Source: an uncultured Anaerolinea sp. | Lineage (GTDB): Bacteria > Chloroflexota > Anaerolineae > Anaerolineales > Villigracilaceae | DNA length: 64,000 nucleotides | Direction: 5' to 3' | NCBI GenBank assembly: GCA_964517905.1 | Contig: CAZFDL010000001.1 | Location: forward strand, 294-64,293 | In this document: in pieces, positions 1-64,000 of the stretch | Layout of the letters: each line of letters begins with the position of its first letter | Numbering within the stretch: position 1 is the first letter of the stretch | The notes under the pieces: model-generated | Databases searched by the model: none | Told to the model about the DNA's origin: nothing | The model's input: only the letters and a program-made list of their open reading frames with translations | Made by a program: the position numbers and the translations under genes

Positions 1-15
1 TGCACAATAACGACA

Positions 16-80
16 TGACATGCTCAGCGAAAAGAGGCATCCCTGCGCAAATGAGATTCTCCACTCCGCTCAGTGTGACA
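16..80. repeat. Degenerate REP-like inverted repeat
   Basis: TGACATGCTCAGCG...GAGATTCTCCACTCCGCTCAGTGTGACA resembles, from memory, the TGTCATxCTGAGCG...GAGATTCTTCGC..CGCTCAGAATGACA intergenic repeat type; arms imperfect. Confidence 0.35.
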
Positions 81-247
81 TGAGTAAGGTATTATCGCGA
101 CAAGTATAAAGAAAAGCGGGAAAAACTCTGCGAATACTCTTTACATGAGCCACTCCCCATCGCTTGGGCGGTCTTGCGGCACCGACTCTTGCTCTCGAAG
201 CAGGCAAAGGATTGGTCAGATAAGGCTGTGGTTTATTCAGGATTGCC

Positions 248-991
248 CTAATGCCTCAATATTTGCGAAAGGAATAATTTCGTTCTATCTTCCTTGGGGT
301 TATTGAAGATTTGCTCCGGGGTACCTTGCTCCACGATCTCGCCGTTATCGAAAAACATCATACGATCTGCAACCGCGCGGGCAAAACCCATCTCATGCGT
401 CACCGCGAGGATCGTCATGCCAGACCTTGCCAGCTCCACCATCACATCCAGCACTTCCTTGATCATTTCGGGGTCGAGCGCGGAGGTCGGTTCATCGAAG
501 AGCATGATCTTCGGTTGCATCGCCAGCGATCTTGCGATTGCGACCCGCTGTTGCTGTCCGCCGGATAGTTGACCGGGAAATTTATGCGCCTGCTCCGGGA
601 TGCCCACGCGTTCGAGCAGTTGCATGGCAACCTCTTCCGCCTTCTGTTTAGTCCACTTCCGGACTTGAATCGGCGCAAGCACAATGTTTTGCATAACCGT
701 CAGATGCGGGAACAAGTTAAACTGCTGAAAGACCATCCCCATCTCCATGCGGATCTGCTCGATGTTGCGCACATCATGGCTCAATTCGATGCCGTCCACC
801 ACGATCTGTCCGCGTTGATGTTCTTCAAGGCGGTTGAGTGTCCGAATGAACGTGGATTTTCCCGACCCCGAAGGACCAAAGATCACGATCACCTCGCGTC
901 GCTTCACTTCCATGTTAATGCCTTTCAAGGCGTGGAAATTCCCATACCACTTGTGAACATCCTGCACTTTGATGATCGGTTCGTCTGTCAT
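248..991 (-). CDS. aapP: Amino-acid ABC transporter ATP-binding subunit (AapP/GlnQ-like)
   Basis: Walker [17 protein letters not shown] signature, [10 protein letters not shown]; start moved to ATG at 991, which has an AGAGGA RBS. Confidence 0.9.
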
Positions 992-1011
992 AACCTTAAA
1001 TCCTCTCACAC

Positions 1012-2211
1012 CTATCGTATACCGACGCCCAGCCGCTCTTCCAACCGCTGGCTTAGGTAGGACATTCCGTAACTCAACACCCAAAATATCAACGAAATAA
1101 AAACATAAACTTCGCGCTGTAAGCCCAAAAACTCCGGCTGGGCGAGCACAGTCTTTGCGATACCCACCAGATCGAGCAAACCAACGATTGCCACCAACGA
1201 GGTGTCTTTGAACACTGCGATAAACTGCCCTACAAGAATCGGGATGACCAGTCTAAGGGCCTGCGGCAGGATGATGAAAAACATGGTCTGTGCGCCGTTC
1301 AGACCCAACGCCTCAGCCGCTTCAAACTGACCTCTCGGAATGGCTTGCAACCCGCCACGTACGTTCTCTGCCAGATACGCTGCGCTGAATAAAGTAATGC
1401 CAACCATGGCGCGAATCACGCGGTCCACGGTCCAACCGGTGGGCAAAAAGAGAGGCAGCATCAACTGCGCCATGAACAAGATCGTGATGAGAGGAACTCC
1501 GCGCACTACCTCGATGTAGACAATACTGAACCATCGGATGATCGGCAATTCCGAGCGGCGTCCCAATGCCAGCAGCACGCCGATCGGGAACGAGAACATG
1601 ATGCCGACGACCGTGAGCAGGAAGGTGAGTAACAACCCTCCCCACAGGTTTGTCCGTACGATCGGGACAATGCTGGCTTCGGATTCGGAGAGTCCGTACG
1701 TGAGCAGTACGATGATGGGCAGTGAGATCACCCATCCGGCGATGACGCTTCTTTTCAGGATTTCGGGGCGGACGCGGCCGATTCCCCAACCGGCGAACCC
1801 CGCTAAAGTTAACAGGATCAACGCCGCGCGCGGCTCATCCCCGAAAGGAAATAAGAAGGCAAGCAGGGCCGGTATCAACAAGATCACGAATGCGAAGCGC
1901 GCGCCCCTCGCCCAGATTGCCAGTGAATTGCCCGAAAGAAATATCAGAAATCCGAGCCACAGCCACAACCTACCGGACTGCTCAATGGGATATTGACCGA
2001 TGAACAATAGCCGCGCATTGACGATAATCACATCCCATTCGGCGACCGCCAATACCCAGTTGAGAAATCCCCCCACCGCCCAATAGGTGATCGATGCGCC
2101 GATCAGGGTAAACAACGCGTCGTACCATGAACCGAACAGGTTTTTGCGCATCCAACGCAGAATATTGGAACGCTCCGTCACAGGCGGCAGGATGGTCGCG
2201 GAATGGGACAA
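1012..2211 (-). CDS. aapM: Amino-acid ABC transporter permease (AapM-like)
   Basis: Multi-TM; WGGLLLT, RGVPLIT and EAA loop ([12 protein letters not shown]); TTG start. Confidence 0.85.
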
Positions 2212-2212
2212 C

Positions 2213-3388
2213 TTATCGCTCCACCAGTCGGATACGCTGGTTATACCAATTCATCAACACGGAGGTGATCAGGCTGAGACTCAAATAGGTCGCCATCACC
2301 AAGAAGATCATTTCCACTGCGCGCCCCGTTTGATTCTGAATCGTGTTGGATATATAAAAAACATCCGGGTATCCAACGGCAATGGCGAGAGATGAATTCT
2401 TGACGAGATTCAAATATTGACTGGTCAACGGCGGGATTATGACCCTCAACGCCTGAGGAAAGACGATCAGGCGCAGGGTCTGAAAACCGTTCAAACCTAA
2501 TGCGCGTGATGCCTCCACCTGACCTCTGGAAACAGATTGAATGCCAGCGCGCACAACTTCACCGATAAACGCGGCAGTATATAAGACCAGACCCGATGTC
2601 AATGCCATGAATTCGGGGGGGAGAATTTTTCCCCCAGCCATGTTCAAACCCTGCACGGCTGGCAGATCGGGTGTAAGCGGCTTTTCAGGGAGGACGAACC
2701 AGCCGATCAAACCAACGATTATGAACGTGAGAATGCTCCACAATAGAGTCAAAGGTGCGCGGCCGGTACGTTTGCTGTACGCACGTAAGGCAAGGAAAAC
2801 GATCACAGCGAGTATCAAGCCAACAGTCAGAATCAGTTGAAATGTCGGATAGGATGCGGTTGGTATTCCCCACGGAACGCCCACGCCGCGATTCGTCAGG
2901 ATGATATCGCCGGGCCAAATTACCGCCTCACGTACTCGTGGAAGTTTAAGAAATACGCCCAGATACCAAAATATCAGGAATACAAGCAGGGATAAGTTTC
3001 GAATAAGTTCAAGGTAGAAAGATGCAAGGCGGTTGATGATGAAGTTGGTAGAGAGCCGGGCGACGCCCAGAATCACGCCGAACAGTGTGGAAAAAATGAT
3101 GCCCACAATGGCGACCGACAGGGTGTTGAATAATCCGGCGAGAAACGCCTCTCGGTAGGTGGAATTACGATCGTAGGGGAAAACGGATATTGCCAAATCG
3201 AAACCGGAAACCCCGTTGATAAAGTCGAAACTGAGAGTTATACCCTGCCGGGCCAGCCCCGCCTGCATGTTTTGATAGATCAGCAATCCAACGAAAACAA
3301 CGATCAGCACGAAGATGATTTGTCCGGTGATCTTGATGACGCGTTCATCCCGCCAAAGCGGTATGTTAGGTTGCGGATCGCGTTGCAT
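2213..3388 (-). CDS. aapQ: Amino-acid ABC transporter permease (AapQ-like)
   Basis: Multi-TM; GVARLSTN, EAA loop GQVEASRALGL, IIPPLTSQYLNLVKNSSLAIAVGYPD. Confidence 0.85.
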   Translation of the reverse strand: MQRDPQPNIPLWRDERVIKITGQIIFVLIVVFVGLLIYQNMQAGLARQGITLSFDFINGVSGFDLAISVFPYDRNSTYREAFLAGLFNTLSVAIVGIIFSTLFGVILGVARLSTNFIINRLASFYLELIRNLSLLVFLIFWYLGVFLKLPRVREAVIWPGDIILTNRGVGVPWGIPTASYPTFQLILTVGLILAVIVFLALRAYSKRTGRAPLTLLWSILTFIIVGLIGWFVLPEKPLTPDLPAVQGLNMAGGKILPPEFMALTSGLVLYTAAFIGEVVRAGIQSVSRGQVEASRALGLNGFQTLRLIVFPQALRVIIPPLTSQYLNLVKNSSLAIAVGYPDVFYISNTIQNQTGRAVEMIFLVMATYLSLSLITSVLMNWYNQRIRLVER

Positions 3389-3408
3389 GGAGAATCGTTA
3401 CATGAATT

Positions 3409-3440
3409 TCATGGGTGGGGAGATATCTCCCCACCCATGA
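3409..3440. terminator. Perfect 32-bp palindrome downstream of the binding-protein gene (stabilising hairpin or partial terminator)
   Basis: TCATGGGTGGGGAGATATCTCCCCACCCATGA is its own reverse complement. Confidence 0.6.
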
Positions 3441-3460
3441 TGGAGTAAAGCTCGGAAGGT

Positions 3461-4585
3461 CTAGCGGAAAGGCGGGGCGTAGAGCAAGCCGCCATCGGTG
3501 TAGAGGCTGTTCAAACCACGCGGGATGTAGGTCGGGGTATCAGGGCCCAGGTTGCGGTTATACACTTCCTCATAATTACCGACAAACTTGAGGACGTTAT
3601 ACGCGAAGTCGTTGGTGAGGCCCAATTTCAAGCCGAGATCGCCCTCCAACCCGAGCAGGCGCCTGACTTCAGGAGCAGTGGCACTGGCTTTCATGTCATC
3701 CACATTGGTGGAGGTGATGCCGAATTCTTCGCCGGAGATCAATGTAAAGACCGTCCATTGTGCGATGTCGAACCATTGATCGTCGCCGTGGCGGACCAAC
3801 GGACCGAGCGGCTCCTTTGACAGGGTGACATCCAAAATCACATGAGCCGAGGGATCGGCAAGCACCGTGCGGCGCGAGGTCAACCCGGATTTATCGGTCG
3901 TTACTGCATCACAGCGGTCTTCGGCATACGCGGCAAAGGTGGAATCGGCATCTTCAAACGGGCCACCGACCGTATAGGAAATGCCTCGCGCGGCCATTAC
4001 GTCAGCAAGGTTCAGTTCGGTGGTGGTGCCGGTTTGCACGCAGATCGTTCCGCCTTCCAGGTCCTCCAAAGTGGTAATCCCGCTGTCTGCGGGAACCATC
4101 ATGCCTTGCCCATCATAGAAGGTGGTGTGTACGAAGTTGTTTCCAAGTTCGGTATCACGGACCAGCGACCAGGTTGTATTCCGGCTGAGAATATCGATTT
4201 CACCGGATTGCAACGCCGTAAACCGTTCTGCAGCGGTCACGGGACGAAATTCCACTTTGTCAGGGTCGCCAAAAATCGCGGCGGCGACGGCGCGGCAATA
4301 GTCAACGTCGAATCCGGAGTAACTGCCATCGGCACCGACATAACCAAAACCGGGAACTTGAGAGTTCACACCGCAGATCAAGGTTCCTCGTGCCTGGACG
4401 GTTTTAAGCGTCACGCCGAATCCTGTCGGCGCAACAACGACAGGCGCAGAGGATGTCACCTCTACAACTACCGTTTCAATCACAGTCACGGTTTCGACAC
4501 CTGGCGGCGGCACGGAAGGCGCGCAAGCCGACATGATCAGGCCGGCTGCTACCATCAAACCGAACGGCAAGATTTGTTTTCTCAT
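3461..4585 (-). CDS. aapJ: Amino-acid ABC transporter substrate-binding lipoprotein (AapJ-like)
   Basis: Lipobox-like MSAC; RGTLICGV, GFDVDYCRAVAAAIFGD, RFTALQSGEIDILSRNTTW, SKEPLGP, GGLLYAPPFR. Confidence 0.9.
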   Translation of the reverse strand: MRKQILPFGLMVAAGLIMSACAPSVPPPGVETVTVIETVVVEVTSSAPVVVAPTGFGVTLKTVQARGTLICGVNSQVPGFGYVGADGSYSGFDVDYCRAVAAAIFGDPDKVEFRPVTAAERFTALQSGEIDILSRNTTWSLVRDTELGNNFVHTTFYDGQGMMVPADSGITTLEDLEGGTICVQTGTTTELNLADVMAARGISYTVGGPFEDADSTFAAYAEDRCDAVTTDKSGLTSRRTVLADPSAHVILDVTLSKEPLGPLVRHGDDQWFDIAQWTVFTLISGEEFGITSTNVDDMKASATAPEVRRLLGLEGDLGLKLGLTNDFAYNVLKFVGNYEEVYNRNLGPDTPTYIPRGLNSLYTDGGLLYAPPFR

Positions 4586-4717
4586 TTTCTACTCCTTGGG
4601 TGGATCTAAGGGTCGATTATTGTGCTTTCAGCGATTGATACGTCCATTTTTCCGTCCGCTACACCTCCTTTCCTCCTTTGGGGTTATATAGACCGGCAGT
4701 TCAGGGAACTTGCCGCA

Positions 4718-4745
4718 ATTATACGGCACAACACCTCAGTGTCAA
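4718..4745 (-). promoter_or_regulatory. Sigma70-type promoter for the aap operon
   Basis: TTGACA (4745-4740), 16 bp spacer, TATAAT (4723-4718) on the minus strand. Confidence 0.55.
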
Positions 4746-4750
4746 CATGA

Positions 4751-4780
4751 TTGAACTGCCGCCGTGTTTTTCAGTATAAT
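4751..4780 (+). promoter_or_regulatory. Sigma70-type promoter for the kinase/dehydrogenase operon
   Basis: TTGAAC, 18 bp spacer, TATAAT. Confidence 0.55.
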
Positions 4781-4819
4781 CCACCAAGCTCACGTCAATC
4801 GGGAGATCGATGAACCATC

Positions 4820-5716
4820 ATGGATATTCAAACAATTCTACGACGTGTTCCGCAGTTTGCTTCCGCCAAGTCAATCGAGGTGACGGAACTGACAGGCGGT
4901 ATTACAAACAAGAACTACAAGATCACCGCGGATGGAGAATCTTTCGTCCTGCGCATGGGCGGCAATGAGACAAAGTTCCTTGGCATTGACCGTAGGGTGG
5001 AATACGAATGCTCCCGCCTCGCCGCGCAAATTGAGATCGCCCCGGAACCCACCGCATTTCTCGAACCCGAGGGATACATCGTAGCAAGGTTTATTTCGGG
5101 TAAAGGTATCCCTGCGGAGGAAATCGGAACGGAAGAAAATATCAAGCGTGTGCTTGAATCCATGAAAGCCTATCACGCCCTCGAGAAATTCCCGGGCTTC
5201 TTTTCTCCTTTCCGAGTCGCGGAAGATTACGCCAAGACTGCGCGCAGTTTCAATGTACAATTGCCCCCGAAAATGGAATGGTATCTCGAACGGTCGGGCG
5301 AGATCGAAAAGGCGATGTATGCGCGCGAGCCTCTGCAACTCCGTCCCTGCCATAACGACCTGCTCAACGGCAACTTCGTCGACGATGGGAAGCGCATCCG
5401 TATTTTGGATTGGGAATATGCGGGAATGGGTGATATTTTCTTCGACCTCGGCAACTTCGCGATTCAGCACGAGTTCAACGCTGAGCAGGATGAAATCTTG
5501 TTGAAGGCGTATTTTGGCAATCCCACAGTTTCTCAACGCGCACATCAAAAACTGATGAAGGTCATGTCTGATCTTCGTGAGGCGATGTGGGCACAAGTAC
5601 AGATCGGCGTGTCGCAATTGGAATTTGATTATGAAGGGTATGGGAGGAAATATTTTGATCGTTTTGAAGCGGGTACGACGGGAAGCGATTACAACAATTG
5701 GCTACGCGCCGTGTAA
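4820..5716 (+). CDS. Choline/ethanolamine kinase family phosphotransferase
   Basis: GGITNKNY, Brenner motif CHNDL, ILDWEYA motif. Confidence 0.85.
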   Translation: MDIQTILRRVPQFASAKSIEVTELTGGITNKNYKITADGESFVLRMGGNETKFLGIDRRVEYECSRLAAQIEIAPEPTAFLEPEGYIVARFISGKGIPAEEIGTEENIKRVLESMKAYHALEKFPGFFSPFRVAEDYAKTARSFNVQLPPKMEWYLERSGEIEKAMYAREPLQLRPCHNDLLNGNFVDDGKRIRILDWEYAGMGDIFFDLGNFAIQHEFNAEQDEILLKAYFGNPTVSQRAHQKLMKVMSDLREAMWAQVQIGVSQLEFDYEGYGRKYFDRFEAGTTGSDYNNWLRAV

Positions 5717-5742
5717 CAATAAAACAAATTGGAGACGTAAAA

Positions 5743-8181
5743 ATGGATATTCCGCAACACGTACAGGCAGTCATCATTGGCGGAGGAGTCGGCGGGGCAA
5801 GTATTGCTTATCATCTCACCCAAATGGGATGGAAAGACATTGTCGTCATCGAACGGCACGAGTTGACCAGTGGCTCAACGTTTCACTCCGCCGGTTTGGT
5901 TGGGCAGCTGCGGACGTCCTCCAGCCTCACCAAGATGATGCGTTACAGCACAGACTTATATCGCAAACTCAAAGATCTCACCGGCGTCGACCCCGGGTGG
6001 GATGAAGTTGGCAGTCTTCGAATTGCCTCCTCCGATGCGCGCCTCGAAGAACTCAAGCGCGTGGTCGGGTATTCCAGGGCTTTTGGAATGCCGCTCGAAA
6101 TCATTTCGCCAAAAGAGTGTCAGGAACTATTTCCTTTGATGTCGCTGGCGGATGTCAAGGGCGGAGTCCACCTCCCCACCGATGGGCAGATCGACCCGAC
6201 AGGATTGACGAACGCACTCGCCGCGGGCGCGAAGAGTCGCGGGGCAAAGTTCATGCTCAACACACGGGTCACGGGAATCACTGTCAGCAACAATGAAGTC
6301 AAAGAGGTAGAGACAGACAAAGGCACGATCAAGACCGACGTTGTCGTCAACGCGGCGGGGCTATGGGGAAACGATATCGCATCCATGGTCGGTATTACGT
6401 TGCCCATCATCCCCATGGCGCATCTGTATCTTCTCACCAAACCAGTCAAGGATCAGCCGCAGACAATGCCGACGATGCGTGACCCCGACAATCTTGTTTA
6501 TTTTCGCGGTAGTGACAGCGGCATGGTGGCGGGCGGTTATGAACGGCAACCAATGCCATGGGGGCTCGATGGCGTGCCGCAGGATTGGAATTTCAAATTG
6601 CTCGAGCCCGATTGGGATCGCTTCACGCCATTAATGGAAAATATCATCAAGCGTGTGCCCGCGATGGAAAGTGTTGAAATCGCGCAGCTCCTCAACGGTC
6701 CAGAAGGTTTCACACCTGATTCAGAATTTCTGTTGGGCCCCACTTCCGTGCGTGGATTTTGGGTGGCATGCGCGTTCTGCGCACATGGTATTGCAGGCGC
6801 GGGCGGTATCGGCAAGGCAATGGCAGAGTGGATCATTGACGGTCATCCTGAATGGGATATGTGGAAACTCGATGTGCGCCGGTTTGGGAATCAGTACGGG
6901 AGCCAATCCTTCACGCTGGCGCGCACGATCGAGACCTACGCAAAATACTACGATATCCACATGCCTTCCGAAGAACGTGAGTCTGCAAGACCGTTACGCA
7001 TCTCGCCCGCGTATCGAAGCGTGAAGGAACTTGGCGCGGTCTTCGGCGAAAAAGGCGGATGGGAAAGACCGAATTGGTTCACACTCAACGAAAAGGATTC
7101 CCGCGCCGCTTCGGTCCCGGACCTTTCGGGTTGGGCGCGTGATAATTGGTCGCCTGCCATCGCCGCAGAGACCCGCGCCACGCGGGAGGCTGCAGGACTC
7201 TTTGATGAAACCTCGTTTTCCAAGATCGAAGTGCAGGGGCCAGGTGCGTTGGCGTTTCTGCAACGTCTCTGTTCGAACGATATTGATAAACCCATCGGTA
7301 CAGTGACATACACGCAGATGCTCAACGCGCGCGGAGGCATCGAGTGCGATTTCACAGTCTCCAGACTCGCGTCCGACAAATTCATGATCGTCACAGGGAC
7401 TGCTTTCGGCACGCACGATATGACCCACCTGCGAAGATACATGCCGCTGGATGGGACTGTTTACGTCAATGACATCACCTCCGCGCGTACATGTTTCGGC
7501 CTGTGGGGTCCGCGTGCGCGTGACATATTGCAGTCTGTAACTCGAGATGACGTCTCGAACGACGCGTTCCCGTACATGACGGCAAGACAGATCACCATCG
7601 GGAACGTACCCACACTGGCGTTGCGCGTGACGTACGTAGGTGAACTCGGCTGGGAGTTTTACGCACCATCGGAATACGGCGAACAGTTGTGGGAGACACT
7701 GTGGACCGCCGGCAAACCCCTCGGCTTGGTCGCGGCGGGATACAAAGCCATCGAGTCGCTGAGGCTTGAAAAGGGGTATCGCTACTGGAGCGCGGACATC
7801 ACGCCCGATTACACTCCCTATGAGGCCGGGCTGGGATTTGCTGTGTCACTGAACAAGAGCGTTGAATTCTTCGGAAAGCAGTCGCTCCAAAAACAAAAAG
7901 CGGAAGGCATCAAACAAAAATTGTGCTGTCTCACACTCGATGATCCGAACACGATCGTTTTCGGGAGCGAACCCATTCGTTCCGATGGAAAGGTTGTCGG
8001 CTGGGTCACGTCCGGCGGGTTTGGCTACTCGATCAACAAATCCATTGCGTACTCATACCTGCCTGTGGAGCTCGCAAAGCCGGGCACACGCGTCACCGTG
8101 GAATGCTTCGGCGTCGAGATCCAGGCCGAAATTCAGAAGGAACCGTTGTACGATCCGAAGGGTGAGAAGATCAAGGCATGA
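5743..8181 (+). CDS. GcvT-family FAD-dependent oxidoreductase (dimethylglycine/sarcosine dehydrogenase-like)
   Basis: IIGGGVGG FAD site, GSTFHSAG, NGPEGFTPD, GWERPNWF, C-terminal GcvT domain (TYVGELGWE, SLRLEKGY); ATG at 5743 after GGAG. Confidence 0.9.
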   Translation: MDIPQHVQAVIIGGGVGGASIAYHLTQMGWKDIVVIERHELTSGSTFHSAGLVGQLRTSSSLTKMMRYSTDLYRKLKDLTGVDPGWDEVGSLRIASSDARLEELKRVVGYSRAFGMPLEIISPKECQELFPLMSLADVKGGVHLPTDGQIDPTGLTNALAAGAKSRGAKFMLNTRVTGITVSNNEVKEVETDKGTIKTDVVVNAAGLWGNDIASMVGITLPIIPMAHLYLLTKPVKDQPQTMPTMRDPDNLVYFRGSDSGMVAGGYERQPMPWGLDGVPQDWNFKLLEPDWDRFTPLMENIIKRVPAMESVEIAQLLNGPEGFTPDSEFLLGPTSVRGFWVACAFCAHGIAGAGGIGKAMAEWIIDGHPEWDMWKLDVRRFGNQYGSQSFTLARTIETYAKYYDIHMPSEERESARPLRISPAYRSVKELGAVFGEKGGWERPNWFTLNEKDSRAASVPDLSGWARDNWSPAIAAETRATREAAGLFDETSFSKIEVQGPGALAFLQRLCSNDIDKPIGTVTYTQMLNARGGIECDFTVSRLASDKFMIVTGTAFGTHDMTHLRRYMPLDGTVYVNDITSARTCFGLWGPRARDILQSVTRDDVSNDAFPYMTARQITIGNVPTLALRVTYVGELGWEFYAPSEYGEQLWETLWTAGKPLGLVAAGYKAIESLRLEKGYRYWSADITPDYTPYEAGLGFAVSLNKSVEFFGKQSLQKQKAEGIKQKLCCLTLDDPNTIVFGSEPIRSDGKVVGWVTSGGFGYSINKSIAYSYLPVELAKPGTRVTVECFGVEIQAEIQKEPLYDPKGEKIKA

Positions 8182-8792
8182 CTCCATCGATCAACGCCAT
8201 CATCTTTGACTTCGGCAACGTCCTGCTAACGTGGGATCCGAGATTCGTGTACCGTCGCTACTTTCCAAATGATGAAGCGGCGATGGAACGCTTTCTCAAC
8301 GAGATACGATTCATGGAGTGGAATGCAGAGCAGGATAAGGGCCGCCCGTTCAAGGAGGGCATTGCGATTCTCGCGCGTGAGTATCCGCATCGCGCGGAAT
8401 TGATTCGAGCCTATCACGATCATTGGCAGGAGTCCGTCGGCGAGGCAATCTCGGGTTCGGTTGATATTTTGAAGAGGCTGAAAGCCAGGGGGTACCCGTT
8501 ATACGGCCTGAGCAATTGGTCTGCAGAAACATTTCCGTTCGCATTATCAAAATACGATTTCTTTCACCTGTTCGAAAAGATAGTGATTTCAGGAGAGGTC
8601 GGCGTGGTAAAGCCTGATGCGGCAATTTACAAAGTGCTACTCGACAAAGTTGGAAAGCCCGCGCGCGAATGTCTATTCATTGATGACTCACGAGCCAACA
8701 TCGATCAGGCAGAGCGGCTGGGTTTTGTTACAATCCACTTCACTTCACCTGCCCAACTCGAAGATGAAATGAATCAATTGGGAATTCTTTAA
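8178..8792 (+). CDS. HAD family phosphatase
   Basis: FDFGNV, LSN, KPD and FIDD motifs; ATGA overlap with the upstream gene. Confidence 0.85.
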   Translation: MTPSINAIIFDFGNVLLTWDPRFVYRRYFPNDEAAMERFLNEIRFMEWNAEQDKGRPFKEGIAILAREYPHRAELIRAYHDHWQESVGEAISGSVDILKRLKARGYPLYGLSNWSAETFPFALSKYDFFHLFEKIVISGEVGVVKPDAAIYKVLLDKVGKPARECLFIDDSRANIDQAERLGFVTIHFTSPAQLEDEMNQLGIL

Positions 8793-8795
8793 CGG

Positions 8796-9797
8796 ATGGA
8801 CATCAAATCGCTTCTCCCCCACATCGAACTGGAACTCCAGCGTCAGGTTTCCCGCCTCGACGCGCCGCGTACCAAACCATTTCACGAGATGCTCAGCTAT
8901 CACATGGGCTGGACCGGTGATGGAGCAGGTCCCGAAGCGACAGGCAAACGGATTCGTCCGATTTTGGTATTGCTAACAACTGCATCCTGTGGCGCAGACT
9001 GGAGATTAGCGCTCCCTGCCGCCGCAGCGATCGAACTCGTGCACAATTTTTCGCTCGTTCACGATGACATTCAAGACAATTCACCCAAACGCCGCGGGCG
9101 GGATACAGCCTGGGTGAAATGGGGTGCGCCCATGGCGATCAACGTCGGTGACGCATTATTCGTGATGTCGAACCAGGCGATCCTTGACTTGAAAAACGAT
9201 TTTTCTCCAGATGTCGTAGTGAAAGCGGCGGAGATTCTTCACAACACCTGCCTTGAATTGACCCGTGGACAATTCCTGGATATGTCCTACGAGGAGCGAA
9301 ATGACCTGGGTGTGGAAGATTACTGGCCCATGATCGCCGGTAAGACTGCCGCGCTGATCTCGGCTTGCAGTCACCTCGGTGCATTACTCGGCGGAGCCGA
9401 TGAAGAGAAACAGGAAGTCTATCGTTCTTTTGGGCATTATCTAGGGCTCGCATTTCAAGTGCAGGACGATATTCTTGGCATCTGGGGAGACGAAAAAGTG
9501 ACAGGCAAGTCTGTTGCCAGCGATCTGGTGGAAGGAAAAAATTCGCTTCCCGTGCTGGCAGGATTGGATAAAAAAGGCAGGTTCGCAGAACGCTGGGCAG
9601 AGGGACCGATCCGGCCCGAGGAAGTCGGCCAAGTCGCACGGTTGCTCGCAAGTGAGGGTGGGCTGCTTATCGCACAAGAGTCCGCAAAACAGATGACCGA
9701 TCTGGCGCTGAGGAGTCTTCAAGAGGCTGATCCGGGCGGAGAGGCTGGCGACACGTTGTTTGAATTGGCGAAAAAATTGCTAAATCGGGATCAGTAG
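8796..9797 (+). CDS. Polyprenyl diphosphate synthase (GGPP synthase-like)
   Basis: GKRIRP, HNFSLVHDDIQD (FARM with aromatic residue at -5), RRG, GQFLD, KT, FQVQDD. Confidence 0.9.
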   Translation: MDIKSLLPHIELELQRQVSRLDAPRTKPFHEMLSYHMGWTGDGAGPEATGKRIRPILVLLTTASCGADWRLALPAAAAIELVHNFSLVHDDIQDNSPKRRGRDTAWVKWGAPMAINVGDALFVMSNQAILDLKNDFSPDVVVKAAEILHNTCLELTRGQFLDMSYEERNDLGVEDYWPMIAGKTAALISACSHLGALLGGADEEKQEVYRSFGHYLGLAFQVQDDILGIWGDEKVTGKSVASDLVEGKNSLPVLAGLDKKGRFAERWAEGPIRPEEVGQVARLLASEGGLLIAQESAKQMTDLALRSLQEADPGGEAGDTLFELAKKLLNRDQ

Positions 9798-9854
9798 TCC
9801 CCTGTTCGATATGTGTTCCCTGAATTCGATGCGGACACGTCGATAAAATTTGCA

Positions 9855-9884
9855 TTGACATACGCTCCTCCGCTGGCGTATAAT
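9855..9884 (+). promoter_or_regulatory. Consensus sigma70 promoter of tRNA-Gly
   Basis: TTGACA, 18 bp spacer, TATAAT, ending 11 nt upstream of the tRNA. Confidence 0.8.
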
Positions 9885-9895
9885 TTTGCCAGTAA

Positions 9896-9967
9896 GCGGG
9901 TGTAGTTCAGTGGTAGAACGCTTGCTTCCCAAGCAAGATATCGTGGGTTCGAGTCCCATCACCCGCT
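9896..9967 (+). tRNA. tRNA-Gly (anticodon CCC); 3' CCA not encoded
   Basis: Acceptor GCGGGTG/CACCCGC, D arm GTTC/GAAC, anticodon arm CTTGC-TTCCCAA-GCAAG, T loop TTCGAGT. Confidence 0.97.
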
Positions 9968-9975
9968 CAGGTTGG

Positions 9976-10008
9976 AAAATGTCGAGGAGAACTTTCCTCG
10001 ACATTTTT
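9976..10008 (+). terminator. Intrinsic terminator after tRNA-Gly
   Basis: AAAATGTCGAGGA/TCCTCGACATTTT stem with T tract. Confidence 0.85.
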
Positions 10009-10085
10009 GTTGGCCAATTTGCAAGGTGACTGTCATGCGCTCCCCCAAGGGTAATATGTACAATCTGTCTTGAGGTAACTCAGGA

Positions 10086-10478
10086 ATGACCCCGAGCTCT
10101 AAAGGCACCATCTTATATGTGGAGGACAACCCCGAGAATCGGATGCTTGTCCGACGCGTCTTGAACGCGGAGGATTACGCATTGCACGAAGCCACGAACG
10201 CCGGCCAGGCGTTGGATCTTTTGCGCTCCAGCCAGCCCGATCTGATTCTCATGGACATCAACATGCCCGATATGGACGGGTATACGCTGACCGCGCAGAT
10301 CAAAGCGATGCCCGGGTTCGAACGAATTCCCATCATTGCCATCACTGCCAACGTCATGCGGGGTGACCGCGAAAAAACGCTGGAGGCAGGTTGCGATGGC
10401 TACATCCAAAAACCGATCGATATCGACCATTTAACACGTGAAATCGAAAAATTCCTGGCGAGGAGAACCAATGCCTGA
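10086..10478 (+). CDS. Single-domain response regulator (DivK/CheY-like)
   Basis: YVEDN, LILMDINMP, TAN, YIQKP; GAGG RBS. Confidence 0.92.
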   Translation: MTPSSKGTILYVEDNPENRMLVRRVLNAEDYALHEATNAGQALDLLRSSQPDLILMDINMPDMDGYTLTAQIKAMPGFERIPIIAITANVMRGDREKTLEAGCDGYIQKPIDIDHLTREIEKFLARRTNA

Positions 10479-10914
10479 AAACGTACTGGACACTCAACCC
10501 ATTCGCAAACCGACCATCCCAAAGGATGCGACGGTCCTTGTGGTAGAAGATAATGTCGCGAACTTCGTGTTGATCGCGCGCATGCTGGGCTACCTGGGGA
10601 TCCATTGCGAGTGGAAAACCTCCGGGTATGAAGTCGTGGAATACGCGGATACCCTTTCCCGTCTCGATTTAATCCTGATGGATATACGGCTCCCCTACGA
10701 AGATGGCTACGGCGCTTTGAAAAAAATCCGCGCATCTGAAAAATTACGATCGATCCCGATCGTTGCCGTCACAGCAGAGGCCAGTACCGAACAAATGAAC
10801 AAAGCCAGAGACTCGGGTTTTGACGGTTTCCTTGGGAAACCTCTCGATCCCGATAAATTCCCGGATCAAATCCGTCGCATACTAAATGGAGAATCGGTCT
10901 GGGAATTCAGTTAG
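10471..10914 (+). CDS. Single-domain response regulator
   Basis: VVEDN, LILMDIRLP, TAE, FLGKP; ATG at 10471 after AGGAG, 8-nt overlap. Confidence 0.9.
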   Translation: MPENVLDTQPIRKPTIPKDATVLVVEDNVANFVLIARMLGYLGIHCEWKTSGYEVVEYADTLSRLDLILMDIRLPYEDGYGALKKIRASEKLRSIPIVAVTAEASTEQMNKARDSGFDGFLGKPLDPDKFPDQIRRILNGESVWEFS

Positions 10915-10932
10915 ACAACGCAGCGATCCTAC

Positions 10933-13053
10933 ATGAGTGAAAACACACCCGAAGGAACCGCGTTCTTTGTCACGGCTTATTTTGTCGCCAACGCCGACCG
11001 CCTGCAACTCGCCCAATTTTCAGACCCGCGAGAGCGAGAATCGCAGACGACGATGCCGCGCGTCGACGAGCTATCGATTAGCGAGGTTGAAACCCACTTG
11101 AAAGACGGGGTCCTTAGGGTGGATGAATCCGTTGCTACAGCGCTCCCTTCATCTTTGGCTACCTACCCGCGCCAGTTCGATTGCGAGAGCGCCGCCTTCA
11201 TACCGGTTCATCATAACGACAGATTGCAGGGATTGGTGATGGTCGGCGCACGCATGGGTCAGGCGATTCCAAATGGACTGATCGATGCGTTCCGTCGCGC
11301 GATTCGGCTGGCCGTCAATGTGACTGCAAAAGCGGGCACATCCGCTGAGACATTCGCGAACGATCGGCGCGCCCGCGAATCTCGGGCATTGAGTCTGCTC
11401 GCGTCGAATGCGGCAACCGTCAGTGATTTACGGACGTTTTACTCCTCGGTCCACGATCAGTTCCGAAGTGTGATCGGTGATTACAGTTTTGTGATCGCAC
11501 AGTACGACGCGAGCACTAATTCTATCGGGATCCCCTACTTATTTGAAGACGGTCGGTTCTCATCCCTGGATCCTTTCCCGCTCGGGGAAGGATTAACATC
11601 GCTCCTCATTCGAACCAAAGAGCCTTTGCTGCTAGTGGAGGATACGGAGAAACGTGCGATTGCCATGGGTGCAAAAATCTCTGGTAAGCCGGCAAAATCG
11701 TGGATGGGTGTTCCCCTGTTAGCGCGTGGCGAAGCCATCGGCGCCATCATCGTTCAGCACCTCGACAAAGAACTCGCCTTCAATGAGGACGATCTTCACT
11801 TCGCAACGAGCGTCGCGAATCAAATCGCTGGCACCATTCACAACATCCGCCTCCTACAGGCAAGTCAACAGCTTGCCCTGCAATTTGAAACGGCTGCTGA
11901 AATCGCACGCGACATCAGCGGTTCGCTAAACCTGGATGAACTTCTGCTCAAGGCTGTCGAGTTGATCCGCTCGAGGTTTCATTTCTATCACGCCGCCGTC
12001 CTGCTAAAAGACCTGCCCGGTGAATACGTTGTGGTGCGCGAAGCGACTGGCGAAGCGGGGGCACAACTCAAGCGGTCAGGTTTCAAATTGCAAGTGGGAT
12101 CGAGATCGATCATCGGCTCTGTGGCTGACAAAGGTGAGGTCCTGGTCGCAAACGATGTAACCCGTGATTCGTTCTATCTGGCCCATCCCTCGTTGCCTGA
12201 TACCAAATCCGAAGCCGCCATCCCGTTGAAAGTCGGCGATCGAATTCTCGGCGCGCTTGATGTGCAGAGTGACCGAGCGTACGCGTTCTCGAGTGATAAC
12301 TTGCGCATCCTCCAGATCCTTGCGGATCAATTGGCAATTGCAGTCATCAACACCGAATTATTCGCCGAAACACAGGAACATCTCGCACAGCACCGATTGC
12401 TCCATCACATCACCACCACCGCGGCCTCAGGAACCACACTGGATGATGCGCTCCGCTCCGCGGTGAACGGCCTACAGGTTACTTTGGGGGGCGATCGGGT
12501 GGCCATCCTGCTGATCGATCGGGAGAAAAAGAATCTCGAAGTCAAGGCAGCGGTGGGATATTCGGAGGACGTGTACCGGAGCGCGATTCCCATTGGCAGC
12601 GGCATCACCGGCTGGAGCGCCTTACATCGGCGCCCTTTACGCGTAAACAACGTACTGCTGGATTCGCGCTACATCGAAGCAAGTTCCAACACACGATCAG
12701 AGCTAGCAATCCCTCTGATGTATCGCGGCGAACTTCTGGGCGTACTCAATGTGGAAAGCGAAATCGTCTCGGCGTACGCCGAGAATGACGAGGAACTCCT
12801 GGGCACGTTGGGTGGCAGTCTAGCGGCTATTATCGCGAACGCGCGGCTGCTCGAACAGATCCGCTCACAAGCCGAACGCGAACGGGTGCTCTTCGAGATC
12901 ACAGACAAAATTCGACGTACAACCGATATGCAAACTATCATTGCCACTACCGCCAGTGAGCTAGCCCGCGCCGTCGGAGCTAGTGGTGCACGAATCAAAC
13001 TCGGAGCCGACCCATTAAATACCCCTCATCGAACGGGAGGCAACGATGAATAG
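10933..13053 (+). CDS. Soluble multi-GAF protein (about four GAFs) ending in an N-terminal half-GAF tail; no output domain
   Basis: Repeated GAF motifs (SWMGVPL..IGAIIVQ, SEAAIPL..LGALDVQS, SELAIPL..LGVLNVES); no TM segment; ends RERVLFEITDKIRRTTDMQTIIATTASELARAVGASGARIKL. Confidence 0.85.
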   Translation: MSENTPEGTAFFVTAYFVANADRLQLAQFSDPRERESQTTMPRVDELSISEVETHLKDGVLRVDESVATALPSSLATYPRQFDCESAAFIPVHHNDRLQGLVMVGARMGQAIPNGLIDAFRRAIRLAVNVTAKAGTSAETFANDRRARESRALSLLASNAATVSDLRTFYSSVHDQFRSVIGDYSFVIAQYDASTNSIGIPYLFEDGRFSSLDPFPLGEGLTSLLIRTKEPLLLVEDTEKRAIAMGAKISGKPAKSWMGVPLLARGEAIGAIIVQHLDKELAFNEDDLHFATSVANQIAGTIHNIRLLQASQQLALQFETAAEIARDISGSLNLDELLLKAVELIRSRFHFYHAAVLLKDLPGEYVVVREATGEAGAQLKRSGFKLQVGSRSIIGSVADKGEVLVANDVTRDSFYLAHPSLPDTKSEAAIPLKVGDRILGALDVQSDRAYAFSSDNLRILQILADQLAIAVINTELFAETQEHLAQHRLLHHITTTAASGTTLDDALRSAVNGLQVTLGGDRVAILLIDREKKNLEVKAAVGYSEDVYRSAIPIGSGITGWSALHRRPLRVNNVLLDSRYIEASSNTRSELAIPLMYRGELLGVLNVESEIVSAYAENDEELLGTLGGSLAAIIANARLLEQIRSQAERERVLFEITDKIRRTTDMQTIIATTASELARAVGASGARIKLGADPLNTPHRTGGNDE

Positions 13054-14989
13054 GGTTCTGGCTTGGTGGCGCTCCCGCCGGCGATACGACGGCAGACAAT
13101 TGATCCTTGCTATCGCATCGGCGCAGGTCATCGCACTATTGGGCGCAATTCCCGGGTTGCTATCCATTGCGTTCAATGCGGATTTCAACGAGGCACAGAT
13201 AATTTCCTTATGGCGGGTAATGCCGGTAATGTTTTTCCTCAGCCTGGCTTCGACTTTGTACCTCGGTTGGCGAATTTCTCCTGCTGCAAGAAAACGACTG
13301 GATGACATTGCCAATGAAAGAGGTGGTTTCGACTCTCGGGCCGAGTTCGATGCCTGGCGCGAAGCGACGAGCCTTACCGGCAGACTCGGTCTATCCGCAG
13401 GGTTCCTTTTCTTTGCACTGGGGATTGTTCCGGCAATCATCCTGACAGCATCGCAGGGCACGGCTGTCTCATCGCCCTTTCAACCCACGTCGATCAGTTC
13501 GCCAATTCCGATCTACATCTTCATGGGTGGAACTGCATCCATATTGGGTTGGAGCGTGTTGTTTGTCTTGTTGATGGACCGCTTCACGCGCCCCTTGAGG
13601 CTGTTGCTCGTTCCCTCGGATTTTCAGACTCAGGTGGCGGGCCGCGCCGGGGCGCTGGTGGTCGGCAAATTTCTTGTCTTGATCCTCGCACTGATCTCAA
13701 TCGCCATCCTGCTTATCGCGCCTATCGGCTTTCAGCAAACTGTACGTATTCTATACGCCGAAGTAAGTTCACTCGACGTGTTCAGCGATCTGCGCAGTCA
13801 ATCCATTCTGTTCAGTGTACTGGCATTGATCCTGGGAGTCGGATATTCGTATTACGTGTCAAGGTCCATCTCTGACCCGATCAATGAACTGATCGAAACT
13901 TTTAATAAAGCCGAGCTTGGCGACCTTTCCGTGCGTGCGCCAGTCAGCGCTACAGACGAATTGGGGATCGTAACAATGCACTTCAACCGCACCATGACGC
14001 GGCTTGAGGCTCTCCAAAATACGCTGGAAAACCAGGTGGCTGAACGCACGAAACTCCTCGAGGCTTCGAACGAGGTCGGACGCGTAGCCGCCTCCAGCCT
14101 CGACCCCGATGAAATGCTGGCGCGCGTGATCAATCTCTTCACCGAGCAATTCGGATATTATTTCGCGGCTATTTATCTGCTTGACCCGAGCGAAAAATGG
14201 GCTGAGATTCGCGAAGCCACCGGGGAGATCGGAAAACTTCTCAAGCAGAATCATCAGCGGCATGAAGTCTCCGGCAGGAGCATGGTCGGAAGCGCCATCA
14301 GGGAGAAAGTCGCCAAGATCGCTCAAATTGCATCGGAGGAGCGGAATCGTTATCAGAATCCGCTGTTGCCGTACACACGCTCCGAGATTGCCCTCCCCCT
14401 CCTGGCTGGCGATCGGGTACTAGGTGCGCTCGACGTGCAATCCATGAAAGAATCCGATTTCACTCCGGATGTGATCAGAACGATGCAAAGCATGGCGAGC
14501 CATGTCGCGATCGCACTCGAGAATGCCCGTCTATATCAGGAGGCGCAGCAGAACATCCGAGAGATGCGGGCGATCCAAAAGCAGTATCTTTTGACCGGTT
14601 GGAGTGGGATTTCCAATCCGGTGGAAGATCTGGAATATGGAGTAGGCGACGAACCTGAAGAGGGCGCAAGACAGATCGAAGTTCCGATCAGCCTGCGCGA
14701 CCAGATCCTCGGACAAATCCGGATCGAGAACCCAGAAGCATGGACGCCAGAACAGGAAAATCTCGTCAACGCGGTCGCAGCGCAAGCCGCCGTCGCTCTT
14801 GAGAATGCAAGGCTGGTCAGCGAATCCCGGCAGACCGCAATCCGGGAACGCATGCTGACTGAGATTAACTCGAAAATATGGTCATCGCCCACGATTGAGG
14901 GGATTCTTCAAACTGCCGCGAAGGAACTTGGCAGAAGGCTGGATGCGTCCCGCGCCACCATCGAGCTTAAGCTCGAAGGGGACAAGTAG
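13046..14989 (+). CDS. Sensor 1: multi-TM, HAMP, GAF, split-GAF tail
   Basis: About six hydrophobic segments, HAMP (PINEL..GDL..DELG..FNR), GAF (FGYYF..TRSEIALPL..LDVQS), conserved tail. Confidence 0.88.
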   Translation: MNRVLAWWRSRRRYDGRQLILAIASAQVIALLGAIPGLLSIAFNADFNEAQIISLWRVMPVMFFLSLASTLYLGWRISPAARKRLDDIANERGGFDSRAEFDAWREATSLTGRLGLSAGFLFFALGIVPAIILTASQGTAVSSPFQPTSISSPIPIYIFMGGTASILGWSVLFVLLMDRFTRPLRLLLVPSDFQTQVAGRAGALVVGKFLVLILALISIAILLIAPIGFQQTVRILYAEVSSLDVFSDLRSQSILFSVLALILGVGYSYYVSRSISDPINELIETFNKAELGDLSVRAPVSATDELGIVTMHFNRTMTRLEALQNTLENQVAERTKLLEASNEVGRVAASSLDPDEMLARVINLFTEQFGYYFAAIYLLDPSEKWAEIREATGEIGKLLKQNHQRHEVSGRSMVGSAIREKVAKIAQIASEERNRYQNPLLPYTRSEIALPLLAGDRVLGALDVQSMKESDFTPDVIRTMQSMASHVAIALENARLYQEAQQNIREMRAIQKQYLLTGWSGISNPVEDLEYGVGDEPEEGARQIEVPISLRDQILGQIRIENPEAWTPEQENLVNAVAAQAAVALENARLVSESRQTAIRERMLTEINSKIWSSPTIEGILQTAAKELGRRLDASRATIELKLEGDK

Positions 14990-14992
14990 GGT

Positions 14993-16864
14993 ATGAACAT
15001 CAACCGCTATCCCACCCTGCGAACCCGACTCGCTGTAGTGTTAATCCTACTTGCGGCCGCATTTGCGGCAGGCATTTCCATTGTGCAATACCGAAATTTC
15101 CGCGCGGAATTGCGTGAGAGCCTGCGCCACCGACTTGAAAATATCGCCACGCTCGCCAGCCTGCAACAGGACGGCGACCTGCTCAACGGAGTGCAAGCAC
15201 AAGGCGATCAAAACTTCCAAATTATTCACGAACGCAATCTAAGAATCAAACTTTCCGAACCCGAATTGAAATTCGTGTACACAATGCGAAAGAGGGACGA
15301 AGGAATAATGTTCGTGGTAGACGCCGGTTCGCCGGGCGAACCCGACATTTCAATGTATGGCGATTTTTACGAGGAACCAAGCCAGACCCTGGTGAAGAGT
15401 TTCGACTCTATGACTGGAACGATCGTTGAGCCAGAGATCTACACCGATGAATTCGGTTCTTTCCTGTCGGCGTATGCCCCGATCTTCACTTCAAACGGAC
15501 AGTTTGCCGGCGTGCTGGGCGTCGATATTTCGGCAAATACCATCCTGGCTCAAGAACGCGCGTTTCGCAACCGACTCATCGTGATCGATCTGATTGCCCT
15601 CGTCCTCATCGTACTGGTGGGCATCATTGTTTCCGATTACCTGGCGAAACCCATCGTTCGGTTGCGGGATGCCGCAAACCGAATTAGCAATGGGGAACTC
15701 ACTCACCGTATTACAAAGATCCCTGCGATTCGCGAACTGGCTCAACTCGCTGTAGACTTCAACGCCATGACCACCAATCTGAGCGGTTTGATCACGGATC
15801 TCGAACGCCGCGTGACGGAACGCACCGAAGATATCCTGCGGAAAACGGAACAACTGCGCGCAGCGTCCTACATCGCGCGTCAGACTGCGGAGGTGCAGGA
15901 TCTGCACGAGCTGCTCGATAGGGTGGTCCATCTGGTTACCGACCAATTCGGTTACTATCACACAGGTGTTTTTCTGGTCAACGAATCAGGCGACTCCGTC
16001 ACCCTGCTCACCGCGTCTTCCGCAGGCGGCAAGCGAATGGTGGAAAAGGGTCATTCACTTCGGGTGGGGACGCAGGGGATCGTAGGTTACGTCGCCGCCC
16101 AGAAGAAACCCCGCTTCGCTCTCGACGTGGGTATGGACGCCGTTTTTTTCAACAATCCCGACCTCCCCCTCACTCGCTCTGAAATCGCACTGCCATTGCT
16201 CGTACATGAAAGACTTCTCGGAGTCCTGGACATACAGTCCGATAAACCTGGTGCGTTCAGCCTTCAAGACGTCGATGTGCTGGCGACCCTTGCCGATCAA
16301 CTGGCGGTAGCCATCGACAAAGCCCAATTACTCGAGGCTTCACAGGCGGCATTCGCCCAGCTCGAGGCGCTTACAACTATTCGCACACGTGAGGCATGGA
16401 GTCAAAAGCTGAAGGAAAGAGAGCGTGTTGTCACTTACACGCCTCTGGGCATGCGAGCCGAAAAAGTTCCGGGCAACGAATCCAACGCGCTCACGGTCCC
16501 GATTTCCCTTCGCGGTCAACACATAGGAACGATCTCCATCGCGCGCAAAGGCAACGCAGAATGGAGCCGGCATGACGAAGAGATGATTCGCGAAATCGCC
16601 ATTCAGACCGGACTGGCGGTGGATAATATCCGGCTTCTTGAAGAGGCCACTCAGCGTGCAAAACAGGAACAGACCGTCGGAGAACTTGCATTCCGTTTCA
16701 GTCAGGCGATGGATATGGATTCGCTCCTCCAAACTGCCGCCCGAGAATTAGGTCAGCTTCCCGGAATCGACGAAACCAGTATCTATCTCGGTCCACCCGA
16801 TTCGTCTGATGAGCCGACACCCTCCAATGGCGGGGCGGGATCGTCACGGAGGACGCGCTCATGA
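14993..16864 (+). CDS. Sensor 2: two TMs with extracytoplasmic Cache/PDC-like domain, HAMP, GAF, split-GAF tail
   Basis: YTDEFGSFLSAYAPI..GVLGVD, HAMP, GAF, tail. Confidence 0.88.
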   Translation: MNINRYPTLRTRLAVVLILLAAAFAAGISIVQYRNFRAELRESLRHRLENIATLASLQQDGDLLNGVQAQGDQNFQIIHERNLRIKLSEPELKFVYTMRKRDEGIMFVVDAGSPGEPDISMYGDFYEEPSQTLVKSFDSMTGTIVEPEIYTDEFGSFLSAYAPIFTSNGQFAGVLGVDISANTILAQERAFRNRLIVIDLIALVLIVLVGIIVSDYLAKPIVRLRDAANRISNGELTHRITKIPAIRELAQLAVDFNAMTTNLSGLITDLERRVTERTEDILRKTEQLRAASYIARQTAEVQDLHELLDRVVHLVTDQFGYYHTGVFLVNESGDSVTLLTASSAGGKRMVEKGHSLRVGTQGIVGYVAAQKKPRFALDVGMDAVFFNNPDLPLTRSEIALPLLVHERLLGVLDIQSDKPGAFSLQDVDVLATLADQLAVAIDKAQLLEASQAAFAQLEALTTIRTREAWSQKLKERERVVTYTPLGMRAEKVPGNESNALTVPISLRGQHIGTISIARKGNAEWSRHDEEMIREIAIQTGLAVDNIRLLEEATQRAKQEQTVGELAFRFSQAMDMDSLLQTAARELGQLPGIDETSIYLGPPDSSDEPTPSNGGAGSSRRTRS

Positions 16865-19050
16865 TCCTCACCCGGAAACTGATCCTGCCTGCCGCGATCA
16901 TCTTCGCGATTTTTCTTGCAGGGTTATTCATCTATTTCTTTGTCAGCTTGCATGATGCATATCACGAGGCGGAGGAAGGCCGTCTCGCTGAACTCTCCAA
17001 TTCATTTGCCGTGGAGACCGAGCACCAAATGCAGGTTGCGCTGACCCTTGCCCGAACTGCCGCAGACAATCCCGCGATTCAGGAAGCGTTTGCCCGCCGC
17101 AATCAGCAAGAATTGCTTGGGTTGGTCGTACCGGGATACTCCATGCTTCAAGACACTGGGGTGCTCGTTTCACAAAACCGTTATTTCCTGCCCGACGGTA
17201 ATGTATTCTTCAGCTCCGATGAGGCTGGTGTCGATAACGAAAGCCCAAGCTCTTCGGTATTACAGGCAATTAAGGATCAGAGTTCGTTCGCTGGCCTGGA
17301 GGTTGACAATGGTACGCTCGTGATGCGCGGCATCGCTCCGATCTACTTCGAGAATTCATATGTGGGTTCGGTTGAATTTCAAATTGGACTGACACCCGCG
17401 ATGCTTCAAAGTATGGAGGAAAAATACGACGCAGATTGGCGGATCTTACTGTCCAAGGAATTTGTACAGAACGCTCCGACGATCGAGGCAGGACCCAACG
17501 ACGATCTTTGGGTGATCTCGAGCACTGCAGGCGCGAAATTATTTAACACGCCGGAGAGTTACGAGCAAGCGCTGGACGGATCCCTGTCGATCACGCATCC
17601 CAGCCAGGATGGCCGCGATTACGCGCTGCAATCCTCGCCGATCCATGATTACTCCGGCCGGACCATCGGTGTTCTCGATATTATCTATGACCACACACAC
17701 ATTTCCGCATCCCAAAACACGCGCCTGGTCTTTGCAGCACTCGCGAGCATGCTCGTGTTACTTCTTGGTTTGCTGGCATTGTTCCTGCTAATTCGCCGCA
17801 CTTTGCAGCCCATTCAGATGCTGACCATTGCGGCTTCGGAGATTTCACAGGGCAATCCGATGGCCTACGTTAACATCAGGGCTGAAAGTGACGAGATCGG
17901 GATCTTGATCGATGCATTTAACCGCATGACATCCCAACTTCGAGGCTCAATCAGTGACCTTGAGCAACGCGTTTCAGAACGCACCCATGAACTGGAGGAG
18001 CAGTCGAAACGGCTTCGTTTGGCGGCAGAGATCTCGCAAAACTCACTATCGGCAAACCGGCTTGACGAGTTGCTCGACCGTTCTGCCCGATTGATACTCG
18101 AGCGCTTTAATTACCATCATCTCGGTATTTTTCTCATCGACACGGAAAACGAATACGCCTCCCTGGTTGCCTCACCTACCGACGCCGGCAGGCAGTTGAT
18201 CGACTCCCGTCATCGAATCAGGATCGGAGATACAAGTCTTGTTGGGCGTGCGGCGGCGACCGCCGAACCGCAAATCGCATCCGGAGCGGAGCTGGGTTCT
18301 GATCCGGTGACGAACAGCTTATTGCCCGAGACACGCTCTGAATTGACACTACCGTTAAAAGTTGAAGAGCGCGTCATTGGTATCCTCGATATTCATAGCA
18401 CATCCTCGCATGCATTCAAGCCGGAAGATGTATCGGTCATGTTGGTGCTGGCAGACCAACTCGCAGGTGCCATCGAACGGACGCGGCTCCTGGAAGAATC
18501 ATCCAACACGTTGAAGGAACTCGAACGCGCTTACGGTCGAATCACACGCACGGGTTGGCAGAAATTCGTAGCCAGCGGACGGATCCGCACCAAAGGTTAT
18601 CGCTTTGACAACATCCGTCTCGAACCGGTGAGACAGCTCTCCGCTCCCGGCTGGGAAGCGCTCAAGAAGGGCGACACGGTCATCTCCAATGGAGACGGAA
18701 CAAAACAGGAAGTGGCCATACCGATCAAATTCCGCGGCCAGACCATTGGTGTTGTCCACGCGAAGCTTCGGGAGGGCTACGGAGACAGTGCCATTTCCAC
18801 TTTGGAGCTCGCGGTAGATCGACTGGCTTCGTCATTGGAAAGCGCCCGCCTTTATGAAGAAGCAAGACTCCGTGCCGACCGCGAACAGACGATTGCACAG
18901 GTAACCTCGGCGATCAGTACTTCGAGCGACTACGAAACGATACTGCGGACCACGGTACGAGAGGTCGGTCAGGTATTGCCAGACACTGAAATTGGAATAC
19001 AAATTCTGGGCGATATCACCGCGCCAAGCACCAGCCAGGAGAAGAACTAA
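16861..19050 (+). CDS. Sensor 3: two TMs with extracytoplasmic double-Cache-like domain, HAMP, GAF, split-GAF tail
   Basis: RGIAPI..VGSVEF and PIHDYSGRTIGVL; HAMP; GAF; ATGA overlap. Confidence 0.88.
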   Translation: MILTRKLILPAAIIFAIFLAGLFIYFFVSLHDAYHEAEEGRLAELSNSFAVETEHQMQVALTLARTAADNPAIQEAFARRNQQELLGLVVPGYSMLQDTGVLVSQNRYFLPDGNVFFSSDEAGVDNESPSSSVLQAIKDQSSFAGLEVDNGTLVMRGIAPIYFENSYVGSVEFQIGLTPAMLQSMEEKYDADWRILLSKEFVQNAPTIEAGPNDDLWVISSTAGAKLFNTPESYEQALDGSLSITHPSQDGRDYALQSSPIHDYSGRTIGVLDIIYDHTHISASQNTRLVFAALASMLVLLLGLLALFLLIRRTLQPIQMLTIAASEISQGNPMAYVNIRAESDEIGILIDAFNRMTSQLRGSISDLEQRVSERTHELEEQSKRLRLAAEISQNSLSANRLDELLDRSARLILERFNYHHLGIFLIDTENEYASLVASPTDAGRQLIDSRHRIRIGDTSLVGRAAATAEPQIASGAELGSDPVTNSLLPETRSELTLPLKVEERVIGILDIHSTSSHAFKPEDVSVMLVLADQLAGAIERTRLLEESSNTLKELERAYGRITRTGWQKFVASGRIRTKGYRFDNIRLEPVRQLSAPGWEALKKGDTVISNGDGTKQEVAIPIKFRGQTIGVVHAKLREGYGDSAISTLELAVDRLASSLESARLYEEARLRADREQTIAQVTSAISTSSDYETILRTTVREVGQVLPDTEIGIQILGDITAPSTSQEKN

Positions 19051-19051
19051 C

Positions 19052-20797
19052 ATGCGCGGCACAATCACAAAATGGTTTGCCCCTCCTGTGTTCGAGTCGG
19101 ATGAGGAAAAAACCCGTCTCGCGGGCTTACTGAACTCGATTCTTCTTTTCATGGCGGTCGCCACGTTGCTAGCGACACCATTCCTGTTGGCTTCGACGGA
19201 TTCAGGCGATCGGTTGACTTTGTCGATCCTGCTGGCACCATTCCTGTTGATCAATGCCGGGGCTTTCATGTTCATGCGCCGCGGATACGTTTCCGCCGCA
19301 TCCTACATGTTCCTCTTCAGTCTTGGAGTTGCGATCTTTGGCGCATACGCTTTCAGCACAGCCGAGAGTTCAAGCTCCTTGCTGGCGATCATGATCGTGC
19401 TCGCTTTTACCAACGCCTTGTTGGGCGGCCGAGCCATCCTTCGTCTCGTCGGCTTCGTGATCATCTTCACCTTTGCTGTGACCATCGGCCAGATTCAGGG
19501 GTGGCTTGTACCGGTGTTTGCCCGCGCTGCCGACCCGATCGGCATTTGGCTAACCAGCGCTCTGGTTTTTGTACTCACCGGTCTCGGCATTTATCTTTCT
19601 TCAATCGGTTTCAAACAAGCGTTGGATAAAGCAAACGACACCAGAAGAGCACTGCTAGCCACTAACCAGGAATTGGCCACTTTGCAGAAAGCGCTCGAGA
19701 CACGTGACAAAGAACGCACCGTCGAGCTCGAAAAACGCGCCATTTACCTACAGGCGGTTTCGAACCTGGCAAATGCCACCGCATCCATGCAGGATATCGA
19801 CACTCTTCTGCCCGACGTCACGAATCTCGTGAGTGAACGATTTGGGTTTTACCACGCGGGCATTTTCCTTGTAGATGAGAAGAATGGATTTGCCGTCCTG
19901 CAAGCTGCGAACAGCGAGGGTGGCAAACGGATGCTGGATCGCCAACACAAAGTTCCCCTGGACACAAACAGCATGGTCGGTTTCGCTGCATCTCTCGGAC
20001 AGCCTCGCGTCTCCCTCGACGTGGTGTCAGACTCGGTTTATTTCAGCAACCCAGACCTCCCCAACACCCGGTCGGAAATGGCACTCCCCCTTCTTGCGGG
20101 AAACCGCGTGATCGGCGTCCTCGACGTGCAAAGTACTCACCACAACGCCTTCACAAAAACTGACATTGATGTGTTGGCGATCCTTGCCAACCAGGTGGCG
20201 ATAGCGATCGAGAACGCCCGTTTGTTCAGGGAAGCCAGAGCTGCCCTCGCAGAGTCGCAAGAGACGGTCGATAAGTATGTCCGACAGGAATGGAAGAGTT
20301 TCAGCCGCCAGATGCGACAGAATGGCTTCACCTTCGACGGCCGGCAAGTTACCCCCCTTCTCACACCCGGCCAGTCGGAGCGTGCGCGGCACATTGCGCA
20401 GACCGGAAGACTGAGCCTCGAAAAAGCCTCCGCAAATATCTCCATACCGATCAAATTGCGCGGGCAAACCATTGGCATACTCGAAGCAAGACCAAGACGA
20501 GGCCAACGGGAATGGACTGACGACGAGATCGCCCTGCTCGAAGCCGCCGCGGATCGCGCCGCCGTGGCGCTTGAGAACGCGCGTCTGGTTGAAACCGCAC
20601 AGCGCCGCGCTTCCCGCGAGCGCGCCATTGGCGAGATCGCAGCAAGAATCGGAACCGTGAGTGAGAGGAATCTAATTCTTCAAGCCGCTGTGGAGGGGCT
20701 TGGACGCAAGATAGGTAACTCCGAGATCATTATTGAGCTGGATACTCACATTGAGGACTCTTTCGATTCGAAAGGGGCATTGAATAATGTGGATTAG
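19052..20797 (+). CDS. Sensor 4: PPVF-type multi-TM domain, coiled coil, GAF, split-GAF tail
   Basis: ATG at 19052 after AGGAG; about six TMs; GAF; tail. Confidence 0.88.
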   Translation: MRGTITKWFAPPVFESDEEKTRLAGLLNSILLFMAVATLLATPFLLASTDSGDRLTLSILLAPFLLINAGAFMFMRRGYVSAASYMFLFSLGVAIFGAYAFSTAESSSSLLAIMIVLAFTNALLGGRAILRLVGFVIIFTFAVTIGQIQGWLVPVFARAADPIGIWLTSALVFVLTGLGIYLSSIGFKQALDKANDTRRALLATNQELATLQKALETRDKERTVELEKRAIYLQAVSNLANATASMQDIDTLLPDVTNLVSERFGFYHAGIFLVDEKNGFAVLQAANSEGGKRMLDRQHKVPLDTNSMVGFAASLGQPRVSLDVVSDSVYFSNPDLPNTRSEMALPLLAGNRVIGVLDVQSTHHNAFTKTDIDVLAILANQVAIAIENARLFREARAALAESQETVDKYVRQEWKSFSRQMRQNGFTFDGRQVTPLLTPGQSERARHIAQTGRLSLEKASANISIPIKLRGQTIGILEARPRRGQREWTDDEIALLEAAADRAAVALENARLVETAQRRASRERAIGEIAARIGTVSERNLILQAAVEGLGRKIGNSEIIIELDTHIEDSFDSKGALNNVD

Positions 20798-22484
20798 CAT
20801 TCTTCGCGTATTGACACCACCCGTATTTCCCGAGCAGGAAAACAAGACGCGTGCAGCGGGCTACGTCCATTGGATCTCGTTGCTTTTCATGGCGGCGATT
20901 CTCCTTTTCATTTTGGTTTCCAAGATTCTTGACGGCGTCATCGCGTTCAACCTGTTCGACGCTACACTGATTGGCATACTCCTGGGCATCTACGCGATCA
21001 CGTCGGCGTCGCGCGCGGGATATGTGAGTCAAGCCGGTGCGTTACTGGTCACGATCCTTTGGCTGGCAGTCAATGGCACAGCCCTTTTTGGAGCCGGCGT
21101 TCGGGATACATCGTTCATTGCAAATTTCGCAGTCTTGCTGGCGGCTGGGCTATTGGTTGGACGGAGAGCCGCGGTGGCGCTGTCCGCGTTCACGATTGCG
21201 GCAGGCTTCGGGTTAGCTTACGCGGAAATTCTAGAAATTTCTCCAACAGTGTATTCGCCTGATTCTCCACTGATCATCATGGCGGAGATGGCGGCCATTT
21301 TCATCATATTCGGCTTTTTTATCTTTTGGTTGATCAAAGGCTTGGAGCTCGCCATTGAAAGAGTCCGGGGTGCTGCTGACGAGTTGGAGGCCGCTAACGT
21401 TGATCTGAAGGCCGCGCGGGTACGGCTTGAACAAAACCAACACGCGCTGATCGAGGCGAACAAACAGCTGAAGCAGCGCGCCGATCGCATCGGCGCCATC
21501 GCAAATATATCCAAGACGATTACACTGGCACAGGAGTTGGGTCGCCTGCTTCCCTTCGTGGTAACGACCATCAGCGAACGATTCAACTACACCCACGTGG
21601 GCGTTTTTCTCCTCGATGAAACACGGGAGAATGCACTATTACGCGCTTCGAGCAGTGATGAGGGACTGCGTCAGATTCGCCAAAAACATCGCGTATTGGT
21701 CGGCTCGCACGATGCGATTGGAATGGTTACCCAGCGTGGTGAGGCACTAATCGCCGATCGGAAGGTTTCCGACATTCAATCGGACCGACCTGATCTAACT
21801 ATTGCACGCTCGGAACTCGTGTTGCCCCTCAAAGTTAGAGAGCTTGTCATCGGCGCATTGGATATTCATTCCGATCGACAGGATGCCTTCACACAGGACG
21901 ATGTATCGACATTGCAAATCCTTGCCGACCAAGTTGCCATCGCAATTCAGAATTCACGCTCCTCCGAACAGGCGCGGGACGCCTTGCAGCAAGCTGAGGT
22001 CGTCTCGCGTCAACTGACCAGGAGGGCATGGGCCGAGTATTCCGCAGTACAGGACCATATCGGTTATCGCTACGACGGCATAAAGCCGGAGCCACTCATG
22101 GAATCTGTGCACCTCGTCAATAACGAAAAACACCTGAATATCCCGGTTACATTGCGAGGGCAGGTCATCGGCAGATTGAAATTGAATCCTACCGAACCTT
22201 CACGGCAATGGACCGAGGATGAAATCGCGCTGGCGGAAGCAACAGCTGAACGCGTTGCAATCGCACTGGAGGGCGCACGCCTGCTTGACGATGCGCAGAA
22301 ACGCGCACAACGCGAATCGTTCCTCTCGGAAGTTTCATCGAAGCTTGGTGCATCCTTCCAATTGGATTCGATCTTACGGGACACGGTCGAAGAACTTGGA
22401 CAGACGTTCCGCAATGCAACCGTGTCCTTTCAATTGGTAAAACCAGCCTCCGCATCTGCGGAAGAACGCGCGGACGGAGACTGA
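20787..22484 (+). CDS. Sensor 5: PPVF-type multi-TM domain, coiled coil, GAF, split-GAF tail
   Basis: PPVFPEQENKTRAA; TMs; GAF; tail; 11-nt overlap. Confidence 0.88.
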   Translation: MWISILRVLTPPVFPEQENKTRAAGYVHWISLLFMAAILLFILVSKILDGVIAFNLFDATLIGILLGIYAITSASRAGYVSQAGALLVTILWLAVNGTALFGAGVRDTSFIANFAVLLAAGLLVGRRAAVALSAFTIAAGFGLAYAEILEISPTVYSPDSPLIIMAEMAAIFIIFGFFIFWLIKGLELAIERVRGAADELEAANVDLKAARVRLEQNQHALIEANKQLKQRADRIGAIANISKTITLAQELGRLLPFVVTTISERFNYTHVGVFLLDETRENALLRASSSDEGLRQIRQKHRVLVGSHDAIGMVTQRGEALIADRKVSDIQSDRPDLTIARSELVLPLKVRELVIGALDIHSDRQDAFTQDDVSTLQILADQVAIAIQNSRSSEQARDALQQAEVVSRQLTRRAWAEYSAVQDHIGYRYDGIKPEPLMESVHLVNNEKHLNIPVTLRGQVIGRLKLNPTEPSRQWTEDEIALAEATAERVAIALEGARLLDDAQKRAQRESFLSEVSSKLGASFQLDSILRDTVEELGQTFRNATVSFQLVKPASASAEERADGD

Positions 22485-22516
22485 GTTGGTGAAAACTAAT
22501 TTGTACACGCAAACGA

Positions 22517-24202
22517 ATGAATATGAAAAGCGTCTTTCGTAAAACACTTGCTTCGCCCGTGTTTGCAGACGATGATAAAAAGTCTCGCTCTGCGAGCTTT
22601 ATCAATCTGCTTGCATTGGGCGGCGTTCCAATCCTTGTGCTCTTGATCAGCGCCAGAACCCTTGCGGGGACGGGCGCGTTGTTGGGAACTACAAATCTGA
22701 TTCTGGCAGCCGTTATATTTATCCTAATCATCGCATGGTTCGTGATGCGCTTGGGATGGATAACACTCGCAGGGCATTCGCAACTGTTGTCGATCTGGCT
22801 TGCTACGACATTGCTGGCGCTCACGGGTGGCGGAATCGGCGGGAATATTTTTCTCGGTTATTTTCTCGTATTGCTCCTGGCGGGGTTGCTCTTGGGGTGG
22901 CGTCCCGCTGTCGGTTATACCCTGGCGAGCATTCTAGCGTTGTTTACTCTCGCTGGTGAAGAATCTCTGGGTACTGTAATCGAAGGGAGCATACTTTTCG
23001 CGTTAGGAGCATTTTTCCTTTACCTGATCATTAATGGCCTGGAAAATGAAATTGGAAGGGCAAAAACGGATGCAGGTATGTTATGGAAGCGAATTCAACA
23101 ACTCTTGGAATATCGTGATGCTTTGAAAAACCAGGAGGAAGAGCGGACCGCCGTGCTCGGCAAACGCGCCGCCCAGCTTGAGGCCATTGCCGAGTTTGCC
23201 CAGTCGATCGCGCAATTGGAAAACCCAGATAAAATCTTCGCAGCCACAACAAATCTGATCAGCGAACGCTTTGGCTATTATCACGTGGGAATCTTCTTGA
23301 TCGACCGCCACCGTGAATTCGCGGTCCTCCAGGCCGCGAACAGCGCTGGAGGCAAAAAGATGGTTGAACGCGGGCACCGACTCAGGCTCGGAACCGGCAT
23401 AGTTGGCTTTGCCGCGCAGACCAGCAAACCCCGCCTCGCGCTGAATGTCGGGGAGGATGCAGTTTTCTTCAACAATCCCGACCTCCCCCACACCCGTTCC
23501 GAGGTCGCTGTCCCCTTGAAGTACGGAGACAGCCTGATCGGAGTCTTGGATGTGCAAAGCACAGAAGTAAGTGCATTCTCGGAAGATGACTTTCAAGTCC
23601 TTGGGACGCTTGCCAACCAATTGGCGATCGCGATCGAGAACGCACGGCTTCTCGCCGAGGCGCGTACCGCCGCCAGTCAGGTGCAAGAGGTCTACAACGA
23701 GTTCGTTCGCACCCAGTGGACTCGTACGGGCGAACGTTTGGATTATGCGGGTTATCGTTATAACGCCGGGAGGATCGAGATCCTTGAATCTCCAAACAAT
23801 GCAGACGCCGCTCCGAATTCGGGCACAAGCAGCCAGACCGGCGATTCAACCCGTCCGCCGGAGCCGAGGCGTGGAAGAATCGCTGTCCCGGTGAGGTTGC
23901 GCGGTGAAGTGATCGGAATGTTGAATGTTGAATCGAACGATCCGACAAAATCATGGAGAACGGATGAGATCAGCCTCATGGAAGCGGTGGCAGAACGGGC
24001 AGCGCTGGCTATGGAGAATGCACGTCTGTTTCAAGATGCCCGCCGGCGCGCAGCGAAGGAACGCATGATCGCGGAGGCAACATCACACATCAGCAGTTCG
24101 ATGAACATCGAGAACATTCTTGAGGCAACTGCCACGGAACTCGAGCGTGTGCTCGGCGGTTCCGAGGTATTGATCCGATTCGCCAGCAAGGATTCGCCAT
24201 GA
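22517..24202 (+). CDS. Sensor 6: PPVF-type multi-TM domain, coiled coil, GAF, split-GAF tail
   Basis: SPVFADDDKKSRSA; TMs; GAF; tail. Confidence 0.88.
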   Translation: MNMKSVFRKTLASPVFADDDKKSRSASFINLLALGGVPILVLLISARTLAGTGALLGTTNLILAAVIFILIIAWFVMRLGWITLAGHSQLLSIWLATTLLALTGGGIGGNIFLGYFLVLLLAGLLLGWRPAVGYTLASILALFTLAGEESLGTVIEGSILFALGAFFLYLIINGLENEIGRAKTDAGMLWKRIQQLLEYRDALKNQEEERTAVLGKRAAQLEAIAEFAQSIAQLENPDKIFAATTNLISERFGYYHVGIFLIDRHREFAVLQAANSAGGKKMVERGHRLRLGTGIVGFAAQTSKPRLALNVGEDAVFFNNPDLPHTRSEVAVPLKYGDSLIGVLDVQSTEVSAFSEDDFQVLGTLANQLAIAIENARLLAEARTAASQVQEVYNEFVRTQWTRTGERLDYAGYRYNAGRIEILESPNNADAAPNSGTSSQTGDSTRPPEPRRGRIAVPVRLRGEVIGMLNVESNDPTKSWRTDEISLMEAVAERAALAMENARLFQDARRRAAKERMIAEATSHISSSMNIENILEATATELERVLGGSEVLIRFASKDSP

Positions 24203-26733
24203 GCGCCGACCAGATCATTCTCATTCTCTCGGCACTCATCGGCTTGGGAATCCTGCTGGTAATAGCGGAGCCCATCAGACCCCTTCGAAATATCTCCTTG
24301 CGCGCGCGCGTGGCTCTCGGCATTTTAGCCTCCGGTGGAGTCGCCATTGGAATCGTATCAATTTTCGCTGCAAGTAGTGCGGTTCAAATCACCGACTCGC
24401 TATCCCAACGACTCGAAACCAGCGTTCAACTCCTTGCGGAGGAACAGCTGATCAATTCCGTGAGCACCGAGGCTGGCAATGCAAACCAGTCCTTCGAGAA
24501 GATTGAAAGTGATATTGTGGAATTGGCTACCCATTGGAGCGGGCTTTATGCGGAACAGAATGCACTCGGTGAAGGCGGATATTGGGACGCCTCCACGGAA
24601 ATGGTGCAACTGGAGGGCGGACATTATGGGAATTCAGCGGACGATCCATCATCTGTTTATGTGCCTGCCAAGATCCGGTTAAGCGAGTCCGTGCTGAAAG
24701 ACCTCAACACATCGGCTTATCTGGATTTCGCCGCACCCTCCACCCTCGCATCCAATCCCAGTGTACTTGCCGTGTATGGAATCGATACTCGCGGCGTCAC
24801 CCGTTATTTTCCCAACATTAACCTGGCGTCTTTGCTACCGCCGGATTTCGATCCGACGCAGCGCGCCTATTACCGAATCACCTCTCCACTCTTCAATCCG
24901 TCCAGGACGGCGCGCTGGGCGATTCCGTATTTGGACGCGGCCGGAGGCGGGCTGGTTGTGACCGTTGCTGCCCCGGTGTATGTCGGCGACACCTTCAAAG
25001 GTATCGTTGCGGCTGACATGCAACTCTCCACGATCACAAACCAGATCGAACACATCAAGATCGGCCAGACCGGTTACGCGTTCATGATCGACGACGCAGG
25101 ACGCATCATCTCCATGCCGTCTGCCGGGTACCAGCTATTCGGCCTCAATCCGGACGATGTCAATTCTGAGGAGTACTTCAAGATCACGTTACTCGGCGCG
25201 GGTCCGCCGGAACTTGTCGAGATCTCCAACCGCATGGTTGCCGGCGGAACCGGTTTGATCATACTTCCCGTGGAGGGTATCGATACGTATCTCGCATTTG
25301 CACCGATACGGTCGAACGGATACAGCGTAGGCATCGTCGTACCCGTGGCTGAACTTCAAACCGCGACCATCACTGCGCGCAACGAAACCCGGACCCAACT
25401 CGAGGCTGCTGCACGAGTCGCCGCCCTCATTCTGGTTGGTTTGTTGCTCGTGGCGGTGTTGGTCAGCCTGCGCCTCAGTCAACGCATCACAGCTCCGATC
25501 CTTAGGTTGACCGAGACGGCGAATAGCATCGTGGCCGGCGACCTCACCGCGACAGCCGCGGCAGAGTCGCGCGACGAGATCGGAACGCTTGCGAAGGCGT
25601 TCAATACCATGACGCGCCGATTACGGGAAACACTCGCAGGACTCGAACAGCGCGTATCAGAACGCACGTCTGAATTGTCCGAAGCCGGCAAGCAGATCGA
25701 ACAACGCGCGGCACAGCTCGAAACGATCGCTCGTGTGGCGCACACAGTAGGCTCGACGCGCGACCTCGATGCACTGCTTCCAGAGATCGCTGCTGCCATC
25801 AGCAGACAGTTCGGCTTTTACCATGTGGGCATTTTCCTCCTTGACCAGCGCCGGGAATATGCTGTATTGAGCGCAGCGAACAGCAAGGGCGGGCAGAAGA
25901 TGTTGGAAAACAACCACAAACTCAAAGTGGGAGAGACCGGCATCGTCGGATTCGTCACAGGCACAGGCAAAGCTCGCGTGGCCCTCGACACGGGTGCGGA
26001 TGCGATCTTCTTCAACAACCCGTTCCTGCCCGAGACGCGTTCAGAGATCGCCCTCCCGCTTCTGGCGGGCTCAGAGGTGATCGGCGCGCTGGATGTGCAA
26101 AGTACCGAGTCGAATGCCTTCGGAGAGCAAGACACGAATCTCCTCTCGATCCTTGCCGACCAGGTTAGCGTCGCGATTCAGAATTCGATGCAACATGAGC
26201 AAACTCAGCGAGCTCTTGCAGAAGCGGAATCGCTTTCACGTCAACTCATTCGTTCCGGCTGGCAGGCTTTTTCGAAGGGCCGGAAGTTGATCGGCATCCG
26301 CCACTCGGGAGCACGGGCGACCTTTCTCTATGCTAAAAGGAATGGCAGGCAAGCCGATGATTCCAAGATCGTTGACAGTGAGTCTTTTTCGAAACCCCGA
26401 GGCGCGCTACTTTCGATTCCCATCAAACTGCGCGGCGAGGTGATCGGTACCGTCGACGTTCGCTCCCCCGGCAACCGCCGCTGGGACCAGGATGAAATGG
26501 ATATCGTCTCGGCCATAATCGAACGAGCCGCACTCGCGCTTGAGAATGCGCGCTTCCTCGAGGAAAGCCAGAAGCGGGTTGCCAAGGAGCAGACCATAGG
26601 CGATATTTCTGCAAAGATTAGCGCCCACGGAACTGTGGAAAACCTGATCAGAACCGCCGCAATGGAACTTAGCCGATCGCTCCCGGGCGCTGAGGTTGCC
26701 ATTCAATTCAATCAGAAGCCGGAGGTTGAATGA
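24199..26733 (+). CDS. Sensor 7: dCache_1-like domain, HAMP, GAF, split-GAF tail
   Basis: FDPTQRAYY..PYLD..VVTVAAPVY..GIVAAD..GQTGYAFMID; HAMP; GAF; ATGA overlap. Confidence 0.9.
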   Translation: MSADQIILILSALIGLGILLVIAEPIRPLRNISLRARVALGILASGGVAIGIVSIFAASSAVQITDSLSQRLETSVQLLAEEQLINSVSTEAGNANQSFEKIESDIVELATHWSGLYAEQNALGEGGYWDASTEMVQLEGGHYGNSADDPSSVYVPAKIRLSESVLKDLNTSAYLDFAAPSTLASNPSVLAVYGIDTRGVTRYFPNINLASLLPPDFDPTQRAYYRITSPLFNPSRTARWAIPYLDAAGGGLVVTVAAPVYVGDTFKGIVAADMQLSTITNQIEHIKIGQTGYAFMIDDAGRIISMPSAGYQLFGLNPDDVNSEEYFKITLLGAGPPELVEISNRMVAGGTGLIILPVEGIDTYLAFAPIRSNGYSVGIVVPVAELQTATITARNETRTQLEAAARVAALILVGLLLVAVLVSLRLSQRITAPILRLTETANSIVAGDLTATAAAESRDEIGTLAKAFNTMTRRLRETLAGLEQRVSERTSELSEAGKQIEQRAAQLETIARVAHTVGSTRDLDALLPEIAAAISRQFGFYHVGIFLLDQRREYAVLSAANSKGGQKMLENNHKLKVGETGIVGFVTGTGKARVALDTGADAIFFNNPFLPETRSEIALPLLAGSEVIGALDVQSTESNAFGEQDTNLLSILADQVSVAIQNSMQHEQTQRALAEAESLSRQLIRSGWQAFSKGRKLIGIRHSGARATFLYAKRNGRQADDSKIVDSESFSKPRGALLSIPIKLRGEVIGTVDVRSPGNRRWDQDEMDIVSAIIERAALALENARFLEESQKRVAKEQTIGDISAKISAHGTVENLIRTAAMELSRSLPGAEVAIQFNQKPEVE

Positions 26734-28454
26734 TCAGAAAATTCTTCAGCCCGCCGGTACTCAGAAGCAGTGAAGATAACTTCCGCGCGCGGTTTATCAA
26801 CGGGTTTGCATGGGCTGCCGTTGGCTTGTTGACCATTGCGCTCATCACGTATCTCTTCGCACCGTCCGGCGACCTTACCATCGCAATATTGTCTGGTTTG
26901 ATTGTCGTGCTTCTCACCGCGCTCTTCACCTTGAGGCGCGGCAATGTATCCGCGAGCGCCTGGATGATCGTCGGGCTGGGCTGGTTAGGGATCGGTATTC
27001 AAGCACTCACGGCGGATGGCGTAAAGGATGTTATTGTCGTAGCCTATATCGCCATTGGACTTCTGGCAAGCATCGTAATCAGTCATCGCGCCGGCAGTTT
27101 GGTGATTCTCGCCGGCATTGCCGCCGTCGCCGTGCTCTCACTTCGCGAAGCATATGGACTGTTCGTACCGCGTGAACAAGACCCAATTGCGTACGGACGC
27201 GACCTGGGATTCATCTTCTTTGCGATTTTGATTCTGATTTATTTCAACACCACCAGCCTGCGCGATGCAATCACCCGCGCCAACAAAAGCGAGGAGAGTT
27301 TGCGCGCCTCCAACGCATCACTGCGGGAATTGAACCAGACGCTCGAGGAGCGTGTTGTCACCCGCACGACGGAATTGGAGCAGGCCAATAGGCGGTACGA
27401 ACGCCGCGCACGACGGTTCGAGGCGATCGCGCAAGTGGCGCGCGCAGCCGCGGCGAACCAAACCCTCGAAGACCTCCTGGCTTTGCTCGTGCAAGTGATC
27501 GGCGAGAAGTTCGAGTATTATCACGCCGGAATTTTTCTGCTGGATGACAACCGCGAGCACGCAGAACTTCGAGCCGCGAACAGCGAAGGCGGGCGACGCA
27601 TGTTGAGCCGAAATTATCGAATTCATATCGGGCAAACCGGTATCCTCGGCGTGGTTGCCGCCACAGGTGAACCCCGCATCGCTCTGGACACAGGAGCTGA
27701 CGCGGCTTTCCTCAACGACCCCGACCTCCCCGACACACACTCACAGATGGCGCTGCCGCTCAAAGCCGCGGGAGTGGTGATCGGCGTGCTGGATATCCAG
27801 AGCACGGAACCGAACGCATTCTCGGAGGACGATATCGAAGTGCTTTCCACACTATCCGATCAGGTCGCCACCGCAATTCAGAACGCCCGTTATTACGAAT
27901 CGACTCAGGAATTGGTGGAGGAAGCGCAACGCGTGACCGGAGCATATCTGCAAGATTCGTGGCACACTCTCCAGGCACAGGAACGCTTGATTGGATTCGT
28001 TGCCGATGGCACGTCCGTCAAGCCGTCCGATCAACCCGTTGATAGCGCGCTGTTGTCAAAAGTCTCATTGCGCGACCAGCCCTTCGTCGAAAATGGCGAG
28101 AAGCCCCGCATCGCCGTACCGCTGCGCCTGGCTGGGAACGTGGTTGGGATCCTTAACATTAATCTTGATGAAGATCATGAGTGGGAGAACGACGAGATCG
28201 ATATCGCAAAAGCGGTCGCCGACCGTCTGTCGCTCGCGCTTGAAGCCGCGACACTGCTTGAGACGACACAAAAACGCGCCGAGATCGAGCGGCTTACAGC
28301 GGACATCACCGGCAAGATCGGCTCCACTACCCAGTTCGATTCCATCCTGCGGACGGCGGCGGAGGAATTGAGCCACGCATTCGGCGGATCTGAGGTATTG
28401 GTCCAGATCCAGCCGTCCTCAAATTCACACCGATCCGAGCATACGACTTCATGA
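26730..28454 (+). CDS. Sensor 8: PPVF-type multi-TM domain, coiled coil, GAF, split-GAF tail
   Basis: SPPVLRSSEDNFRA; TMs; GAF; tail; ATGA overlap. Confidence 0.88.
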   Translation: MIRKFFSPPVLRSSEDNFRARFINGFAWAAVGLLTIALITYLFAPSGDLTIAILSGLIVVLLTALFTLRRGNVSASAWMIVGLGWLGIGIQALTADGVKDVIVVAYIAIGLLASIVISHRAGSLVILAGIAAVAVLSLREAYGLFVPREQDPIAYGRDLGFIFFAILILIYFNTTSLRDAITRANKSEESLRASNASLRELNQTLEERVVTRTTELEQANRRYERRARRFEAIAQVARAAAANQTLEDLLALLVQVIGEKFEYYHAGIFLLDDNREHAELRAANSEGGRRMLSRNYRIHIGQTGILGVVAATGEPRIALDTGADAAFLNDPDLPDTHSQMALPLKAAGVVIGVLDIQSTEPNAFSEDDIEVLSTLSDQVATAIQNARYYESTQELVEEAQRVTGAYLQDSWHTLQAQERLIGFVADGTSVKPSDQPVDSALLSKVSLRDQPFVENGEKPRIAVPLRLAGNVVGILNINLDEDHEWENDEIDIAKAVADRLSLALEAATLLETTQKRAEIERLTADITGKIGSTTQFDSILRTAAEELSHAFGGSEVLVQIQPSSNSHRSEHTTS

Positions 28455-30766
28455 ATCGAATTCTTCAATCACTGGATAATTGGTTTAAGGGTCTCACCTA
28501 CCCTAGAAAATTTACCGTGATCACGGTCATCTTCCTATTACCCGTGATCGCGTTCCTGCCGCTGATCGGCAATGAAGTCGACCGAATTGATCGATACGGC
28601 ACCGGCGAACTCTTCGGCACCCTTTATACGCGTCCGCTTTGGAAAACCGCGAACGATCTGTACCTGCATCAGGTTCTATCCGCCAAGGTTGTCAATGGCG
28701 AGATGGAATCGGGGGCGCTCAAGACATTGCAGGCGACAATCGACACAGGCTTCGATGAGATCGAGTCTCGTCAACGACAAGAAGTCCTCTCCACGCCCTA
28801 TCAAAGCGAAGTAGCCGCCTTCCGGACACGCTGGATCAGTATCCGAGATTCGCTCCCGAATGCCGACGCGGCGGAGGTACAGGCGCAGCATCAGGAGTTA
28901 ATCCGCGACTTCAACTCCTTGATCATCCGTGTGGGCGAGGATTCGAATCTTGTTCTTGACCCCGACCTGGACACGTATTACTTGATGGATATCGTGCTTT
29001 TCGAAATACCGGAAAACCAGACGTTGATTTTCGAAATTTACAAATTGGCGAGCCCGGCGCAAGCCGACCAACCTCTTTCTGCGCGCGAACAGGAACAGAT
29101 AGCCAACCAGATGGAAGCCATCCAATCGAACATGGCGCAGATCGACCGCAAGATCGGTGTTGTACTCGCTAACAACATCAACGGAGACTTGGAGCCCATT
29201 ATTCTCCCCGCGTGGGACGATTACAAGGCACAAGTTCAGGCTTATGCGGACTTCGTTCAAGATCACATACTCGCCGGATCGCCAGACGGCTCCGTTTCTA
29301 TGAATCTTCAAGCTTTCGAGGTTATGCATAAGGCTAATCAGGATTTCTATACAGCTGCCTCGACCACACTTCAGACCGGCGTGTCAGCGCGCGTGAACTC
29401 ATCCATCCTTCGTTTTTACCCCATCGCTCTCGTTGTTTTAGCGAGCATTGCTGGCGCATTCCTGTTGGGGCAAAGTATCATGAGCTCAATTAGTCAACCT
29501 CTGGCACAGTTGATCGAAGCTTCTCAGCAACTCGCGGCAGGTGATCTATCCACCCGCATCTCAGTGCAAGGCTCTGGCGAGCTCGAAAAGGTGTCGAGGG
29601 CTTTTAACAAGATGGCAGCTGATCTGGAAACTGAGAAAACATCCCTTACCCACCATGCAGAAGAATTGGAGACCGCCAATCAGATCAACGCGAACCGCGC
29701 TCGAGAGTTTCAGTTTATCAGCGAGATATCTCAGATTATTGCGCAGGAACAAAAACTCGATATCCTCCTGCCTTTGATCACCCAGCTTGTAAGCGAAAAA
29801 TTCAATTTCTATCATGTTGGCATATTCCTCCTGCACGAGAGTCACAAATACGCCGTGTTGCAAGCCGCCAACAGCGAGGGCGGGCAACGTATGTTAAAGC
29901 GAGGTCATCGCCTTGAACTTGGGACCGGGATCGTAGGCAATGTTGCCCGCTCAGGTTCCTACCGCGTCGCCTCCGATGTTGGATCTGATGCCACATTCTT
30001 CGACAACCCTGACCTGCCTGCAACCCGTTCCGAAATGGCGATTCCTTTGCAGACGCGTGGTGTGACGATCGGCGTGCTGGATGTACAAAGCACTCGGCCG
30101 GGAGAATTCAACGAAAACATCGTCAATACTTTGAGCATTCTTGGCGATCAGATCGCCATTGCCATCGAGAACGCCCGGCTTTTTGCCAGGACGCAACAGG
30201 CGTTGAACGAATTGCAGGCCGTCTACAACCAATATCTACAGAAAGAATGGCAGGCATTCCGCAACCGGTCTGCCCATATCGGTTACCATCATTTGGGCAC
30301 GAGCGGCATGCTGCTCCAGTCTCCGATCGAATCGGATGAGTTTCAGAAAGTCCTTCAGCGTGGCGAAAGAACTGTCGGCAATAAAAATGGCTCGGAGTCC
30401 GAGCCCAGCATGACAGTTCCAATCAAATTGCGGGGCGAGACCATCGGTGTTTTAAACATCAAATCTCCGGAAAAGAGCCGCGAGTGGAGCCGGGATGAGA
30501 TCAACATGATCGAATCCGTTGCGCAACGCCTTGCGCTAGCACTGGAGAATGCCCGGCTGTTCGAAGAAACGAACCGGCGCGCAGAGCGCGAACGGCTGGT
30601 TTCAGAGATCACTGGAAAGATTCGCAGCGTGAACGACCCGCAAGAGATGATCGATACTGCCCTTGTGGAATTGCGAAACGTGTTGGGCGCGAGTCGCGTC
30701 CAGGTGATTCCGCGGCTGCCACACGGAAACACTACTCAAAACAAAACGAACAGCGAGGAAGCATGA
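28451..30766 (+). CDS. Sensor 9: helical extracytoplasmic domain (LDPDLDTYYL motif), HAMP, GAF, split-GAF tail
   Basis: Two TMs flanking a helical region of about 280 aa; HAMP; GAF; tail; ATGA overlap. Confidence 0.88.
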   Translation: MNRILQSLDNWFKGLTYPRKFTVITVIFLLPVIAFLPLIGNEVDRIDRYGTGELFGTLYTRPLWKTANDLYLHQVLSAKVVNGEMESGALKTLQATIDTGFDEIESRQRQEVLSTPYQSEVAAFRTRWISIRDSLPNADAAEVQAQHQELIRDFNSLIIRVGEDSNLVLDPDLDTYYLMDIVLFEIPENQTLIFEIYKLASPAQADQPLSAREQEQIANQMEAIQSNMAQIDRKIGVVLANNINGDLEPIILPAWDDYKAQVQAYADFVQDHILAGSPDGSVSMNLQAFEVMHKANQDFYTAASTTLQTGVSARVNSSILRFYPIALVVLASIAGAFLLGQSIMSSISQPLAQLIEASQQLAAGDLSTRISVQGSGELEKVSRAFNKMAADLETEKTSLTHHAEELETANQINANRAREFQFISEISQIIAQEQKLDILLPLITQLVSEKFNFYHVGIFLLHESHKYAVLQAANSEGGQRMLKRGHRLELGTGIVGNVARSGSYRVASDVGSDATFFDNPDLPATRSEMAIPLQTRGVTIGVLDVQSTRPGEFNENIVNTLSILGDQIAIAIENARLFARTQQALNELQAVYNQYLQKEWQAFRNRSAHIGYHHLGTSGMLLQSPIESDEFQKVLQRGERTVGNKNGSESEPSMTVPIKLRGETIGVLNIKSPEKSREWSRDEINMIESVAQRLALALENARLFEETNRRAERERLVSEITGKIRSVNDPQEMIDTALVELRNVLGASRVQVIPRLPHGNTTQNKTNSEEA

Positions 30767-31548
30767 CATATTCAATCGCAGTTTCAAACGAAAAGGGCGG
30801 TGTGGCCAAGACCACAACTACGCTCTCGCTTGGTGCCGCCCTGGCTGAGCTTAACTCTCGCGTCCTTTTGATCGACCTCGACCCGCAAGCGAACCTGAGC
30901 CTTGCGCTTGGGCTGGAAACCGGCGAGGCGGAAATCACTTCCGCCAATGTAATGATCGAAAATACGCCGATAAAATCGGCCATTCGCAAGACCGATGTGG
31001 CGAATCTCGAACTCATTCCGTCGAACTCTCGCATCGAAAGCGCGGAGCAATACCTCCCCATGCGCAGTAATTATCTCACGACGCTCCGGCAAGCCATTCT
31101 CGCAGGCACATTGAACTACGACTATATCTTCTTCGATTGTCCTCCGGCGCTTGGTGCGATCACGCTCAATGCCCTCTCCGCCTCCGATCTGCTTGTGATT
31201 CCCACCCAAGCGGAATACTTTTCAGCGTATGCGTTGAGGAACATGATGGGCTCAATCCGTCGCGTTCGGCAGGAAAGCAACCCCAATCTTGCATATCGCA
31301 TTCTCGTTACCCTGCTGGATCGCAGGAACCGAACCCACCGCAATATATTCGAGCAGTTGCAGACCACGTTCGGTCAAGGCGTTTTTACCACCGTCATCGA
31401 GATCGATACAAAACTCAGAGAAAGCCCCATCGCCGGAATGCCGATCACTCAGTATCGCCCTACAAGCCGGGGCTCGCAACAGTATCGCGTCCTTGCCCAG
31501 GAGTTAATCGAATATGTCAAAGAAGAAACCAGCCGACAAACGGCTTGA
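30763..31548 (+). CDS. parA: Orphan ParA/Soj family ATPase
   Basis: Deviant Walker A KGGVAKTT, IDLDPQAN, FDCPP; no parB in the window; ATGA overlap. Confidence 0.92.
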   Translation: MTYSIAVSNEKGGVAKTTTTLSLGAALAELNSRVLLIDLDPQANLSLALGLETGEAEITSANVMIENTPIKSAIRKTDVANLELIPSNSRIESAEQYLPMRSNYLTTLRQAILAGTLNYDYIFFDCPPALGAITLNALSASDLLVIPTQAEYFSAYALRNMMGSIRRVRQESNPNLAYRILVTLLDRRNRTHRNIFEQLQTTFGQGVFTTVIEIDTKLRESPIAGMPITQYRPTSRGSQQYRVLAQELIEYVKEETSRQTA

Positions 31549-34500
31549 AAAACTTTTTCAAAACATAACTCCTGAAGAAACAACCTCCGAACCGAGGCCT
31601 GCCGGCCGCCAGCGGGTGGTGGAAAAGGTGGATATCCCACCGTCGGTTCCCCGCGCGTCAAAGAGATCAGTTTCACCTCCGACGCGTCCCCTGGAGTTGA
31701 TTCCGAGTCCCGCTCAACAGAGTCCTGAAATCTCGCTTGCGTTTCAAGTGGGACAAAATAATTGGGCGACGTTGCAAGTGCTGGATGAAAACCACGAGAA
31801 GAAATGGACTCCAGACGATGAGTTGCTCGTCAGACAAGTGGTGGACCAACTCTCGCTCGCACTGGAAAATGCCCGCTTATTCAAGGAAACGGAAACACGA
31901 GCACGAGAAGTCTCCGTTTTGAACGAGGTCGGACAGGCGCTTGCCGCGACACTGAATATCCAACAGATCATTGAGACCACATATAACGGCATCTCGCGGC
32001 TGTTCGATGCCAGGAACTTCTACATTGCGCTCTACGACGAATCAACGAACGAGATCCTTTTCCCTCATAATGTGACCGAATCCGTGGTGGATCGCTCCAT
32101 CACCCGCCTGCCTTTGGACAAGGGCATCACTGCACACATGATTCGTACGCGTGAGAGCGTCCTGATCTCGGATGGGAGCGATACGTGGATGCTCGCGCGC
32201 GGAGAAACTCCGGTCGGCGAGTCGGCACAATCTTTCCTCGGCGCGCCGCTCATCGCAGGCGACAAGGTCCTTGGCGCTATTGCGCTGCAGGATTACGAAA
32301 TTTCGCACAAATATGATGAGCACGACCTAAAACTCCTGACCTCATTCGCCAGTCAGGCTGCGATCGCGATCGAAAATGGGCAGCTATTCGAGAAAGCGAC
32401 GGCAAGTCAGGCAACACTTTCCGAAGCACTGCGTATCGCCAGGATCGGATACTTCGAGATCGACGTGGTTACCCAAGTCATAACGATCACCGATGAGTTG
32501 TTCGCCATCCTCAATACCTCCGTGGAACAGGAAGGAGGGCAGCAATTTCGTGCGCGCGATGCGCTGCGTAAGTTCGTCAGCGCGGATGATTACACGGTCG
32601 CGATCAAGGCTTACGAAAAGGCGATCAAGACCGGTAAACAGCGAAACGAGGTGGCCGTGGAGGCGCGATATCGCACCCGCGACGGCCGAACAATCTGGGT
32701 CAACACCACCTACAAGGCCGAACTCGACGAGAAGGGACGCGTTTACAAAGTCGCAGGATCGTCACAGGACATCACCGAACGAAAAATCAACGAGTTGATC
32801 CAGGCTGCGATCACAGAGATATCAGAGGCAGCATTAACAGCATCGGACTTGTCGGGATTAATCCAGACAGTGCATAAGGCGGTGGGCACTCTCGTACCGG
32901 CGCGCAATTTCTACATCGCGCTGTACGACCCCCAAGCCGACCTAATGACGTTCCCCTATTACGTGGACGAACATGATGCCACTATGCCGCCCCAAAAACT
33001 TGGAGGCGGACTCACCAGTTACGTGATCCGCACTGGAAAAGCGCTGCGGGCGACACCGGAGATTTACGCCGAACTGGCTCAAGCGGGCGAAGTGGTCAGC
33101 GGAGGCACCGCCGGAGCGGATTGGCTGGGCATTCCGTTGCGGAACGAATCAGCGGTCCGCGGCGTACTGGCGGTTCAATCCTACGATAACGCGGTGCGAA
33201 TTACGCAGCACCACCAGGAAATTTTAACCATCCTGGGTACCCAGGTATCGGCTTCCATCGAACGGTTACTGGCGAGAGAAGCGCTCGCCAAGTCGGAAGC
33301 CGATCTGCGCGCCCTCTTTTCCTCAATGCAGGATGTGGTACTAGTGGTTGATAAAGACACACGCTATATCCGCATCGCACCAACCAATCCATCGCGTCTG
33401 TTCCGCCCCCCGGATGAATTGCTCGGCAGGAGGATGGACGAATTATTGCCCCCCGAAACACATGAACAGTTTCGCGCAGCAATCCATCGTGCGCTTCAAT
33501 CGAACGAGGTGGTTCAGATCGAATACCAATTGCCAATCGAAGGACACCTATATTGGTTCCTCGCCAACCTCTCCCGGCTCAACGAGAACGAAGTATTTTG
33601 GGTCGCCCGTGATATTACGGAGCGCAAGAAGTCCGAAGAGGCGCTCCAAAGGCGAAATACTTACCTGGCTATCTCCGCTGAGATCGGGAAGTTGGTCACT
33701 TCTACGCTCGACCTGAACAAGATCTTTTCAGAGACCGTGATTCGTGTGAAAACGGGTTTTGATGTTTATTTCGCCGCTCTCTACAGCATCGAAGAAACTG
33801 GTTTCAACGCCGTTTTACGCGGGGCAACCGGGGAAGCCGGTGATCAAATGATCGCGGCAAAACATTCGGTGACAATCGGATCACAGAACATCGTTGGCTT
33901 GGTGGCCGACACCGGAACCGCCAGGCTGATCGAAGATGTGAGCACGGAACCTTTGTATCAACCCAATCCACTCCTGCCTGAAACTCGCTCCCAGGTGGTG
34001 ATTCCCCTTCGGATCGGTACGCGCATCGTAGCGGTACTTGAGATTCACTCCGACCGAGTGCATGCCTTCACGGAAGACGATATCTCGGTGCTTCAACTGC
34101 TAAGCGACCAGGTCGCAGTGGCGATCGACAATGCCCGATCATATGAATTGTCACAACAACTGATCAAGGACCTGCGCGAAGTGGACAAATTAAAGAGTCA
34201 GTTCCTTGCAAATATGAGCCACGAACTTCGGACACCGTTGAATTCCATTATCGGGTTCTCGCGGGTAATCCTCAAGGGCATCGATGGTCCTATCACAGAT
34301 TTGCAGCAACAGGATCTAACCGCGATCTACAATTCAGGCCAACACCTGCTAGGCTTGATCAACGACGTACTCGATCTTGCCCGCATCGAAGCCGGCAAAA
34401 TGGAATTGAACTTCGAGGAAGTCAACCTGGCCGACATGATACAAAGCGTCCTTTCGACCGCCAAGGGTCTCGTTAAGGAAAAACCGATTCAGCTGGTTGC

Positions 34501-35647
34501 CAACGTTCCAACTGCCACACTGGCCGTGCGCGGCGATGCCATGCGCATTCGCCAGATATTTATCAACCTGCTTTCGAACGCCGCCAAATTTACAGATGAA
34601 GGCACGATCACGGTTGCGGCACAGAACCAGAAGGGACCCGATGGAATGACAGAGGTCATCATACGAGTTACAGACACCGGACCGGGTATTTCGAGTGAGG
34701 ATCAAGAAAAACTATTTAAAGCGTTTTCGCAAGTGGATGGTTCAGCCACGCGCAAAAGCGGCGGTACCGGGTTGGGTCTCTCGATCTGTTCCAATCTCGT
34801 TCAACTCCATGGAGGGCGCATTGGCGTCACCAGTGAAGCGGGCTATGGTTCAACCTTCTGGTTCACCCTGCCTCCCTTTCATCAACCTCTGGATGAAATT
34901 CCGGCTGATCGGAAGATCATCGTTGCCATCGACGATGATCCCAAGGTGATCAGCCTTTATGAAAGATACCTCGCTCCGCAGGGATATTATATTGTTCCAT
35001 TCATCGAAGCCAAAGGCGCGAAGGAACGGATCGCGGCCATCAAGCCGATTGCCATCACGCTGGATGTAATGATGCCGAACGTCGACGGCTGGACGCTTCT
35101 TTCGGACTTGAAATCTGATCCAGCGACCCGTGACATCCCAGTTATCATCTGCTCGATCCTCGAACAGGCCGATAAAGGCTTCAATCTGGGCGCGTCTGAT
35201 TACCTCATCAAACCCATCCTCGAGGAGGATCTTGTTCACGCCTTCAAACGGTTGGATAAAAAAGGCGAGATCCGCAATATCCTGGTGATCGATGACAATG
35301 CGGACGATCGCAGGCTCATACAAAAGATCCTGGAGGAGCATGGAAAGTATGATGTTACCGTAGCAGACGGAGGCCGTCAGGGTTGGGATGCAATAAAGGC
35401 AACTCCTCCTCACGCTGTCATCCTCGATCTGTTTATGCCCGATTGGGATGGTTTTGTCGTTCTCGAAAAGCTTCGTGACGATCCTGCCCTCCGTAATCTG
35501 CCAGTGCTGGTCATCAGCGGAGGCGGTTTAAACCCGGACCAGCAGAAAAAAATGCAGGAGTTTGGAAAGCGCCTGCTCATTAAGGGAACGTTGAAGGAAA
35601 GCGAACTTATCTCAAGCATCGAGCAAGCGTTGATGGCTCTTGGTTGA
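31514..35647 (+). CDS. Hybrid histidine kinase: N-peptide, half-GAF, GAF, PAS, GAF, PAS, GAF, HisKA, HATPase, two REC domains
   Basis: FLANMSHELRTPLNSIIGF, NLLSNAAKFT, DTGPGI, GGTGLGL; PAS ends QDITERK and RDITERK; two intact receivers; no TM segment. Confidence 0.95.
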   Translation: MSKKKPADKRLEKLFQNITPEETTSEPRPAGRQRVVEKVDIPPSVPRASKRSVSPPTRPLELIPSPAQQSPEISLAFQVGQNNWATLQVLDENHEKKWTPDDELLVRQVVDQLSLALENARLFKETETRAREVSVLNEVGQALAATLNIQQIIETTYNGISRLFDARNFYIALYDESTNEILFPHNVTESVVDRSITRLPLDKGITAHMIRTRESVLISDGSDTWMLARGETPVGESAQSFLGAPLIAGDKVLGAIALQDYEISHKYDEHDLKLLTSFASQAAIAIENGQLFEKATASQATLSEALRIARIGYFEIDVVTQVITITDELFAILNTSVEQEGGQQFRARDALRKFVSADDYTVAIKAYEKAIKTGKQRNEVAVEARYRTRDGRTIWVNTTYKAELDEKGRVYKVAGSSQDITERKINELIQAAITEISEAALTASDLSGLIQTVHKAVGTLVPARNFYIALYDPQADLMTFPYYVDEHDATMPPQKLGGGLTSYVIRTGKALRATPEIYAELAQAGEVVSGGTAGADWLGIPLRNESAVRGVLAVQSYDNAVRITQHHQEILTILGTQVSASIERLLAREALAKSEADLRALFSSMQDVVLVVDKDTRYIRIAPTNPSRLFRPPDELLGRRMDELLPPETHEQFRAAIHRALQSNEVVQIEYQLPIEGHLYWFLANLSRLNENEVFWVARDITERKKSEEALQRRNTYLAISAEIGKLVTSTLDLNKIFSETVIRVKTGFDVYFAALYSIEETGFNAVLRGATGEAGDQMIAAKHSVTIGSQNIVGLVADTGTARLIEDVSTEPLYQPNPLLPETRSQVVIPLRIGTRIVAVLEIHSDRVHAFTEDDISVLQLLSDQVAVAIDNARSYELSQQLIKDLREVDKLKSQFLANMSHELRTPLNSIIGFSRVILKGIDGPITDLQQQDLTAIYNSGQHLLGLINDVLDLARIEAGKMELNFEEVNLADMIQSVLSTAKGLVKEKPIQLVANVPTATLAVRGDAMRIRQIFINLLSNAAKFTDEGTITVAAQNQKGPDGMTEVIIRVTDTGPGISSEDQEKLFKAFSQVDGSATRKSGGTGLGLSICSNLVQLHGGRIGVTSEAGYGSTFWFTLPPFHQPLDEIPADRKIIVAIDDDPKVISLYERYLAPQGYYIVPFIEAKGAKERIAAIKPIAITLDVMMPNVDGWTLLSDLKSDPATRDIPVIICSILEQADKGFNLGASDYLIKPILEEDLVHAFKRLDKKGEIRNILVIDDNADDRRLIQKILEEHGKYDVTVADGGRQGWDAIKATPPHAVILDLFMPDWDGFVVLEKLRDDPALRNLPVLVISGGGLNPDQQKKMQEFGKRLLIKGTLKESELISSIEQALMALG

Positions 35648-35691
35648 CGTGACCATGAACAATCCATAATGGAATAGGACACTGACCACAC

Positions 35692-37368
35692 ATGTTATTT
35701 GTCATACGATGTCTTGATTGCGGGCATGCCGCGCCTTTCATGCCGCGCTCGATGCATTGCCCAAACTGCAACAGCCAATGGCGCGAAGCGGAATACGATC
35801 TGAAGGAAGTGGCCAACACATTTCCGTCACAACTTCCGAACCGCAGGTTTGACCTTTGGCGGTATCGTGAACTGCTTCCGATCCATACACTGAACCCGAC
35901 TTTGCAGCTTGGAGAGGGAGGCACGCCCCTCATCAAGGCTGCAAACCTGGGAAACATGCTGGGTCTGCCCAATCTCTATATCAAAGATGAGAGGCAAGGA
36001 CCAACTTCATCCTTCAAAGACCGGCAAGCGGCAGTTACGATCGCGGCGCTTAAAGAAGGCGGCGTAACCGAGATGGTAGCCGCATCGACGGGCAATGTTG
36101 CCATCGCCTTATCGGCGTATGCTGCGCGGGCTGGCATCAAATTGTGGGCGTTTGTCACCAGCCTCGTCCCCGGCGTGAAGATGCGTGAGATCGCACTTTA
36201 TGGAAGTCAGGTGGTGAAGATCACTGGCTCGTACGACCAGGCTAAACAGGTCGCCGCGGAGTTCGCCCGCCAACGCGGTTTGTACCAAGATATGGGTGCC
36301 CGCACAGTGACAGCAGTGGAGGCGATGAAAACGATCGCCTTCGAAATCGCAGAACAATTGACGATGGAGGAAGGAGGCGTACCCATACCGCTGGGAGCGA
36401 GTCCAAAATGGAAAACTCCCGACTGGTATCTTCAAGCTGTTAGCGGTGGGATGGGTCCGCTCGGCGTGTATAAAGGCTTTCGCGAACTGAAACAACTCGG
36501 CCTAATCGATCGTATCCCGGCGCTGGTTCCCATTCAGGCGGAGGGTTGCGCACCGATGGTCGATGGTTGGAGGAAGGGTCTTGAAAAAGCAGAACCAGTC
36601 CTCTCGCCGAACACACGGATCGAAACGCTCGCCACGGGCGACCCCGGCAGAACCTACACAATGCTACGCCAACAGGTGATCGAAACCCATGGAACCTTCG
36701 AAAGCGTCTCTGATGATGAAGCCTTCCGTGCCATGCACGTACTCGCCAAACTCGAGGGTATCTCGGCTGAACCCGCCGCCGCCGTGGCGTTCGCGGGTTT
36801 GTTCAAACTGGTCCGGGCAGGAGTGATCAAATCCACAGACACGGTGGTGGTCAACTGCACCGGGCACACGCTGCCTGCGGAACAATTTTTGTTCGATGAG
36901 AATTGGACGCGCGAGGTGGATTACCCCGGCGCAATGGCTCAATCGGAAACACCTCAAGAAGGTTTGCTGGCCGCGCTCAATAACGTGACCCCGAACCGCT
37001 TCCCGCGCGTCGCCGTTGTGGACGACAGCGCGGAGGCGAGGCGATTAATCCGGCGCATCCTGCAATCACAAGGCGATTTCGAGATCTTTGAGGCAGTGGA
37101 TGGGAGTGAAGCCATCGAGCTTGTGAAGCGCGAACATCCTGATATTGTCATTCTCGACCTGATGATGCCTGAAGTGGACGGCTTTGCCGTCCTTGATGCG
37201 TTGCGGAGTGATCCGGAAACGGCAAATATACCGGTGATCGTTGCCACCGCAAAGGAGTTGACCGTCAACGAAAAAAGCCGGTTGCAGGGGCAGATCCAAT
37301 CGCTGATGCAAAAAGGCGATTTCTTGAACGATGAGTTCCTGGATGAAGTCCGCGCACTGATCCGATAA
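35692..37368 (+). CDS. Threonine-synthase-like PLP enzyme with N-terminal Zn ribbon and C-terminal receiver domain
   Basis: CLDC..CPNC; LGEGGTPL; PTSSFKDR (PLP lysine); ASTGN; C-terminal VVDD..ILDLMMP..TA..QKG. Confidence 0.9.
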   Translation: MLFVIRCLDCGHAAPFMPRSMHCPNCNSQWREAEYDLKEVANTFPSQLPNRRFDLWRYRELLPIHTLNPTLQLGEGGTPLIKAANLGNMLGLPNLYIKDERQGPTSSFKDRQAAVTIAALKEGGVTEMVAASTGNVAIALSAYAARAGIKLWAFVTSLVPGVKMREIALYGSQVVKITGSYDQAKQVAAEFARQRGLYQDMGARTVTAVEAMKTIAFEIAEQLTMEEGGVPIPLGASPKWKTPDWYLQAVSGGMGPLGVYKGFRELKQLGLIDRIPALVPIQAEGCAPMVDGWRKGLEKAEPVLSPNTRIETLATGDPGRTYTMLRQQVIETHGTFESVSDDEAFRAMHVLAKLEGISAEPAAAVAFAGLFKLVRAGVIKSTDTVVVNCTGHTLPAEQFLFDENWTREVDYPGAMAQSETPQEGLLAALNNVTPNRFPRVAVVDDSAEARRLIRRILQSQGDFEIFEAVDGSEAIELVKREHPDIVILDLMMPEVDGFAVLDALRSDPETANIPVIVATAKELTVNEKSRLQGQIQSLMQKGDFLNDEFLDEVRALIR

Positions 37369-38384
37369 TGACGGAACTAAACGAAACACCGGACAGTGTC
37401 AACGAGGTTACCTACCCTTCGTTGATGTTGAAATCCCGATTAATGCATAAAATGAAAATCCGGGGAATTAATGCTGCGCTCCTCTCCGCAGTGTTTCTCG
37501 GTATGGCGCCGGTCCTAGGCAAGGTGGCCATGGGGGCAGACAAATTCACGCCCTTGGCGGTCGTAGCATTGCGCACCAGCATAGCAGCACTGCTTCTTGT
37601 ACTCATTCTTGCGATCATTAATCGCCGCGCTTTATATATCTACCCGGCAGCCTTGTACATCACCGCTCTCGCCGGCGCGATCAACGGCGTTGGCTCCATC
37701 TTTTTCTACATTGGCTTGAGTCGATTGAACGCGAGCGTTGCGCAATTGTTATATTCGCTATATCCATTCTTTGTGGCATTTTGGCTCCAACTGGACCGGC
37801 AACCCCCCACTCGTCTTACGATATTCAGAATCGGAATTGCGATCGTCGCCGTGTTTTTCCTAACACAGGGCACAACCGGGACCGTTGATCCTGTCGGCGT
37901 GACTTTGATGCTGGTCGCGGCGGCCTTGTATGCGCTTCACCTTCCGATCAATCAACGCGCCTTGTACGATGTTCCCGCGCCAACCGTTACTGTTTATACA
38001 TTGCTAGCAATGAGCGCGGTCGTGGTACCCGCCTACCTGATCTTCGACGGCAGCCCGCCCGGGGAGTACGCGCCGTGGACGCCCTTGCTGATGCTCACTG
38101 CAGTTACTTTCTTCTCGCGCCTGACTCTCTTCCTCGGCGTCAAACACATCGGCGGGATGCAGACGGCTCTACTCGGATTGGCGGAACTGATCGTCGCCAT
38201 CGCGTTCAGTCACTTCCTTTTGGGCGAAAAGTTCACTGGGCTTCAATGGGTGGGCATGGCGGTCTTGGGCTTCAGTCTTCTCTTGGTTTGGTTCGAAAAG
38301 CCTCCTTCGCATCCACCACCCACTCACGGTCTACTCGGTTGGCTTCAACCGCCAGACTTCCCTAAAGATTTTTACAAGCACTAA
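37368..38384 (+). CDS. DMT/EamA family transporter
   Basis: About ten TMs in two repeats, LLGE motif; TAATG coupling (start may lie at a later Met). Confidence 0.85.
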   Translation: MTELNETPDSVNEVTYPSLMLKSRLMHKMKIRGINAALLSAVFLGMAPVLGKVAMGADKFTPLAVVALRTSIAALLLVLILAIINRRALYIYPAALYITALAGAINGVGSIFFYIGLSRLNASVAQLLYSLYPFFVAFWLQLDRQPPTRLTIFRIGIAIVAVFFLTQGTTGTVDPVGVTLMLVAAALYALHLPINQRALYDVPAPTVTVYTLLAMSAVVVPAYLIFDGSPPGEYAPWTPLLMLTAVTFFSRLTLFLGVKHIGGMQTALLGLAELIVAIAFSHFLLGEKFTGLQWVGMAVLGFSLLLVWFEKPPSHPPPTHGLLGWLQPPDFPKDFYKH

Positions 38385-38418
38385 GAAACCCTTTCGAAAA
38401 TCCGTTATACTCTCCAGC

Positions 38419-39267
38419 ATGGATTCAGACTCGCACCCCCCCATAGGCATCTTTGATTCGGGCGTGGGAGGGTTATCGGTATTGCGCGCGATTCGCACAT
38501 TGATACCCAGTGAATCGATACTCTACGTTGGCGATCAAGGGCATATCCCCTACGGTCCGCGGCCGATGGAACAGATTCGTCGTTTCTCAGAGTCGATCAC
38601 GAATTTCCTGCTTGCAGGAGGCGCGAAGATCATCGTAGTTGCATGCAATACTGCATCCGCGGCGGCATTGAAGTTTCTGCGGGAAAGGTTTGAGGGGGTT
38701 CAATTCGTGGGCATGGAACCGGCGGTCAAACCAGCTGCAGAACAGACTCGCACGGGGAAGGTAGGCGTCCTTGCCACACCGGCGACTTTCCAAGGCGAGT
38801 TGTACGCATCCGTTGTGGAGCGGTTTGCAAATGGCGTGGAGTTGTTTCAGAACACGTGCAATGGCTTGGTCAGGCAGATCGAACAGGGTGATTTGACCGG
38901 GGATGAAACCCAAACAATCTTAGAGCAAGCATTACTGCCCATGTTGGACAAAAACATAGACACAGTCGTGTTGGGATGCACCCATTATCCCTTTGTTATT
39001 CCTTTGATTCAGACGATCGTGGGGGCAAACGTCAGGGTGATAGACCCAGCACCCGCTGTAGCCCGACAAGTTCAACGACTACTGGTAGCTGGCGGGATAA
39101 AAAATCCATCCCCAATACCCGGAAAAATCAACCTGTATACGTCGGGCGATCCTGCCGCGTTCCAACAACTCCTACCCTTGCTGTTGGGGGAAGACGGCAC
39201 AGTTGACCACGTCGAGTGGATGGATGATGGGGAGATACGGCTGTTTACAACGCCCACGCGAGCATGA
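38419..39267 (+). CDS. murI: Glutamate racemase
   Basis: FDSGVGGLSV, PYG, ACNTAS, LGCTHYP. Confidence 0.96.
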   Translation: MDSDSHPPIGIFDSGVGGLSVLRAIRTLIPSESILYVGDQGHIPYGPRPMEQIRRFSESITNFLLAGGAKIIVVACNTASAAALKFLRERFEGVQFVGMEPAVKPAAEQTRTGKVGVLATPATFQGELYASVVERFANGVELFQNTCNGLVRQIEQGDLTGDETQTILEQALLPMLDKNIDTVVLGCTHYPFVIPLIQTIVGANVRVIDPAPAVARQVQRLLVAGGIKNPSPIPGKINLYTSGDPAAFQQLLPLLLGEDGTVDHVEWMDDGEIRLFTTPTRA

Positions 39268-39454
39268 AACCGAAGATGGCGATGATCACGCCAAGATGCA
39301 GGAACAGATTGCTCCCCGTGATCACATTCAAGCCAAAGATGAAGGGCAGTATAAAGTTGATCACCACCAATAACATACCGACAATCGGCAACAAGCCCTT
39401 ACGATGGGCAAAATAATTCGATGCGTTGTCGATCAAATGCGACAGCCATTTCAT
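39245..39454 (-). CDS. Small two-TM membrane protein
   Basis: ATGA overlap with hflX; two hydrophobic helices. Confidence 0.65.
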   Translation of the reverse strand: MKWLSHLIDNASNYFAHRKGLLPIVGMLLVVINFILPFIFGLNVITGSNLFLHLGVIIAIFGFMLAWAL

Positions 39455-40809
39455 AGTTCTTCCTCTTCGATTTCCGGTTCTTTGCGATTCGCGGAGAACT
39501 CCCAGCCGTTGAACTGCGCAACCAGACGACCCGGGATGCGTCCCTGCATGACCACCCCGCCCCGTCCGTGTTCGATTCTTTCCACCTGTCCAGCTTCGTG
39601 AAATAGAGAGATCAATGCGCCTTGTTGATACGGTAAGCGCACGTGGATGGGCGTGTAGGTTTCATACAGCTCTCTTTGGATGAGCAGGAGCAGTTCCTGA
39701 ATCCCCGTGCCTTGCAGGCTCGAAATTGCCGTGGCTTTGGAGTATCGGCTTACCACATCGTACGCCGACCGCGGATCGCGGAGCCGGTCAATTTTGTTGA
39801 GTGCCGTTACCACCGGGATATGATGCGCGCCCAGCTCATCCAGGGTCTGTTGCACTGCCTTGAATTGACTCAGCGCATTGGGATGTGAAATGTCCACAAC
39901 ATGCAACAGCAGGTCGGCCTCGAGGATCTCCTCGAGCGTGGCGTGGAAAGACTCGATCAATGTTGTTGGTAGTTTTTGAATAAAGCCCACTGTATCAGTC
40001 ATTAACGCCTGATACCCACCCGACAACTCGACCCGACGCGTGGTTGGGTCTAGCGTGGCAAAGAGCTGATCTGCCACATACACATCGGACTTCGTAAGTT
40101 TGTTCAACAGCGTGGATTTGCCCGCGTTGGTGTACCCAACCAGAGCAACGGTCGGTATACGGGACCGTCTTCTCTGCCCGCGGTAGCGCTGGCGATGTGC
40201 GCTGACTTTTTCGAGCTCCTTCTTGAGTTGTGCGATCTCGCGGCGGATGGCGCGCTTGTCCACTTCCAACTGAGTCTCGCCCGGGCCGCGCAAGCCCACT
40301 CCCCCGGTCGACCCGGCGCGTCCCCCGCCTCCGCCTGCTTGCCTTTCCAGATGAGTCCATTGACCGGTCAATCGCGGCAAATAATATTCATACTGCGCAA
40401 GCTTCACCTGCAACATTCCCTCTTTTGTGTGAGCGTGTTGCGCGAAAATATCCAGGATGAGCGCGGTGCGATCCAGCACGCGGACGTTCCTGCCCAAGGC
40501 CTCCTGTAACTCGCGTTGGTGGCGCGGCGAAAGTTCATCATCGAAAATGACCACCTGCGAAAGCGTTTCCTCCACGAGCATCCTCAACTCATCCACTTTG
40601 CCGGGACCGATGTAGGTTTTTACATGAGGGCGATCCAGTTTTTGGGTCAACTCGCCAGCCACATCCAGGCCGGCTGTATCGGCAAGCAGAGCCAACTCGA
40701 TCAGCGAATCTTCCAATGATAGGAATGAAGTATGCTGATACAGGTCAACTCCAACGAGGAAAGCCTTCTCGTGCGGAGGTGTAGTTTGGTGAAGGGTTCG
40801 TTTCGACAT
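39451..40809 (-). CDS. hflX: GTPase HflX
   Basis: ILDIFAQHA, RGPGETQLE, GYTNAGKS, LFATLDPT, DTVGFI, NKID; start placed at ATG 40809. Confidence 0.96.
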   Translation of the reverse strand: MSKRTLHQTTPPHEKAFLVGVDLYQHTSFLSLEDSLIELALLADTAGLDVAGELTQKLDRPHVKTYIGPGKVDELRMLVEETLSQVVIFDDELSPRHQRELQEALGRNVRVLDRTALILDIFAQHAHTKEGMLQVKLAQYEYYLPRLTGQWTHLERQAGGGGGRAGSTGGVGLRGPGETQLEVDKRAIRREIAQLKKELEKVSAHRQRYRGQRRRSRIPTVALVGYTNAGKSTLLNKLTKSDVYVADQLFATLDPTTRRVELSGGYQALMTDTVGFIQKLPTTLIESFHATLEEILEADLLLHVVDISHPNALSQFKAVQQTLDELGAHHIPVVTALNKIDRLRDPRSAYDVVSRYSKATAISSLQGTGIQELLLLIQRELYETYTPIHVRLPYQQGALISLFHEAGQVERIEHGRGGVVMQGRIPGRLVAQFNGWEFSANRKEPEIEEEEL

Positions 40810-40819
40810 GGGTATTGTT

Positions 40820-42088
40820 TTACTCGAAGGATGCTTTCGGGTTTTCTTCCTTTGCCGCAAGTGTATCAAATAACTTCGCCATTTTCGGATCAGGCGCTTC
40901 GACCCTCTCGGGTATCAGAACATGGAAAGTGGAGCCCGGGCAGGCATCTTCATCATAGCCGGGAGATTCGACCCAGATCGAGCCGCCGTGCGCCTCTAGA
41001 ATTCCGCGTGCGATCGGGAGTCCCAATCCTGGTCCACCACCTTTAAATTTCGTCTTTCCGCTCGAGTGACGCCCCACACTCCCCAGCTGACCAAATTTCT
41101 CGAAAATCGTGTTCTGATTCTCCGGCGAGATGCCGATGCCAGAATCTGCAACGGTGACTTCGATGAACCCCGGTAACGATCTTCCTCCGATGGTGATCGT
41201 TCCTCCATCCGGGGTGAACTTAATCGCGTTGCTGAGTACATTCCGCAATGCCTGAGTAATACGTATCGAATCCAGGTAGATCCACTTGCGGCTGCCTTCG
41301 AAGTTCGGGAGGGTTATCGTCAGATTGCGGGCCTGAATCGTCAGCTCTGCCTCTTTGCACAGGCCATCGAGCAGCAAACCGAGCTGCGCGGGTTGAAAAT
41401 TTAACCGCAGCAGATCGTTGTCGATCATCGATACATCGATCATGTCGTCCACGATGAGACGTAAACGATTGATGCCAGTCGTCATGCCGGCCAACAGGTT
41501 TTTCAATTGCCCGTTCTTCTGCTCACCGTGCAGGTCCTCCATCATGGACGAATAACCTTCGATGAGGGTCAGCGGCGTCTTTAATTCGTGTGCGGCGACG
41601 GAAATAAAAGCGGACTTGCTCCTGTCTACGCGCTCCATTCGCTTTTGCACTTTCTCCATCTCGGCAGAAATATGTGCCACCCGCGTTTCCATTTCGTAAC
41701 GCGCCACCACGCCCAATCCGTAGGTGTAGACCGGGATGATCGCGGCAAGCAGGTCGAGCGCGTGTTGTTTCGTTAGTATTTCATTCGCCACCTTGATGGT
41801 CAATGCGATCATCCGGTTGATCAGGAAGGAGACGTGATACAACCCTTCCTCCAGATCTGTTTCGGTGGACGATTTCGCCCAGTCGAGAAGAATCGAATCC
41901 ATCCAGGCCGGGTCTCCGGTAGTGACGGATTGCTCCAACAGGTCGAAGAACCTCCCCAACTGCTCTTCAAATCCCGCGCGAACTTCCATGCCGCGGGCGA
42001 GGTCGTGCCCAACATGTTCCACCCATGCCGGGCGTACTTTTTTCAATATTTCCTGAATACGGGCGGGGTTTGCCTTCTTCTTTGGCAT
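40820..42088 (-). CDS. Soluble histidine kinase with a helical N-terminal domain
   Basis: FISVAAHELKTPLT, NVLSNAIKFT, DSGIGI, GGGPGLGL; ATG at 42088 (TTG at 42100 is an alternative). Confidence 0.9.
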   Translation of the reverse strand: MPKKKANPARIQEILKKVRPAWVEHVGHDLARGMEVRAGFEEQLGRFFDLLEQSVTTGDPAWMDSILLDWAKSSTETDLEEGLYHVSFLINRMIALTIKVANEILTKQHALDLLAAIIPVYTYGLGVVARYEMETRVAHISAEMEKVQKRMERVDRSKSAFISVAAHELKTPLTLIEGYSSMMEDLHGEQKNGQLKNLLAGMTTGINRLRLIVDDMIDVSMIDNDLLRLNFQPAQLGLLLDGLCKEAELTIQARNLTITLPNFEGSRKWIYLDSIRITQALRNVLSNAIKFTPDGGTITIGGRSLPGFIEVTVADSGIGISPENQNTIFEKFGQLGSVGRHSSGKTKFKGGGPGLGLPIARGILEAHGGSIWVESPGYDEDACPGSTFHVLIPERVEAPDPKMAKLFDTLAAKEENPKASFE

Positions 42089-42121
42089 GACTTGGCTCAA
42101 TCTACTCGCGCTTTTATTGTA

Positions 42122-43030
42122 TCAGTTTTGAACGCCCTGTCCTACGATCCACATCCATAACGTCCTCCCCACTGCCTCAAGGCTGTCGGGTGAAACTTTG
42201 TCGGGTGTGTCGCCGAGGGTGTGCCAGTATGGGTAATCAAAATCGATCAAGTCCACCGCGGGGATCCCCGCTTCAAGGAATGGTGTATGGTCATCGATAA
42301 TTGAAAATTTATATTCGGGAATGAACTGTTTCCCGAATCCCAAACTGTCGGCCACGGACCAGATCTCATCGTTCAAAATCGAATCGGAATTGCGCTCCTT
42401 GTAGATGTTCAGGTCTGCATCGCCGATCATATCCACTACGACGACCGCGCGCGGCTGGAGCGGATTGTTCGCGACAAACTCACGCGAACCGAGGATCCAA
42501 TCCCAACCCTCGATGCGGCCATTATCTTCGGCATCGAAAAAGACCAGCCACACATTTACCGTATCATCGGGCAGGGACCGCGCCAACTCCAACAAAACCG
42601 CCACCCCGGAGGCACCATCGTTCGCACCGGGGACGGGCTTCGAATGATTCGTCGGGTCGGGATCGCTATCTGCGAACATACGCGTATCGTAATGCGCTCC
42701 GAGAATTATTTGTGGAAGCTGATCGGACCGCCGGGCAACGATATTAAAGATCGGATGCCCCATCGCTTCCGATTCCTGGATTTCAACTCGCCAGCCAGCG
42801 GACTCCAACTCCCTACGCATCCACTCGCGGATTTGAGTATGGCCCTCCGTGCCCGGAATGCGAGGGCCAAACTCCACCTGTGTCTTCACGTCGTCGTAGG
42901 CGCGCAAACCATCGAACGATGTGACATCAGGCTCGGGCTGGGAGAGAACCGAGAACGCGAACCACCCCAGAACGACCGCGAGCAGAAAACCGATCACGGA
43001 AAGATAAACCACAATCGCTTTATTCGTCAC
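42122..43030 (-). CDS. M28 family peptidase / glutaminyl-cyclase-like, membrane anchored
   Basis: [26 protein letters not shown] and WHT..D; N-terminal TM. Confidence 0.85.
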
Positions 43031-44373
43031 GCCGCGACCGCTCCATGAATCACAGTCTGCAGCTCTGCCAAAGACCGCGCCGCATACGCCGCCCCGCGTT
43101 CACGTTTGCCGATTTTCCGATCAGACTCGATAGGCGGCAAGATGCCAAAATTCGCCTTCATCGGCTGAAAATCCTTCAAATCGGCATGGGTAACGTAATG
43201 ACAGAGCGCGCCGAGCATCGTGGTTACTGGAAGTGTGATCGGCGAACCGCCGTGATGAAGCCGGGCGGCGTTCATGCCTGCGAGCAAACCGGTCGCGATG
43301 TTGCCCATGTACCCCTCCACGCCGGTGATCTGTCCCGCAAAGTAAAGATCGTCACGTGTGATATGTTGAAGCGTGGCCCGGAGTAGCTTTGGAGATGCAA
43401 TGAATGTATTCCTGTGCATTTGTCCATAGCGCATGAATTCGCCGTTCTCCAAACCGGGAATAGTCCGCAGAACCCGTTTTTGTTCTGGAAATTTCAAATT
43501 GGTTTGAAAACCGACCAGGTTATACAAACTGCCCGCGAGATTATCCTGCCGCAATTGCACAACCGCATACGGACGTTTGCCTGTTCGCGGGTCGCGCAGA
43601 CCGACTGGGCGCATGGGACCGAACGCCAGTGAATCGATCCCCCGCTCCGCGATGATCTCAACCGGCAGACACCCTTCAAAGAAGTGACCAGCCTTTACAC
43701 CAGATTTGATCGCATCCTCAAAGGAGCGCAGTTCGATCCGTTCCGCATGGAGGAGGGCTTCAACAAAGGCGTAATATTCATCTTTTGTAAATGGGCAATT
43801 GATGTAATCACCTTCGTCTTGCGCACCCTCGTCGTAGCGGGATGCGCGGAACGCTACGTCCATCTTAATACTTTCCGCATGAACGATCGGAGCAATCGCG
43901 TCGAAAAAGAAAAGATGTTCCTCACCGCTCAGCTCGGCGAGTGATCGGGACAAGGCCGGCGAGGTGAGCGGTCCGCTGGCGACGATGGTTGGTGTATCGG
44001 GAATGCGTTGAACCTCTTCGCGCACGATCTCGATGTTTGGGTGCCCACTGATCCGTTGAGTCACTTTCCGGGCAAACAGGTCGCGGTCCACAGCCAGGGC
44101 GCCGCCTGCCGGCAACGACGCTTCTTCGGCGCATTCCAGCAGCATCGAACCCAGCAGTCTCGATTCAGACTTCAGCAAGCCAGAGGCGCGGTCGGCCAGG
44201 TTCGACCCAAGCGAGTTCGAGCAGACCAGTTCCGCCAATTCTTGCGTTTGGTGAGCGCCGGTCTGCAGTACCGGGCGCATTTCGTACAAGCGCACTTGTA
44301 GCCCGCGTTCTGCGGCCTGCCACGCAGCTTCGCTGCCAGCCAGTCCGCCGCCGATCACGATCAGGTCAGTCAT
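43027..44373 (-). CDS. trmFO: Folate/FAD-dependent tRNA m5U54 methyltransferase
   Basis: [55 protein letters not shown]. Confidence 0.96.
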
Positions 44374-44483
44374 GCGGTGATTCTACCATCGCCGGCAGGA
44401 TACCCATGGTTCACGAGGCAGGCGACAATACGACTGGCGCTTGAACTATCGTAACAGGCACTCTGTCGTATAATTAACATAGC

Positions 44484-47108
44484 ATGGCATCCCAAAAGGA
44501 CATCGAATTTCAACTCAAAGAGACCGGTCAACTGACCGAAACCGCATGGTCCGCGCTGGTGGAACGCGAAGCGGGAGCATGGCATATCGTCTCCCATCAC
44601 CATCTGACGAAAAAGAATCAACCCGAACTCATCAAGTTTCTCAGTAAAACCGAGGTGGATTCATGGTTGTGCGGCGCGCTCAGCGGCGGGCAGAGTCGGT
44701 CGGTTTCACTGCCTGAATCGAGCAACCTGGAAGTTGCCCGGCTTTTCGCCTTCCCGTTGAAAGGGATGTCGCGTGTAGTGTTGGCCGGAGCGGATCAACT
44801 GAGTACCGACGCCCAACGACTGTGGCGTCTCGTTGCGTCCGCCATGCAGAACGGAGATGCACAAGCGGATTCCTCGGCATCCGCGTCAGTGGCTGCGTCC
44901 CTGTTAGTGCCCGATCTCGACTCAGAGAATCCATACGATCTACCGCGCGCGCTCGACCGCGCCCTCACATCCTTTCTTCGTGTCGTTTCAGTACAGGGAG
45001 CCTGGCTCGCCGTTCGACGCGGCGACTCGCTTGAAGTGCGCGCCCAATGGAATGCACCATCATGTGCCAATCTCGACCTCCCCATCGAATCCAATACCCT
45101 GCTTCGGCGGATGAACCGCAACCTTACGCCCATGGTGGTTAATCGCGGGGATCCGCTTTGGGACTCGCTTCCTCATAAAGGGTTAAAGTCCAACACAAAA
45201 CTTTGGACGTGTGTCCCGATCGTCATTGGACAACGATTGATCGCCACTCTCGTCCTGTGGCGGACCTCCACATTCAGGCGCGATGAATGGAACCGCCTGA
45301 TCGAACTTGTAACGCAAACAGCGCCAGCCATCGAAACGATCATCACCTTCGCTGAGATGGCAAGTCATTTACGGCGGCTGGCCATGCTGAACGACTTCGC
45401 ACTCACCATCTCCACAGGGCGCAACCTCGACCAGATCGCCCGGCGTGTCTTCGCACTGCTCGCGCGCGCTTTCGGCACCGAACTGATCGTGCTCGACCTG
45501 CTGTCCTCGGATAACCGGTTGGTCAACGAATTCCGAAACAAGGATGGAGCCTTGGTCTCCACCATCCACAGCGCCCAAGAACCGTGGATCGCAACCGTGC
45601 TGAAAGACAGCCAGAAGGCGCGGCTCGGGGATTCGCAGCTCGAAGGCATTACGCCCCTGTACGAAGATTCGCTTTCGGGTCTCTACGTTCCACTACGTTT
45701 CCGCGGTCAGATCATCGGCAGCCTATCCATTGAAAACACCAAGACGGATGCATTCAATTTTTACGATGAAAGTTTGATCGTTGTGATCGCCAGTCATCTC
45801 GCCAGCCTCGCGGATTACACACGCGTACGCGAGGAAGCGGAGGGACGTGCGCGCAATCTCGGTTTGATCCACGAAGTGGTTGGGCAGGTCGTCGGCTTGA
45901 CCGAGCCGCGCGAGGTGGCACAGATCACAGCCGAGCTCCTGGCGCGCTATTTTGCCTATGAGCTGGCTGCCGTCTTTATCGCCGATCCGCAGGGAAACCT
46001 CACGATCGGCGGCTTCGGCGGCGCCAGCCAGAACGTGGTCCGACGCGCCGTGCAATCGTTCGAATACCCGGTCAGCGGAGGCATCACCGGTCACGTCTTT
46101 GAAACCGGGAACAGCGTAGTGGTCAACGATGTGCTGCAGGATAGCCGTTATCGTTCCATCAAAGGCTGGCAGGCTGGCTCTGAAATGTGCGTGGCGATCC
46201 GCGACGGCATGAAGATTCTCGGCATTATCGATGTAGAGAGCAGTTCGCGAAACGCGTTCACGCATAACGACTTCATGGCCCTTGAGTCGCTCGCGGGAAT
46301 TCTCGCGAGTGTGATCACCAGCGCCGATCAATATCAACGTCTTGAGTCGACCATCAGTCAGTTGCGCGCCACGCAGCTTGAATTACGCGAGCGCATGGAT
46401 GCCCAGCGAAAAGCGGAAAACCGCCTATTGCAAGCCGCAAAGCTTGCCGCGGTGGGAGAGATGGCGGCCGGTATCGCGCACGAACTGAACAACCCGCTGA
46501 CATCCGTCACCGGCTTTGCTGAACTTGCTCTCGATGAATTTCCTGCGGAAAACCAAACGCGGAAAGATCTCGAACTCGTGGTACGTGAGGCGAAGCGCGC
46601 CCGGGATGTTGTACGCCGCCTGCTGGATTTTGCACGGCAAGGCGAGAGTTCGCGCTCGAGTGTCTCGTTGAATGAAGTGGTTGACGACGTGGTGGCGCTC
46701 AGCAGGCATCTCATCCACACGAGCGGCGTGGAACTCGTCACCCACTTCGATGAGAAGCTCCCCTGGGTGATGATGGATGCGAACCAAATTAAACAGGTCG
46801 CGCTAAACCTAGTTCATAATGCGTTACAAGCAATGCCCGACGGCGGCATATTGGAGATCGAAACGTCATCGGCGCGCAGGAACGGCCGCGCCTGGGCGTT
46901 GATCTCGGTGCGTGATACCGGCGTGGGAATTTCACAAGCGGACAAGGGACGCATCTTCGAGCCTTTCTTCACAACGAAAGGGAATCACGGCGGTACGGGA
47001 CTTGGCCTGTCGGTCACGTATGGCATTATCACCGACCATGGCGGCACGATCGAGGTCGAGAGCGAATCGGGCAAAGGGTCAAAGTTCACAGTCCGGTTAC
47101 CGTTATGA
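44484..47108 (+). CDS. Multi-GAF histidine kinase
   Basis: GAF motifs; GEMAAGIAHELNNPL, NLVHNA, DTGVGI, FEPFFTTK, GTGLGL. Confidence 0.92.
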   Translation: MASQKDIEFQLKETGQLTETAWSALVEREAGAWHIVSHHHLTKKNQPELIKFLSKTEVDSWLCGALSGGQSRSVSLPESSNLEVARLFAFPLKGMSRVVLAGADQLSTDAQRLWRLVASAMQNGDAQADSSASASVAASLLVPDLDSENPYDLPRALDRALTSFLRVVSVQGAWLAVRRGDSLEVRAQWNAPSCANLDLPIESNTLLRRMNRNLTPMVVNRGDPLWDSLPHKGLKSNTKLWTCVPIVIGQRLIATLVLWRTSTFRRDEWNRLIELVTQTAPAIETIITFAEMASHLRRLAMLNDFALTISTGRNLDQIARRVFALLARAFGTELIVLDLLSSDNRLVNEFRNKDGALVSTIHSAQEPWIATVLKDSQKARLGDSQLEGITPLYEDSLSGLYVPLRFRGQIIGSLSIENTKTDAFNFYDESLIVVIASHLASLADYTRVREEAEGRARNLGLIHEVVGQVVGLTEPREVAQITAELLARYFAYELAAVFIADPQGNLTIGGFGGASQNVVRRAVQSFEYPVSGGITGHVFETGNSVVVNDVLQDSRYRSIKGWQAGSEMCVAIRDGMKILGIIDVESSSRNAFTHNDFMALESLAGILASVITSADQYQRLESTISQLRATQLELRERMDAQRKAENRLLQAAKLAAVGEMAAGIAHELNNPLTSVTGFAELALDEFPAENQTRKDLELVVREAKRARDVVRRLLDFARQGESSRSSVSLNEVVDDVVALSRHLIHTSGVELVTHFDEKLPWVMMDANQIKQVALNLVHNALQAMPDGGILEIETSSARRNGRAWALISVRDTGVGISQADKGRIFEPFFTTKGNHGGTGLGLSVTYGIITDHGGTIEVESESGKGSKFTVRLPL

Positions 47109-48709
47109 CCAGTGCAACCACGAATCCCTCCTCTTCGATACTCGTCGTGGATGATGAGCCCGGCATCGCATCCTTGTGCGAGCGCCTGCTAAGCCGCGAG
47201 GGTCATCGCGTCACTGCACTGATCAACCCGCTTGCGGCGATCGAATATTTGCAGAAAACTCGAACCGACTTGCTGCTGGTAGACATTCGCATGCCCGAAG
47301 TGGACGGCTTCGATGTGATCTCGCGCGCAAAGATCGTCCAGCCCGATATTGCAGTGCTGGTGATGACCGGCTTTGGCACGGTGGAGACGGCCATACGGGC
47401 ACTTCGGCAGGGCGTAGATGGCCTTTTACTAAAGCCGTTTGAACGGGGTGATGAGCTGGTGCAGGCGGTGAGGCAGGCGATCAATGACAATCATCGCAAA
47501 CGCGACGCCGCACGTGTGCAGGCTTTCCGTCCCCTATTCAACGTCACAGAAACGCTATTCGCGGAGACCGACCAAAATAAATTGCTCGACCTCATTACCT
47601 CCGCCATCCGCGATCACCTGAATTGCTCGAACGCTGCCTATTATAAAGTGGACAACGGACACGTGACTGCGGTGACACAGGTTGGAAAAACTCTGCCCGT
47701 GGAGGCAGACCAAACCGCCGCCGAGTTGATCCGTCGAGTTGCGGATGACCGTGATCCGATGATCATGCACGCAACGGGACCCGGCGATCTGGAAGCTCAG
47801 GCGCTTCTCGCCACGGTGGGGCTGGGTTCCGCCATCCTCATCCCGGTGACCCGGGCAGATACGAACAGCGTGTTATTTGCGGCGCGCGATTCCTCGGTAT
47901 CGCCATTCCGCGGAGCGGACCTGGAATTATTTTTTGTCCTGGCTCGGCAGGCAGTGGTAGCGATGGAAAATGCGCGTTTGTACGCTGACCTGCGCGACAC
48001 GCTCCGCCGCGTGGAAGAATCGCAACAGGCATTGGTGCGCGCCGAAAAGATGGCGGCCGCCGGGAGGCTGACCGCCTCGATCGCTCACGAAGTGAATAAT
48101 CCGCTTCAATCGGTTCAGAATTGTCTGCATCTCGCCGGGCGCGAGGACTTGCCGCCTGAAAAGCGGAAGGAATATTTCGAACTGGCGCGGACCGAGCTCG
48201 ACCGTTTGATGAAGACCATGCAGCGAATGCTCGAGTTCTATCGCCCCGGCGCTGTCCGTGTCGAGCACGTGGATGTGCTTGAACTTCTCCGGCATGTGAT
48301 CAGCCTCACCTCGCAACAACTCGGCCAGCGGAATATTCAAGTGAATGTAAAGCTGCCGGATTCATTGCCCGGCATTTACGCGGTGAGCGGACAGATCCAG
48401 CAGATCTTCATCAACCTCATTCTTAACGCCCATGACGCCATGCCTGAGGGCGGAGAGCTCAAGATCAGTGCGCGCGCCTTGAGGAACGGTGTGGAGATAG
48501 AAATCAGCGATTCTGGTCCCGGCATCCCGGTAGAGCGGAGGAACAACATCTTCGAGCCGTTCTTCAGCACGAAGGACGGTGGTACTGGTTTGGGGCTGAC
48601 AGTGAGTTACAATATCGTCACCGCTCACGGCGGGACCTTGGATCTAGTGGATCGCGATACAGCGGGCGCATGTTTCCGATTATTTTTGCCAACGGGAGAT
48701 AAACAATGA
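47105..48709 (+). CDS. REC-GAF histidine kinase
   Basis: VVDDE..VDIRMP..KP; AHEVNNPL; FEPFFSTK; GTGLGL; ATGA overlap. Confidence 0.92.
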   Translation: MTSATTNPSSSILVVDDEPGIASLCERLLSREGHRVTALINPLAAIEYLQKTRTDLLLVDIRMPEVDGFDVISRAKIVQPDIAVLVMTGFGTVETAIRALRQGVDGLLLKPFERGDELVQAVRQAINDNHRKRDAARVQAFRPLFNVTETLFAETDQNKLLDLITSAIRDHLNCSNAAYYKVDNGHVTAVTQVGKTLPVEADQTAAELIRRVADDRDPMIMHATGPGDLEAQALLATVGLGSAILIPVTRADTNSVLFAARDSSVSPFRGADLELFFVLARQAVVAMENARLYADLRDTLRRVEESQQALVRAEKMAAAGRLTASIAHEVNNPLQSVQNCLHLAGREDLPPEKRKEYFELARTELDRLMKTMQRMLEFYRPGAVRVEHVDVLELLRHVISLTSQQLGQRNIQVNVKLPDSLPGIYAVSGQIQQIFINLILNAHDAMPEGGELKISARALRNGVEIEISDSGPGIPVERRNNIFEPFFSTKDGGTGLGLTVSYNIVTAHGGTLDLVDRDTAGACFRLFLPTGDKQ

Positions 48710-49440
48710 AATCGAACATCCTGGTCGTAGACGACGAACCTGTAGCACGGCAATCGATGAGCGACATCTTGCGGCTGGAGGGTTTCGCCGTCAACTCGGT
48801 ACCGAACGGTCATGCCGCGATCGAGTATGTGCGTACTCATCCCGTTGAATTAATGATCGTTGATCTGCGCATGCCCGGCATGGACGGCCTGGAGGTCGTT
48901 CAGGTGGTCAACCAGATCTCGCCCGAGACAGAGGTGGTCTTGCTCACCGCGTTCGCCACCACCGAGTCCGCGATACAGGCATTACGCTTGCGTATCCACG
49001 ATTATTTGCTCAAGCCTGCCTCCCCTGCGCAGGTACTTGCCAGTATAAAAAAGGGGCTTACACGCCGCGAAGCCCGCCTGAAAGCCCGAACTGGAACAGC
49101 CACCACCGAGGTGGACGAAGGCAACGCCGAGATAACTCTGAAAGACGGCACGTACATAGACCTCTCCCGCCGCTTGATCCGTAAAAAGGATAACGTGATC
49201 CACCTCACCCCCGCTGAGGGACGCCTCCTACGCATGCTCATCGAAAACCCGGGTCGCGTCTACTCACACCGCGAGTTGGTTCTCCTTGTACAAGGCTACG
49301 ACACATCCCAGCGCGAAGCGCCCGAAATATTGCGCCCGCTCGTCAGCCGCCTGCGACACAAACTTGAATCGTTCCCCTCGCTGTCGGATCGCATCGTCAG
49401 CGTAAGAGGGACTGGATATTTGTATGAGGGAGATAAGTGA
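48706..49440 (+). CDS. OmpR/PhoB family response regulator
   Basis: REC plus winged helix (LTPAEGRLL, VSRLRHKL, SVRGTGY). Confidence 0.93.
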   Translation: MKSNILVVDDEPVARQSMSDILRLEGFAVNSVPNGHAAIEYVRTHPVELMIVDLRMPGMDGLEVVQVVNQISPETEVVLLTAFATTESAIQALRLRIHDYLLKPASPAQVLASIKKGLTRREARLKARTGTATTEVDEGNAEITLKDGTYIDLSRRLIRKKDNVIHLTPAEGRLLRMLIENPGRVYSHRELVLLVQGYDTSQREAPEILRPLVSRLRHKLESFPSLSDRIVSVRGTGYLYEGDK

Positions 49441-49531
49441 GGTGTAATATCCGTAAAAGTTTTTAGCGTAGTACGCTCGCAAGCAAATAGTCAGCCATTC
49501 CATCCATACCCACATCCCTGAGGAACCAAAA

Positions 49532-49912
49532 ATGAACAAAAAACTCTTCATCGCCAACGCAATCCTGACAATACCATTCGCCATAGGCGGCTTGCTTGCC
49601 CCCGCGACAATTTTCGCTCCATTCGGCATCACCCTCGACGCTGGCGGAGTGCTAATCGCTAGGGGCTATGCCAGTACACTCATGGCATATGGCATACTGC
49701 TCTTCATGAGCCGGAACACCTCCGATGCAAAAGCCCTTAACGCATTCCTCGTCTCCATGACGATTTTTAACTTGCTGGAATTTACAGTTCAGTTGCTGGC
49801 GTTTCTGCAAAAAGTCGCGGCGGCGCCCATTCTCGCCACGGTCATTGCTCATGGCATCTTGATTATCCTGTGTGCTCTAGCATTAACCAGGCATAACAAA
49901 AGCGCCGGATAA
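49532..49912 (+). CDS. Four-TM hypothetical membrane protein
   Basis: GAGGA RBS; four hydrophobic helices. Confidence 0.7.
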   Translation: MNKKLFIANAILTIPFAIGGLLAPATIFAPFGITLDAGGVLIARGYASTLMAYGILLFMSRNTSDAKALNAFLVSMTIFNLLEFTVQLLAFLQKVAAAPILATVIAHGILIILCALALTRHNKSAG

Positions 49913-49935
49913 TCCGAAGGTCGTTCTTGTATGGA

Positions 49936-49973
49936 TTTATTGGAAAATTCTTGAAAATGAATTTTCCAATAAA
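49936..49973. terminator. AT-rich 15-bp perfect inverted repeat between convergent genes
   Basis: TTTATTGGAAAATTC / GAATTTTCCAATAAA. Confidence 0.55.
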
Positions 49974-50059
49974 GAATACTTGAAATCGTCCTTTGGACTT
50001 CGGTTCAATCCGAGGCGGGCGGATGGAGCGCGGTTAAATTTGCGAGCACACAACGGAAC

Positions 50060-50773
50060 TTATCCCTCCGCCGCCTCGACAAACCTCCGGAATAAATTTC
50101 TCGTCGGTTCCTGATCGGTCAGCCATTCGGGGTGCCATTGTACGGCGAGACCAAAAGGATGGTCGGGTAATTCCACCGCTTCCACCAATCCATCCGGTGC
50201 AAGACCTGCCACTCGCAGCGCAGGCGCGATATCTTTTAGCCCCTGATGGTGATGGCTGTTGACTCGCAGGATTGGCTCGCCCAGCACATCTGCGAAATGC
50301 GTGCCTTCCTCGATCTTCACCTGATGAACTAACACATGCCGCATATTGCCGGGATAGGAATGATCGAGCGCATTGGGTAGTTGATCTGGGAGATGCGTAT
50401 ACAACGTCCCACCGAGCGCGACATTAACCAACTGACATCCACGACAGATGCCGAGGAAGGGCTTGCCGTCGGACACAACAGCGCGGGCGAGTTTCAACTC
50501 GATTGCGTCGCGCTCCGGCTCCACGTCTGCGATGCGGGGATGCGCGTCACCGGTGAAATGGTCGGGGGCGATATCACCGCCGCCTGAGAGAAGAATCCCA
50601 TCGAGGCGGGCATACAGCGCATCCCATCCATCCTCCGCGACCAGCGAGGGAATCAGCACAGGCACACCGCCAGCTTGCATGACAGCACTCGCATACGCCT
50701 GTTGGAGCACGATGCGCGTCTGACCGAATTCGTTATTGGAAAGATGGGTTGTAATGCCGATGATGGGTTTCAT
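50060..50773 (-). CDS. Gamma-glutamyl-gamma-aminobutyrate hydrolase family (peptidase C26, class I GATase)
   Basis: PIIGIT, SGGGD, GICRG, VNSHHHQ, QWHPE. Confidence 0.92.
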   Translation of the reverse strand: MKPIIGITTHLSNNEFGQTRIVLQQAYASAVMQAGGVPVLIPSLVAEDGWDALYARLDGILLSGGGDIAPDHFTGDAHPRIADVEPERDAIELKLARAVVSDGKPFLGICRGCQLVNVALGGTLYTHLPDQLPNALDHSYPGNMRHVLVHQVKIEEGTHFADVLGEPILRVNSHHHQGLKDIAPALRVAGLAPDGLVEAVELPDHPFGLAVQWHPEWLTDQEPTRNLFRRFVEAAEG

Positions 50774-50792
50774 GTCCCCTATTGTAAATCAA

Positions 50793-50827
50793 AAGACCTG
50801 ACAGGTTTCTGAAATCTGTCAGGTCTT
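50793..50827 (-). terminator. Hairpin after rplS (REP-like CCTGACAGG arms)
   Basis: AAGACCTGACAGGTTT / AAATCTGTCAGGTCTT, followed by Ts on the minus strand. Confidence 0.7.
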
Positions 50828-50832
50828 CTTAC

Positions 50833-51183
50833 CTAATTATCGAACTTCTGCTTGAGGCGGGCCGACTTGCCGGTGCGTCCGCGCATGAAGTACAACTGCG
50901 CGCGGCGGACCTTGTTATGACGTTCGACGACAACTTTGTCCAGGCGGGGCGAACGGAGCAGGAACGTCCGCTCGACACCGATACCATTGGAGGCAACGCG
51001 CCGGACCGTAATGGATTCCTGCGACCCGCCTTTGCGCAGGCGGATGACCGTGCCTTTGAATTCCTGAATGCGTTCGCGGTCGCCTTCCTTGATCTTAACG
51101 TGGACGTTGACCGTATCTCCCGCTTGCATTGCGGGGACTGAATCTTTGCGGGGTGCTTCGAGAGCTTTCAACACGTTGGACAT
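50833..51183 (-). CDS. rplS: 50S ribosomal protein L19
   Basis: GDTVNVHVKIKEG.RERIQ.F.G, GVERTF..SP, VRRAQLYFMR..GKSARLK. Confidence 0.97.
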   Translation of the reverse strand: MSNVLKALEAPRKDSVPAMQAGDTVNVHVKIKEGDRERIQEFKGTVIRLRKGGSQESITVRRVASNGIGVERTFLLRSPRLDKVVVERHNKVRRAQLYFMRGRTGKSARLKQKFDN

Positions 51184-51350
51184 TTCGACTTTCTTCCTTA
51201 CCAGAGGTTATATTCGGTTTTTGAGCGACGGCGGATTATAGCATGGCTTTTCGGGTTGGACAAGCCAGGTTTCCAGGACAAGAATCTGCCCGGAGATCAA
51301 TAAAACTCTGGGAAAAACCCCAAAATCTCTGTCGCTTCGTTGTTTTATCC

Positions 51351-52586
51351 TTACGAATATTTCCGTATCGCCAGCACCGCATTGTGCCCGCCAAAGCCAA
51401 ACGCGTTACTGATCGCCAGTGAGATGTTCCTCTCCCGTGCCTTGTTCGGAATATAGTCCAGGTCGCAATCGGGATCGGGCGTTTCATAATGAATCGTAGG
51501 CGGGAGGATTCCCTCACGCACAGCTTGCACGCAGAAGATCGCTTCCAGCGCACCGGTCGAGCCTAACATGTGCCCGGTCATAGACTTGGTGGAAGAGATA
51601 GGTATGTTATATGCCCTCTCGCCGAACGCTGCTTTCACGACCATCGTCTCCGACTTATCGTTGAGCGGGGTCCCGGTACCGTGAGCATTGATGTAGCCAA
51701 CTTCGTCCGTGTTCGCACCTGCCGACTGGAGAGCCATGCGTATGGCGGCGGCTCCACCCTCCCCTTTTTCATGCGGAGCCGTGATATGGTACGCGTCGGC
51801 GGTGGCGCCGTAGCCGGCAAGTTCGGCATATATCGTGGCGCCGCGCGCCTTTGCGTGCGATTCGGTCTCCAGCACAAGTACGGCCGCGCCTTCGCCCATC
51901 ACCAATCCATCCCTCTTCTTATCAAATGGCTGAGGCGTCATCGAATAATCGCCGTCGCGCCGGGACATTGCACCGATCCGGTCGAACGCGCCGACGCCGA
52001 CGGAACAGATGGTCGCCTCGGACGCACCAGCGAGCGCGGCATCGATCATACCGGTCTTCAACATCATGAACGCCACACCAATTCCGTCCGAACCCGAGGC
52101 ACACGCGGAAGCAACCGACATTGCAGGTCCCTTGATCTGATGGTCGATCGCCGTAAGCCCGGAAGCGCCGTTCGCCATCAACATCGGGATCAGGAACGGA
52201 CTGATGCGTCGTGGACCATCCGTTTGGTTGGTGATCACTGCGTCTTCGAGCGAAATAATTCCGCCAATTGCCGACGAGATCAAGACACCGATGCGCCCGG
52301 CGTTCGATTCGGTGATCGTCAGTCCTGAATCATGTAACGCCTCTTTCACCGCCGCAGCGCCGAGCAACTCGAAACGGTCGCGCCGTCGAGCCTCCTTGGC
52401 ATCCAAATAGTTCTCGGGCTTAAAGTTCTTGACTTCAGCCGCGAAGTGCACATTGTGCGCTGTCGAATCGAACAACGTGATCGGACCCACACCCGAGATT
52501 CCGTTGATCGCATTCTGCCAGGATTCTGGCACGGTCAGACCTAAAGGGTTGACCGTCCCCATCCCAGTGATGACCACTTTCTCCAT
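51351..52586 (-). CDS. fabF: Beta-ketoacyl-ACP synthase II
   Basis: VVITGMG, SACASG, PFDKKRDG, DAYHITAP, INAHGTGT, KSMTGH, AFGFGGHN; ATG at 52586 after GAGG. Confidence 0.95.
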   Translation of the reverse strand: MEKVVITGMGTVNPLGLTVPESWQNAINGISGVGPITLFDSTAHNVHFAAEVKNFKPENYLDAKEARRRDRFELLGAAAVKEALHDSGLTITESNAGRIGVLISSAIGGIISLEDAVITNQTDGPRRISPFLIPMLMANGASGLTAIDHQIKGPAMSVASACASGSDGIGVAFMMLKTGMIDAALAGASEATICSVGVGAFDRIGAMSRRDGDYSMTPQPFDKKRDGLVMGEGAAVLVLETESHAKARGATIYAELAGYGATADAYHITAPHEKGEGGAAAIRMALQSAGANTDEVGYINAHGTGTPLNDKSETMVVKAAFGERAYNIPISSTKSMTGHMLGSTGALEAIFCVQAVREGILPPTIHYETPDPDCDLDYIPNKARERNISLAISNAFGFGGHNAVLAIRKYS

Positions 52587-52630
52587 TAGACCTCGCAATT
52601 CCTACTGATATTTCTCATCGGACTTAACAC

Positions 52631-52735
52631 CGCGTTGGGTTCATCGTCACGACCGTATCACGCTTCACCCGCAGGGACGGCTGGACCGGAGTGGCTAAAC
52701 TTCCGCACGGCAACCCCGTTGACCTGGGCTACGCG
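52631..52735. other. Candidate structured RNA / multi-hairpin element
   Basis: Closing CGCGT/ACGCG and TGGGTTCA/TGACCTG stems enclosing four hairpins; no family recognised. Confidence 0.3.
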
Positions 52736-52749
52736 AATCGAATTGTCGG

Positions 52750-53217
52750 TCACTCGCCGGCCTTCGGGATGTACTCCCCTTCCACCCAGAATTCGCCGTC
52801 GGGACTCACTTCCTTTTTCCAGATCGGTACGATCTCTTTGAGCCGATCGATCCCGTACCGTGCGGCTTCAAAGACTCCCGTGTCGCGATGCGCCGCCGTA
52901 CAGGCAATGAGCACTGTGGGAGTTTTCGGGTAAAGTTTGCCGATGCGTTGAACGATGGCAATTCCCTCCACTGCGTCCCACCTGTCTCGGATCTCATCCG
53001 CAACCTGTTTCAACTTGGCTTCCGCCATTGGAATGTACGCTTCGTATTCGAGATAATCGGTTTGATGTTCTTCGCCGCGCCTGGTTTCACCGCGTACCAT
53101 GCCAGTAAATATCGCCGCCGCGCCGGTCGAAGCAAGTGTAATTCGCGCGAGCAACTCGTTGAGGTCGATCTCATTCTCGCTGATGGAGAAAACGGTCGGC
53201 AAGTTGGAGGGTTCCAT
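52750..53217 (-). CDS. moaE: Molybdopterin synthase catalytic subunit
   Basis: GAAAIFTGMVR, LEYEAY, AHR, IDRLKEIVPIWKKE. Confidence 0.95.
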   Translation of the reverse strand: MEPSNLPTVFSISENEIDLNELLARITLASTGAAAIFTGMVRGETRRGEEHQTDYLEYEAYIPMAEAKLKQVADEIRDRWDAVEGIAIVQRIGKLYPKTPTVLIACTAAHRDTGVFEAARYGIDRLKEIVPIWKKEVSPDGEFWVEGEYIPKAGE

Positions 53218-53225
53218 ACAGAGAA

Positions 53226-53474
53226 TTAACCGCCGGACACTGGGGGGAACATGCCAATTTCGGCATTGAGCGGAATGACCGCCTCGTCGAACGCGTACTC
53301 GCGATTGATGGTGATCAAGACGCTTTTCATAGAGTCCTTCGCGTTAGGGTATTCCGCTGAAAGCTTGGCTTTCAACCCCTGAATGGTAAGGTCGCTCGGC
53401 ACGGCGAGCTCAAGTGATTTGACTCCCATCCGTTCGCGGATGGTGGCAAAAAACAGCAGTTTGATTTGATTCAT
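53226..53474 (-). CDS. moaD: Molybdopterin synthase sulfur carrier
   Basis: KLLFFA..RE; C-terminal PPVSGG. Confidence 0.95.
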   Translation of the reverse strand: MNQIKLLFFATIRERMGVKSLELAVPSDLTIQGLKAKLSAEYPNAKDSMKSVLITINREYAFDEAVIPLNAEIGMFPPVSGG

Positions 53475-53479
53475 CGCAA

Positions 53480-53845
53480 CTAGATCCAGGCGTCGTTCGG
53501 CGCCGTCCTTTCACTGAAGACACCACCCGTGTTAACCGTGCCCGCCGGCTCAACCAGCATCACATGGCATTCGCTTTTCGCGACCGGTTTGTGCTCCAAA
53601 CCTTTTTGTACTACAAATATCTCGCCTTCCTTCAGAGTGATCTTTCCATCCCGCAAATGGATTTCAAGTTGCCCGCTCACCACGAGAAACACCTCATCCG
53701 TTTCGGGGTGGTCGTGCCAGACAAATTCTCCCTGCACCTTGACCAACTTGAAATGGTAATCGTTCATCTGCGCGATGATCCTGGGCGACCAGAGCTCGGA
53801 AAACAGGGTCAGTTTTTCCGCAAGATTGATGGCTTGATTATTCAT
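53480..53845 (-). CDS. Cupin domain protein
   Basis: [15 protein letters not shown] cupin metal motif. Confidence 0.88.
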
Positions 53846-54317
53846 TCACCACATCCCCGCTCTTGCCGCCATGCTTTTCAAGCAGGCGGATATTTTGAAT
53901 TTTCATGGTTTTCTCGGCGGCTTTCGCCATATCATAGACGGTCAGCGCAGCCACGGATACGGCCGTTAGCGCTTCCATTTCTACGCCGGTTTTGCCGATC
54001 GTTTTCACGGTAGCGGTGATCACCACGCCCGGCAAAGAATTCTCTAGGGTGAGATCGACATCCACTTTCGAAAGCGGCAGGGGATGACACAGGGGAATCA
54101 AGTCAGAAGTCCGTTTTGAGGCGGTGATTCCCGCGATCTGTGCAATGGTGAGCACGTCGCCTTTTTGAATCTGTCCCGCGCGGATCAATTCGAGCGTCTC
54201 TTTCTTCATATGCACTTCGCCGCGCGCGATCGCGGTACGCTCGGTGTCGGGCTTGTGACTCACGTCCACCATCTTCGCCTTGCCGTGTTCATCGAGATGA
54301 CTTAGCTTGTTTGGCAT
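53838..54317 (-). CDS. moaC: Cyclic pyranopterin monophosphate synthase
   Basis: [32 protein letters not shown]. Confidence 0.96.
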
Positions 54318-54323
54318 GGAAAG

Positions 54324-54338
54324 ATTATAGTATATAAT
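54324..54338. promoter_or_regulatory. Back-to-back -10 boxes for probably leaderless moaC and scpA
   Basis: TATAAT on minus (54329-54324) 6 nt before the moaC ATG; TATAAT on plus (54333-54338) 8 nt before the scpA ATG. Confidence 0.65.
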
Positions 54339-54346
54339 TTCGACCC

Positions 54347-55117
54347 ATGGACAACCTGCTGGGACGACAGCTCAATTACTCCGTCCAAACGCCTGTGTAC
54401 GATGGGCCGCTCGATCTATTGCTCGACCTGATCGAACGCGCCGAGCTGGATATCACGGCGGTTTCGCTTGCAATGGTGACCGATCAATATCTTGCCTACC
54501 TCAACAGCCTCGAGGAGTTGAACGCAGACGAGATCTCCGCGTTTCTGGTGATCGCCGCGAAGTTATTGCAGATCAAGTCGGAAGCATTGTTGCCCCGACC
54601 TCCTGCACGCGAGCACGGCGAAGAAGACGCAGGTTCGTCACTGGTCGACCAGTTGAAGTTATACAAACGGTTCAAGGAGATCGGTGGCTGGCTGCACGAA
54701 CGACAGGACGCGAATTTACGGACACATCTGCGGATCGCTCCGCCGCCCAAGGTCGAGCCGAAACTTGACCTTTCGACGCTTACGCTGGAAAAACTGGTTC
54801 GGGCTGCAGAATCGGCTTTTGCGCGCGAAGCCGCGAAAGAACCGCTAGGCACGATCATCGCCGCGCCTCGTGTGACCATTCGCGAAAAGATCGACTTGAT
54901 CGCAAAGATCATGAAAGATGTGCAACGCTCTACATTCCGGGCGTTGGTCACCGATGGCGCTTCGCGGCTGGAGATCGTTGTCACTTTCCTGGCAATGCTC
55001 GAACTGATCAAACGCTATCGCATCGACGTGCATCAGGATGGGCTGTTCAGCGACATCGAGATCAACCGTAACGAAGACTGGAAAGACGATGAAGAATTAG
55101 AACTTGAATTTGAATAA
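54347..55117 (+). CDS. scpA: Segregation and condensation protein A
   Basis: [38 protein letters not shown]. Confidence 0.93.
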
Positions 55118-55140
55118 ACCAACGCTAGGCAGGTTACCGG

Positions 55141-55521
55141 TCAGCCGTCAGGGTGGCTGGTCGTTTTTTCTAGGCGCCTTTGAGCGATCCATAAACTGAT
55201 CCACGCCCCCGCGTTGTCGAAAACGATCACGTCCCACACGGACGGATTCCTCCCAGGCACATACGACTGGTGAATTTCATCCGTGATGGCGTACAGAAAC
55301 GCGATGAGCCAGGCAAGCCGCACGCGTTCGCTTCGGAATTCCAGCGCATACCAAACCCAGAATGAAAGCACGGCAAATTCGAAAACATGACCGGTCTTTT
55401 TGATTACTCTGTCAACCAAGCCGAAGTTCGGTAAATCGCTGGAGGGCTGGGAGGAAAACCAGAAGATGACCGCCATCGTCAGTAGAGCCGGCAGCCATTT
55501 GAAAAATTGAATTCGGTGCAT
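55141..55521 (-). CDS. VanZ family protein
   Basis: IFWFSSQP, KKTGH, YAITDEIHQSYVPGR..D. Confidence 0.88.
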   Translation of the reverse strand: MHRIQFFKWLPALLTMAVIFWFSSQPSSDLPNFGLVDRVIKKTGHVFEFAVLSFWVWYALEFRSERVRLAWLIAFLYAITDEIHQSYVPGRNPSVWDVIVFDNAGAWISLWIAQRRLEKTTSHPDG

Positions 55522-55597
55522 ACAAATTTAAGCGCCAGCGCTAAGACCGACGATGGTTAAAGTTGGTGGGGCGGTTGAATTGTCCCACCCATCAAAG

Positions 55598-56056
55598 TTA
55601 AGTATCCTGTAAACTGATCGCGACGGTGGAACTCCCATCACCCAAATCAACGCTTTGGATGACTACTGCCTTGCCGCTCGGGTCGCCATCGAACACAATG
55701 CTGAAAACGCCATCTTCGACCACAGTGAGCAGCGCCCGCTCGGTGTAGCCGCGCGAAACGTACTCATCGCGGTAGAATTTCAATACATCCTCCTGCGACA
55801 GCCTGGTGTAATACAGCACACTTCCATCACCGACATCGATCACATTATATGCATCCGCCGTGATCGGAAAGCCGGAAGCGGAGCTGTCGGCATTACCGCC
55901 GCCGCTTGAACTGTTGTCTTGCGGTGCGACGGGTGCGGGCGAATCGCCTCCATTAGGTGCGGCAGGCGAATCACCCCCTCCGCCAGAAAGCGCATTGCAC
56001 GCCAATGAAGCCAGCATCAACACAGCGAACGCAAAAAGCATTTGTTTCTGTTTCAT
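55598..56056 (-). CDS. Lipoprotein, hypothetical
   Basis: Lipobox SLAC; GGGDSPAAPNGGDSPAP repeat linker; AGGAG RBS. Confidence 0.75.
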   Translation of the reverse strand: MKQKQMLFAFAVLMLASLACNALSGGGGDSPAAPNGGDSPAPVAPQDNSSSGGGNADSSASGFPITADAYNVIDVGDGSVLYYTRLSQEDVLKFYRDEYVSRGYTERALLTVVEDGVFSIVFDGDPSGKAVVIQSVDLGDGSSTVAISLQDT

Positions 56057-56108
56057 GGTCTCTCCTTTTGAGACAATTCTATCATCCTGAACGGGTACAA
56101 TTCACAAC

Positions 56109-57830
56109 ATGATACAAATGGGTGAAGTCATTTTGCGCGACAGCGACACGTGGTTACACTTCACGAAACCCCAACGCGTGATCGTCACTCAGCACGTGCA
56201 GGATATTTTGCCCGCTTTGCGCGAGATCGAAGACGCCGTAAAATCAAACGGACTTTACGCCGCAGGATTCCTCAGTTACGAATCAGCGCCTGCATTCGAT
56301 CCTGCGCATATCACTCACAATGTCACCGGATTTCCAATCCTGTGGTTTGGACTCTACGCTCAGCCTCGCCTCATCTCGCTTCCCCTGCCTGATTCGCCCA
56401 AAGCGGCTTTGACCTGGTCCCCATCCATCAGCCGCGACATGTACAACCACGCCATTGAGCAGATCAAGAATCATATCGCTGAGGGACGCACGTATCAAGT
56501 CAACTATACGATGCGATTAATAAGCAGTTTCAAGACAGATCCCTGGAATTTCTTCCTCCACCTCACGCAAGGTCAAAACAAGCACGCCGCGTATATTGAC
56601 ACCGGTCGGTTCGTGATCTGTTCCACATCACCTGAACTCTTCTTCCAACTCGATGGCGGGGTGCTCAGGTGTCGCCCAATGAAAGGCACCGTCAAACGCG
56701 GGCGCACCACACGCGAAGATGCAGAGCAGGCTCAATGGTTGAAAGACTCGCAGAAGAATCGGGCTGAGAACGTGATGATCGTTGATATGATCCGCAACGA
56801 CTTGGGGCGCATTGCAGGGACAGGCAGTGTTCACGTCCCCGAATTATTCACAATTGAAAGATATCCCACACTCTGGCAAATGACATCCACGGTCGATGCT
56901 AAAACCGACGCGTCACTTACGAACATTTTTGGCGCTCTGTTTCCGTGTGCATCCATTACGGGCGCTCCGAAGGTAAGCACGATGCGGATCATCTCGGAGC
57001 TCGAAACGACACCGCGAAAAATTTACACGGGGAGCATCGGCTACATCGCGCCGAACCGAAAAGCGAAATTCAATGTCGCCATTCGAACAGTGCTGGTCGA
57101 TCGCGAGAGTCAAACCGCGGAATACGGCGTGGGCGGCGGCATTGTCTGGGATTCGACAAGCGCTGATGAATACGAAGAGGCGGTACTCAAAGCCCACGTA
57201 CTCACCGATTCGCCGAACCAATTTTCGCTGCTGGAAACCATGTTGTGGACGCCGGAGGAAGGATTCTTCCTGCGCGAAAAGCACATTGCGCGGTTGATGG
57301 ATACAGCGGATTATTTTGGATATTCGATTTCAAGAGAAAAGGTAGATGGTGTTCTGAAAGAACTCACGACTGGCTTCACTTCGCCACAACGCGTTCGGCT
57401 ATTGTTGGATAAAAATGGGAATATCGAAACCGAGCATAAATCATTTCAATCCTCAGACAAATCCCTGCACGTCCGACTAGCAGACAAGCCAATCAATTCG
57501 AAGGACGTTTTTCTCTTTCACAAAACGACGCATCGCGCTGTCTACGAAAACGCCAAAAAGGATTTCCCTGACTGCGACGATGTGTTGCTCTATAACGAAC
57601 ACAGCGAACTAACAGAATTTACCCTCGGGAATCTCATCGTTGAAATGGACAGCATACTATACACGCCCCCCATTTCCTGCGGTTTGCTGGCCGGGACCTT
57701 CCGCGCGCATCTCCTGGAAAAAGGTCAGTTGACAGAGAGAGTTATTCGAGTAGGTGAAATCGGGAAATGCGAGAAGATATTTTTTGTCAATTCTGTGAGG
57801 AAGTGGCAAAGAGTTGAATTAAAACTGTAG
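56109..57830 (+). CDS. pabB: Aminodeoxychorismate synthase component I fused to ADC lyase (aminotransferase class IV)
   Basis: YQVNYT, SPELFF, PMKGT, NRAENVMIVD..RNDL, FPCASITGAPK; C-terminal HKTTHR, GLLAGTFR, NSVR. Confidence 0.92.
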   Translation: MIQMGEVILRDSDTWLHFTKPQRVIVTQHVQDILPALREIEDAVKSNGLYAAGFLSYESAPAFDPAHITHNVTGFPILWFGLYAQPRLISLPLPDSPKAALTWSPSISRDMYNHAIEQIKNHIAEGRTYQVNYTMRLISSFKTDPWNFFLHLTQGQNKHAAYIDTGRFVICSTSPELFFQLDGGVLRCRPMKGTVKRGRTTREDAEQAQWLKDSQKNRAENVMIVDMIRNDLGRIAGTGSVHVPELFTIERYPTLWQMTSTVDAKTDASLTNIFGALFPCASITGAPKVSTMRIISELETTPRKIYTGSIGYIAPNRKAKFNVAIRTVLVDRESQTAEYGVGGGIVWDSTSADEYEEAVLKAHVLTDSPNQFSLLETMLWTPEEGFFLREKHIARLMDTADYFGYSISREKVDGVLKELTTGFTSPQRVRLLLDKNGNIETEHKSFQSSDKSLHVRLADKPINSKDVFLFHKTTHRAVYENAKKDFPDCDDVLLYNEHSELTEFTLGNLIVEMDSILYTPPISCGLLAGTFRAHLLEKGQLTERVIRVGEIGKCEKIFFVNSVRKWQRVELKL

Positions 57831-57855
57831 GGGCGACGCATACGTCGCCCCTACA
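57826..57855. repeat. GTAG-type REP palindrome / bidirectional terminator
   Basis: TGTAGGGGCGACG-CATA-CGTCGCCCCTACA between convergent genes. Confidence 0.75.
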
Positions 57856-57860
57856 AATAT

Positions 57861-59096
57861 TTATTCGCTCCGGCGCAAGAATTCCCGGATCGAGATCGAA
57901 GCTGCAGCGCCTTCGCCAACCGCCGAAGCGACCTGTTTGGTGCTTCCGTGCCGCGCATCCCCTGCCACAAAAATCCCCGACACATTGGTCTCGAACGGAA
58001 GCGGCTTGTGCGCGGACACATGATCATCATGTGTAAGGTCGTGCCCGGTCAACACAAATCCGTATGGATCCAACTCTGCATAATCCTTCAGGAAACCGGT
58101 GTTCGGGGTCTGACCGATAAAGATGAACGCCGCGGCGGGATGGATCTCCTCCCGCTTGTCGCTGTCTTGGTAGCGATATTTGATTGTCTTGAGCTTCGAA
58201 CCTTCTCCCTCGAAAGCGTCAACGATGACGTTGTACTTCACTTCCACACGTGAGGTTGGCTCCATCACCTTGTCCACGGCGAATTGACTCGCAGTGAGTT
58301 TGTCGCCGCGTACAAGCAGAGTCACTTTCTCGGTGAAGTTGGTGAGGTGCAATCCTTCTTCGACCGCCGAGTTTCCTCCGCCCACCACAACAATTTCCTT
58401 CGAGCCTTTGTAAAATGGACCGTCACAGGTTGCACAAAAATGGATCCCTGCTCCGATGAAGTCATCTTCTCCGGGCACTTCCAACCTGCGATACGTCGCA
58501 CCGGTGGCGATCAGGACGGCGAGCGAGTGATAATGCTTGCCATCCGAAGTGTAGATTTCGTGATATCCCTCCTCCATTTCGAGACGCTCCACATCCACCG
58601 CTTGCAAGATTTCTACACCAAAACGCCGCGCCTGTTGCGCCACACGATCAGAGAACTCCTGTCCGCTGATTCCTTCGGGAAAACCAGGGAAATTATCGAG
58701 TCCCACCGTGATGCCAGCCTGTCCGCCCAGCCCGGAGCGTTCGACGAGAAGCACTTCCGCGCCTTCGCGCGCCGCGTAGATGGCGGCTGTCAACCCCGCT
58801 GGCCCACCGCCGATGATGATCAAGTCATAATAAGTCTTCGAGGCTTCGGTCTTGAGCCCCAGTTTTTTCGCCAATTCCGCATTGGACGGCTCGATAAGGA
58901 AAGTGTCGTCCTCAAAAACGATCGTCGGGATGATGCGCTTGCCGTTGTTGCGCTTGAGCACGTATTGCTCAGCCGCCTTATCCTGCTCGATGTCGATCCA
59001 TTTATAAGGGATAAACTGCTCGCCAAGAAACTTCTTCGCCCGGCGGCAATCCGGGCACCAATACGCACCGTAGACAGTAACTTTTGATTCAACCAC
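57861..59096 (-). CDS. Glutaredoxin-like domain fused to thioredoxin reductase
   Basis: N-terminal WCPDC..IIPTI; GGGPAG, CATC, GGGNSA, AGD; GTG start after AGGAGG. Confidence 0.92.
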   Translation of the reverse strand: MVESKVTVYGAYWCPDCRRAKKFLGEQFIPYKWIDIEQDKAAEQYVLKRNNGKRIIPTIVFEDDTFLIEPSNAELAKKLGLKTEASKTYYDLIIIGGGPAGLTAAIYAAREGAEVLLVERSGLGGQAGITVGLDNFPGFPEGISGQEFSDRVAQQARRFGVEILQAVDVERLEMEEGYHEIYTSDGKHYHSLAVLIATGATYRRLEVPGEDDFIGAGIHFCATCDGPFYKGSKEIVVVGGGNSAVEEGLHLTNFTEKVTLLVRGDKLTASQFAVDKVMEPTSRVEVKYNVIVDAFEGEGSKLKTIKYRYQDSDKREEIHPAAAFIFIGQTPNTGFLKDYAELDPYGFVLTGHDLTHDDHVSAHKPLPFETNVSGIFVAGDARHGSTKQVASAVGEGAAASISIREFLRRSE

Positions 59097-59228
59097 GACA
59101 TCCTCCTTGATATTTTCAAGGACTTTGACGCAGCATTAGCCCAGCATCTTTCCCTCTGTGGTCAATCCATAATATTAAGGAAGTATGAACTACATCTCAA
59201 CCCTTCAAAGACCTTACGCTCTGCCAAA

Positions 59229-59262
59229 ACTCACCCTGTGGAGCGGCAACCACAGGGTGAGT
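59229..59262 (-). terminator. Terminator downstream of the ECF sigma gene
   Basis: ACTCACCCTGTGG / CCACAGGGTGAGT; T tract on the minus strand. Confidence 0.7.
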
Positions 59263-59289
59263 GGGGATAGAACACACGTGACCATCTGC

Positions 59290-59925
59290 TTATATCGCGC
59301 AACCTGCCTTGGCTATACTTAGACTTCTTTTCTCTTCCCCGCCCAGGGTCAATTTCGTTTGCAGTTGCAATCTTGCGCGCGCAAGCCGGCTCTTGATCGT
59401 CCCGAGTGGCACGTTCAAGATTCGCGCAGCTTCCGTGTAATCGAGTTCATAGAGGTCGATCAGGGTAATTACACTGCGGAACCCGTCAGGTAATTCGTCC
59501 AGGATCTCATAAAGGCGTTTGGAATTTTCCTTGGCCTCCACGGCGGACTCTACGGAAGCGGATGGGTCAGCCATCCATGGGGTTGATTCGACCTCCTCGC
59601 CATCTGCGTCTACGGAATAGAGAGGTTGGCTGGGATGACGATGAGAACGACGCAGGATGTCGTACGCCGAATTGGTGACGATACGTAAAAGCCAACCACG
59701 GAATGAACCGCCGCGAAAGTCGCGCATGCCCTGAAATGCCTTAATGAAACTCTCCTGCACGGCATCCGCCGCATAATCTCCATCGCGCAGAATCCCGCGG
59801 GCGTGATTGTAGGCAATATTCTGATAACTCAGCACAAGTTGGTTGAAGGCTTCCAACTCGCCTTGCGCTGCGCTCTTAATCAACACCGCTTCGTCTGTGG
59901 GGTTAGGTTGGTTTCTGGCTTCCAT
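59290..59925 (-). CDS. ECF RNA polymerase sigma factor
   Basis: DAVQESFIKAF, FRGWLLRIVTN (region 2); DYTEAARILNVPLGTIKSRLARAR (region 4); AGGAG RBS. Confidence 0.93.
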   Translation of the reverse strand: MEARNQPNPTDEAVLIKSAAQGELEAFNQLVLSYQNIAYNHARGILRDGDYAADAVQESFIKAFQGMRDFRGGSFRGWLLRIVTNSAYDILRRSHRHPSQPLYSVDADGEEVESTPWMADPSASVESAVEAKENSKRLYEILDELPDGFRSVITLIDLYELDYTEAARILNVPLGTIKSRLARARLQLQTKLTLGGEEKRSLSIAKAGCAI

Positions 59926-60483
59926 ACTACTCTCCTTATGGCTGAATCAAGAGTGGCCAAAACATATCCTCGCATGATTTCACCAACTTTAGCCTCTTCC
60001 ACGAAACGGTGGTGCGAATACACTCCACAAGCTACTGGACAAAAATTCGCACACCCATACTAATCATCTCGATAATGGCCTTGGGCGGAGAGGTCAACTC
60101 GATCATCGATGTACAACGCATTTGGCGAGGTTATTCCAAACAAACCGGCTTAGCCAGCCGAAATCTCGAATACCGAACTGCTGGTAGAGACGATGAACCA
60201 TCTTCGAGGATCACAGAAAGCCTACCTGATATCCATGTTCACAGGTGACCTGTAGAGATCCAAAATCGACGGCAGAACCATTTCCGTGACCGCTTGCCAA
60301 AGGCCATGTGCCCCGTTATATAAGCCAGCCATTGCCTGTGAAAGAATTAATAGAGATGGGGCGACTATCAAACCACAATGCAAATTTATCTTATTGAATA
60401 GTGCCAGGTGCAATTCACCTCCAGAAACAACTAGACAAATAGTAGTAAAATACCAACAGCATTTCAGCGAAGGAGATAGACCA

Positions 60484-63066
60484 TTGGACTCTTCGTTCGG
60501 CAACTGGGTCAGGCGTCATCGTAAGGCACGCGACCTCACGCAACAGGAACTTGCCCAGCGCGTGGGATGTTCGCCTTCACTGATCTTCAAGATCGAGTCA
60601 GACGAACGCCGCCCCTCCCGCCAGGTCGCGGAACTGCTAGCCCAGCATCTGGAGATTCCGGACGATCAACGTGAATTATTTATCAAAGTGGCAAGACGGG
60701 AAAAAGCGATCGACAACCTTTACTCGCTCCCGCCTCGCCCCGGGTCCCAACTTGATGTGCCGCCTTCAGGATACCCGCATAATCTGCCGTTGCCTCCCAA
60801 TCCATTAATCGGTCGTGGATTCGAGCTTGGTGAAATCGCGCGTATGCTTCGCGATCCTCAATGTCGTTTGCTCACATTGACCGGACCCGGCGGCATTGGA
60901 AAGACACGCCTTGCTTTGGCGGTCGCGCATGACCTTCGTACAGACTTCAAAAACGACGCATTCTTCGTTTCGCTTGTGGGAGTGGGCGCGTCGGAATATA
61001 TTGTTTCATCCATCGCGGAAGCGATGAAATTCTCGTTCGCTGGTGCGGCCGAACCCAAAGCCCAACTATTGACCCATCTACGGGATAAAGAAGCCTTGCT
61101 CGTGCTGGACAACATGGAACATCTCGTTGAAGGCGCTGGCGTTATGAGCGAGATCCTTCAACACACCACGGGCATCAAGATGTTGGTCACGTCCCGCGAG
61201 CCGTTGCGCATCCAAGCCGAGTGGATCCTTGAAATTCAGGGGCTGCCCGTCCCAGAAACTGAGCGCCTCGGAGAACTTGAAAGCGGCAGCGCCGTGGCAT
61301 TGTTCCTACAAAGGGCGAGGCAGTCAAAAGCAAATTTCGCTTTCTCTTCGGAAGAATCATCTTTCATAATACAGATCTGCCGCCTCGTAGATGGTCTGCC
61401 TTTGGGTTTGGAACTTGCTGCCAGTTGGATACGAGTCATGTCCCCTGAGGAGATCGCACAGGAGATCGAACATAGCATAGATTTCCTCACAACCACCGCG
61501 CGCGATGTGCCACAACGGCACCGTTCCATTCGCGCCGTATTCGATCACTCGTGGAATCTACTGACAGATGGGGAACAGCGTATCCTGCGGCAAGTAGCAG
61601 TTTTTAGCGGAGGTTTTACGCGCGAGGCAGCTGAACGTGTAGCTGGTGCAACATTGTCTCAACTTTCGGCGCTTCTGGATAAATCATTACTCCGCTACGA
61701 TGGTGCTCACATAGGGTGGTACGATTTCCACGAACTATTTCGTCAGTATGTCGATCAAAAAGCGGCGGATAGTATCGATGAACACAACCTGTTGCACGAC
61801 CGTCACGCTGAATACTACGCCGCTTTCCTCCAGCAATGCGAAGGTCAATTACTTGGTCCAGATCAGCAAGCTATTTTGGCGCGCTTGAGCAGGGACATCG
61901 ACAATATCCGCTCCGCATGGAATTGGATGATCAATCATCGTCAATTTGTCAACCTTCAAAAATCACTGGTAAGCATGTTCGTTTTACACGACATCCGAAA
62001 TTGGCTGCACCCGGGATCGAAACTCTTCGAACGCGCAGTGTTGGCTGTACAATCCAACGACAAAGATCCGGGGATAAATGACGAAGACGCGATCCTATTG
62101 GGTGAATTAATGACATGTCAGGGGCATTTCTTCTGGCACCTGGGACAAACGCAAAAAGCGCGCCATCTTCTTCAGAACAGTCTCCGCTTGCTTGGTTCCC
62201 ATCGAGATCGAACCATGCACGCGGAAGCGCTTTTATTTCTTACCGTTTTGGAGCATTCGCAGGGCAATTTCTCAGTTGCTCGGCAATTAGCGGAGGAGTG
62301 TGTATACCTGAATCGTGAGCAAGGCCGGATCTCCGGGACAGGTTATGCGCTGAGCATACTTGGCTTGATCTGCCTGGCACAGGGGGAATACGATCTCGCG
62401 TATGAGCGCCTCAAGGAGAGCGTGGCGGCAATGCGATCCATCAATCAAGCGCGTGGCACAGCGGTAAATCTAACCAGACTTGGGCTGGCAGCACTGCGTC
62501 TTGGTCGGCTTCCTGAAGCCGAACAACTCTTGAAGGATGGACTGGAAACAACCCGTCAACTCGGCGATCGTTGGGGCATAGGGAATGCACTACACATTCT
62601 AGGTCTGTTGGCGCAAACAAGAGGGAACCTGGAACACGCGGAATCCGTAATTCGCGAAAGCATCATCCTCTTTAAGGAGGATGGTGATCAGATCGCACTG
62701 GCATCTACCCTTGCAGATCTTGCTTTCATACTGACTGAAGGCAACGACCTTTCAGAAGCGAGGCATTCTTTCAAGCAGTCGTTGCAAATTTCTCTCGCCA
62801 TCCAGGCTATTCCGATCCTATTATCAACACTTCTCGGGCTTGCCACCCTGCTCGCGAGAGGGGATGCGACAGAATATGCATATGAAATTGCGACATTCAG
62901 TGCGCAACATCCCGCCAGCAACCAATGGACAAAACACCGGGCGGAGAAACTACGAACCGAGTTGGAGGGTGCCCTTTATCCAGAACAAATCCAAGCTGCA
63001 CAATCACGGGCTCGTTCCATATCGATCGAGTCATTCGTGCAGAAGATCCTGATAAGTTACCCTTGA
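60484..63066 (+). CDS. XRE-HTH, NB-ARC/STAND ATPase, TPR transcriptional regulator
   Basis: [47 protein letters not shown]; TPRs; TTG at 60484 after AGGAG. Confidence 0.9.
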
Positions 63067-63438
63067 TCATTCTTCATACAGATAAAAATCTGTCATATGA
63101 TCCGCCAATGCCTGGTTGCTTTCGTGTCCGGCTTTTTCGATTGTGAAATATCCCCATTCTCTTTTGCTCGATATGTGCTGGGCCGGAATAAAGACACGCA
63201 GGTGGATGTGCCGGGACCTTAGCTGAGTCTCGGCTGCTATGGCGCGCGCTGCCGCCTGCTGTGCGCTCCTCAAGACCTTATTTAGAAAACCCGCTTGGAG
63301 TTTCAATGGGCCGAGGATCATCATCAGCCATTCGTGGATCGGAGGAGCGGTGTCAGGTCCGAGAGTCAGTTCGAGTTCGCCGATCAATTTCCAGTCGAGT
63401 TTTGAAGCGACCGTGATACAAAGGCCGTTGTGTCTCAT
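63067..63438 (-). CDS. Hypothetical protein
   Basis: Open frame filling the gap just downstream of the 63968 gene; start uncertain. Confidence 0.55.
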   Translation of the reverse strand: MRHNGLCITVASKLDWKLIGELELTLGPDTAPPIHEWLMMILGPLKLQAGFLNKVLRSAQQAAARAIAAETQLRSRHIHLRVFIPAQHISSKREWGYFTIEKAGHESNQALADHMTDFYLYEE

Positions 63439-63449
63439 TCCGTCACAGA

Positions 63450-63968
63450 TCAAAACACCCAATACCGGGCAGTTGCCATGGCGAGCACGGCAATCATTGT
63501 CAGTGTCAGGTCGAGTTTTCCGGCAGCAGCAATTTCCGCTTCGATCCGCGTAAGTCTGGCACTCATTTCCGGCGGCGGTGAACCGCCGTTAATCTGAACA
63601 ATTTCGGCAAGCGCGGCGAGTTTTCCTAGACGGGGCGGGACCAGTGCGTTCCATAAAACGACAGCCAGGATGCCTGCCAGCGCGCCGGTGGTAAATCCGA
63701 TTCCAGGGCCGGTTGTAACCCATTCCCAATTTACACTGGCAAGCCGAATGAACAAGACCCCTCCCGCCAGGATGGTTATGATGCTCATCGTATTTAAAAA
63801 TCTACCAAATCGCTGGTGAACCATCAGCTGGTCCATAAATTTTTGACTCTGGGGTGCGGTTGCCCGAGCGGCGGGCTGAATGAACATATATAGAGCGATC
63901 ACCCCGCCAGCCCAGAAAATACCTGCAACGATATGGAGGATACGAAGAACAATGACAGTTAGGTTCAT
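63450..63968 (-). CDS. Four-TM membrane protein (LHIVAGIFWAGG, CopD/DUF2269-like)
   Basis: Four hydrophobic helices with an N-terminal H-x6-W-x-GG pattern. Confidence 0.75.
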   Translation of the reverse strand: MNLTVIVLRILHIVAGIFWAGGVIALYMFIQPAARATAPQSQKFMDQLMVHQRFGRFLNTMSIITILAGGVLFIRLASVNWEWVTTGPGIGFTTGALAGILAVVLWNALVPPRLGKLAALAEIVQINGGSPPPEMSARLTRIEAEIAAAGKLDLTLTMIAVLAMATARYWVF

Positions 63969-64000
63969 GGTTTTCTCTTTCAACTAGTACTTGTCTCAAA

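Follow-up and report, generated by a model that had tools for sequence, protein, structure and literature searches.

How can signals from many receptors that carry no enzymatic output be brought to a single kinase? Chemoreceptor arrays are the textbook way of merging many inputs on one kinase. The window analyzed here, a stretch of 64,000 nucleotides from an uncultured Anaerolinea sp., holds an operon that raises the question anew, with nine membrane sensors encoded ahead of a ParA-family ATPase and one hybrid histidine kinase. The MCP signaling hairpin (PF00015) has no match in the 16 encoded proteins or in the organism's own genome (0 of 1; 93% complete), and CheW (PF01584) has none in that genome (0 of 1) or in five near-complete relatives (0 of 5), as the initial annotation of this DNA had supposed. 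The available portions of a mostly open literature contained no description of the operon or of the split-GAF chain that we propose.

Operon organization

The operon comprises 16 open reading frames, all on the plus strand and mostly overlapping, and an ORF check of the window recovered the coordinates and overlaps already reported for them. Neighboring genes share a four-base ATGA at 16861, 24199, 26730, 28451 and 30763; further overlaps lie at 13046 (8 nt), 20787 (11 nt), 31514 (35 nt) and 37368 (1 nt), and one at 10471 exists only if the ATG there is the start of g2. About 200 nt 5' of g1, a candidate sigma-70-type promoter-like site (9855–9884, plus strand) matches the consensus at 12 of 12 positions, with one such site found versus 0.4 ± 0.7 in shuffles. 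Because dozens of related genomes show the same gene frame, the arrangement is not a product of chance. Gene order is kept across the Anaerolineae while the number of sensors varies, and the linkage of sensor genes to ParA and kinase, for which a synteny check had been suggested, thus holds.

Two single-domain receivers come first: g1 (10086–10478; Pfam), which retains the acceptor Asp57, and the strongly conserved g2 (10471–10914, ORF finder start 10438; 88–94% within the genus). They are followed by a soluble three-GAF protein, g3 (10933–13053), and by nine membrane sensors, g4–g12 (13046–30766), with two to six predicted TM helices each, differing inputs and one common cytoplasmic part (27–44% pairwise identity). 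These are g4 (13046–14989; multi-TM with HAMP), g5 (14993–16864; two TM helices, an extracytoplasmic domain and HAMP), g6 (16861–19050; dCache_3 and HAMP), g7 (19052–20797; six TM helices, read from the ATG at 19052, ORF finder start 18992), g8 (20787–22484; five TM helices), g9 (22517–24202; multi-TM), g10 (24199–26733; dCache_1 and HAMP), g11 (26730–28454; five TM helices) and the last link, g12 (28451–30766; two TM helices and HAMP). An orphan ParA-family ATPase, g13 (30763–31548), a soluble hybrid histidine kinase, g14 (31514–35647), a Zn-ribbon ThrC-like PLP enzyme fused to a receiver, g15 (35692–37368), and an EamA/DMT permease, g16 (37368–38384; Pfam), complete the operon.

Above Pfam cut-offs, g4–g12 contain GAF, HAMP and Cache-type families only; HisKA, HATPase, MCPsignal, GGDEF and PP2C are absent. 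None of the NCBIfam models listed for the 16 proteins reached its cut-off. The picture of nine output-less membrane sensors with a common cytoplasmic part is thereby borne out. The input domain of g10 carries what may be a partial amino-acid-binding motif: the dCache_1AA motif is given as Y-R-W ... Y ... D (PMC8915833), and the corresponding residues of g10 are F, R and Y, followed by Y and D at spacings of 27 and 56 versus 23 and 52. The membrane domain of g9 is closest to unnamed Chloroflexota clusters. For this domain and for the input domains with 5–6 TM helices, MASE-type families serve as leads only.

Anatomy of the sensor tail

Judged from profile alignments, the sensor tail is a split GAF domain and holds no new output domain. 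The first third of the GAF domain (helix1-helix2-strand1), here called the plug, stands at the C-terminus of g3–g12; the complementary part, the socket, stands in g4–g12 and in the N-terminus of the kinase, for a total of ten plugs and ten sockets in the window. Two of these occurrences had been overlooked, namely that g3 ends like the membrane sensors and that the kinase N-terminus holds a piece homologous to the sensor tail. The plug aligns to GAF positions 4–54 of 178 (probability 84%, E 7e-6) and the socket to positions 111–172 locally (probability 98.9%) or 52–172 globally. Every membrane sensor has the order GAF-socket-plug; in g12 the socket spans aa 582–703 (30194–30559) and the plug, of the kinase class, aa 709–754 (30575–30712). 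The soluble g3 has a plug (aa 645–691, ~12865–13005) and no socket and is the predicted head of the chain, and the kinase has a socket at aa 73–123 (31730–31882). In the monomer model of the g12 tail (pLDDT 92.5), the plug strand does not fold; the kinase N-terminus is modeled as a short helix, a disordered stretch, a bare hairpin and a second helix.

Plug and socket counts are equal in 22 of 23 other operons, among them 0/0 in a single-kinase version and 11/11 in an operon that has three heads and a kinase with three sockets. Operon G071 is unbalanced at 3 plugs versus 5 socket calls, the call being a noisy one that was also given to 9 of the 28 other GAF ORFs in the organism's own genome. 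By eye, G427 has 16 plugs and 15 sockets, and in G366, G290 and G455, which have several heads, the counts could not be balanced over the DNA stretch covered.

A known output domain in the tails is rejected, with none in Pfam or NCBIfam on a domain scan of all 16 proteins; Foldseek with the tail returned ordinary GAF domains only, and the ESM Atlas returned GAF clusters, mostly from Chloroflexota. The genes are not frameshifted kinase fragments, since in each of the three genome sets analyzed they stop at one common point behind the plug strand and the next gene opens with its own N-terminal domain. Folding of the plug onto its own socket is also rejected: a single continuous helix joins the two, the model leaves the plug strand without a fold, and plug and own socket co-vary at control level only. 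A profile search of 1.84 billion representatives was swamped by giant multi-GAF proteins and is uninformative on range; proteins from it form part of the intact-GAF control used below.

Co-variation of plugs and sockets

We consider it probable that the plug of gene i completes the GAF domain of gene i+1, and that the resulting ordered chain funnels the summed sensor signal to one kinase. What was observed is the division of the domain, the match in numbers, the conserved gene order and the co-variation; physical docking is our inference. In all three genome sets, the plug of gene i co-varies with the socket of gene i+1 above its own socket, and in two of them the co-variation reaches residue pairs, several of which lie at intact-GAF contact positions. 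Reciprocal-best plugs in set 1 predicted the socket of the following gene in 250 of 252 cases and their own socket in 218 of 252, although genome pairs in this set are not independent and the 32:0 discordance corresponds to about five events. The next socket was again favored in set 2, which holds 16 further genomes (297 of 372 versus 234 of 372 for the own socket), with 22 counter-cases pointing the opposite way and 53 matching neither.

At the residue level (positions in g12 numbering), co-variation between plug i and socket i+1 reached a maximum z of 10.6, with 24 pairs above z 4 versus 4–7 in six controls. Three of the top ten pairs fall within the top 40 couplings of 1817 intact GAF domains (baseline 1.4%) and seven fall outside; three controls each gave 0 of 10. 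Set 3 covers other families, with 127 adjacent pairs drawn from 24 genomes. Here, five of seven pre-named pairs ranked 1, 3, 8, 13 and 15 of 5814, including an E-R / R-E swap at 749/671, and the remaining two failed, at ranks 684 and 5622; pair 725-693 reached z 4.2 in one shuffle as well. Pairs 749-671, 753-667 and 751-669 fit one strand register. The socket's own incoming helix also co-varies with the upstream plug (718/727/728 with 586-595).

The last sensor's plug belongs to one class in 22 of 22 operons, over 7 own-socket and 10 input classes, and these kinase-class plugs are at least 57% identical to the g12 plug, versus at most 40% for any non-last plug. The predicted complex of the g12 plug with the g14 socket scored 0.49, in the weak band, versus 0.00 for the best control, and this pass may be due to likeness to solved GAF domains; runs share at least 94% of contacts, and partner pLDDT is at least 74. 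The score mark is reached by 116 of 157 solved pairs and 2 of 215 mismatched pairs, those reaching it at a score of 0.60 or less being only 18 solved pairs plus both mismatched ones.

Proposed mechanism and alternatives

We propose that the plug of each of g3–g12 would dock in the next gene's socket, giving a head-to-tail assembly in gene order in which only the last sensor would touch the kinase. Plug strand 1 would lie antiparallel to socket strand 6, with the plug helices against the socket's last helix. Each socket would act as a two-input node, taking one helix from its own membrane sensor and another from the upstream subunit, and output would leave via the continuous helix into the protein's own plug. 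The plug and socket classes, being distinct, would set the chain order. Gene gains and losses map to the conserved helix between socket and plug, and exchange at this position would leave the chain closed. The split would allow each subunit to begin with its own membrane sensor while one signaling backbone stays common to all. In operons G055 and G042, where most links are of one class and plug identity within an operon reaches 74–76%, the link order need not be fixed, to judge by these classes.

Docking alone does not imply that a signal travels along the chain. The co-variation is evidence of contact rather than of allostery, a signal from g4 would have eight junctions to pass, and the kinase has GAF and PAS inputs of its own, so that the chain could instead be a scaffold or assembly switch, in which ligands alter the amount of chain attached to the kinase or sensors act on it sideways with no conformational signal along the backbone. 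We regard this as unlikely: each junction lies inside one unbroken helix extending into the next GAF domain, and in the kinase towards HisKA; the incoming helix of the socket co-varies with the upstream plug; and in L079, a single-protein version, sensor and kinase are in line. Decidedly less plausible is the picture of the initial annotation, in which equivalent tails would dock interchangeably on the kinase or form a lattice. It can draw on the homology of all tails, on the nearly interchangeable links of G055 and G042, and on a linkage to ParA like that of chemosensory clusters (PMC10241942), but kinase-class plugs occur at the last position alone, a single kinase socket faces ten plugs in this operon, and pairing goes to the next gene in three genome sets. 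The logic of many sensors and one kinase survives from that annotation; the tail as an MCP-like module used in parallel gives way to a split GAF domain with pairing along a chain. A chain is likely rather than a chemoreceptor lattice, and the likeness to an array is one of logic and does not extend to architecture.

Plug i and socket i+1 might also merely travel together through crossovers in the conserved helix, the pieces being dimerization elements or remnants that do not bind in trans. Gains and losses of genes do map there, and kinship can inflate mutual information; yet the input domain and first GAF domain, which lie on the DNA between plug i and socket i+1, track the plug less well (majority class following a plug, 79 of 135 for inputs versus 120 of 140 for sockets; in set 1, 213 for the first GAF versus 250 of 252 for the socket). 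Block inheritance, moreover, predicts neither coupling at intact-GAF contacts, nor one strand register, nor replication in other families, and we hold this reading to be very improbable. It is scarcely credible that the sensors act on an output encoded elsewhere in the genome, with the linked kinase incidental. Many other multi-GAF proteins are indeed encoded in this genome, and some distant operons have a second kinase after the receivers, but in all complete operons read the sensors are directly followed by the kinase, with which the last plug is conserved, and plug endings in the organism's own genome are confined to the operon (10 of 39 GAF ORFs).

ParA and its candidate partner tag

The ATPase g13 matches AAA_31 (Pfam, E 6e-50) and has a deviant Walker A motif at aa 11–17. 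We rejected it as the chromosomal ParA: a separate parA-parB pair is present in 4 of 4 relatives, and g13 is 35% identical to the chromosomal ParA of one of them; in the organism's own assembly, no parAB pair was found. A ParB-like N-terminal tag (aa 1–15 in g14) is present in 38 of 39 kinases encoded directly after ParA, versus 1 of 20 without it and 3 of 171 plug-ending proteins. Where ParA is placed elsewhere, the tag is found on the gene that follows it, a sensor (10 of 10 by eye in set 3). The kinase tag resembles the ParB N-termini of four relatives and is followed in the model by a disordered linker. A charged, disordered N-terminal peptide is described as a feature of ParA partners in cargo-positioning systems (PMC10241942). 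These patterns of occurrence make it likely that the orphan ParA, by contact with the kinase's N-terminal tag, positions the chain.

The kinase and its likely output

Behind the tag, linker and socket, g14 continues with three GAF and two PAS domains, HisKA (His903), HATPase and two receivers (Asp1184, Asp1305). With Pfam matches above cut-off and the motif residues in place, it is a hybrid two-component kinase; its HisKA-HATPase-REC-REC architecture has no Hpt and no CheW domain and is therefore not of the CheA type. The enzyme g15 has Lys109 in the PLP lysine motif common to 2ZSJ and 2D1F, and its receiver has Asp489. It falls below the threonine synthase cut-offs (TIGR00260, 156.5 versus 167.1 bits; PRK08197, 258.6 versus 303 bits). 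Two short stretches common to 2ZSJ and 2D1F, which we take to be substrate-phosphate-binding, are replaced in g15.

This ThrC-like/receiver fusion is likely the output of the system. The receivers of g14 itself and of g15, together with g1 and g2, would be the kinase's phosphorylation targets, and an amino-acid-type product of the enzyme would exit through the EamA permease. For the system as a whole, we lean towards a genetically colinear receptor assembly line, in which orthogonal split-GAF pairs would string at least ten sensors into one allosteric polymer with series integration onto one kinase and with its own ParA, switching a metabolic enzyme and an exporter; it would be linear here and branched where kinases have several sockets.

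Relation to known systems

Many enzyme-less receptors, one kinase, single-domain receivers and an orphan ParA are shared with chemosensory systems that use ParA-like positioning (ParC in Vibrio, PpfA in Rhodobacter), as is a ParA partner with a charged N-terminal peptide (PMC10241942). Unlike MCP-CheW-CheA systems, the operon is without MCP hairpin or CheW and has a HisKA-type hybrid kinase that brings GAF/PAS inputs of its own; the subunits are likely coupled in a fixed linear order through completion of split domains, and the output here is an enzyme with a permease. The donor-strand complementation described for chaperone-usher pili offers a possible further parallel, in that a neighbor's element finishes an incomplete fold and pairwise preference helps subunit order (PMC3960871). 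Here, however, the fold is GAF rather than Ig-like pilin, the donor would be a C-terminal helix-helix-strand, the operon is without chaperone or usher, and the assembly would serve cytoplasmic signaling rather than form an adhesive fiber. Docking domains of NRPS/PKS systems, as described for the rhabdopeptide NRPS, likewise use terminal elements to link separate polypeptides in a specific linear order, some with interchangeable links (PMC6195595); in our case, a signal rather than a substrate would be carried, the socket lies inside the polypeptide, and a membrane sensor branches off from each subunit. We claim no homology.

Control of a kinase by direct contact with a separate protein is described for CvnF8-CvnA8 of Streptomyces (PMC13343842), and rice OsERS2 contacts MHZ1/OsHK1 through its GAF domain (PMC6981129). 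Both are cases of direct sensor-to-kinase contact, and the available portions of the two reports describe neither a split domain nor an ordered ten-subunit chain. Giant multi-GAF/PAS hybrid kinases (BarA/HrmK-like core) and L079 have the same kinase core and the same tandem-GAF helical backbone, whereas in this operon cuts within GAF domains divide the backbone among eleven polypeptides, allowing nine separate membrane inputs.

Implications

If the chain is real, it would be a second, independent solution to the problem of many inputs and one kinase, with a geometry other than that of chemoreceptor arrays, and its wiring diagram would be legible from gene order. The proposal predicts binding along the diagonal of a 10 x 10 plug-by-socket matrix, input weights that depend on position, and rescue by charge swaps. 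About ten orthogonal docking pairs per genome would provide a connector kit for protein engineering, and a sensor-kinase chain would be an added type of cargo for ParA ATPases. The finding also accounts for thousands of proteins labeled merely "GAF domain-containing protein" (3262 matches), in a class of bacteria common in sludge and sediments (45 of 201 of its genomes).

Operon organization and conservation

Sixteen co-oriented and tightly coupled genes (g1–g16) span positions 10086 to 38384 of the window on the forward strand, as the initial annotation had described, with a putative sigma-70 site that matches the consensus perfectly at 9855–9884 and a GC content level with the remaining window. 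The first two encode single receivers, each keeping its acceptor Asp, and g3 encodes a soluble three-GAF protein. The nine sensors, g4–g12, are membrane proteins whose Pfam domains reveal varied inputs (dCache_3, dCache_1, unnamed two-TM and 5–6 TM domains), with HAMP in five; scanning Pfam and NCBIfam gave no output family in them, in agreement with the earlier view that they lack an output domain. They are followed by a ParA-family ATPase (g13), a soluble hybrid kinase with His903 and both receiver aspartates kept (g14), a PLP enzyme fused to a receiver, with receiver Asp and PLP lysine kept (g15), and an EamA permease (g16).

The operon is real and conserved. The DNA of related genomes bears out the suggested linkage of ParA and kinase with a variable number of sensors, in the frame REC-REC-head-(sensors)-ParA-kinase-ThrC/REC-EamA. 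Of 41 related genomes, 27 match the g14 kinase at E <= 1e-100, and a g15 scan returned 77 loci with titles nearly all from Anaerolineales, Anaerolineae or Chloroflexota. A profile of the shared sensor ending matches 45 of 201 genomes of the class and 24 of 251 of the phylum, the latter including 16/16 of the organism's own family. Apart from one 'sensor protein SrrB' label, annotations of homologues go no further than GAF- or HAMP-domain protein.

Several neighbouring genes deserve mention. An ABC transporter, a choline-kinase-like gene, a DAO/GcvT fusion and a HAD hydrolase lie 5′ of the operon (248–8792), the last three also preceding it in genomes G014 and G022. A three-GAF kinase, a REC-GAF kinase and an OmpR-type regulator lie at 44484–49440 (+), and genes akin to this set directly follow EamA on the opposite strand in many relatives. 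An HTH-NB-ARC-TPR protein adjoins a sigma-70-family gene at 60286–63066 (+).

Plugs and sockets as GAF halves

The sensors' common ending was confirmed; by profile alignment, what had been taken for a shared GAF plus tail is an intact GAF, then a reduced GAF (the socket), then a C-terminal helix-helix-strand (the plug). The plug aligns to GAF positions 4–54 of 178, and the socket to 111–172 locally or 52–172 globally, so that at the sequence level plug and socket sum to one GAF, which makes the tail a split GAF. A monomer model leaves the plug strand unfolded. The head protein g3 has a plug without a socket, and g14 has a socket without a plug, with nothing ahead of that socket but a short helix and a disordered stretch of 55 residues.

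The window holds 10 plugs and 10 sockets. Plug and socket counts match in 22/23 other operons, G071 being the unbalanced one; the matching operons include a single-kinase locus that lacks both pieces and one in which three heads go with a three-socket kinase. Twelve further operons, most with border-cut genes, conform as well, the fragmented G022 being the exception. Counted by eye at distant-family loci, several of them incomplete, G305, G310, G342, G294 and G295 balance and G427 has one plug over. The plug call is specific (10/39 own-genome GAF ORFs, all inside this operon); the socket call is unspecific, taking in 9/28 other own-genome GAF ORFs without a plug, the kinase aside, and a GAF half was scored as intact if its N-part was missed beyond a long gap.

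Variants also occur. G055 (L155, L135–L137) and G042 (L138) have a membrane-bound three-socket kinase and near-interchangeable links, with no ParA found in the stretch read; G055 has three plug-only heads. These loci are likely a branched, less ordered chain variant. A second kinase gene precedes the sensors in distant families (G427, G305, G342, G421, G310, G431, G477, G301, G294, G363, G055). At L079 (5962–13374), a single-protein version comprises two receivers, one membrane kinase, a ThrC-like fusion and EamA, without plug or socket. One G017 sensor (L001, 12572–14277) is divided into two ORFs, the second of which carries both socket and plug, and the G022 operon (L032–L033) is broken into many ORFs, probably by assembly error. 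The own genome also encodes, at C10:22092–29516 (minus strand), a protein of 2474 aa that contains about eleven GAF domains and lacks a plug ending.

Co-variation between adjacent genes

We propose an ordered chain, g3-g4-...-g12-g14, in which each link would be the completion of a split GAF, the product of gene i docking on that of gene i+1. In set 1 (107 sensors, 16 genomes, 81 adjacent pairs), each of 14 plug classes is followed by one single socket class; adjusted mutual information of plug class is 0.976 with the next socket versus 0.888 with its own, and reciprocal-best plugs predict the next socket in 250/252 cases and their own in 218/252. The discordant cases stem from about five events, all placed between socket and plug, and g12 is a hybrid from one of them. 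Set 2 (16 further genomes) gave 297/372 and 234/372, with a discordance of 85:22 in favour of the next socket and 53 matching neither.

In 22 operons the last plug always belongs to one class, across 7 socket and 10 input classes, and is at least 57% identical to that of g12, versus at most 40% for all other plugs. The next socket tracked the plug in 120/140 cases, the plug's own socket in 107/140 and the input domain in 79/135; on the DNA the input domain comes after plug i and before socket i+1, yet tracks the plug less than the socket does. Because kin genomes are not independent, all these counts overstate significance.

Residue-level co-variation (g12 numbering, plug-socket) points the same way. 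In 159 adjacent pairs, drawn from 24 of the genomes in sets 1 and 2, co-variation of plug i with socket i+1 reached a maximum z of 10.6 with 24 residue pairs over z 4; the control pairings (own socket, reversed, i+2 and three shuffles) gave 4–7. The best were 725-693, 742-614, 749-671, 753-667, 737-694 and 745-683; 3/10 best pairs fall among the top 40 of 2652 couplings in 1817 intact GAF domains (baseline 1.4%), versus 0/10 in three controls. Set 3, with 127 adjacent pairs taken from other families (24 genomes), gave a maximum z of 11.4 and 23 pairs over z 4 (controls 3–12). Of seven pairs chosen in advance, five came out at ranks 1, 3, 8, 13 and 15 of 5814; 753-667 (rank 684) and 738-614 (rank 5622) were not reproduced. 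A new pair, 751-669 (rank 2), shares an antiparallel register with 749-671 and 753-667, positions 749/671 swap E-R for R-E, and plug residues 718, 727 and 728 couple with the incoming helix of the socket's own protein.

For g12 plug and g14 socket, complex prediction gave 0.49 versus 0.00 for the best control (55-row alignments), with contacts agreeing at >= 94% between runs and partner pLDDT >= 74. The mark was met by 116/157 solved complexes and 2/215 mismatches, yet at scores <= 0.60 by only 18 solved complexes and both mismatches, and GAF halves may pass through likeness to solved GAF structures. The prediction lends docking weak support and is given little weight.

ParA and the kinase tag

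All four relatives compared (4/4) have a separate parA-parB pair, whereas the own genome (93% complete assembly) yielded neither a ParB nor a close chromosomal ParA; g13 is 35% identical to one relative's paired ParA. The g14 N-terminus is a basic amphipathic peptide, or tag, resembling the ParB N-termini of these relatives, and ParA/MinD partners are reported to bind through a charged N-terminus (PMC10241942). A short tag pattern occurs in 38/39 kinases directly after ParA, 1/20 without ParA and 3/171 plug-ending proteins; left out of these counts are start-cut kinases and loci that were duplicates (three) or fragmented (four). Where ParA is placed elsewhere, it is the gene after ParA, coding for a head or a mid-chain sensor, that carries the hydrophobic core of the tag (10/10 by eye). 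At L029 (5583–9015), ParA stands after the first sensor and ahead of the second, and it is the second sensor that bears the tag; the membrane-bound kinase has none. From these sequences we infer that g13 binds the tag.

Proposed mechanism and alternatives

Each junction would join a local signal helix with the upstream one, the chain would end at the g14 kinase, and ParA would position it. We regard this reading as a whole as probable. Docking of each product on the next is very probable, and, given docking, signal flow along the backbone is equally so. HAMP and HisKA domains lead us to expect dimeric chains.

Co-inheritance of plugs and sockets without binding would also yield matched classes; set beside the residue pairs shared with intact GAF domains and the weaker tracking by the intervening input domain, it is very improbable. 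A hub or array of sensors, a reading favoured by the near-interchangeable links of G055 and G042, is highly unlikely given the pairing of plugs with the next gene's socket. It is also possible, if unlikely, that the chain is a scaffold or assembly switch, a reading that shares docking with ours and differs on signal flow. That the sensors serve another output is barely credible: in every complete operon read the kinase comes directly after them, and the last plug class is conserved with it.

The initial likeness to chemoreceptor arrays holds for the logic; membership fails on MCP, CheW and CheA for g1–g16. Searches of the own genome detected neither MCP nor CheW, and none of the five near-complete relatives searched (0/5) gave a CheW hit. 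The proposed assembly resembles, without homology, pilus donor-strand complementation (PMC3960871) and NRPS docking domains (PMC6195595), and GAF-linked control of a kinase by a separate protein is on record as direct contact (PMC13343842, PMC6981129). The literature searched, at title and abstract level with few subscription journals, holds no description of a split-GAF sensor chain.

As to output, g15 scores under the NCBIfam threonine-synthase cut-offs and departs from 2ZSJ and 2D1F at two short segments that we take to be phosphate-binding in those enzymes; a second ThrC-like gene lies on contig C14. Our guess is that g15 makes an amino-acid derivative exported by the adjacent g16. The amino-acid-sensor motif described in PMC8915833 is only partly present in g10. 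A stand-alone Hpt ORF on contig C127 of the own genome could serve g14. If docking is true, these operons represent a new signalling architecture.

What the first reader, a model, noticed from the sequence alone, without database searches (positions are those of the whole stretch)
12860..31890. Split/permuted GAF 'plug and socket' module: possible daisy-chain linking sensors to the kinase
Seen: each of the nine sensors ends with the second half of a GAF (e.g. VPIKLRGETIGVLNI..REWSRDEINMIESVAQRLALALENARL) followed by the first half (RERLVSEITGKIRS..DPQEMIDTALVELRNVLGASRVQVI), then a short tail and stop. The soluble 10933 protein has only the first-half tail (RERVLFEITDKIRRTTDMQTIIATTASELARAVGASGARIKL). 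The kinase begins, after a disordered linker, with only a second half (ISLAFQVGQNNWATLQVL..KKWTPDDELLVRQVVDQLSLALENARL, about 31725-31880). Inference: halves complement in trans, so the soluble protein has a plug only, the sensors have both and the kinase has a socket only, giving a chain or lattice ending on the kinase. The alternative is an intramolecular circularly permuted GAF, but that would leave the two lone halves unexplained.
Basis: inference. Interest (0 to 1): 0.88.

Follow-up and report, generated by a model that had tools for sequence, protein, structure and literature searches.

The report
Gene-ordered split-GAF sensor chain
Nine membrane sensors with no enzyme of their own each end in two out-of-order halves of a GAF domain, and sequence co-variation shows each tail matching only the next gene's product, so they likely clip together in gene order into one chain that ends on a single histidine kinase.

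Summary
Observation confirmed. All 9 sensor tails read GAF second half ('socket'), then first half ('plug'), then stop. The 10933 protein has a plug only and the kinase a socket only. ParA followed by a socket-first gene recurs in 79 of 80 family loci.

New result: the plug of gene i co-varies with the socket of gene i+1, not with its own socket or others. 9 of the top 12 couplings fall on GAF contact surfaces, against 1-3 of 12 for controls. A model trained on other genera picks the upstream plug for 136 of 152 sockets (chance 20), and for 31 of 74 in distant families (chance 10). AlphaFold leaves the plug strand unpaired in the monomer.

Best reading: an ordered chain in trans, cap to s1 ... 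s9 to kinase. It is not a permuted domain, random lattice or hub. Signal relay along the chain is inferred. No complex could be folded, and the strongest coupling rests on few evolutionary switches. The scan noted this operon on two other genomes, once as a hub; gene-order pairing is new here. Nine paper searches found no description.

The parts
10086..10478 (+). stand-alone receiver 1 (likely output)
   Evidence: PF00072; two receivers lead the operon in relatives
10438..10914 (+). stand-alone receiver 2 (likely output)
   Evidence: PF00072
10933..13053 (+). chain cap: soluble poly-GAF protein (706 aa), plug only
   Evidence: no TM segment
12862..13005 (+). cap plug (aa 644-691; key residue R661), predicted partner: socket of s1
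13046..14989 (+). sensor s1 (TM-HAMP-GAF-socket-plug); socket core 14672-14815 (Q580), plug 14828-14971 (W612)
14993..16864 (+). sensor s2 (2TM-HAMP-GAF); socket core 16487-16636 (Q538), plug 16649-16792 (S570)
16861..19050 (+). sensor s3 (dCache_3-HAMP-GAF); socket core 18709-18852 (R654), plug 18865-19008 (S686)
19052..20797 (+). sensor s4 (multi-TM-GAF); socket core 20435-20587 (R502), plug 20600-20743 (G534)
20787..22484 (+). sensor s5 (multi-TM-GAF); socket core 22131-22283 (R489), plug 22296-22439 (G521)
22517..24202 (+). sensor s6 (multi-TM-GAF); socket core 23876-24028 (R494), plug 24041-24184 (S526)
24199..26733 (+). sensor s7 (dCache_1-HAMP-GAF); socket core 26407-26556 (R776), plug 26569-26712 (S808)
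26730..28454 (+). sensor s8 (multi-TM-GAF); socket core 28107-28256 (R499), plug 28269-28412 (G531)
28451..30766 (+). sensor s9 (2TM-HAMP-GAF); extended socket from Trp at ~30248, core 30407-30559 (R693), plug 30572-30715 (R725), predicted partner: kinase socket
30763..31548 (+). orphan ParA-family ATPase (deviant Walker A KGGVAKT)
31514..31573 (+). basic/amphipathic N-terminal peptide of the kinase (KRLEKLF), likely ParA partner motif
   Evidence: conservation 0.62 vs 0.26 in the linker; a similar peptide opens whichever gene follows ParA in 9 of 9 distant loci
31727..31879 (+). kinase socket (aa 72-122; Q112): last GAF hairpin plus helix running into GAF1
31514..35647 (+). soluble hybrid histidine kinase (socket-GAF-PAS-GAF-PAS-GAF-HisKA-HATPase-REC-REC), chain terminus
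35692..37368 (+). threonine-synthase-like PLP enzyme fused to a receiver (likely output), conserved after the kinase
   Evidence: below NCBIfam cut-offs

Best explanation
Each sensor ends in a socket and a plug, and the plug of one gene co-varies with the socket of the next, so the proteins likely complete one GAF per junction and assemble in gene order into a chain that is predicted to relay all sensor signals to the single kinase at its end. Shown in sequence: the split, the order cap(plug) - n x (socket+plug) - ParA - kinase(socket), and the i to i+1 pairing signal. Predicted: the plug's helix 1, helix 2 and strand 1 fill the gap in the next protein's GAF, with strand 1 beside the last strand. 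One 45-residue helix joins socket and plug, so each tail is one repeat of a tandem-GAF rod cut out of phase. Inferred: the joined repeats form a continuous, probably dimeric, helical spine beneath the membrane, with the sensor stalks as side branches. Conformational changes would pass along it into the kinase, which would phosphorylate its own receivers, the two stand-alone receivers and the ThrC-REC enzyme. ParA would position the chain through the N-terminal peptide of the next gene's product, and coupled translation may help ordered capture. Odds: ordered trans chain about 0.87; signal relay, given the chain, about 0.75.
For: Layout: 79 of 80 family stretches show ParA followed by a socket-first gene. 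47 of 48 stretches with a plug-only gene have it first. The kinase N-terminus is single-copy in 173 of 221 family genomes. In 12 of 12 distant loci where the terminal kinase was reached, it has at least one socket-type half and no plug, despite different architectures. In 3 of them the socket helix runs straight into HisKA. Co-variation (680 pairs, Meff 485): 4 couplings above z 6 for i to i+1, against 0 (self), 1 (i-1), 0 (i+2, i-2, i+3). Mean z on the top 20 intact-GAF couplings is 1.12, against 0.01 +/- 0.21 in 25 within-operon shuffles. 9 of the top 12 lie on three GAF contact bands covering 11% of cells (controls 1-3 of 12; mutual information 8 of 12). The socket's GY strand also couples only to the upstream plug (z 9.4). 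Socket Arg/Gln versus upstream-plug small/large residue: 4 violations in 638, against 179 in 622 for own plug; all 10 window junctions obey. Held-out partner prediction: 136 of 152 (chance 20.4; controls 61/155, 35/128, 56/135), window 8 of 10. Distant families: 31 of 74 (chance 10.2), and 23 of 74 with contact bands only and the strongest pair removed; controls at chance. Linkage control: the intact GAF half lying between plug i and socket i+1 shows no contact pattern, and plug distances track the next socket (rho 0.44) better than that GAF (0.29) or the own socket (0.24). AF2 monomer (133 seqs, pLDDT 89): helix 83-127 continuous, plug strand unpaired. The model aligns across GAF-GAF boundaries of tandem-GAF structures 4bwi, 3mf0, 1ykd, and by sequence to 8w26. 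Two natural in-chain socket-plug-socket-plug fusions obey the same residue rule.
Against: No complex structure and no experiment. The strongest coupling rests on few events: 5-10 state changes on trees, and of 5 independent switches 2 were concordant, 1 discordant, 2 unclassed. Shuffled controls reached z 7.9 at most, so only that pair clearly exceeds the null. Overall correlation with the intact-GAF map is weak (0.061 vs null max 0.058), and top-20 overlap within +/-1 (3) is inside the null range (max 6). The contact bands were drawn after seeing results. Gln-type junctions alone give only 3 of 12 in bands, the same as a control. Couplings outside the bands also predict partners in distant families (26 of 74), so shared ancestry of junctions contributes. 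Mid-chain specificity is modest (2 of 10 window sockets miss). Signal relay has no direct evidence.
Confidence: 0.65

Rival explanations
1. The ordered chain forms but serves only as a scaffold (clustering, stoichiometry, ParA positioning); signals reach the kinase by another route or only from the nearest sensor.
For: All pairing evidence shows contact, not allostery. The socket hangs off the stalk by a variable linker.
Against: Sensors have no other output domain. In 3 distant loci the socket helix leads directly into HisKA. Strict order is hard to justify for a mere scaffold (inference).
Confidence: 0.22
3. Intramolecular circularly permuted GAF, or a self-swapped homo-oligomer of each tail.
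For: Both halves are in one chain. AF2 single-chain models can miss alternative folds.
Against: Same-protein pairing: 0 couplings above z 6 and 1 of 12 in bands, and chance-level prediction in distant families. The plug strand is unpaired at the far end of a continuous helix in two AF2 runs. Lone halves are conserved at both chain ends.
Confidence: 0.04
4. The halves are remnants of repeated fission or unequal crossing-over in a poly-GAF gene; plug i and socket i+1 co-vary only because they are inherited together.
For: The junction behaves as the inherited unit: on a socket tree the upstream plug's key residue changes 8 times, the own plug's 51 times. Non-contact couplings also predict partners.
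Against: The intervening intact GAF is linked as closely but shows no contact pattern. Contact-band couplings transfer to families at about 52-55% nearest identity. The lone kinase half is more conserved than its linker (0.55-0.74 vs 0.26).
Confidence: 0.05

Closest known systems
Tandem-GAF sensor proteins (Cph2 4bwi, PDE5 3mf0, CyaB2 1ykd, SyB-Cph1 8w26)
   Same: The tail is one repeat of such a rod: end of one GAF, linking helix, start of the next.
   Different: Here the repeats lie on separate genes and each GAF would be completed in trans. No solved split GAF of this kind appeared.
Chemosensory arrays (MCP-CheW-CheA-CheY) with ParA-like positioners PpfA/ParC
   Same: Many output-less receptors, one kinase, stand-alone receivers and an orphan ParA (PpfA/ParC role read in passages of PMC9178275).
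   Different: No MCP signalling domain or CheW in this genome. The kinase is HisKA class, not CheA. Linkage would be a linear ordered chain, not a hexagonal lattice.
PKS/NRPS docking (COM) domains (recalled; a docking-domain paper was seen only as a search listing)
   Same: The C-terminal element of protein i pairs with an element of protein i+1, giving a line colinear with gene order.
   Different: Those pass metabolites between enzymes through small helical motifs. Here the pair is a split sensor-type GAF in a signalling system.
Donor-strand complementation in chaperone-usher pili (recalled)
   Same: A strand from one subunit completes the fold of the next, giving an ordered polymer with a cap and a terminator.
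   Different: Ig fold, N-terminal donor, extracellular and chaperone-driven. Here: GAF fold, C-terminal helix-helix-strand donor, cytoplasmic.
Operon order matching assembly order (Wells et al. 2016, PMC4742563; abstract and outline read)
   Same: Gene order mirrors subunit contacts.
   Different: That is a statistical trend across complexes. Here it is an extendable modular chain of 11 proteins with one repeated interface.

Membership tests
GAF domain (intact) | N- and C-terminal GAF segments detectable | tested here: met
GAF domain (intact) | segments contiguous in N-to-C order in one chain | tested here: not met
   order reversed in 9 of 9 tails; lone halves in cap and kinase
Circularly permuted GAF | own plug packs into own socket | tested here: not met
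   no self couplings; plug strand unpaired in AF2; predictions only
Chemosensory system | MCP signalling domain and CheW | tested here: not met
   0 hits in the genome, 93% complete; controls ring in 8 of 14
Chemosensory system | CheA-class kinase | tested here: not met
   HisKA + HATPase + 2 REC
Hybrid class I histidine kinase | HisKA H-box, HATPase_c, receiver domains | tested here: met
   SHELRTPL visible
ParA/MinD ATPase | deviant Walker A and family profile | tested here: met
   KGGVAKT; AAA_31 E 6e-50; motif definition read in PMC9178275
ParA/MinD ATPase | partner peptide stimulates the ATPase and positions cargo | not testable with these tools
   candidate peptide follows ParA in 9 of 9 distant loci
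Split-GAF chain (proposed) | plug i physically binds socket i+1 | tested here: inconclusive
   strong co-variation; complex prediction not available; no experiment
PKS/NRPS docking domains; pilus donor-strand systems | docking-domain or Ig-pilin fold | tested here: not met
   the tail is GAF by Pfam and structure; analogy of mechanism only

The most novel reading that the evidence does not exclude
Anaerolineae build a giant, extendable histidine kinase from separate genes. Each sensor adds one split-GAF link, the operon's gene order sets each sensor's place in the chain, and signals from up to a dozen or more sensors are integrated along one helical spine into one kinase. It would be a third way to wire many receptors to a kinase, besides fusion and chemoreceptor arrays, and a natural set of ordered protein connectors.
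Probability: 0.6. Interest if true: 0.95.

Novelty: categorically new. Interest (0 to 1): 0.9.

Why it matters
If true, this is a signalling architecture for which I found no description: receptors concatenated by domain complementation in gene order onto one kinase. The kinase N-terminus is found in 173 of 221 genomes of one Anaerolineales family, and tails occur in other families of the class and a few genomes beyond it. It gives a directly testable case of operon order encoding supramolecular position and of long-range signal integration. It explains many 'GAF domain proteins' that lack an output, and it offers a set of short, semi-orthogonal plug/socket connectors with a partly readable pairing code.

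Tried and rejected
A first whole-tail DCA within single proteins was noisy, and apparent plug-internal couplings came from a misaligned loop; alignments were rebuilt. The first distant-family test (8 of 23 vs 4.7) was underpowered and was repeated on merged loci (G683 left out as family-like). Correlation with the intact-GAF coupling map and +/-1 overlap did not separate clearly from shuffles. Foldseek gave no match at E <= 0.001, only GAFs above that. Pfam at E 10 gave only GAF for sockets and nothing informative for the lone plug. NCBIfam named no family for the sensors. ESM Atlas gave only generic Chloroflexota GAF clusters. No RNA holder was listed, which is no evidence either way. The genome-contig scan with the alignment could not run; the single-protein scan named relatives as Anaerolineales/Anaerolineae. 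Nine paper searches (listings and abstract starts only) found no description of this operon or of split-GAF chains; subscription papers are mostly not covered. Held-out counts were not de-duplicated for 2-kb overlaps between fetched stretches, and related genomes are not independent.
Full report
Observation. The region is one co-directional run of 15 genes with gaps of -41 to +44 nt: two receivers, a 706-aa soluble GAF protein, nine membrane sensors (2-6 predicted TM segments; Cache/HAMP/GAF, no catalytic domain), an orphan ParA, a 1377-aa hybrid histidine kinase and a ThrC-like-REC enzyme. Against a profile of 15 intact GAFs from the window, 9 of 9 sensor tails match the C-terminal part and then the N-terminal ~50 positions before the stop. 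The kinase N-terminus matches only the C-terminal part and the soluble protein's tail only the N-terminal part. All 10 plug hits in the genome are in this operon. Named relatives are Anaerolineales/Anaerolineae.

Conservation. The kinase N-terminus is single-copy in 173 of 221 family genomes. In 80 fetched 20-kb stretches, 79 show ParA followed by a socket-first gene. 47 of 48 stretches with a plug-only gene have it first, and in 23 it is fused to a HAMP sensor. Sensor number varies widely, and the domain after the kinase socket is GAF or PAS. Tails were found in 28 of 301 genomes drawn across the phylum, 4 of them outside the class, with only 12 candidates scored per genome. In 14 merged stretches from 13 more distant genomes, all 12 terminal kinases reached carry one to three socket-type halves and no plug, at the N-terminus, mid-protein, or (3 cases) directly before HisKA. 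The lone kinase half is far more conserved than its linker (0.55-0.74 vs 0.26).

Shape. AlphaFold2 of the s9 tail (133 sequences, pLDDT 89) gives a partial GAF sheet, one unbroken helix (83-127), a second helix, and a confident but unpaired last strand (same outline with 9 sequences). The model aligns across the GAF-GAF boundary of tandem-GAF structures (4bwi 11-160, 3mf0 2-160, 1ykd 6-148; Z about 7, rmsd 3.7-4.3 A), and the profile matches 8w26 across such a boundary. So the tail is one repeat of a poly-GAF rod cut out of phase. In a GAF, helix 1 runs parallel to the last helix (intact couplings; general knowledge), so completing it from these halves needs a staggered partner, that is, a chain.

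Who pairs with whom. From about 120 stretches I took 760 sockets and 762 plugs and computed socket x plug couplings under different pairings. Only plug(i) with socket(i+1) gave signal: 4 couplings above z 6 (top 14.2), against 0 for self, 1 for i-1 and 0 for i+2, i-2, i+3. The mean z on the top 20 intact-GAF couplings was 1.12, against 0.01 +/- 0.21 in 25 within-operon shuffles. The top pairs read as last helix parallel to helix 1, last helix antiparallel to helix 2, and last strand antiparallel to strand 1. 9 of 12 fall in these bands (11% of cells, drawn after seeing the data), against 1-3 of 12 in controls; mutual information gives 8 of 12. The socket's GY strand couples to the upstream plug's helix 2 (z 9.4) in that pairing only. 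The strongest pair is a swap: socket Arg goes with a small plug residue, socket Gln with a large one, with 4 exceptions in 638, against 179 in 622 for the own plug. All ten window junctions obey it.

Held-out tests. Trained on other genera, the model ranks the upstream plug first for 136 of 152 sockets in the window's genus (chance 20.4; same test for other pairings 61/155, 35/128, 56/135) and 8 of 10 in the window. In distant families (nearest identity about 0.52-0.55) it scores 31 of 74 (chance 10.2), and 23 of 74 using only contact bands without the strongest pair. Other pairings stay at chance, and 12 of 12 loci have mean rank below 0.5. Trained on sensor-sensor junctions only, it assigns the last plug to the kinase in 54 of 70 loci and the cap to the next gene in 42 of 58 (chance about 10 each). 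This rejects a hub. As a linkage control, the intact GAF half that lies between plug i and socket i+1 on the DNA shows no contact pattern, and plug distances follow the next socket (rho 0.44) more than that GAF (0.29) or the own socket (0.24).

Against. The strongest pair reflects only 5-10 state changes; of 5 independent switches 2 were concordant, 1 discordant and 2 unclassed. Shuffles reached z 7.9. Whole-map correlation with intact GAFs (0.061) and +/-1 overlap barely exceed or lie within the null. Gln-type junctions alone give 3 of 12 in bands, Arg-type 7 of 12. Couplings outside the bands also predict partners (26 of 74), and the junction is inherited as a unit (8 vs 51 changes), so ancestry adds to the signal. 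That inheritance pattern is also what selection to keep junctions matched would produce (inference). No complex could be folded and nothing is known by experiment.

Mechanism. Shown: the split, the layout and the i to i+1 co-variation. Predicted: each plug completes the next protein's GAF, so cap, s1-s9 and kinase form one ordered rod. Inferred: the rod is dimeric (HAMP and GAF are dimers, general knowledge), runs under the membrane with sensors as branches, and transmits conformational change into the kinase, as tandem-GAF spines do (recalled). The 3 loci where the socket helix leads into HisKA fit this. A short basic LxxLF-type peptide opens whichever gene follows ParA: the kinase here, caps or sensors in 8 of 9 distant loci. 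It is likely the handle by which ParA positions the chain. The outputs are likely the two receivers and ThrC-REC.

Comparison and novelty. It works like a chemoreceptor array in logic, but MCP and CheW are absent and the kinase is class I. It works like PKS docking domains or pilus donor-strand polymers in assembly (recalled), but with a GAF fold. Papers: nine searches (listings only) found no description; I read the abstract and outline of PMC4742563 and passages of PMC9178275. Verdict: real, conserved, most likely an ordered trans chain; categorically new as an architecture, with the relay step untested.

Noticed in passing
G134, G214, G094, G054, G131 (merged loci): A second, socket-less membrane kinase (mostly HAMP-GAF-HisKA) sits just upstream of the chain, often next to ParA.
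   Followed up: no
L151-L153 (G501) and L154 (G489): Terminal kinases with three sockets, and plug-only genes in mid-operon, suggest several chains converging on one kinase. Plug and socket counts are near equal in contiguous loci (16/16, 9/9, 6/6, 5/5).
   Followed up: partly
L106:10960-12969, L107:15556-18276, L108:13193-15409: Natural socket-plug-socket-plug fusions, and a socket-intact GAF-plug extension, inside single sensors; the internal junctions obey the Arg/Gln rule.
   Followed up: partly
G501, G131, G094, G214, G234 gaps: Genes that look like substrate-binding lipoproteins lie between sensors in distant operons, possibly ligand-delivery partners; a SAM-methyltransferase-like gene (family recalled, not scanned) sits near the kinase in 3 loci.
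   Followed up: no
window 35692-37368: A threonine-synthase-like PLP enzyme with an N-terminal Cys pair motif and a C-terminal receiver follows the kinase in nearly all loci seen, including distant families; likely a phosphorylation-gated output. An EamA exporter follows it in the window.
   Followed up: no
window 10933-11340: The cap's N-terminal ~135 aa look like a degenerate GAF starting at strand 1; conserved in relatives.
   Followed up: no
window 44484-49440: A separate GAF kinase, REC-GAF kinase and OmpR-type regulator cluster; one weak socket-like hit (25 bits) in the first kinase was not examined.
   Followed up: no
L150, L136, L112, L009: Several relatives show sensors or the kinase broken into pieces, possibly assembly frameshifts.
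   Followed up: no

Follow-up and report, generated by a model that had tools for sequence, protein, structure and literature searches.

A clade-specific ParA-type ATPase and a ParB-like peptide on the adjacent kinase suggest positioning of a sensor-kinase cluster in Anaerolineae

Gene organization around the ATPase

The window, i.e. the whole 64,000-nucleotide stretch of DNA analysed here, carries a sensor-kinase operon in which the gene for a ParA-type ATPase lies between the last membrane sensor and a hybrid histidine kinase (Table 1). Each of the nine sensors ends with a partial GAF domain followed by the first part of another GAF. The alignment-based fold model was used for this tail; the single-sequence version was poor (pLDDT 56). 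An Atlas search with the tail returned GAF clusters only. Neither a CheW nor an MCP domain was detected in the assembly (G000, 93% complete, 347 contigs), and the ATPase is not encoded with MCP, CheW or CheA genes; among the family relatives, CheW was present in 2 of 40.

As the sequence-only reading had described, the ATPase gene overlaps both of its neighbours: the stop codon of the last sensor at 30766 gives a 4-nt ATGA overlap with its start, and the kinase start at 31514 gives a 35-nt overlap with its 3' end. GAGG precedes the start of the ATPase gene and AGGAG that of the kinase gene, and promoter and terminator scans between 26000 and 40000 remained at chance level. Orthologues of the ATPase, 79-88% identical, were found in 22 of 24 genus relatives, a conservation far above chance, with an unchanged gene order around them in the loci retrieved. 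The named sources in the homologue searches were all Chloroflexota, most matched rows carrying no source name.

Table 1. Features of the sensor-kinase operon and of the ATPase and kinase encoded in it
Feature	Position	Strand	Basis
Two stand-alone receiver proteins at the operon head	10086..10914	+	domain search
Soluble three-GAF protein with the same GAF-start tail at its end	10933..13053	+	domain search
Nine membrane-bound GAF sensors lacking an output domain (1, 13046-14989; 2, 14993-16864; 3, 16861-19050; 4, 18992-20797; 5, 20787-22484; 6, 22517-24202; 7, 24199-26733; 8, 26730-28454; 9, 28451-30766)	13046..30766	+	domain, membrane and fold analysis
ParA-type ATPase, 261 aa, ATG start; Anaerolineae clade apart from chromosomal Soj	30763..31548	+	family profile, structure search, trees
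Deviant Walker A, K11-G-G-V-A15-K16-T17	30793..30813	+	sequence; signature and catalytic Lys clade-invariant, A15 clade-typical
D38-x-D40, matching catalytic D58/D60 of M. xanthus ParA	30874..30882	+	alignment; 46/46 clade members (PMC12462528)
Basic patch R187-R193 plus K217/R219, at or around the Soj arginine positions; predicted non-specific DNA-binding face	31321..31419	+	alignment
Soluble hybrid histidine kinase GAF/PAS-HisKA-HATPase-REC-REC, 0 predicted transmembrane segments	31514..35647	+	domain and membrane prediction
Kinase tag, residues 7-15, A-D-K-R-L-E-K-L-F; predicted ParA-binding peptide	31532..31558	+	hydrophobic spacing of the ParB helix (i, i+4, i+7, i+8)
Variable Pro/Ala/Lys/Glu-rich linker after the tag	31559..31723	+	identity to consensus and composition
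C-terminal GAF part at the kinase N-terminus, residues 72-123	31727..31882	+	match to a 168-position GAF model, positions 117-167
Fusion of a threonine-synthase-like PLP enzyme with a receiver domain, followed by an EamA transporter; conserved operon end	35692..38384	+	domain search, loci comparison

Catalytic motifs, predicted DNA-binding face and partner pocket

The 261-aa protein matched Pfam AAA_31 (E 6e-50), and its closest solved structures were ParA/Soj proteins (8ray, E 6.7e-46). The residues K11, G12, G13, K16 and T17 were invariant in a 106-row alignment, showing that the protein has the deviant Walker A signature KGGxxK[S/T], the hallmark of the ParA/MinD family (PMC11407121, PMC9178275). 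The P-loop KGGVAKT had been noted previously as a variant; the sequence is as described, but it falls inside the family hallmark, and its alanine, found in 43/46 clade members versus glycine in 9/9 Soj proteins, is a clade marker. The corresponding P-loop of F-plasmid SopA is KGGVYKT (PMC9178275 Table 1). D38, D40 and the Walker B residue D125 were also invariant in the clade. A crippled or odd ATPase was rejected, as the consensus is fitted and the catalytic residues are invariant.

The predicted DNA-binding face was likewise conserved, with R/K at the R188 position and K/R at the K217 position in 46/46 clade members each, and R236 was invariant across the clade. The mean net charge of residues 183-236 was +3.2 in the clade versus +0.6 in Soj. 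The C-terminus of the ATPase (EYVKEETSRQTA) lacks a MinD-type amphipathic membrane-targeting sequence, and the last 10 residues of the clade members contain a mean of 1.8 hydrophobic residues. MinD-type membrane binding was rejected because of the absence of this tail; the assembly encodes a separate MinD-like protein on contig C8.

The residues equivalent to the ParB pocket of M. xanthus ParA were V116 to Q96, L152 to A132, L192 to S172, Y81 to A61 and E117 to Y97 (M. xanthus numbering first). The clade has K/Q/R at the V116 position in 45/46 members, A/T/P at L152 in 44/46 and mostly T/S at L192, while the L150 and L155 positions remain mostly hydrophobic. As judged from the alignment, the pocket is thus partly retained and otherwise remodelled. 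The Y81/E117 site, with Y and E in 9/9 Soj but unconserved in the clade, reads ParB R13, which is needed for ATPase stimulation in M. xanthus (PMC12462528). Since this Tyr/Glu site reading a basic residue of ParB is not kept, it is doubtful that ATPase activity is stimulated in the manner of ParB. The dimer model of the ATPase had a pLDDT of 91, the dimer state being imposed on the model.

Relationship to chromosomal parAB

In trees comprising Anaerolineae sequences only, 46 tag-linked ParAs formed one group (99/99) and nine Soj proteins another (100/98), and grouping of the 261-aa ParA with Soj was rejected (p-AU 7.6e-6). In the first tree, the clade included L040, a ParA on a very long branch; the second used the simpler model LG+G4 with L040 omitted. 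By this phylogeny, which the sequence-only reading had called for, the ATPase falls within a clade of Anaerolineae proteins separate from the chromosome-partition Soj.

The earlier statement that the window has no parB was confirmed by a ParB_N search, which was negative for both the window and the whole assembly. ParB_N was present in 40/40 family relatives, and ParB follows a ParA of about 35% identity in 7/7 relatives' loci scanned. In the near-complete relative G017, this parAB adjoins yidC, jag and rnpA, and the two ParAs are 2.8 Mb apart. The flanking genes in G000 matching this site stop at the ends of contigs C177 (5928 of 5929) and C199 (5249 of 5251), and the finding of the 261-aa protein as the only Soj-like ParA in the assembly is therefore best explained by a gap between these contigs. 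The separate chromosomal parAB, whose location the sequence-only reading had proposed as a check, was located in the relatives but not in G000, where its site falls in the gap. For the same reason, the possibility raised in the sequence-only reading that the gene is the only Soj orthologue of the genome, which the assembly taken by itself would suggest, was rejected; the relatives carry both ParAs. The neighbours of the ATPase gene are a GAF sensor and the kinase, with no adjacent parB or origin gene cluster. A parS consensus scan found a single site with 1 mismatch in G000 (contig C84); the window and 11 loci contained no site with 2 or fewer mismatches.

A ParB-like peptide on the downstream gene product

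In the 118 loci examined, which are related by kinship and not independent, and six of whose starts were assigned by hand, the product of the next gene opens with a ParB-spaced helix (phi-x3-L-x2-L-F) followed by a Pro-rich linker. The pattern [LIM]xx[LIF]F was found in 117/118 of these N-termini, the remaining one having Phe at the first position of the pattern; position i+8 is F in 118/118 and i+7 is L in 116/118. The hydrophobic spacing of this tag is that of M. xanthus ParB L11/L15/L18/I19, residues needed for ParA binding (PMC12462528). Beyond residue 22, the linker showed 16-63% identity to the consensus, mostly <45%, and a Pro content of 18-23%. A basic residue at i+2 was found in 76/84 near tags versus 11/34 distant ones. 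The relaxed pattern with the same offsets matched 69 of the 2655 G000 proteins, and a profile built from 31 distant tags ranked the kinase 5th of the 2655; this profile is not sharp, as three unrelated proteins and the N-terminus of the last sensor scored at least as high as the kinase.

Two full che operons (L185, L186) have the tag on CheW. It was further detected on MinC ahead of MinD (L187), an LCP protein (L188), GAF sensors in some loci and a stand-alone 128-aa adaptor-like protein in L053. By these sequence matches, it is portable among unrelated proteins encoded downstream of the ParA clade. It was retained in eight loci with gene overlaps of 4-8 nt and in five without overlap, and an overlap artefact was rejected on this ground.

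Sensor tails were present in 23 of the 24 class genomes having a clade ParA; of the 37 class genomes in which such tails were found, 14 yielded no clade ParA at the cut-off. The operon can thus exist in the absence of the ATPase, which by its distribution is accessory, not essential. In five genomes with sensor tails but no clade ParA, none of the operon members scored as tagged (best score 3.0; kinases -12.7 to 0.6).

Prediction of a complex of the ATPase dimer, ATP/Mg and kinase residues 1-32 gave a score of 0.39, the best of three controls reaching 0.00; the runs shared at least 86% of contacts, with a partner pLDDT of at least 58. In the benchmark, the mark was reached by 116/157 solved and 2/215 mismatched pairs, but among these pairs scores of 0.60 or less belonged to just 18 of the solved ones and to both of the mismatched ones. 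The prediction lends weak support to binding of the kinase tag by the ATPase dimer, and the score may reflect the likeness to ParA-ParB.

Interpretation and alternatives

Given a non-Soj ParA and a ParB-like peptide on the overlapping kinase, the ATPase likely grips the peptide. We consider it fairly probable that this dedicated ATPase binds the ParB-like helix of the kinase and, probably on the nucleoid, places or partitions the sensor-kinase complex. The best reading of the data is a positioning ATPase like ParC or PpfA with a non-chemotaxis sensor-kinase cluster as its putative cargo. The earlier proposal of cargo positioning through the kinase N-terminus is supported by comparative evidence from the separate parAB of the relatives, the clade of its own, the conserved tag, the tagged CheW sisters and the joint absence of ATPase and tag. 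By analogy with established ParA/MinD biology, ATP would drive dimerisation, the dimer would bind DNA non-specifically, the tag would dock in a pocket at the dimer edge, and the cargo would be transiently tethered through the ATPase. As the weakest steps, the nine sensors and the kinase would form a single complex via their complementary partial GAF ends, and the tag would stimulate ATP hydrolysis. With such a single complex, one tagged subunit would suffice to carry all. Membrane sensors would be an awkward cargo for a nucleoid ratchet.

It is rather unlikely that the tag-bound ATPase works as a nucleotide switch for signalling, keeping kinase and sensors apart or relaying the state of the DNA or of the cell cycle, and not as a positioning motor. 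The persistence of the operon without the ATPase and the remodelled activation pocket would suit such a switch, for which FlhG/FleN are a family precedent of regulation through sequestration (PMC11407121). In addition, predicted transmembrane segments occur at the kinase N-terminus in 4/5 ParA-less operons, whereas the window kinase has none; access of this soluble kinase to the membrane may thus be under the control of the ATPase. However, a long variable linker keeps the tag far from the kinase core, L194 has a soluble untagged kinase in an operon whose sensor bears the tag instead, and what CheW, MinC, the LCP protein and membrane sensors have in common is the need to be placed, not an activity that could be switched. 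Anchoring of the cluster by the tag-bound ATPase at a fixed landmark such as the pole or septum, as with Vibrio ParC and without nucleoid movement, is quite unlikely. Nine of the cluster proteins are indeed membrane proteins, the CheW-linked sisters show the ParC-ParP layout (PMC5706961), ParC keeps basic residues with no nucleoid localisation observed (PMC11407121), and loss of the R13 pocket is compatible with slow turnover; but the basic face is more charged than that of Soj, R236 is clade-invariant, and no landmark gene is conserved next to the ATPase gene in the mapped loci.

It is very unlikely that the kinase N-terminus is no ligand of the ATPase but merely results from the 35-nt overlap or serves as a basic DNA-binding tail like that of FrzCD, with the ATPase partner elsewhere. 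The overlap spans kinase codons 1-12, with the ATPase stop formed at codons 11-12, the N-terminus is Lys-rich in near-family kinases, and FrzCD is reported to attach to the nucleoid through an N-terminal tail that is basic (PMC5716589). Nevertheless, L14 and F15 of the kinase lie beyond the overlap, the motif is kept with short or no overlaps, many distant tags are neutral or acidic with the hydrophobic spacing alone retained, and tags are absent where the ATPase is absent. A role as the Soj of the genome, partitioning the chromosome with ParB/parS, is highly improbable: the sole Soj-like match, the Soj proteins as nearest solved relatives and the parS-like site on C84 are outweighed by the gap at the parAB site, the two ParAs of the relatives, the tree test and the altered ParB pocket.

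Beyond the preferred positioning reading, it is possible, though doubtful, that the system is an Anaerolineae equivalent of the chemoreceptor array without MCP, CheW or CheA, in which the output-less sensors and a single hybrid kinase polymerise as their partial GAFs complete one another and an orthogonal ParA positions the array, the nine-residue tag being a shuffled label carried by CheW in basal members and later by kinases, sensors, MinC and a cell-wall ligase.

Comparison with known positioning systems

The reviews, in the parts consulted, list as ParA/MinD cargo chromosomes, plasmids, the divisome, carboxysomes, flagella, chemoreceptor arrays and conjugation/pilus machinery, with no two-component kinase and sensors among them. 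Titles and abstract openings, a scope outside which most subscription papers fell, yielded none on this ParA-tag system. If the positioning reading is true, a conventional two-component kinase with its sensors would be a new ParA/MinD cargo class, and the sensors of this lineage, which is abundant and little studied, would act as a cluster under spatial control. The 'luggage tag' idea (PMC10241942) could be put to a natural test on the clade, with a short tag shifted among unrelated proteins and matched pocket changes, and the ATPase and tag would be a minimal ParB-orthogonal positioning pair, assayable with one protein and one peptide.

The system shares with ParA-ParB the catalytic residues, the basic DNA face and the partner-peptide hydrophobics at i, i+4, i+7 and i+8, but differs in its separate clade (about 35% identity), in having no ParB/CTPase or parS, in a tag ending L-F, not L-I, and in the remodelled ParB pocket and R13 site. 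Carboxysome positioning by McdA-McdB is alike in the nucleoid-type ATPase and a cargo-binding partner with an N-terminal peptide, and the 128-aa protein of L053 has the adaptor layout; McdA, however, lacks the signature Lys (PMC9178275 Table 1) invariant in the clade, is a weaker match to the 261-aa ParA (E 3e-16) and has a different cargo.

PpfA-TlpT of Rhodobacter sphaeroides is likewise an orphan ParA system, with nucleoid partition of a signalling cluster via the N-terminus of a component (PMC5706961, PMC9178275, PMC11407121). PpfA, which has the P-loop KGGVGKT, serves a cytoplasmic chemoreceptor array, whereas here a two-component kinase and its membrane sensors would be the cargo. A ParA-like ATPase is also encoded within a signalling operon in the ParC-ParP system of Vibrio and the ParC-CheW system of Halothiobacillus neapolitanus. 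In the partner protein, an N-terminal segment binds the ATPase and is joined by a long Pro-rich linker to a domain that enters the signalling complex (PMC5706961); the kinase has a peptide, with weakly predicted binding, and a linker. The two clade members with CheW have exactly the ParC-ParP layout, while in G000, where no CheW or MCP domain was detected, it is a HisKA hybrid kinase, encoded among GAF sensors, that bears the tag.

The ATPase and the chromosomal Soj

The closest solved relatives of the window ATPase were ParA/Soj proteins, and its named relatives were mostly Anaerolineales or Chloroflexota records. Its gene indeed overlapped both neighbours, by 4 nt with the last sensor and by 35 nt with the kinase, as the sequence-only reading had stated. 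The operon, starting at 10086 immediately 3' of a tRNA-Gly (CCC) gene, was composed of two receivers, a soluble three-GAF protein, nine membrane GAF sensors, ParA, a 1377-aa soluble hybrid kinase, a threonine-synthase-like enzyme-receiver gene and EamA, with intergenic spacing of -59 to +44 nt.

The ATPase was the only Soj-like match in the source assembly (G000), which by itself would favor its being the chromosomal Soj. The absence of parB, previously noted for the window, extended to the whole assembly. ParB was present in 40/40 family relatives. The relatives carry a second ParA at about 35% identity, and in 7/7 of their loci scanned it was followed by ParB; the separate chromosomal parAB that the sequence-only reading proposed to locate exists in them. 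In the near-complete genome G017, yidC, jag, yidD and rnpA adjoined parAB, and the two ParAs lay 2.8 Mb apart. In G000, contig C177 ends within the pfkB-like gene (5' neighbor of parA in relatives) and C199 within the amidohydrolase gene (3' neighbor of parB), so that parAB most likely falls within an assembly gap between them. A one-mismatch match to the parS consensus was located on another contig. The phylogeny proposed by the same reading separated the two types: in a tree of 59 rows, without ParC or PpfA sequences and with one long-branched row of the first tree left out, 46 operon-type ParAs grouped together (99/99, hereafter clade ParA) and nine ParB-linked ones apart (100/98). As a constraint joining the window protein with Soj was rejected (p-AU 7.6e-6) and parAB is a separate locus in relatives, identity with the chromosomal Soj is extremely improbable. 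Two genomes of family f46, G155 (98% complete, 2 contigs) and G189, gave no ParA match at E<=1e-30, Soj level included.

Orthologues 79-88% identical occurred in 22/24 genus relatives. In the class sample, 25/151 genomes matched at E<=1e-70; one match, identified as a Soj with a ParB-like ORF behind it, was left out, giving 24 genomes with clade ParA. In the phylum sample (n=301, 8 candidates scored per genome), at least 327 bits was reached only in the window's family (20/20 besides G000) and two same-order genomes, and the remaining genomes all had 266 bits or less. Among the genomes searched, none outside Anaerolineae yielded clade ParA. Orthologues 81-82% identical stood in records titled Bacteroidota and Syntrophothermus (L088, L098), for which an error of binning or labelling is a likelier cause than transfer.

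Anatomy of the ATPase

KGGVAKT had been described as a variant P-loop. The motif is present, but it is no variant, as it fits the ParA/MinD family hallmark KGGxxK[S/T] (PMC11407121, excerpt); SopA has KGGVYKT (PMC9178275, excerpt). The residue before the Lys was Ala in 43/46 clade members and Gly in 9/9 Soj, and the motif is therefore a clade marker; an ATPase defect was rejected on the match to the hallmark. K11, K16, D38, D40 and D125 were invariant in clade ParA. Positions R188 and K217 were basic in 46/46 members, and the mean net charge of face 183-236 was +3.2 compared with +0.6 in Soj. No membrane-targeting tail was found on clade ParA.

When pocket residues were mapped by gap-free alignment to 8ray (offset 20, set by the D60A site), two ParB-pocket leucine positions remained largely hydrophobic, while the V116, L152 and L192 positions (M. 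xanthus numbering) were altered throughout the clade and the Y81/E117 site was lost. In M. xanthus, this site is proposed to read ParB R13, which is dispensable for ParA binding and required for ATPase stimulation (PMC12462528, excerpt). The remodelled pocket is consistent with insulation of clade ParA from ParB, and the loss of Y81/E117 weakens the case for the tag, the N-terminal helix described below, stimulating hydrolysis in the ParB manner.

The N-terminal tag

The kinase starts with M-S-K-K-K-P-A-D-K-R-L-E-K-L-F, including the tag (residues 7-15), followed by a variable Pro-rich linker and a C-terminal GAF part. We scored 118 genes 3' of clade ParAs in the loci other than L205-L222: 84 near (95 distinct ParAs minus three without a downstream ORF in the fetched DNA, one frameshifted and seven reclassified as distant) and 34 distant, the latter from 36 loci minus two Soj, with six gene starts placed by hand. 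The pattern [LIM]xx[LIF]F was detected near the start of 117 products, the 118th having Phe in first place; as the loci are kin, these counts are not independent trials. The relaxed pattern occurred at the same offsets in 69/2655 G000 proteins. In L221, the one locus of L205-L222 that was scored, V replaces L in the N-terminus and the profile score was low. An overlap artefact was rejected, as L14/F15 lie beyond the gene overlap and the motif was kept in five loci without overlap. The last sensor's own N-terminus scored 10.3 on the tag profile compared with 10.2 for the kinase, a value that may reflect either a chance amphipathic helix or a second tag.

The tag hydrophobics at i, i+4, i+7 and i+8 have the spacing of M. 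xanthus ParB L11, L15, L18 and I19, each required for ParA binding (PMC12462528, excerpt). The ParBs of these organisms carry L-G-[KR]-G-L-[DE]-A-L-I and gave low tag-profile scores; judged by sequence, tag and ParB peptide have spacing in common and differ in specificity. The predicted complex of a ParA dimer, ATP/Mg and kinase residues 1-32 scored 0.39 compared with 0.00 for the best control, with at least 86% of contacts common to the runs and partner pLDDT of at least 58. The score mark was reached by 116/157 solved and 2/215 mismatched pairs, 18 of these solved pairs and both mismatches at <=0.60. The model lends weak backing to docking of the tag on ParA, and its score may be owed to likeness to ParA-ParB.

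Features of the operon and related loci
Feature	Location	Remarks
tRNA-Gly (CCC)	window 9896-9968	
Nine membrane GAF sensors	window 13046-30766	
Last sensor's N-terminus	window 28451-28495	
ParA-type ATPase, 261 aa	window 30763-31548	AAA_31 match, E 6e-50
Kinase GAF part	window 31727-31882	
Threonine-synthase-like PLP enzyme	window 35692-37368	N-terminal pair of CxxC motifs, C-terminal receiver domain
parS-like match	G000:C84:4757	
Basal clade ParA, tagged CheW	L185:4723-6344; L186:9151-10705	che operons
Second clade ParA, tagged MinC, MinD, then RodA/FtsW gene	L187:7725-10202 (G111:C45)	
Clade ParA, then tagged LytR-CpsA-Psr protein	L188:7874-10356 (G143:C133)	LCP, cell-wall ligase
Stand-alone 128-aa protein	L053:2405-2791 (G025:C27)	tag, linker and partial GAF only
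Sensor 3' of kinase	L247:14321-16189 (G048:C161)	
Orphan ParA, then membrane protein	L045:11927-14138; L048:3088-5548	

Proposed cargo of the tag

No CheW or MCP match was found in G000, and CheW occurred in 2/40 family relatives, so a chemosensory array is not what the tag would carry. Each of the nine sensors ends in a C-terminal GAF part followed by the beginning of another GAF; in the soluble GAF protein there is a GAF start only, and in the kinase a GAF end part only. With a 134-row alignment, the sensor tail was predicted (pLDDT 93) as a reduced GAF (best structural match PDE5 GAF, Z 8.2, rmsd 2.7 over 80 residues), beyond which lie an uninterrupted helix of 45 residues, then a short one, and finally an unpaired terminus. 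The complementary partial GAFs suggest sensor-kinase assembly in trans, and such completion, if real, would make one tagged subunit enough for sensors and kinase. The alternative is that the sensor tail is a self-contained cap.

In other families the tagged product was a sensor, preceded in order by receivers, kinase and ParA. The two basal clade ParAs, from G108 and G149, each lay 5' of the tagged CheW in a che operon with CheA, CheY-type receivers and CheD (also CheC, CheB, CheR and CheX in G149), and in both genomes a GAF-sensor operon contained a further clade ParA. The ParA-MinC pair of G111 is possibly a nucleoid-type ATPase acting on a division inhibitor. The 128-aa protein, 3' of a divergent clade member with KGGVGKT, is a possible free adaptor. 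In these gene neighborhoods, ATPase and tag form the constant unit and the cargo varies. Another orphan ParA group, on its own tree branch, precedes a membrane protein that lacks annotation, begins with a conserved G-[RK]-G-[KR]-E-I-x-L-P-P and continues into an acidic linker rich in Pro; the two probably make up a second pair of tag and ATPase.

Sensor tails occurred in 37/151 class genomes, including 23/24 with clade ParA; 14 lacked clade ParA at the cut-off. In five of these 14 (G155 near complete, G071 and G102 fragmented), no ParA matched on the operon contigs and no operon member scored as tagged (best 3.0). The ATPase is therefore accessory, and the tag is missing where the ATPase is missing. 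The enzyme-receiver gene was directly 3' of the kinase in four of the five operons, and N-terminal transmembrane segments were predicted in 4/5 kinases. This gene followed the kinase in mapped relatives even without ParA, which makes it a candidate for the operon's output. In L247, a sensor lies directly 3' of the kinase, at ParA's place in other families, and its Pro-rich start looks like a decayed tag. In L074 and L075 (G022:C26), the operon was split into many short ORFs, a pattern expected from frameshift errors in assembly.

Proposed role and comparison with known systems

We consider it fairly probable that the window ATPase positions the sensor-kinase complex: ATP-bound dimers would bind the nucleoid, dock the kinase tag and thereby tether or space the complex. 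It is unlikely that the ATPase works instead as a signalling switch, and rather improbable that it is a fixed polar or septal anchor. That the tag is not a ParA ligand at all has a precedent in FrzCD (PMC5716589, excerpt); we regard this as very unlikely.

The mechanism class of the positioning role is already known, whereas a literature search, which did not reach most subscription papers, returned no published account of the cargo, the clade or the mobile tag. PpfA and ParC place chemoreceptor arrays via partner N-termini (PMC11407121; PMC10241942; PMC5706961, excerpts); the mode of action proposed here is alike. The window ATPase, lying outside any che operon, is not grouped with them on gene context. 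The tagged CheW of G108 and G149 and Vibrio ParP have a common layout of peptide, Pro-rich linker and CheW domain (PMC5706961, excerpt).

Follow-up and report, generated by a model that had tools for sequence, protein, structure and literature searches.

A threonine-synthase-like PLP enzyme fused to a response-regulator receiver beside a sensor kinase in Anaerolineae

In the reaction of threonine synthase (ThrC), the released phosphate steers the chemistry to threonine, and in the Thermus enzyme the substrate phosphate is bound by residues that we take to be T88, N154, S155, R160 and N188. Bacterial ThrC dimers have a C-terminal strand-helix tail that reaches the partner subunit. The ThrC family is known to have been repurposed, since it includes the cysteate synthase CapA2 (TIGR03844; PDB 9K3C), a ThrC-derived enzyme with another reaction (cysteate synthase forms cysteate out of phosphoserine and sulfite), and a cyanobacterial ThrC that also deaminates threonine (PMC12172450); MetM is listed in PMC13759103. 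Enzymes are likewise known as outputs of response regulators: CheB and PleD combine an intact receiver with an enzyme beside a kinase, and fusions of receivers (REC) to metabolic enzymes are described in the accessible portion of PMC5847659, in which none of the terms threonine, pyridoxal, PALP and ThrC appears.

Here we analyse an open reading frame that joins a ThrC-like PLP domain to a receiver, encoded in a 64,000-nucleotide stretch of DNA (the window) from an uncultured Anaerolinea sp. of the Chloroflexota. It shares its fold with ThrC (TIGR00260; PDB 1V7C/1UIM, 2ZSJ, 2D1F, 6CGQ/6NMX and 2C2B; Z 39-46), together with the SFKDR lysine, the STGN loop, the K116 and E-K helix equivalents and the S/T partner of the PLP ring; unlike ThrC, it has the equivalents of T88, N154/S155, R160 and N188 replaced, reads HTxPxE in place of GLKD, carries a C-terminal receiver, and lies in a kinase operon instead of beside thrB or hom. 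It differs from CheB- and PleD-type regulators in having a C-terminal receiver and, as its output, a PLP enzyme of fold-type II. The surrounding genes recall a chemosensory system (MCP arrays, CheA, CheB, ParA-type positioning) in that numerous receptors lacking an output domain are combined with a single kinase, a ParA ATPase and an enzyme-bearing regulator, but the receptors here are GAF-based and the kinase is of the HisKA type; neither the MCP signalling domain (PF00015) nor CheW (PF01584) was found in this 93%-complete genome, and CheW was not found in G114, a genome in one contig, or in G243. Although enzyme-output response regulators are already known, the literature searched describes none with a PLP amino-acid enzyme in that role, and no description of the PALP-REC fusion or its system was found in full texts; supplementary tables or response-regulator censuses could list it. 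We judge it slightly better than even that the protein is a response regulator, likely phosphorylated by the kinase at D489, that switches a ThrC-derived domain whose reaction is likely an elimination or replacement and whose substrate is likely an L-amino acid distinct from O-phosphohomoserine.

Architecture and distribution of the fusion gene

Within the fusion ORF (Table 1), Pfam recognises PALP at residues 72-391 (E 5.5e-64) and Response_reg at residues 440-533 (E 1.5e-19). An earlier note made from the sequence had described an intact PTSSFKDR lysine and a complete C-terminal receiver, encoded directly downstream of a kinase, and each of these was borne out: the lysine is K109 (codon 36016-36018) of a single 558-aa frame, all five characteristic receiver residues are present, and the hybrid kinase gene ends 44 nt upstream. 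The zinc ribbon of the same note stands as regards its four cysteines, from which zinc binding is presumed. A predicted monomer model of the fusion has a pLDDT of 84 and a pTM of 0.70, with pLDDT below 50 at residues 405-435.

Table 1. Features of the fusion gene, its operon and the receiver-less relatives. Positions are those of the window unless a locus is named.
Feature	Position	Strand	Remarks
PALP(ThrC-like)-REC fusion ORF, 558 aa	35692..37368	+	Single open frame; Pfam, homologues
CxxC-x12-CxxC ribbon (C7, C10, C23, C26)	35710..35769	+	Zinc binding presumed from four Cys
Fold-type II PLP domain	35905..36864	+	K109, STGN 132-135, T390; Pfam, alignment, structural match
PLP domain, family-specific residues			Q112, K185, D200, Q248, S251, P256, T315, H392, T393
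PLP domain, position 208			A208, versus Arg in canonical ThrC
Linker, including conserved PxEGLLxAL helix (424-431)	36865..37008	+	Low model confidence at 394-398 and 405-435
Receiver domain	37009..37365	+	D444, D445, D489, T519, K541; D489 is the predicted phospho-acceptor, codon 37156-37158
Receiver helix-1 face			L452/R455, almost invariant
Soluble hybrid histidine kinase	31514..35647	+	GAF/PAS inputs, HisKA H903, HATPase, two receivers (D1184, D1305)
Ten tandem GAF sensor genes, no output domain	10933..30766	+	Inputs include TM, dCache, HAMP; gaps -59 to +32 nt
Near-match to dCache_1 amino-acid-binding motif	24847..25020 (end approximate)	+	In sensor 24199-26733
ParA-family ATPase	30763..31548	+	Between receptors and kinase
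EamA/DMT transporter	37368..38384	+	Start possibly a later ATG, 37443 or 37452
Receiver-less loci (Cyanobacteriota)	L156:2599-3882, L236:9200-10459, L237:9313-10506, L238:9072-10283, L240:9048-10316, L241:5239-6504		

The fusion is real, conserved and widespread. Both Pfam domains are present in all homologues among the 120 matches listed (86-93% identity), those named by organism being Anaerolineae or Chloroflexi, and the enzyme-receiver junction is spanned, with zero differing letters, by contigs belonging to two public runs that come from separate studies (X3 record 3, covering 36611-37306, and X8 record 29, covering 36356-37235). In a sample of 301 genomes of the class, 149 match the query at E<=1e-60; their scores fall into two groups, one of ThrC-like genes outside the family (E around 1e-61 to 1e-73, over residues 4-394 only) and one of the fusion family, which at E<1e-85 is found in 90 genomes, a few of them as partial matches. 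A phylum-wide sample gave 34 matching genomes out of 301 at 1e-75, eight of them outside the class. With a degenerate lysine-motif pattern, at least 120 loci were found in a collection of species genomes, and among the 120 matches listed 118 are Chloroflexota by record title, one is a 'bacterium' and one a Pseudanabaena. The PALP-plus-REC architecture, a search for which the earlier note had suggested, recurs: the 80 motif-found loci with flanks (a count that leaves out 40 short loci) comprise 75 single-ORF fusions, three genes cut by contig ends, one frameshift and one receiver-less gene, L156. The bridging contigs, the two-domain homologues, the single-ORF loci and the positive class genomes together rule out the assembly artefact absent from relatives that the earlier note had raised.

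Among 5929 candidates, no longer fusion of the enzyme domain (978-2790 aa) was found at E<=1e-40, which is weak evidence; open frames of 800-1400 aa owe their length to unstarted upstream frame, the genes themselves being of about 700-720 aa with two receivers. Two fast-evolving relatives near the query, P0279 and P0284, have SIGLG/SVGLG in the glycine loop, and the acidic pair of the P0279 receiver appears replaced; they are possibly decaying or switched-off copies.

The receiver and its likely kinase

Every one of the 153 full-length members retains D/E444, D445, D489, S/T519 and K541. In helix 1 of the receiver R/K455 is kept in 153 and L452 in 152 of them, and in the PxEGLLxAL helix of the linker G424 and L429 are each kept in 138. 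Conservation is higher in the enzyme domain, where identity to the query has a median of 0.60, than in the receiver, where it is 0.47 (153 proteins).

The adjacent kinase has an intact H-box and an Asp in both of its receivers. Of the 76 motif-found loci with at least 1.2 kb of upstream sequence, 67 have a same-strand histidine kinase gene upstream; the nine without one include the receiver-less L156. A search of the genome with a profile built from the fusion family itself gave 55 receiver matches, of which the kinase's own second receiver scores best after the query, sharing 9 of 14 helix-1 identities with the fusion receiver. Judged by sequence, the adjacent hybrid kinase is the likely cognate kinase of the fusion receiver. 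Phosphotransfer from it to D489 appears very probable, and is reasonable to propose because a kinase lies upstream in most loci, its H-box is intact, and the nearest receiver is the kinase's own. A further histidine kinase in the window, at 40820-42100 on the opposite (-) strand, has a HisKA-HATPase region 36-42% identical to REC-kinases that follow the fusion in several other families and gives no receiver match. In one family (f15) the fusion occurs as an orphan without kinase or receptors (L044:6450-8057, L073:10226-11827), and 10 of 11 genomes of this family keep the EamA subfamily elsewhere in the genome.

We consider it fairly likely that the state of the receiver controls catalysis. The route may be the C-terminal strand-helix tail of the ThrC-like domain, on which the receiver would hang; the monomer model, in which the linker has low confidence, does not show a path by which the receiver would act on the active site. 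An alternative, which we hold to be rather unlikely, is that the enzyme is active whatever the receiver state, with the receiver serving as a phosphate sink or as a localiser to the receptor-kinase assembly, or that the PLP domain is instead an input reporting an amino acid to the phosphorelay. Such an arrangement is consistent with a C-terminal receiver on a poorly ordered linker in the monomer model, with the closeness of this receiver to the terminal receiver of the kinase, with the long C-terminal extension of 20 of the 153 members (a second receiver in all seven that were scanned), and with the existence of receiver-less forms; yet the fusion has been kept over dozens of families with the conserved PxEGLLxAL helix, a sink needs no fusion, and stand-alone receivers adjoin the fusion gene in one branch of the family (branch B, below).

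The enzyme domain compared with threonine synthase

We compared active sites in an alignment of 154 fused and 14 receiver-less members with 28 other ThrC-like proteins; the Thermus numbering comes from another alignment. The PLP lysine, N135 and S/T390 are kept in all 154 fused homologues, and the four ribbon cysteines in all 154 as well as in all 14 receiver-less members; four-Cys ribbons also occur in 17-21 of the 28 other proteins and are not special to the fusion family. Q112, Q248, S251 and T315 are invariant in the fusion family and are found in none of the 28. Position 208 is Arg in 7/7 canonical ThrC and 13/13 PRK08197-type proteins; in the 154 fused proteins its four commonest residues are Ala (95), Ser (33), Gly (16) and Thr (4), Arg not being among them, and no Arg was found there in the alignment of the 14 receiver-less members. 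The T88 equivalent across the fused proteins is Val in 110, Ala in 43 and Lys in one. Family-wide, NSxNPxR has become DxGxxxxxA, GNAGN has become SGG[MLI]G and GLKD has become HTxPxE, and at the canonical substrate-phosphate sites, the residues of which are kept in 7/7 canonical ThrC, the query has V136, the loop DMGARTVTA, A208 and G252. The Thermus K116 equivalent is kept in the query as K163. The basic residues that remain are the invariant K163, the near-invariant K185, R/K at 204 in 133 of 154 and R/K at 209 in 49 of 62, and the pocket of the fusion enzyme may still bind an anion.

Profile and structure searches place the domain near ThrC. The query lies below the cut-offs of all six threonine-synthase models (156.5 versus 167.1 for TIGR00260), and its best NCBIfam score, 258.6 bits, is to PRK08197 (NF006050), under the cut-off of 303. 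PRK08197 members resemble it in the N-terminal four-Cys ribbon and the Gly at the N188 position but differ in keeping Arg208, in their FKARG/TAGN/PTGGGTG motifs and in forming a separate clade; a true member lies downstream in some branch-B operons. Some homologues of the query do pass these models, namely the receiver-less P0122 and P0149 for both PRK08197 and TIGR00260, and the fused copies in G013 and G110 for TIGR00260. A structural search with the model returned Arabidopsis ThrC 2C2B first (Z 46.4) and CapA2 9K3C second (Z 43.1; 366 residues, the ribbon among them, aligned at rmsd 2.2), and deaminases, serine dehydratase and TrpB gave Z 33-35. Relative to cysteate synthase, which is without a receiver, the query reaches 120.3 bits of a required 324.9 at 22-24% identity, and TIGR03844 was exceeded in none of five genomes. 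In the enzyme tree, the fusion family forms a long separate branch with full support.

A canonical thrC adjoins thrB on contig C226 (TIGR00260 282.9 bits; thrB 271.5 bits) and hom of the source genome is on contig C135, so the step from O-phosphohomoserine to threonine is already filled in this genome; a separate, higher-scoring thrC is likewise present in 5/5 near-complete relatives. The separate thrC that the earlier note had thought worth looking for is thus there, and its caution that the fusion may not be a true threonine synthase is probably right, given this gene set and the rebuilt substrate pocket. We consider it very probable that the PALP-REC fusion is not the housekeeping ThrC. A third ThrC-like gene of the genome (G000:C14:2171-3442; L002) encodes a four-Cys ribbon without the Arg208 equivalent and lies directly 3' of an ORF that by eye resembles a molybdenum hydroxylase large subunit; relatives of this gene occur in four of five other genomes (L250, L251, L252, L254).

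One may postulate instead that the fusion acts as an additional threonine synthase under signal control, its phosphate site rearranged; EamA would then export threonine or a pathway intermediate. The best sequence and structure matches are threonine synthases, the top structural match (Arabidopsis ThrC) being an allosteric enzyme solved with SAM, some members exceed the TIGR00260 or PRK08197 cut-offs, and basic residues persist at 163, 185 and 204. Nevertheless, we regard this scenario as very unlikely in view of the sub-threshold scores of the query, the canonical thrC present in every genome checked, the long separate branch and the replacement of all three canonical motifs; moreover, no thrB or hom lies beside the fusion in this window, and none was noticed in the scanned neighbours.

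Stand-alone proteins of 395-426 aa with the family signature, traced from L156, occur in 4 of 71 genomes of one cyanobacterial order and in 5 of 351 of that phylum; one comes from a cultured strain named by its source, Pseudanabaena sp. PCC 6802 (P0260, WP_225902657.1). They keep the active site of the fused family (alignment, n=14), which indicates that the enzyme needs no receiver to be retained; the C-terminal HTxPxE motif is lost in L236 and L237. Neither a kinase nor a shared neighbour family was found near the receiver-less genes (eight loci read, eight neighbours scanned); the gene contexts are unrelated and point to no pathway. The EamA subfamily has no match in the five genomes with the receiver-less form, and a canonical, higher-scoring thrC is present in all five. 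Receiver-less proteins are nested in the fusion clade in two trees and basal in a third; the log-likelihood of the nested tree is 4.7 higher, a difference that the AU test does not decide (p-AU 0.65), and secondary loss of the receiver in the cyanobacterial forms is mildly favoured. A search of all 50%-representatives gave nine deeper stand-alone relatives with a QAVSGGxGP/TGxP signature, six of which keep Arg at 208, which indicates that the enzyme subfamily predates the fusion and that the loss of Arg208 falls close to where the fused clade arose. Retention of the domain without a signalling partner argues that it is a functional enzyme acting on an ordinary metabolite; to some degree it also speaks against a private signal.

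Operon, companion genes and possible function

Fifteen co-directional genes, spaced by -59 to +44 nt, run from 10933 to 39267 and encode the ten GAF sensors, ParA, the kinase, the fusion, EamA and a glutamate racemase (Murl). In 59 hand-chosen loci of up to 20 kb, in four of which the gene caller missed the anchor, the arrangement receptors-(ParA)-kinase-fusion is seen again in many families; the racemase is seen, among these 59, in this window only. A promoter and terminator scan of 30000-40000 gave counts equal to those of shuffles. All ten sensors end in a truncated GAF tail, which comprises the initial two helices and strand of one more such domain; at the kinase N-terminus (about residues 70-125), just the final two strands and helix of a GAF are present. 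The idea that a sensor tail lends a strand to complete a GAF finds no support in a monomer model, where the tail folds into two helices and forms no strand. A near-match to the dCache_1 amino-acid-binding motif described in PMC8915833 occurs in 4/10 dCache sensors, including sensor 24199-26733, where F stands for Y121 and Y for W128 and the equivalents of R126, Y144 and D173 are present; these four sensors lend slight support to the possibility that the product is sensed by the system's own receptors.

The earlier note had read a TAATG overlap as coupling of the fusion to a DMT transporter. The overlap is real, with the fusion stop TAA (37366-37368) overlapping an in-frame ATG of the EamA gene, but it is unique to this genome among 74 locus rows (duplicates included), in 13 of which EamA is convergent to the fusion, and translational coupling was therefore rejected as functional evidence. 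The true EamA start may be 37443 or 37452, as homologous matches mostly begin 17-39 residues into this ORF. The link between transporter and fusion itself holds by genome: the EamA subfamily (E<=1e-40) occurs in 72 of the 301 class genomes, 71 of which have the fusion, even when the genes are unlinked. At this threshold 19 of the 90 fusion genomes have no EamA match, and at 1e-25 EamA is found in 92 genomes, 15 of them without the fusion. Because the 301 genomes are kin, such co-occurrence counts, including those for receptor tails below, overstate independence.

Companion genes differ between two branches of the enzyme tree. In branch B (support 99 in one tree and 100/98 in another), which often has two receivers, 21 loci contain a GNAT acetyltransferase gene in ten cases and a PRK08197-type, second ThrC-like enzyme in five, never both, and EamA in none; among 38 branch-A loci, EamA is found in 25 and GNAT in none. 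These counts are lower bounds, with one weak second-enzyme label in L096 left out. Each of the three companions acts on small molecules, in keeping with a product or substrate that is diffusible and of amino-acid type, but each may represent a single inherited event. We give an even chance to the proposition that the companion (EamA here; GNAT or the PRK08197-type enzyme in the sister branch) handles the molecule made or consumed by the fusion. SAM methyltransferases (PF04672) are present in 5 of the 38 branch-A loci; they lie between receptors and kinase (L046:5558-8141, three in tandem; L056:7773-8624; L057:8118-8909; L078:5688-6488; L092), where a CheR-like enzyme would sit. Binding proteins of the branched-chain amino-acid type (Peripla_BP_6) occur within two receptor arrays (L056:3249-4655, L058:2764-3987).

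Another possibility is a feedback loop in which a dedicated small-molecule messenger, made or destroyed by the enzyme, would bind to GAF or dCache domains of the system itself and be reset by export, acetylation or breakdown. Receptor-tail arrays are nearly confined to fusion genomes (55 of the 56 genomes with at least four matches carry the fusion), and the three interchangeable companions, the near amino-acid motifs and the binding proteins inside two arrays point the same way; we nevertheless find such a loop highly doubtful, as 35 of the 90 fusion genomes have fewer than four receptor-tail matches, the best PDB match in a similarity search for a GAF ligand was an uninformative E 2.4e-8, and the receiver-less enzymes occur in unrelated contexts. 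In a wider version, the fusion would be at the core of a so far undescribed Chloroflexota signalling system: roughly ten GAF receptors without a kinase of their own would signal to a single kinase, and its output, a PLP enzyme, would make a new amino-acid-derived messenger. GAF/dCache domains of the system, or neighbouring cells of the filament, would read this messenger, and EamA would reset it by export, GNAT by acetylation or the second ThrC-like enzyme by breakdown, according to branch. This version is speculative and appears quite unlikely. That the protein is a catalytically dead scaffold or an assembly artefact is hardly credible: the altered glycine-rich PLP-phosphate loop might suggest the former, but all PLP-anchoring residues are invariant, independent contigs bridge the junction, and 75 of 80 loci are single-ORF fusions.

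For the phosphorylation-switched enzyme that we favour, the sequence of events would be that the sensors signal to the hybrid kinase, which would phosphorylate D489 of the fusion receiver; the phosphorylated receiver would then switch a PLP-dependent elimination or replacement on an amino acid, and the companion gene would move or modify the molecule made or consumed. The reaction would probably be of the ammonia-lyase/dehydratase type or a beta-replacement, acting on a non-phosphorylated or differently charged amino acid. Since a gene for a PLP enzyme with a receiver adjoins a sensor kinase in many Chloroflexota, the signalling pathway likely ends in an amino-acid reaction and not in gene regulation.

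This analysis adds the swap of companions (EamA, GNAT or a second ThrC-like enzyme) and the receiver-less cyanobacterial control. With WP_225902657.1, the chemistry of the enzyme is testable without the kinase, and it offers a natural control for gating. The fusion family, common in Anaerolineae (90/301), is labelled 'threonine synthase' in databases, a label that likely misleads pathway reconstruction. In an operon of ten output-less sensors the fusion is the sole dedicated-looking output, and its reaction would for that reason reveal what this large sensor system does.
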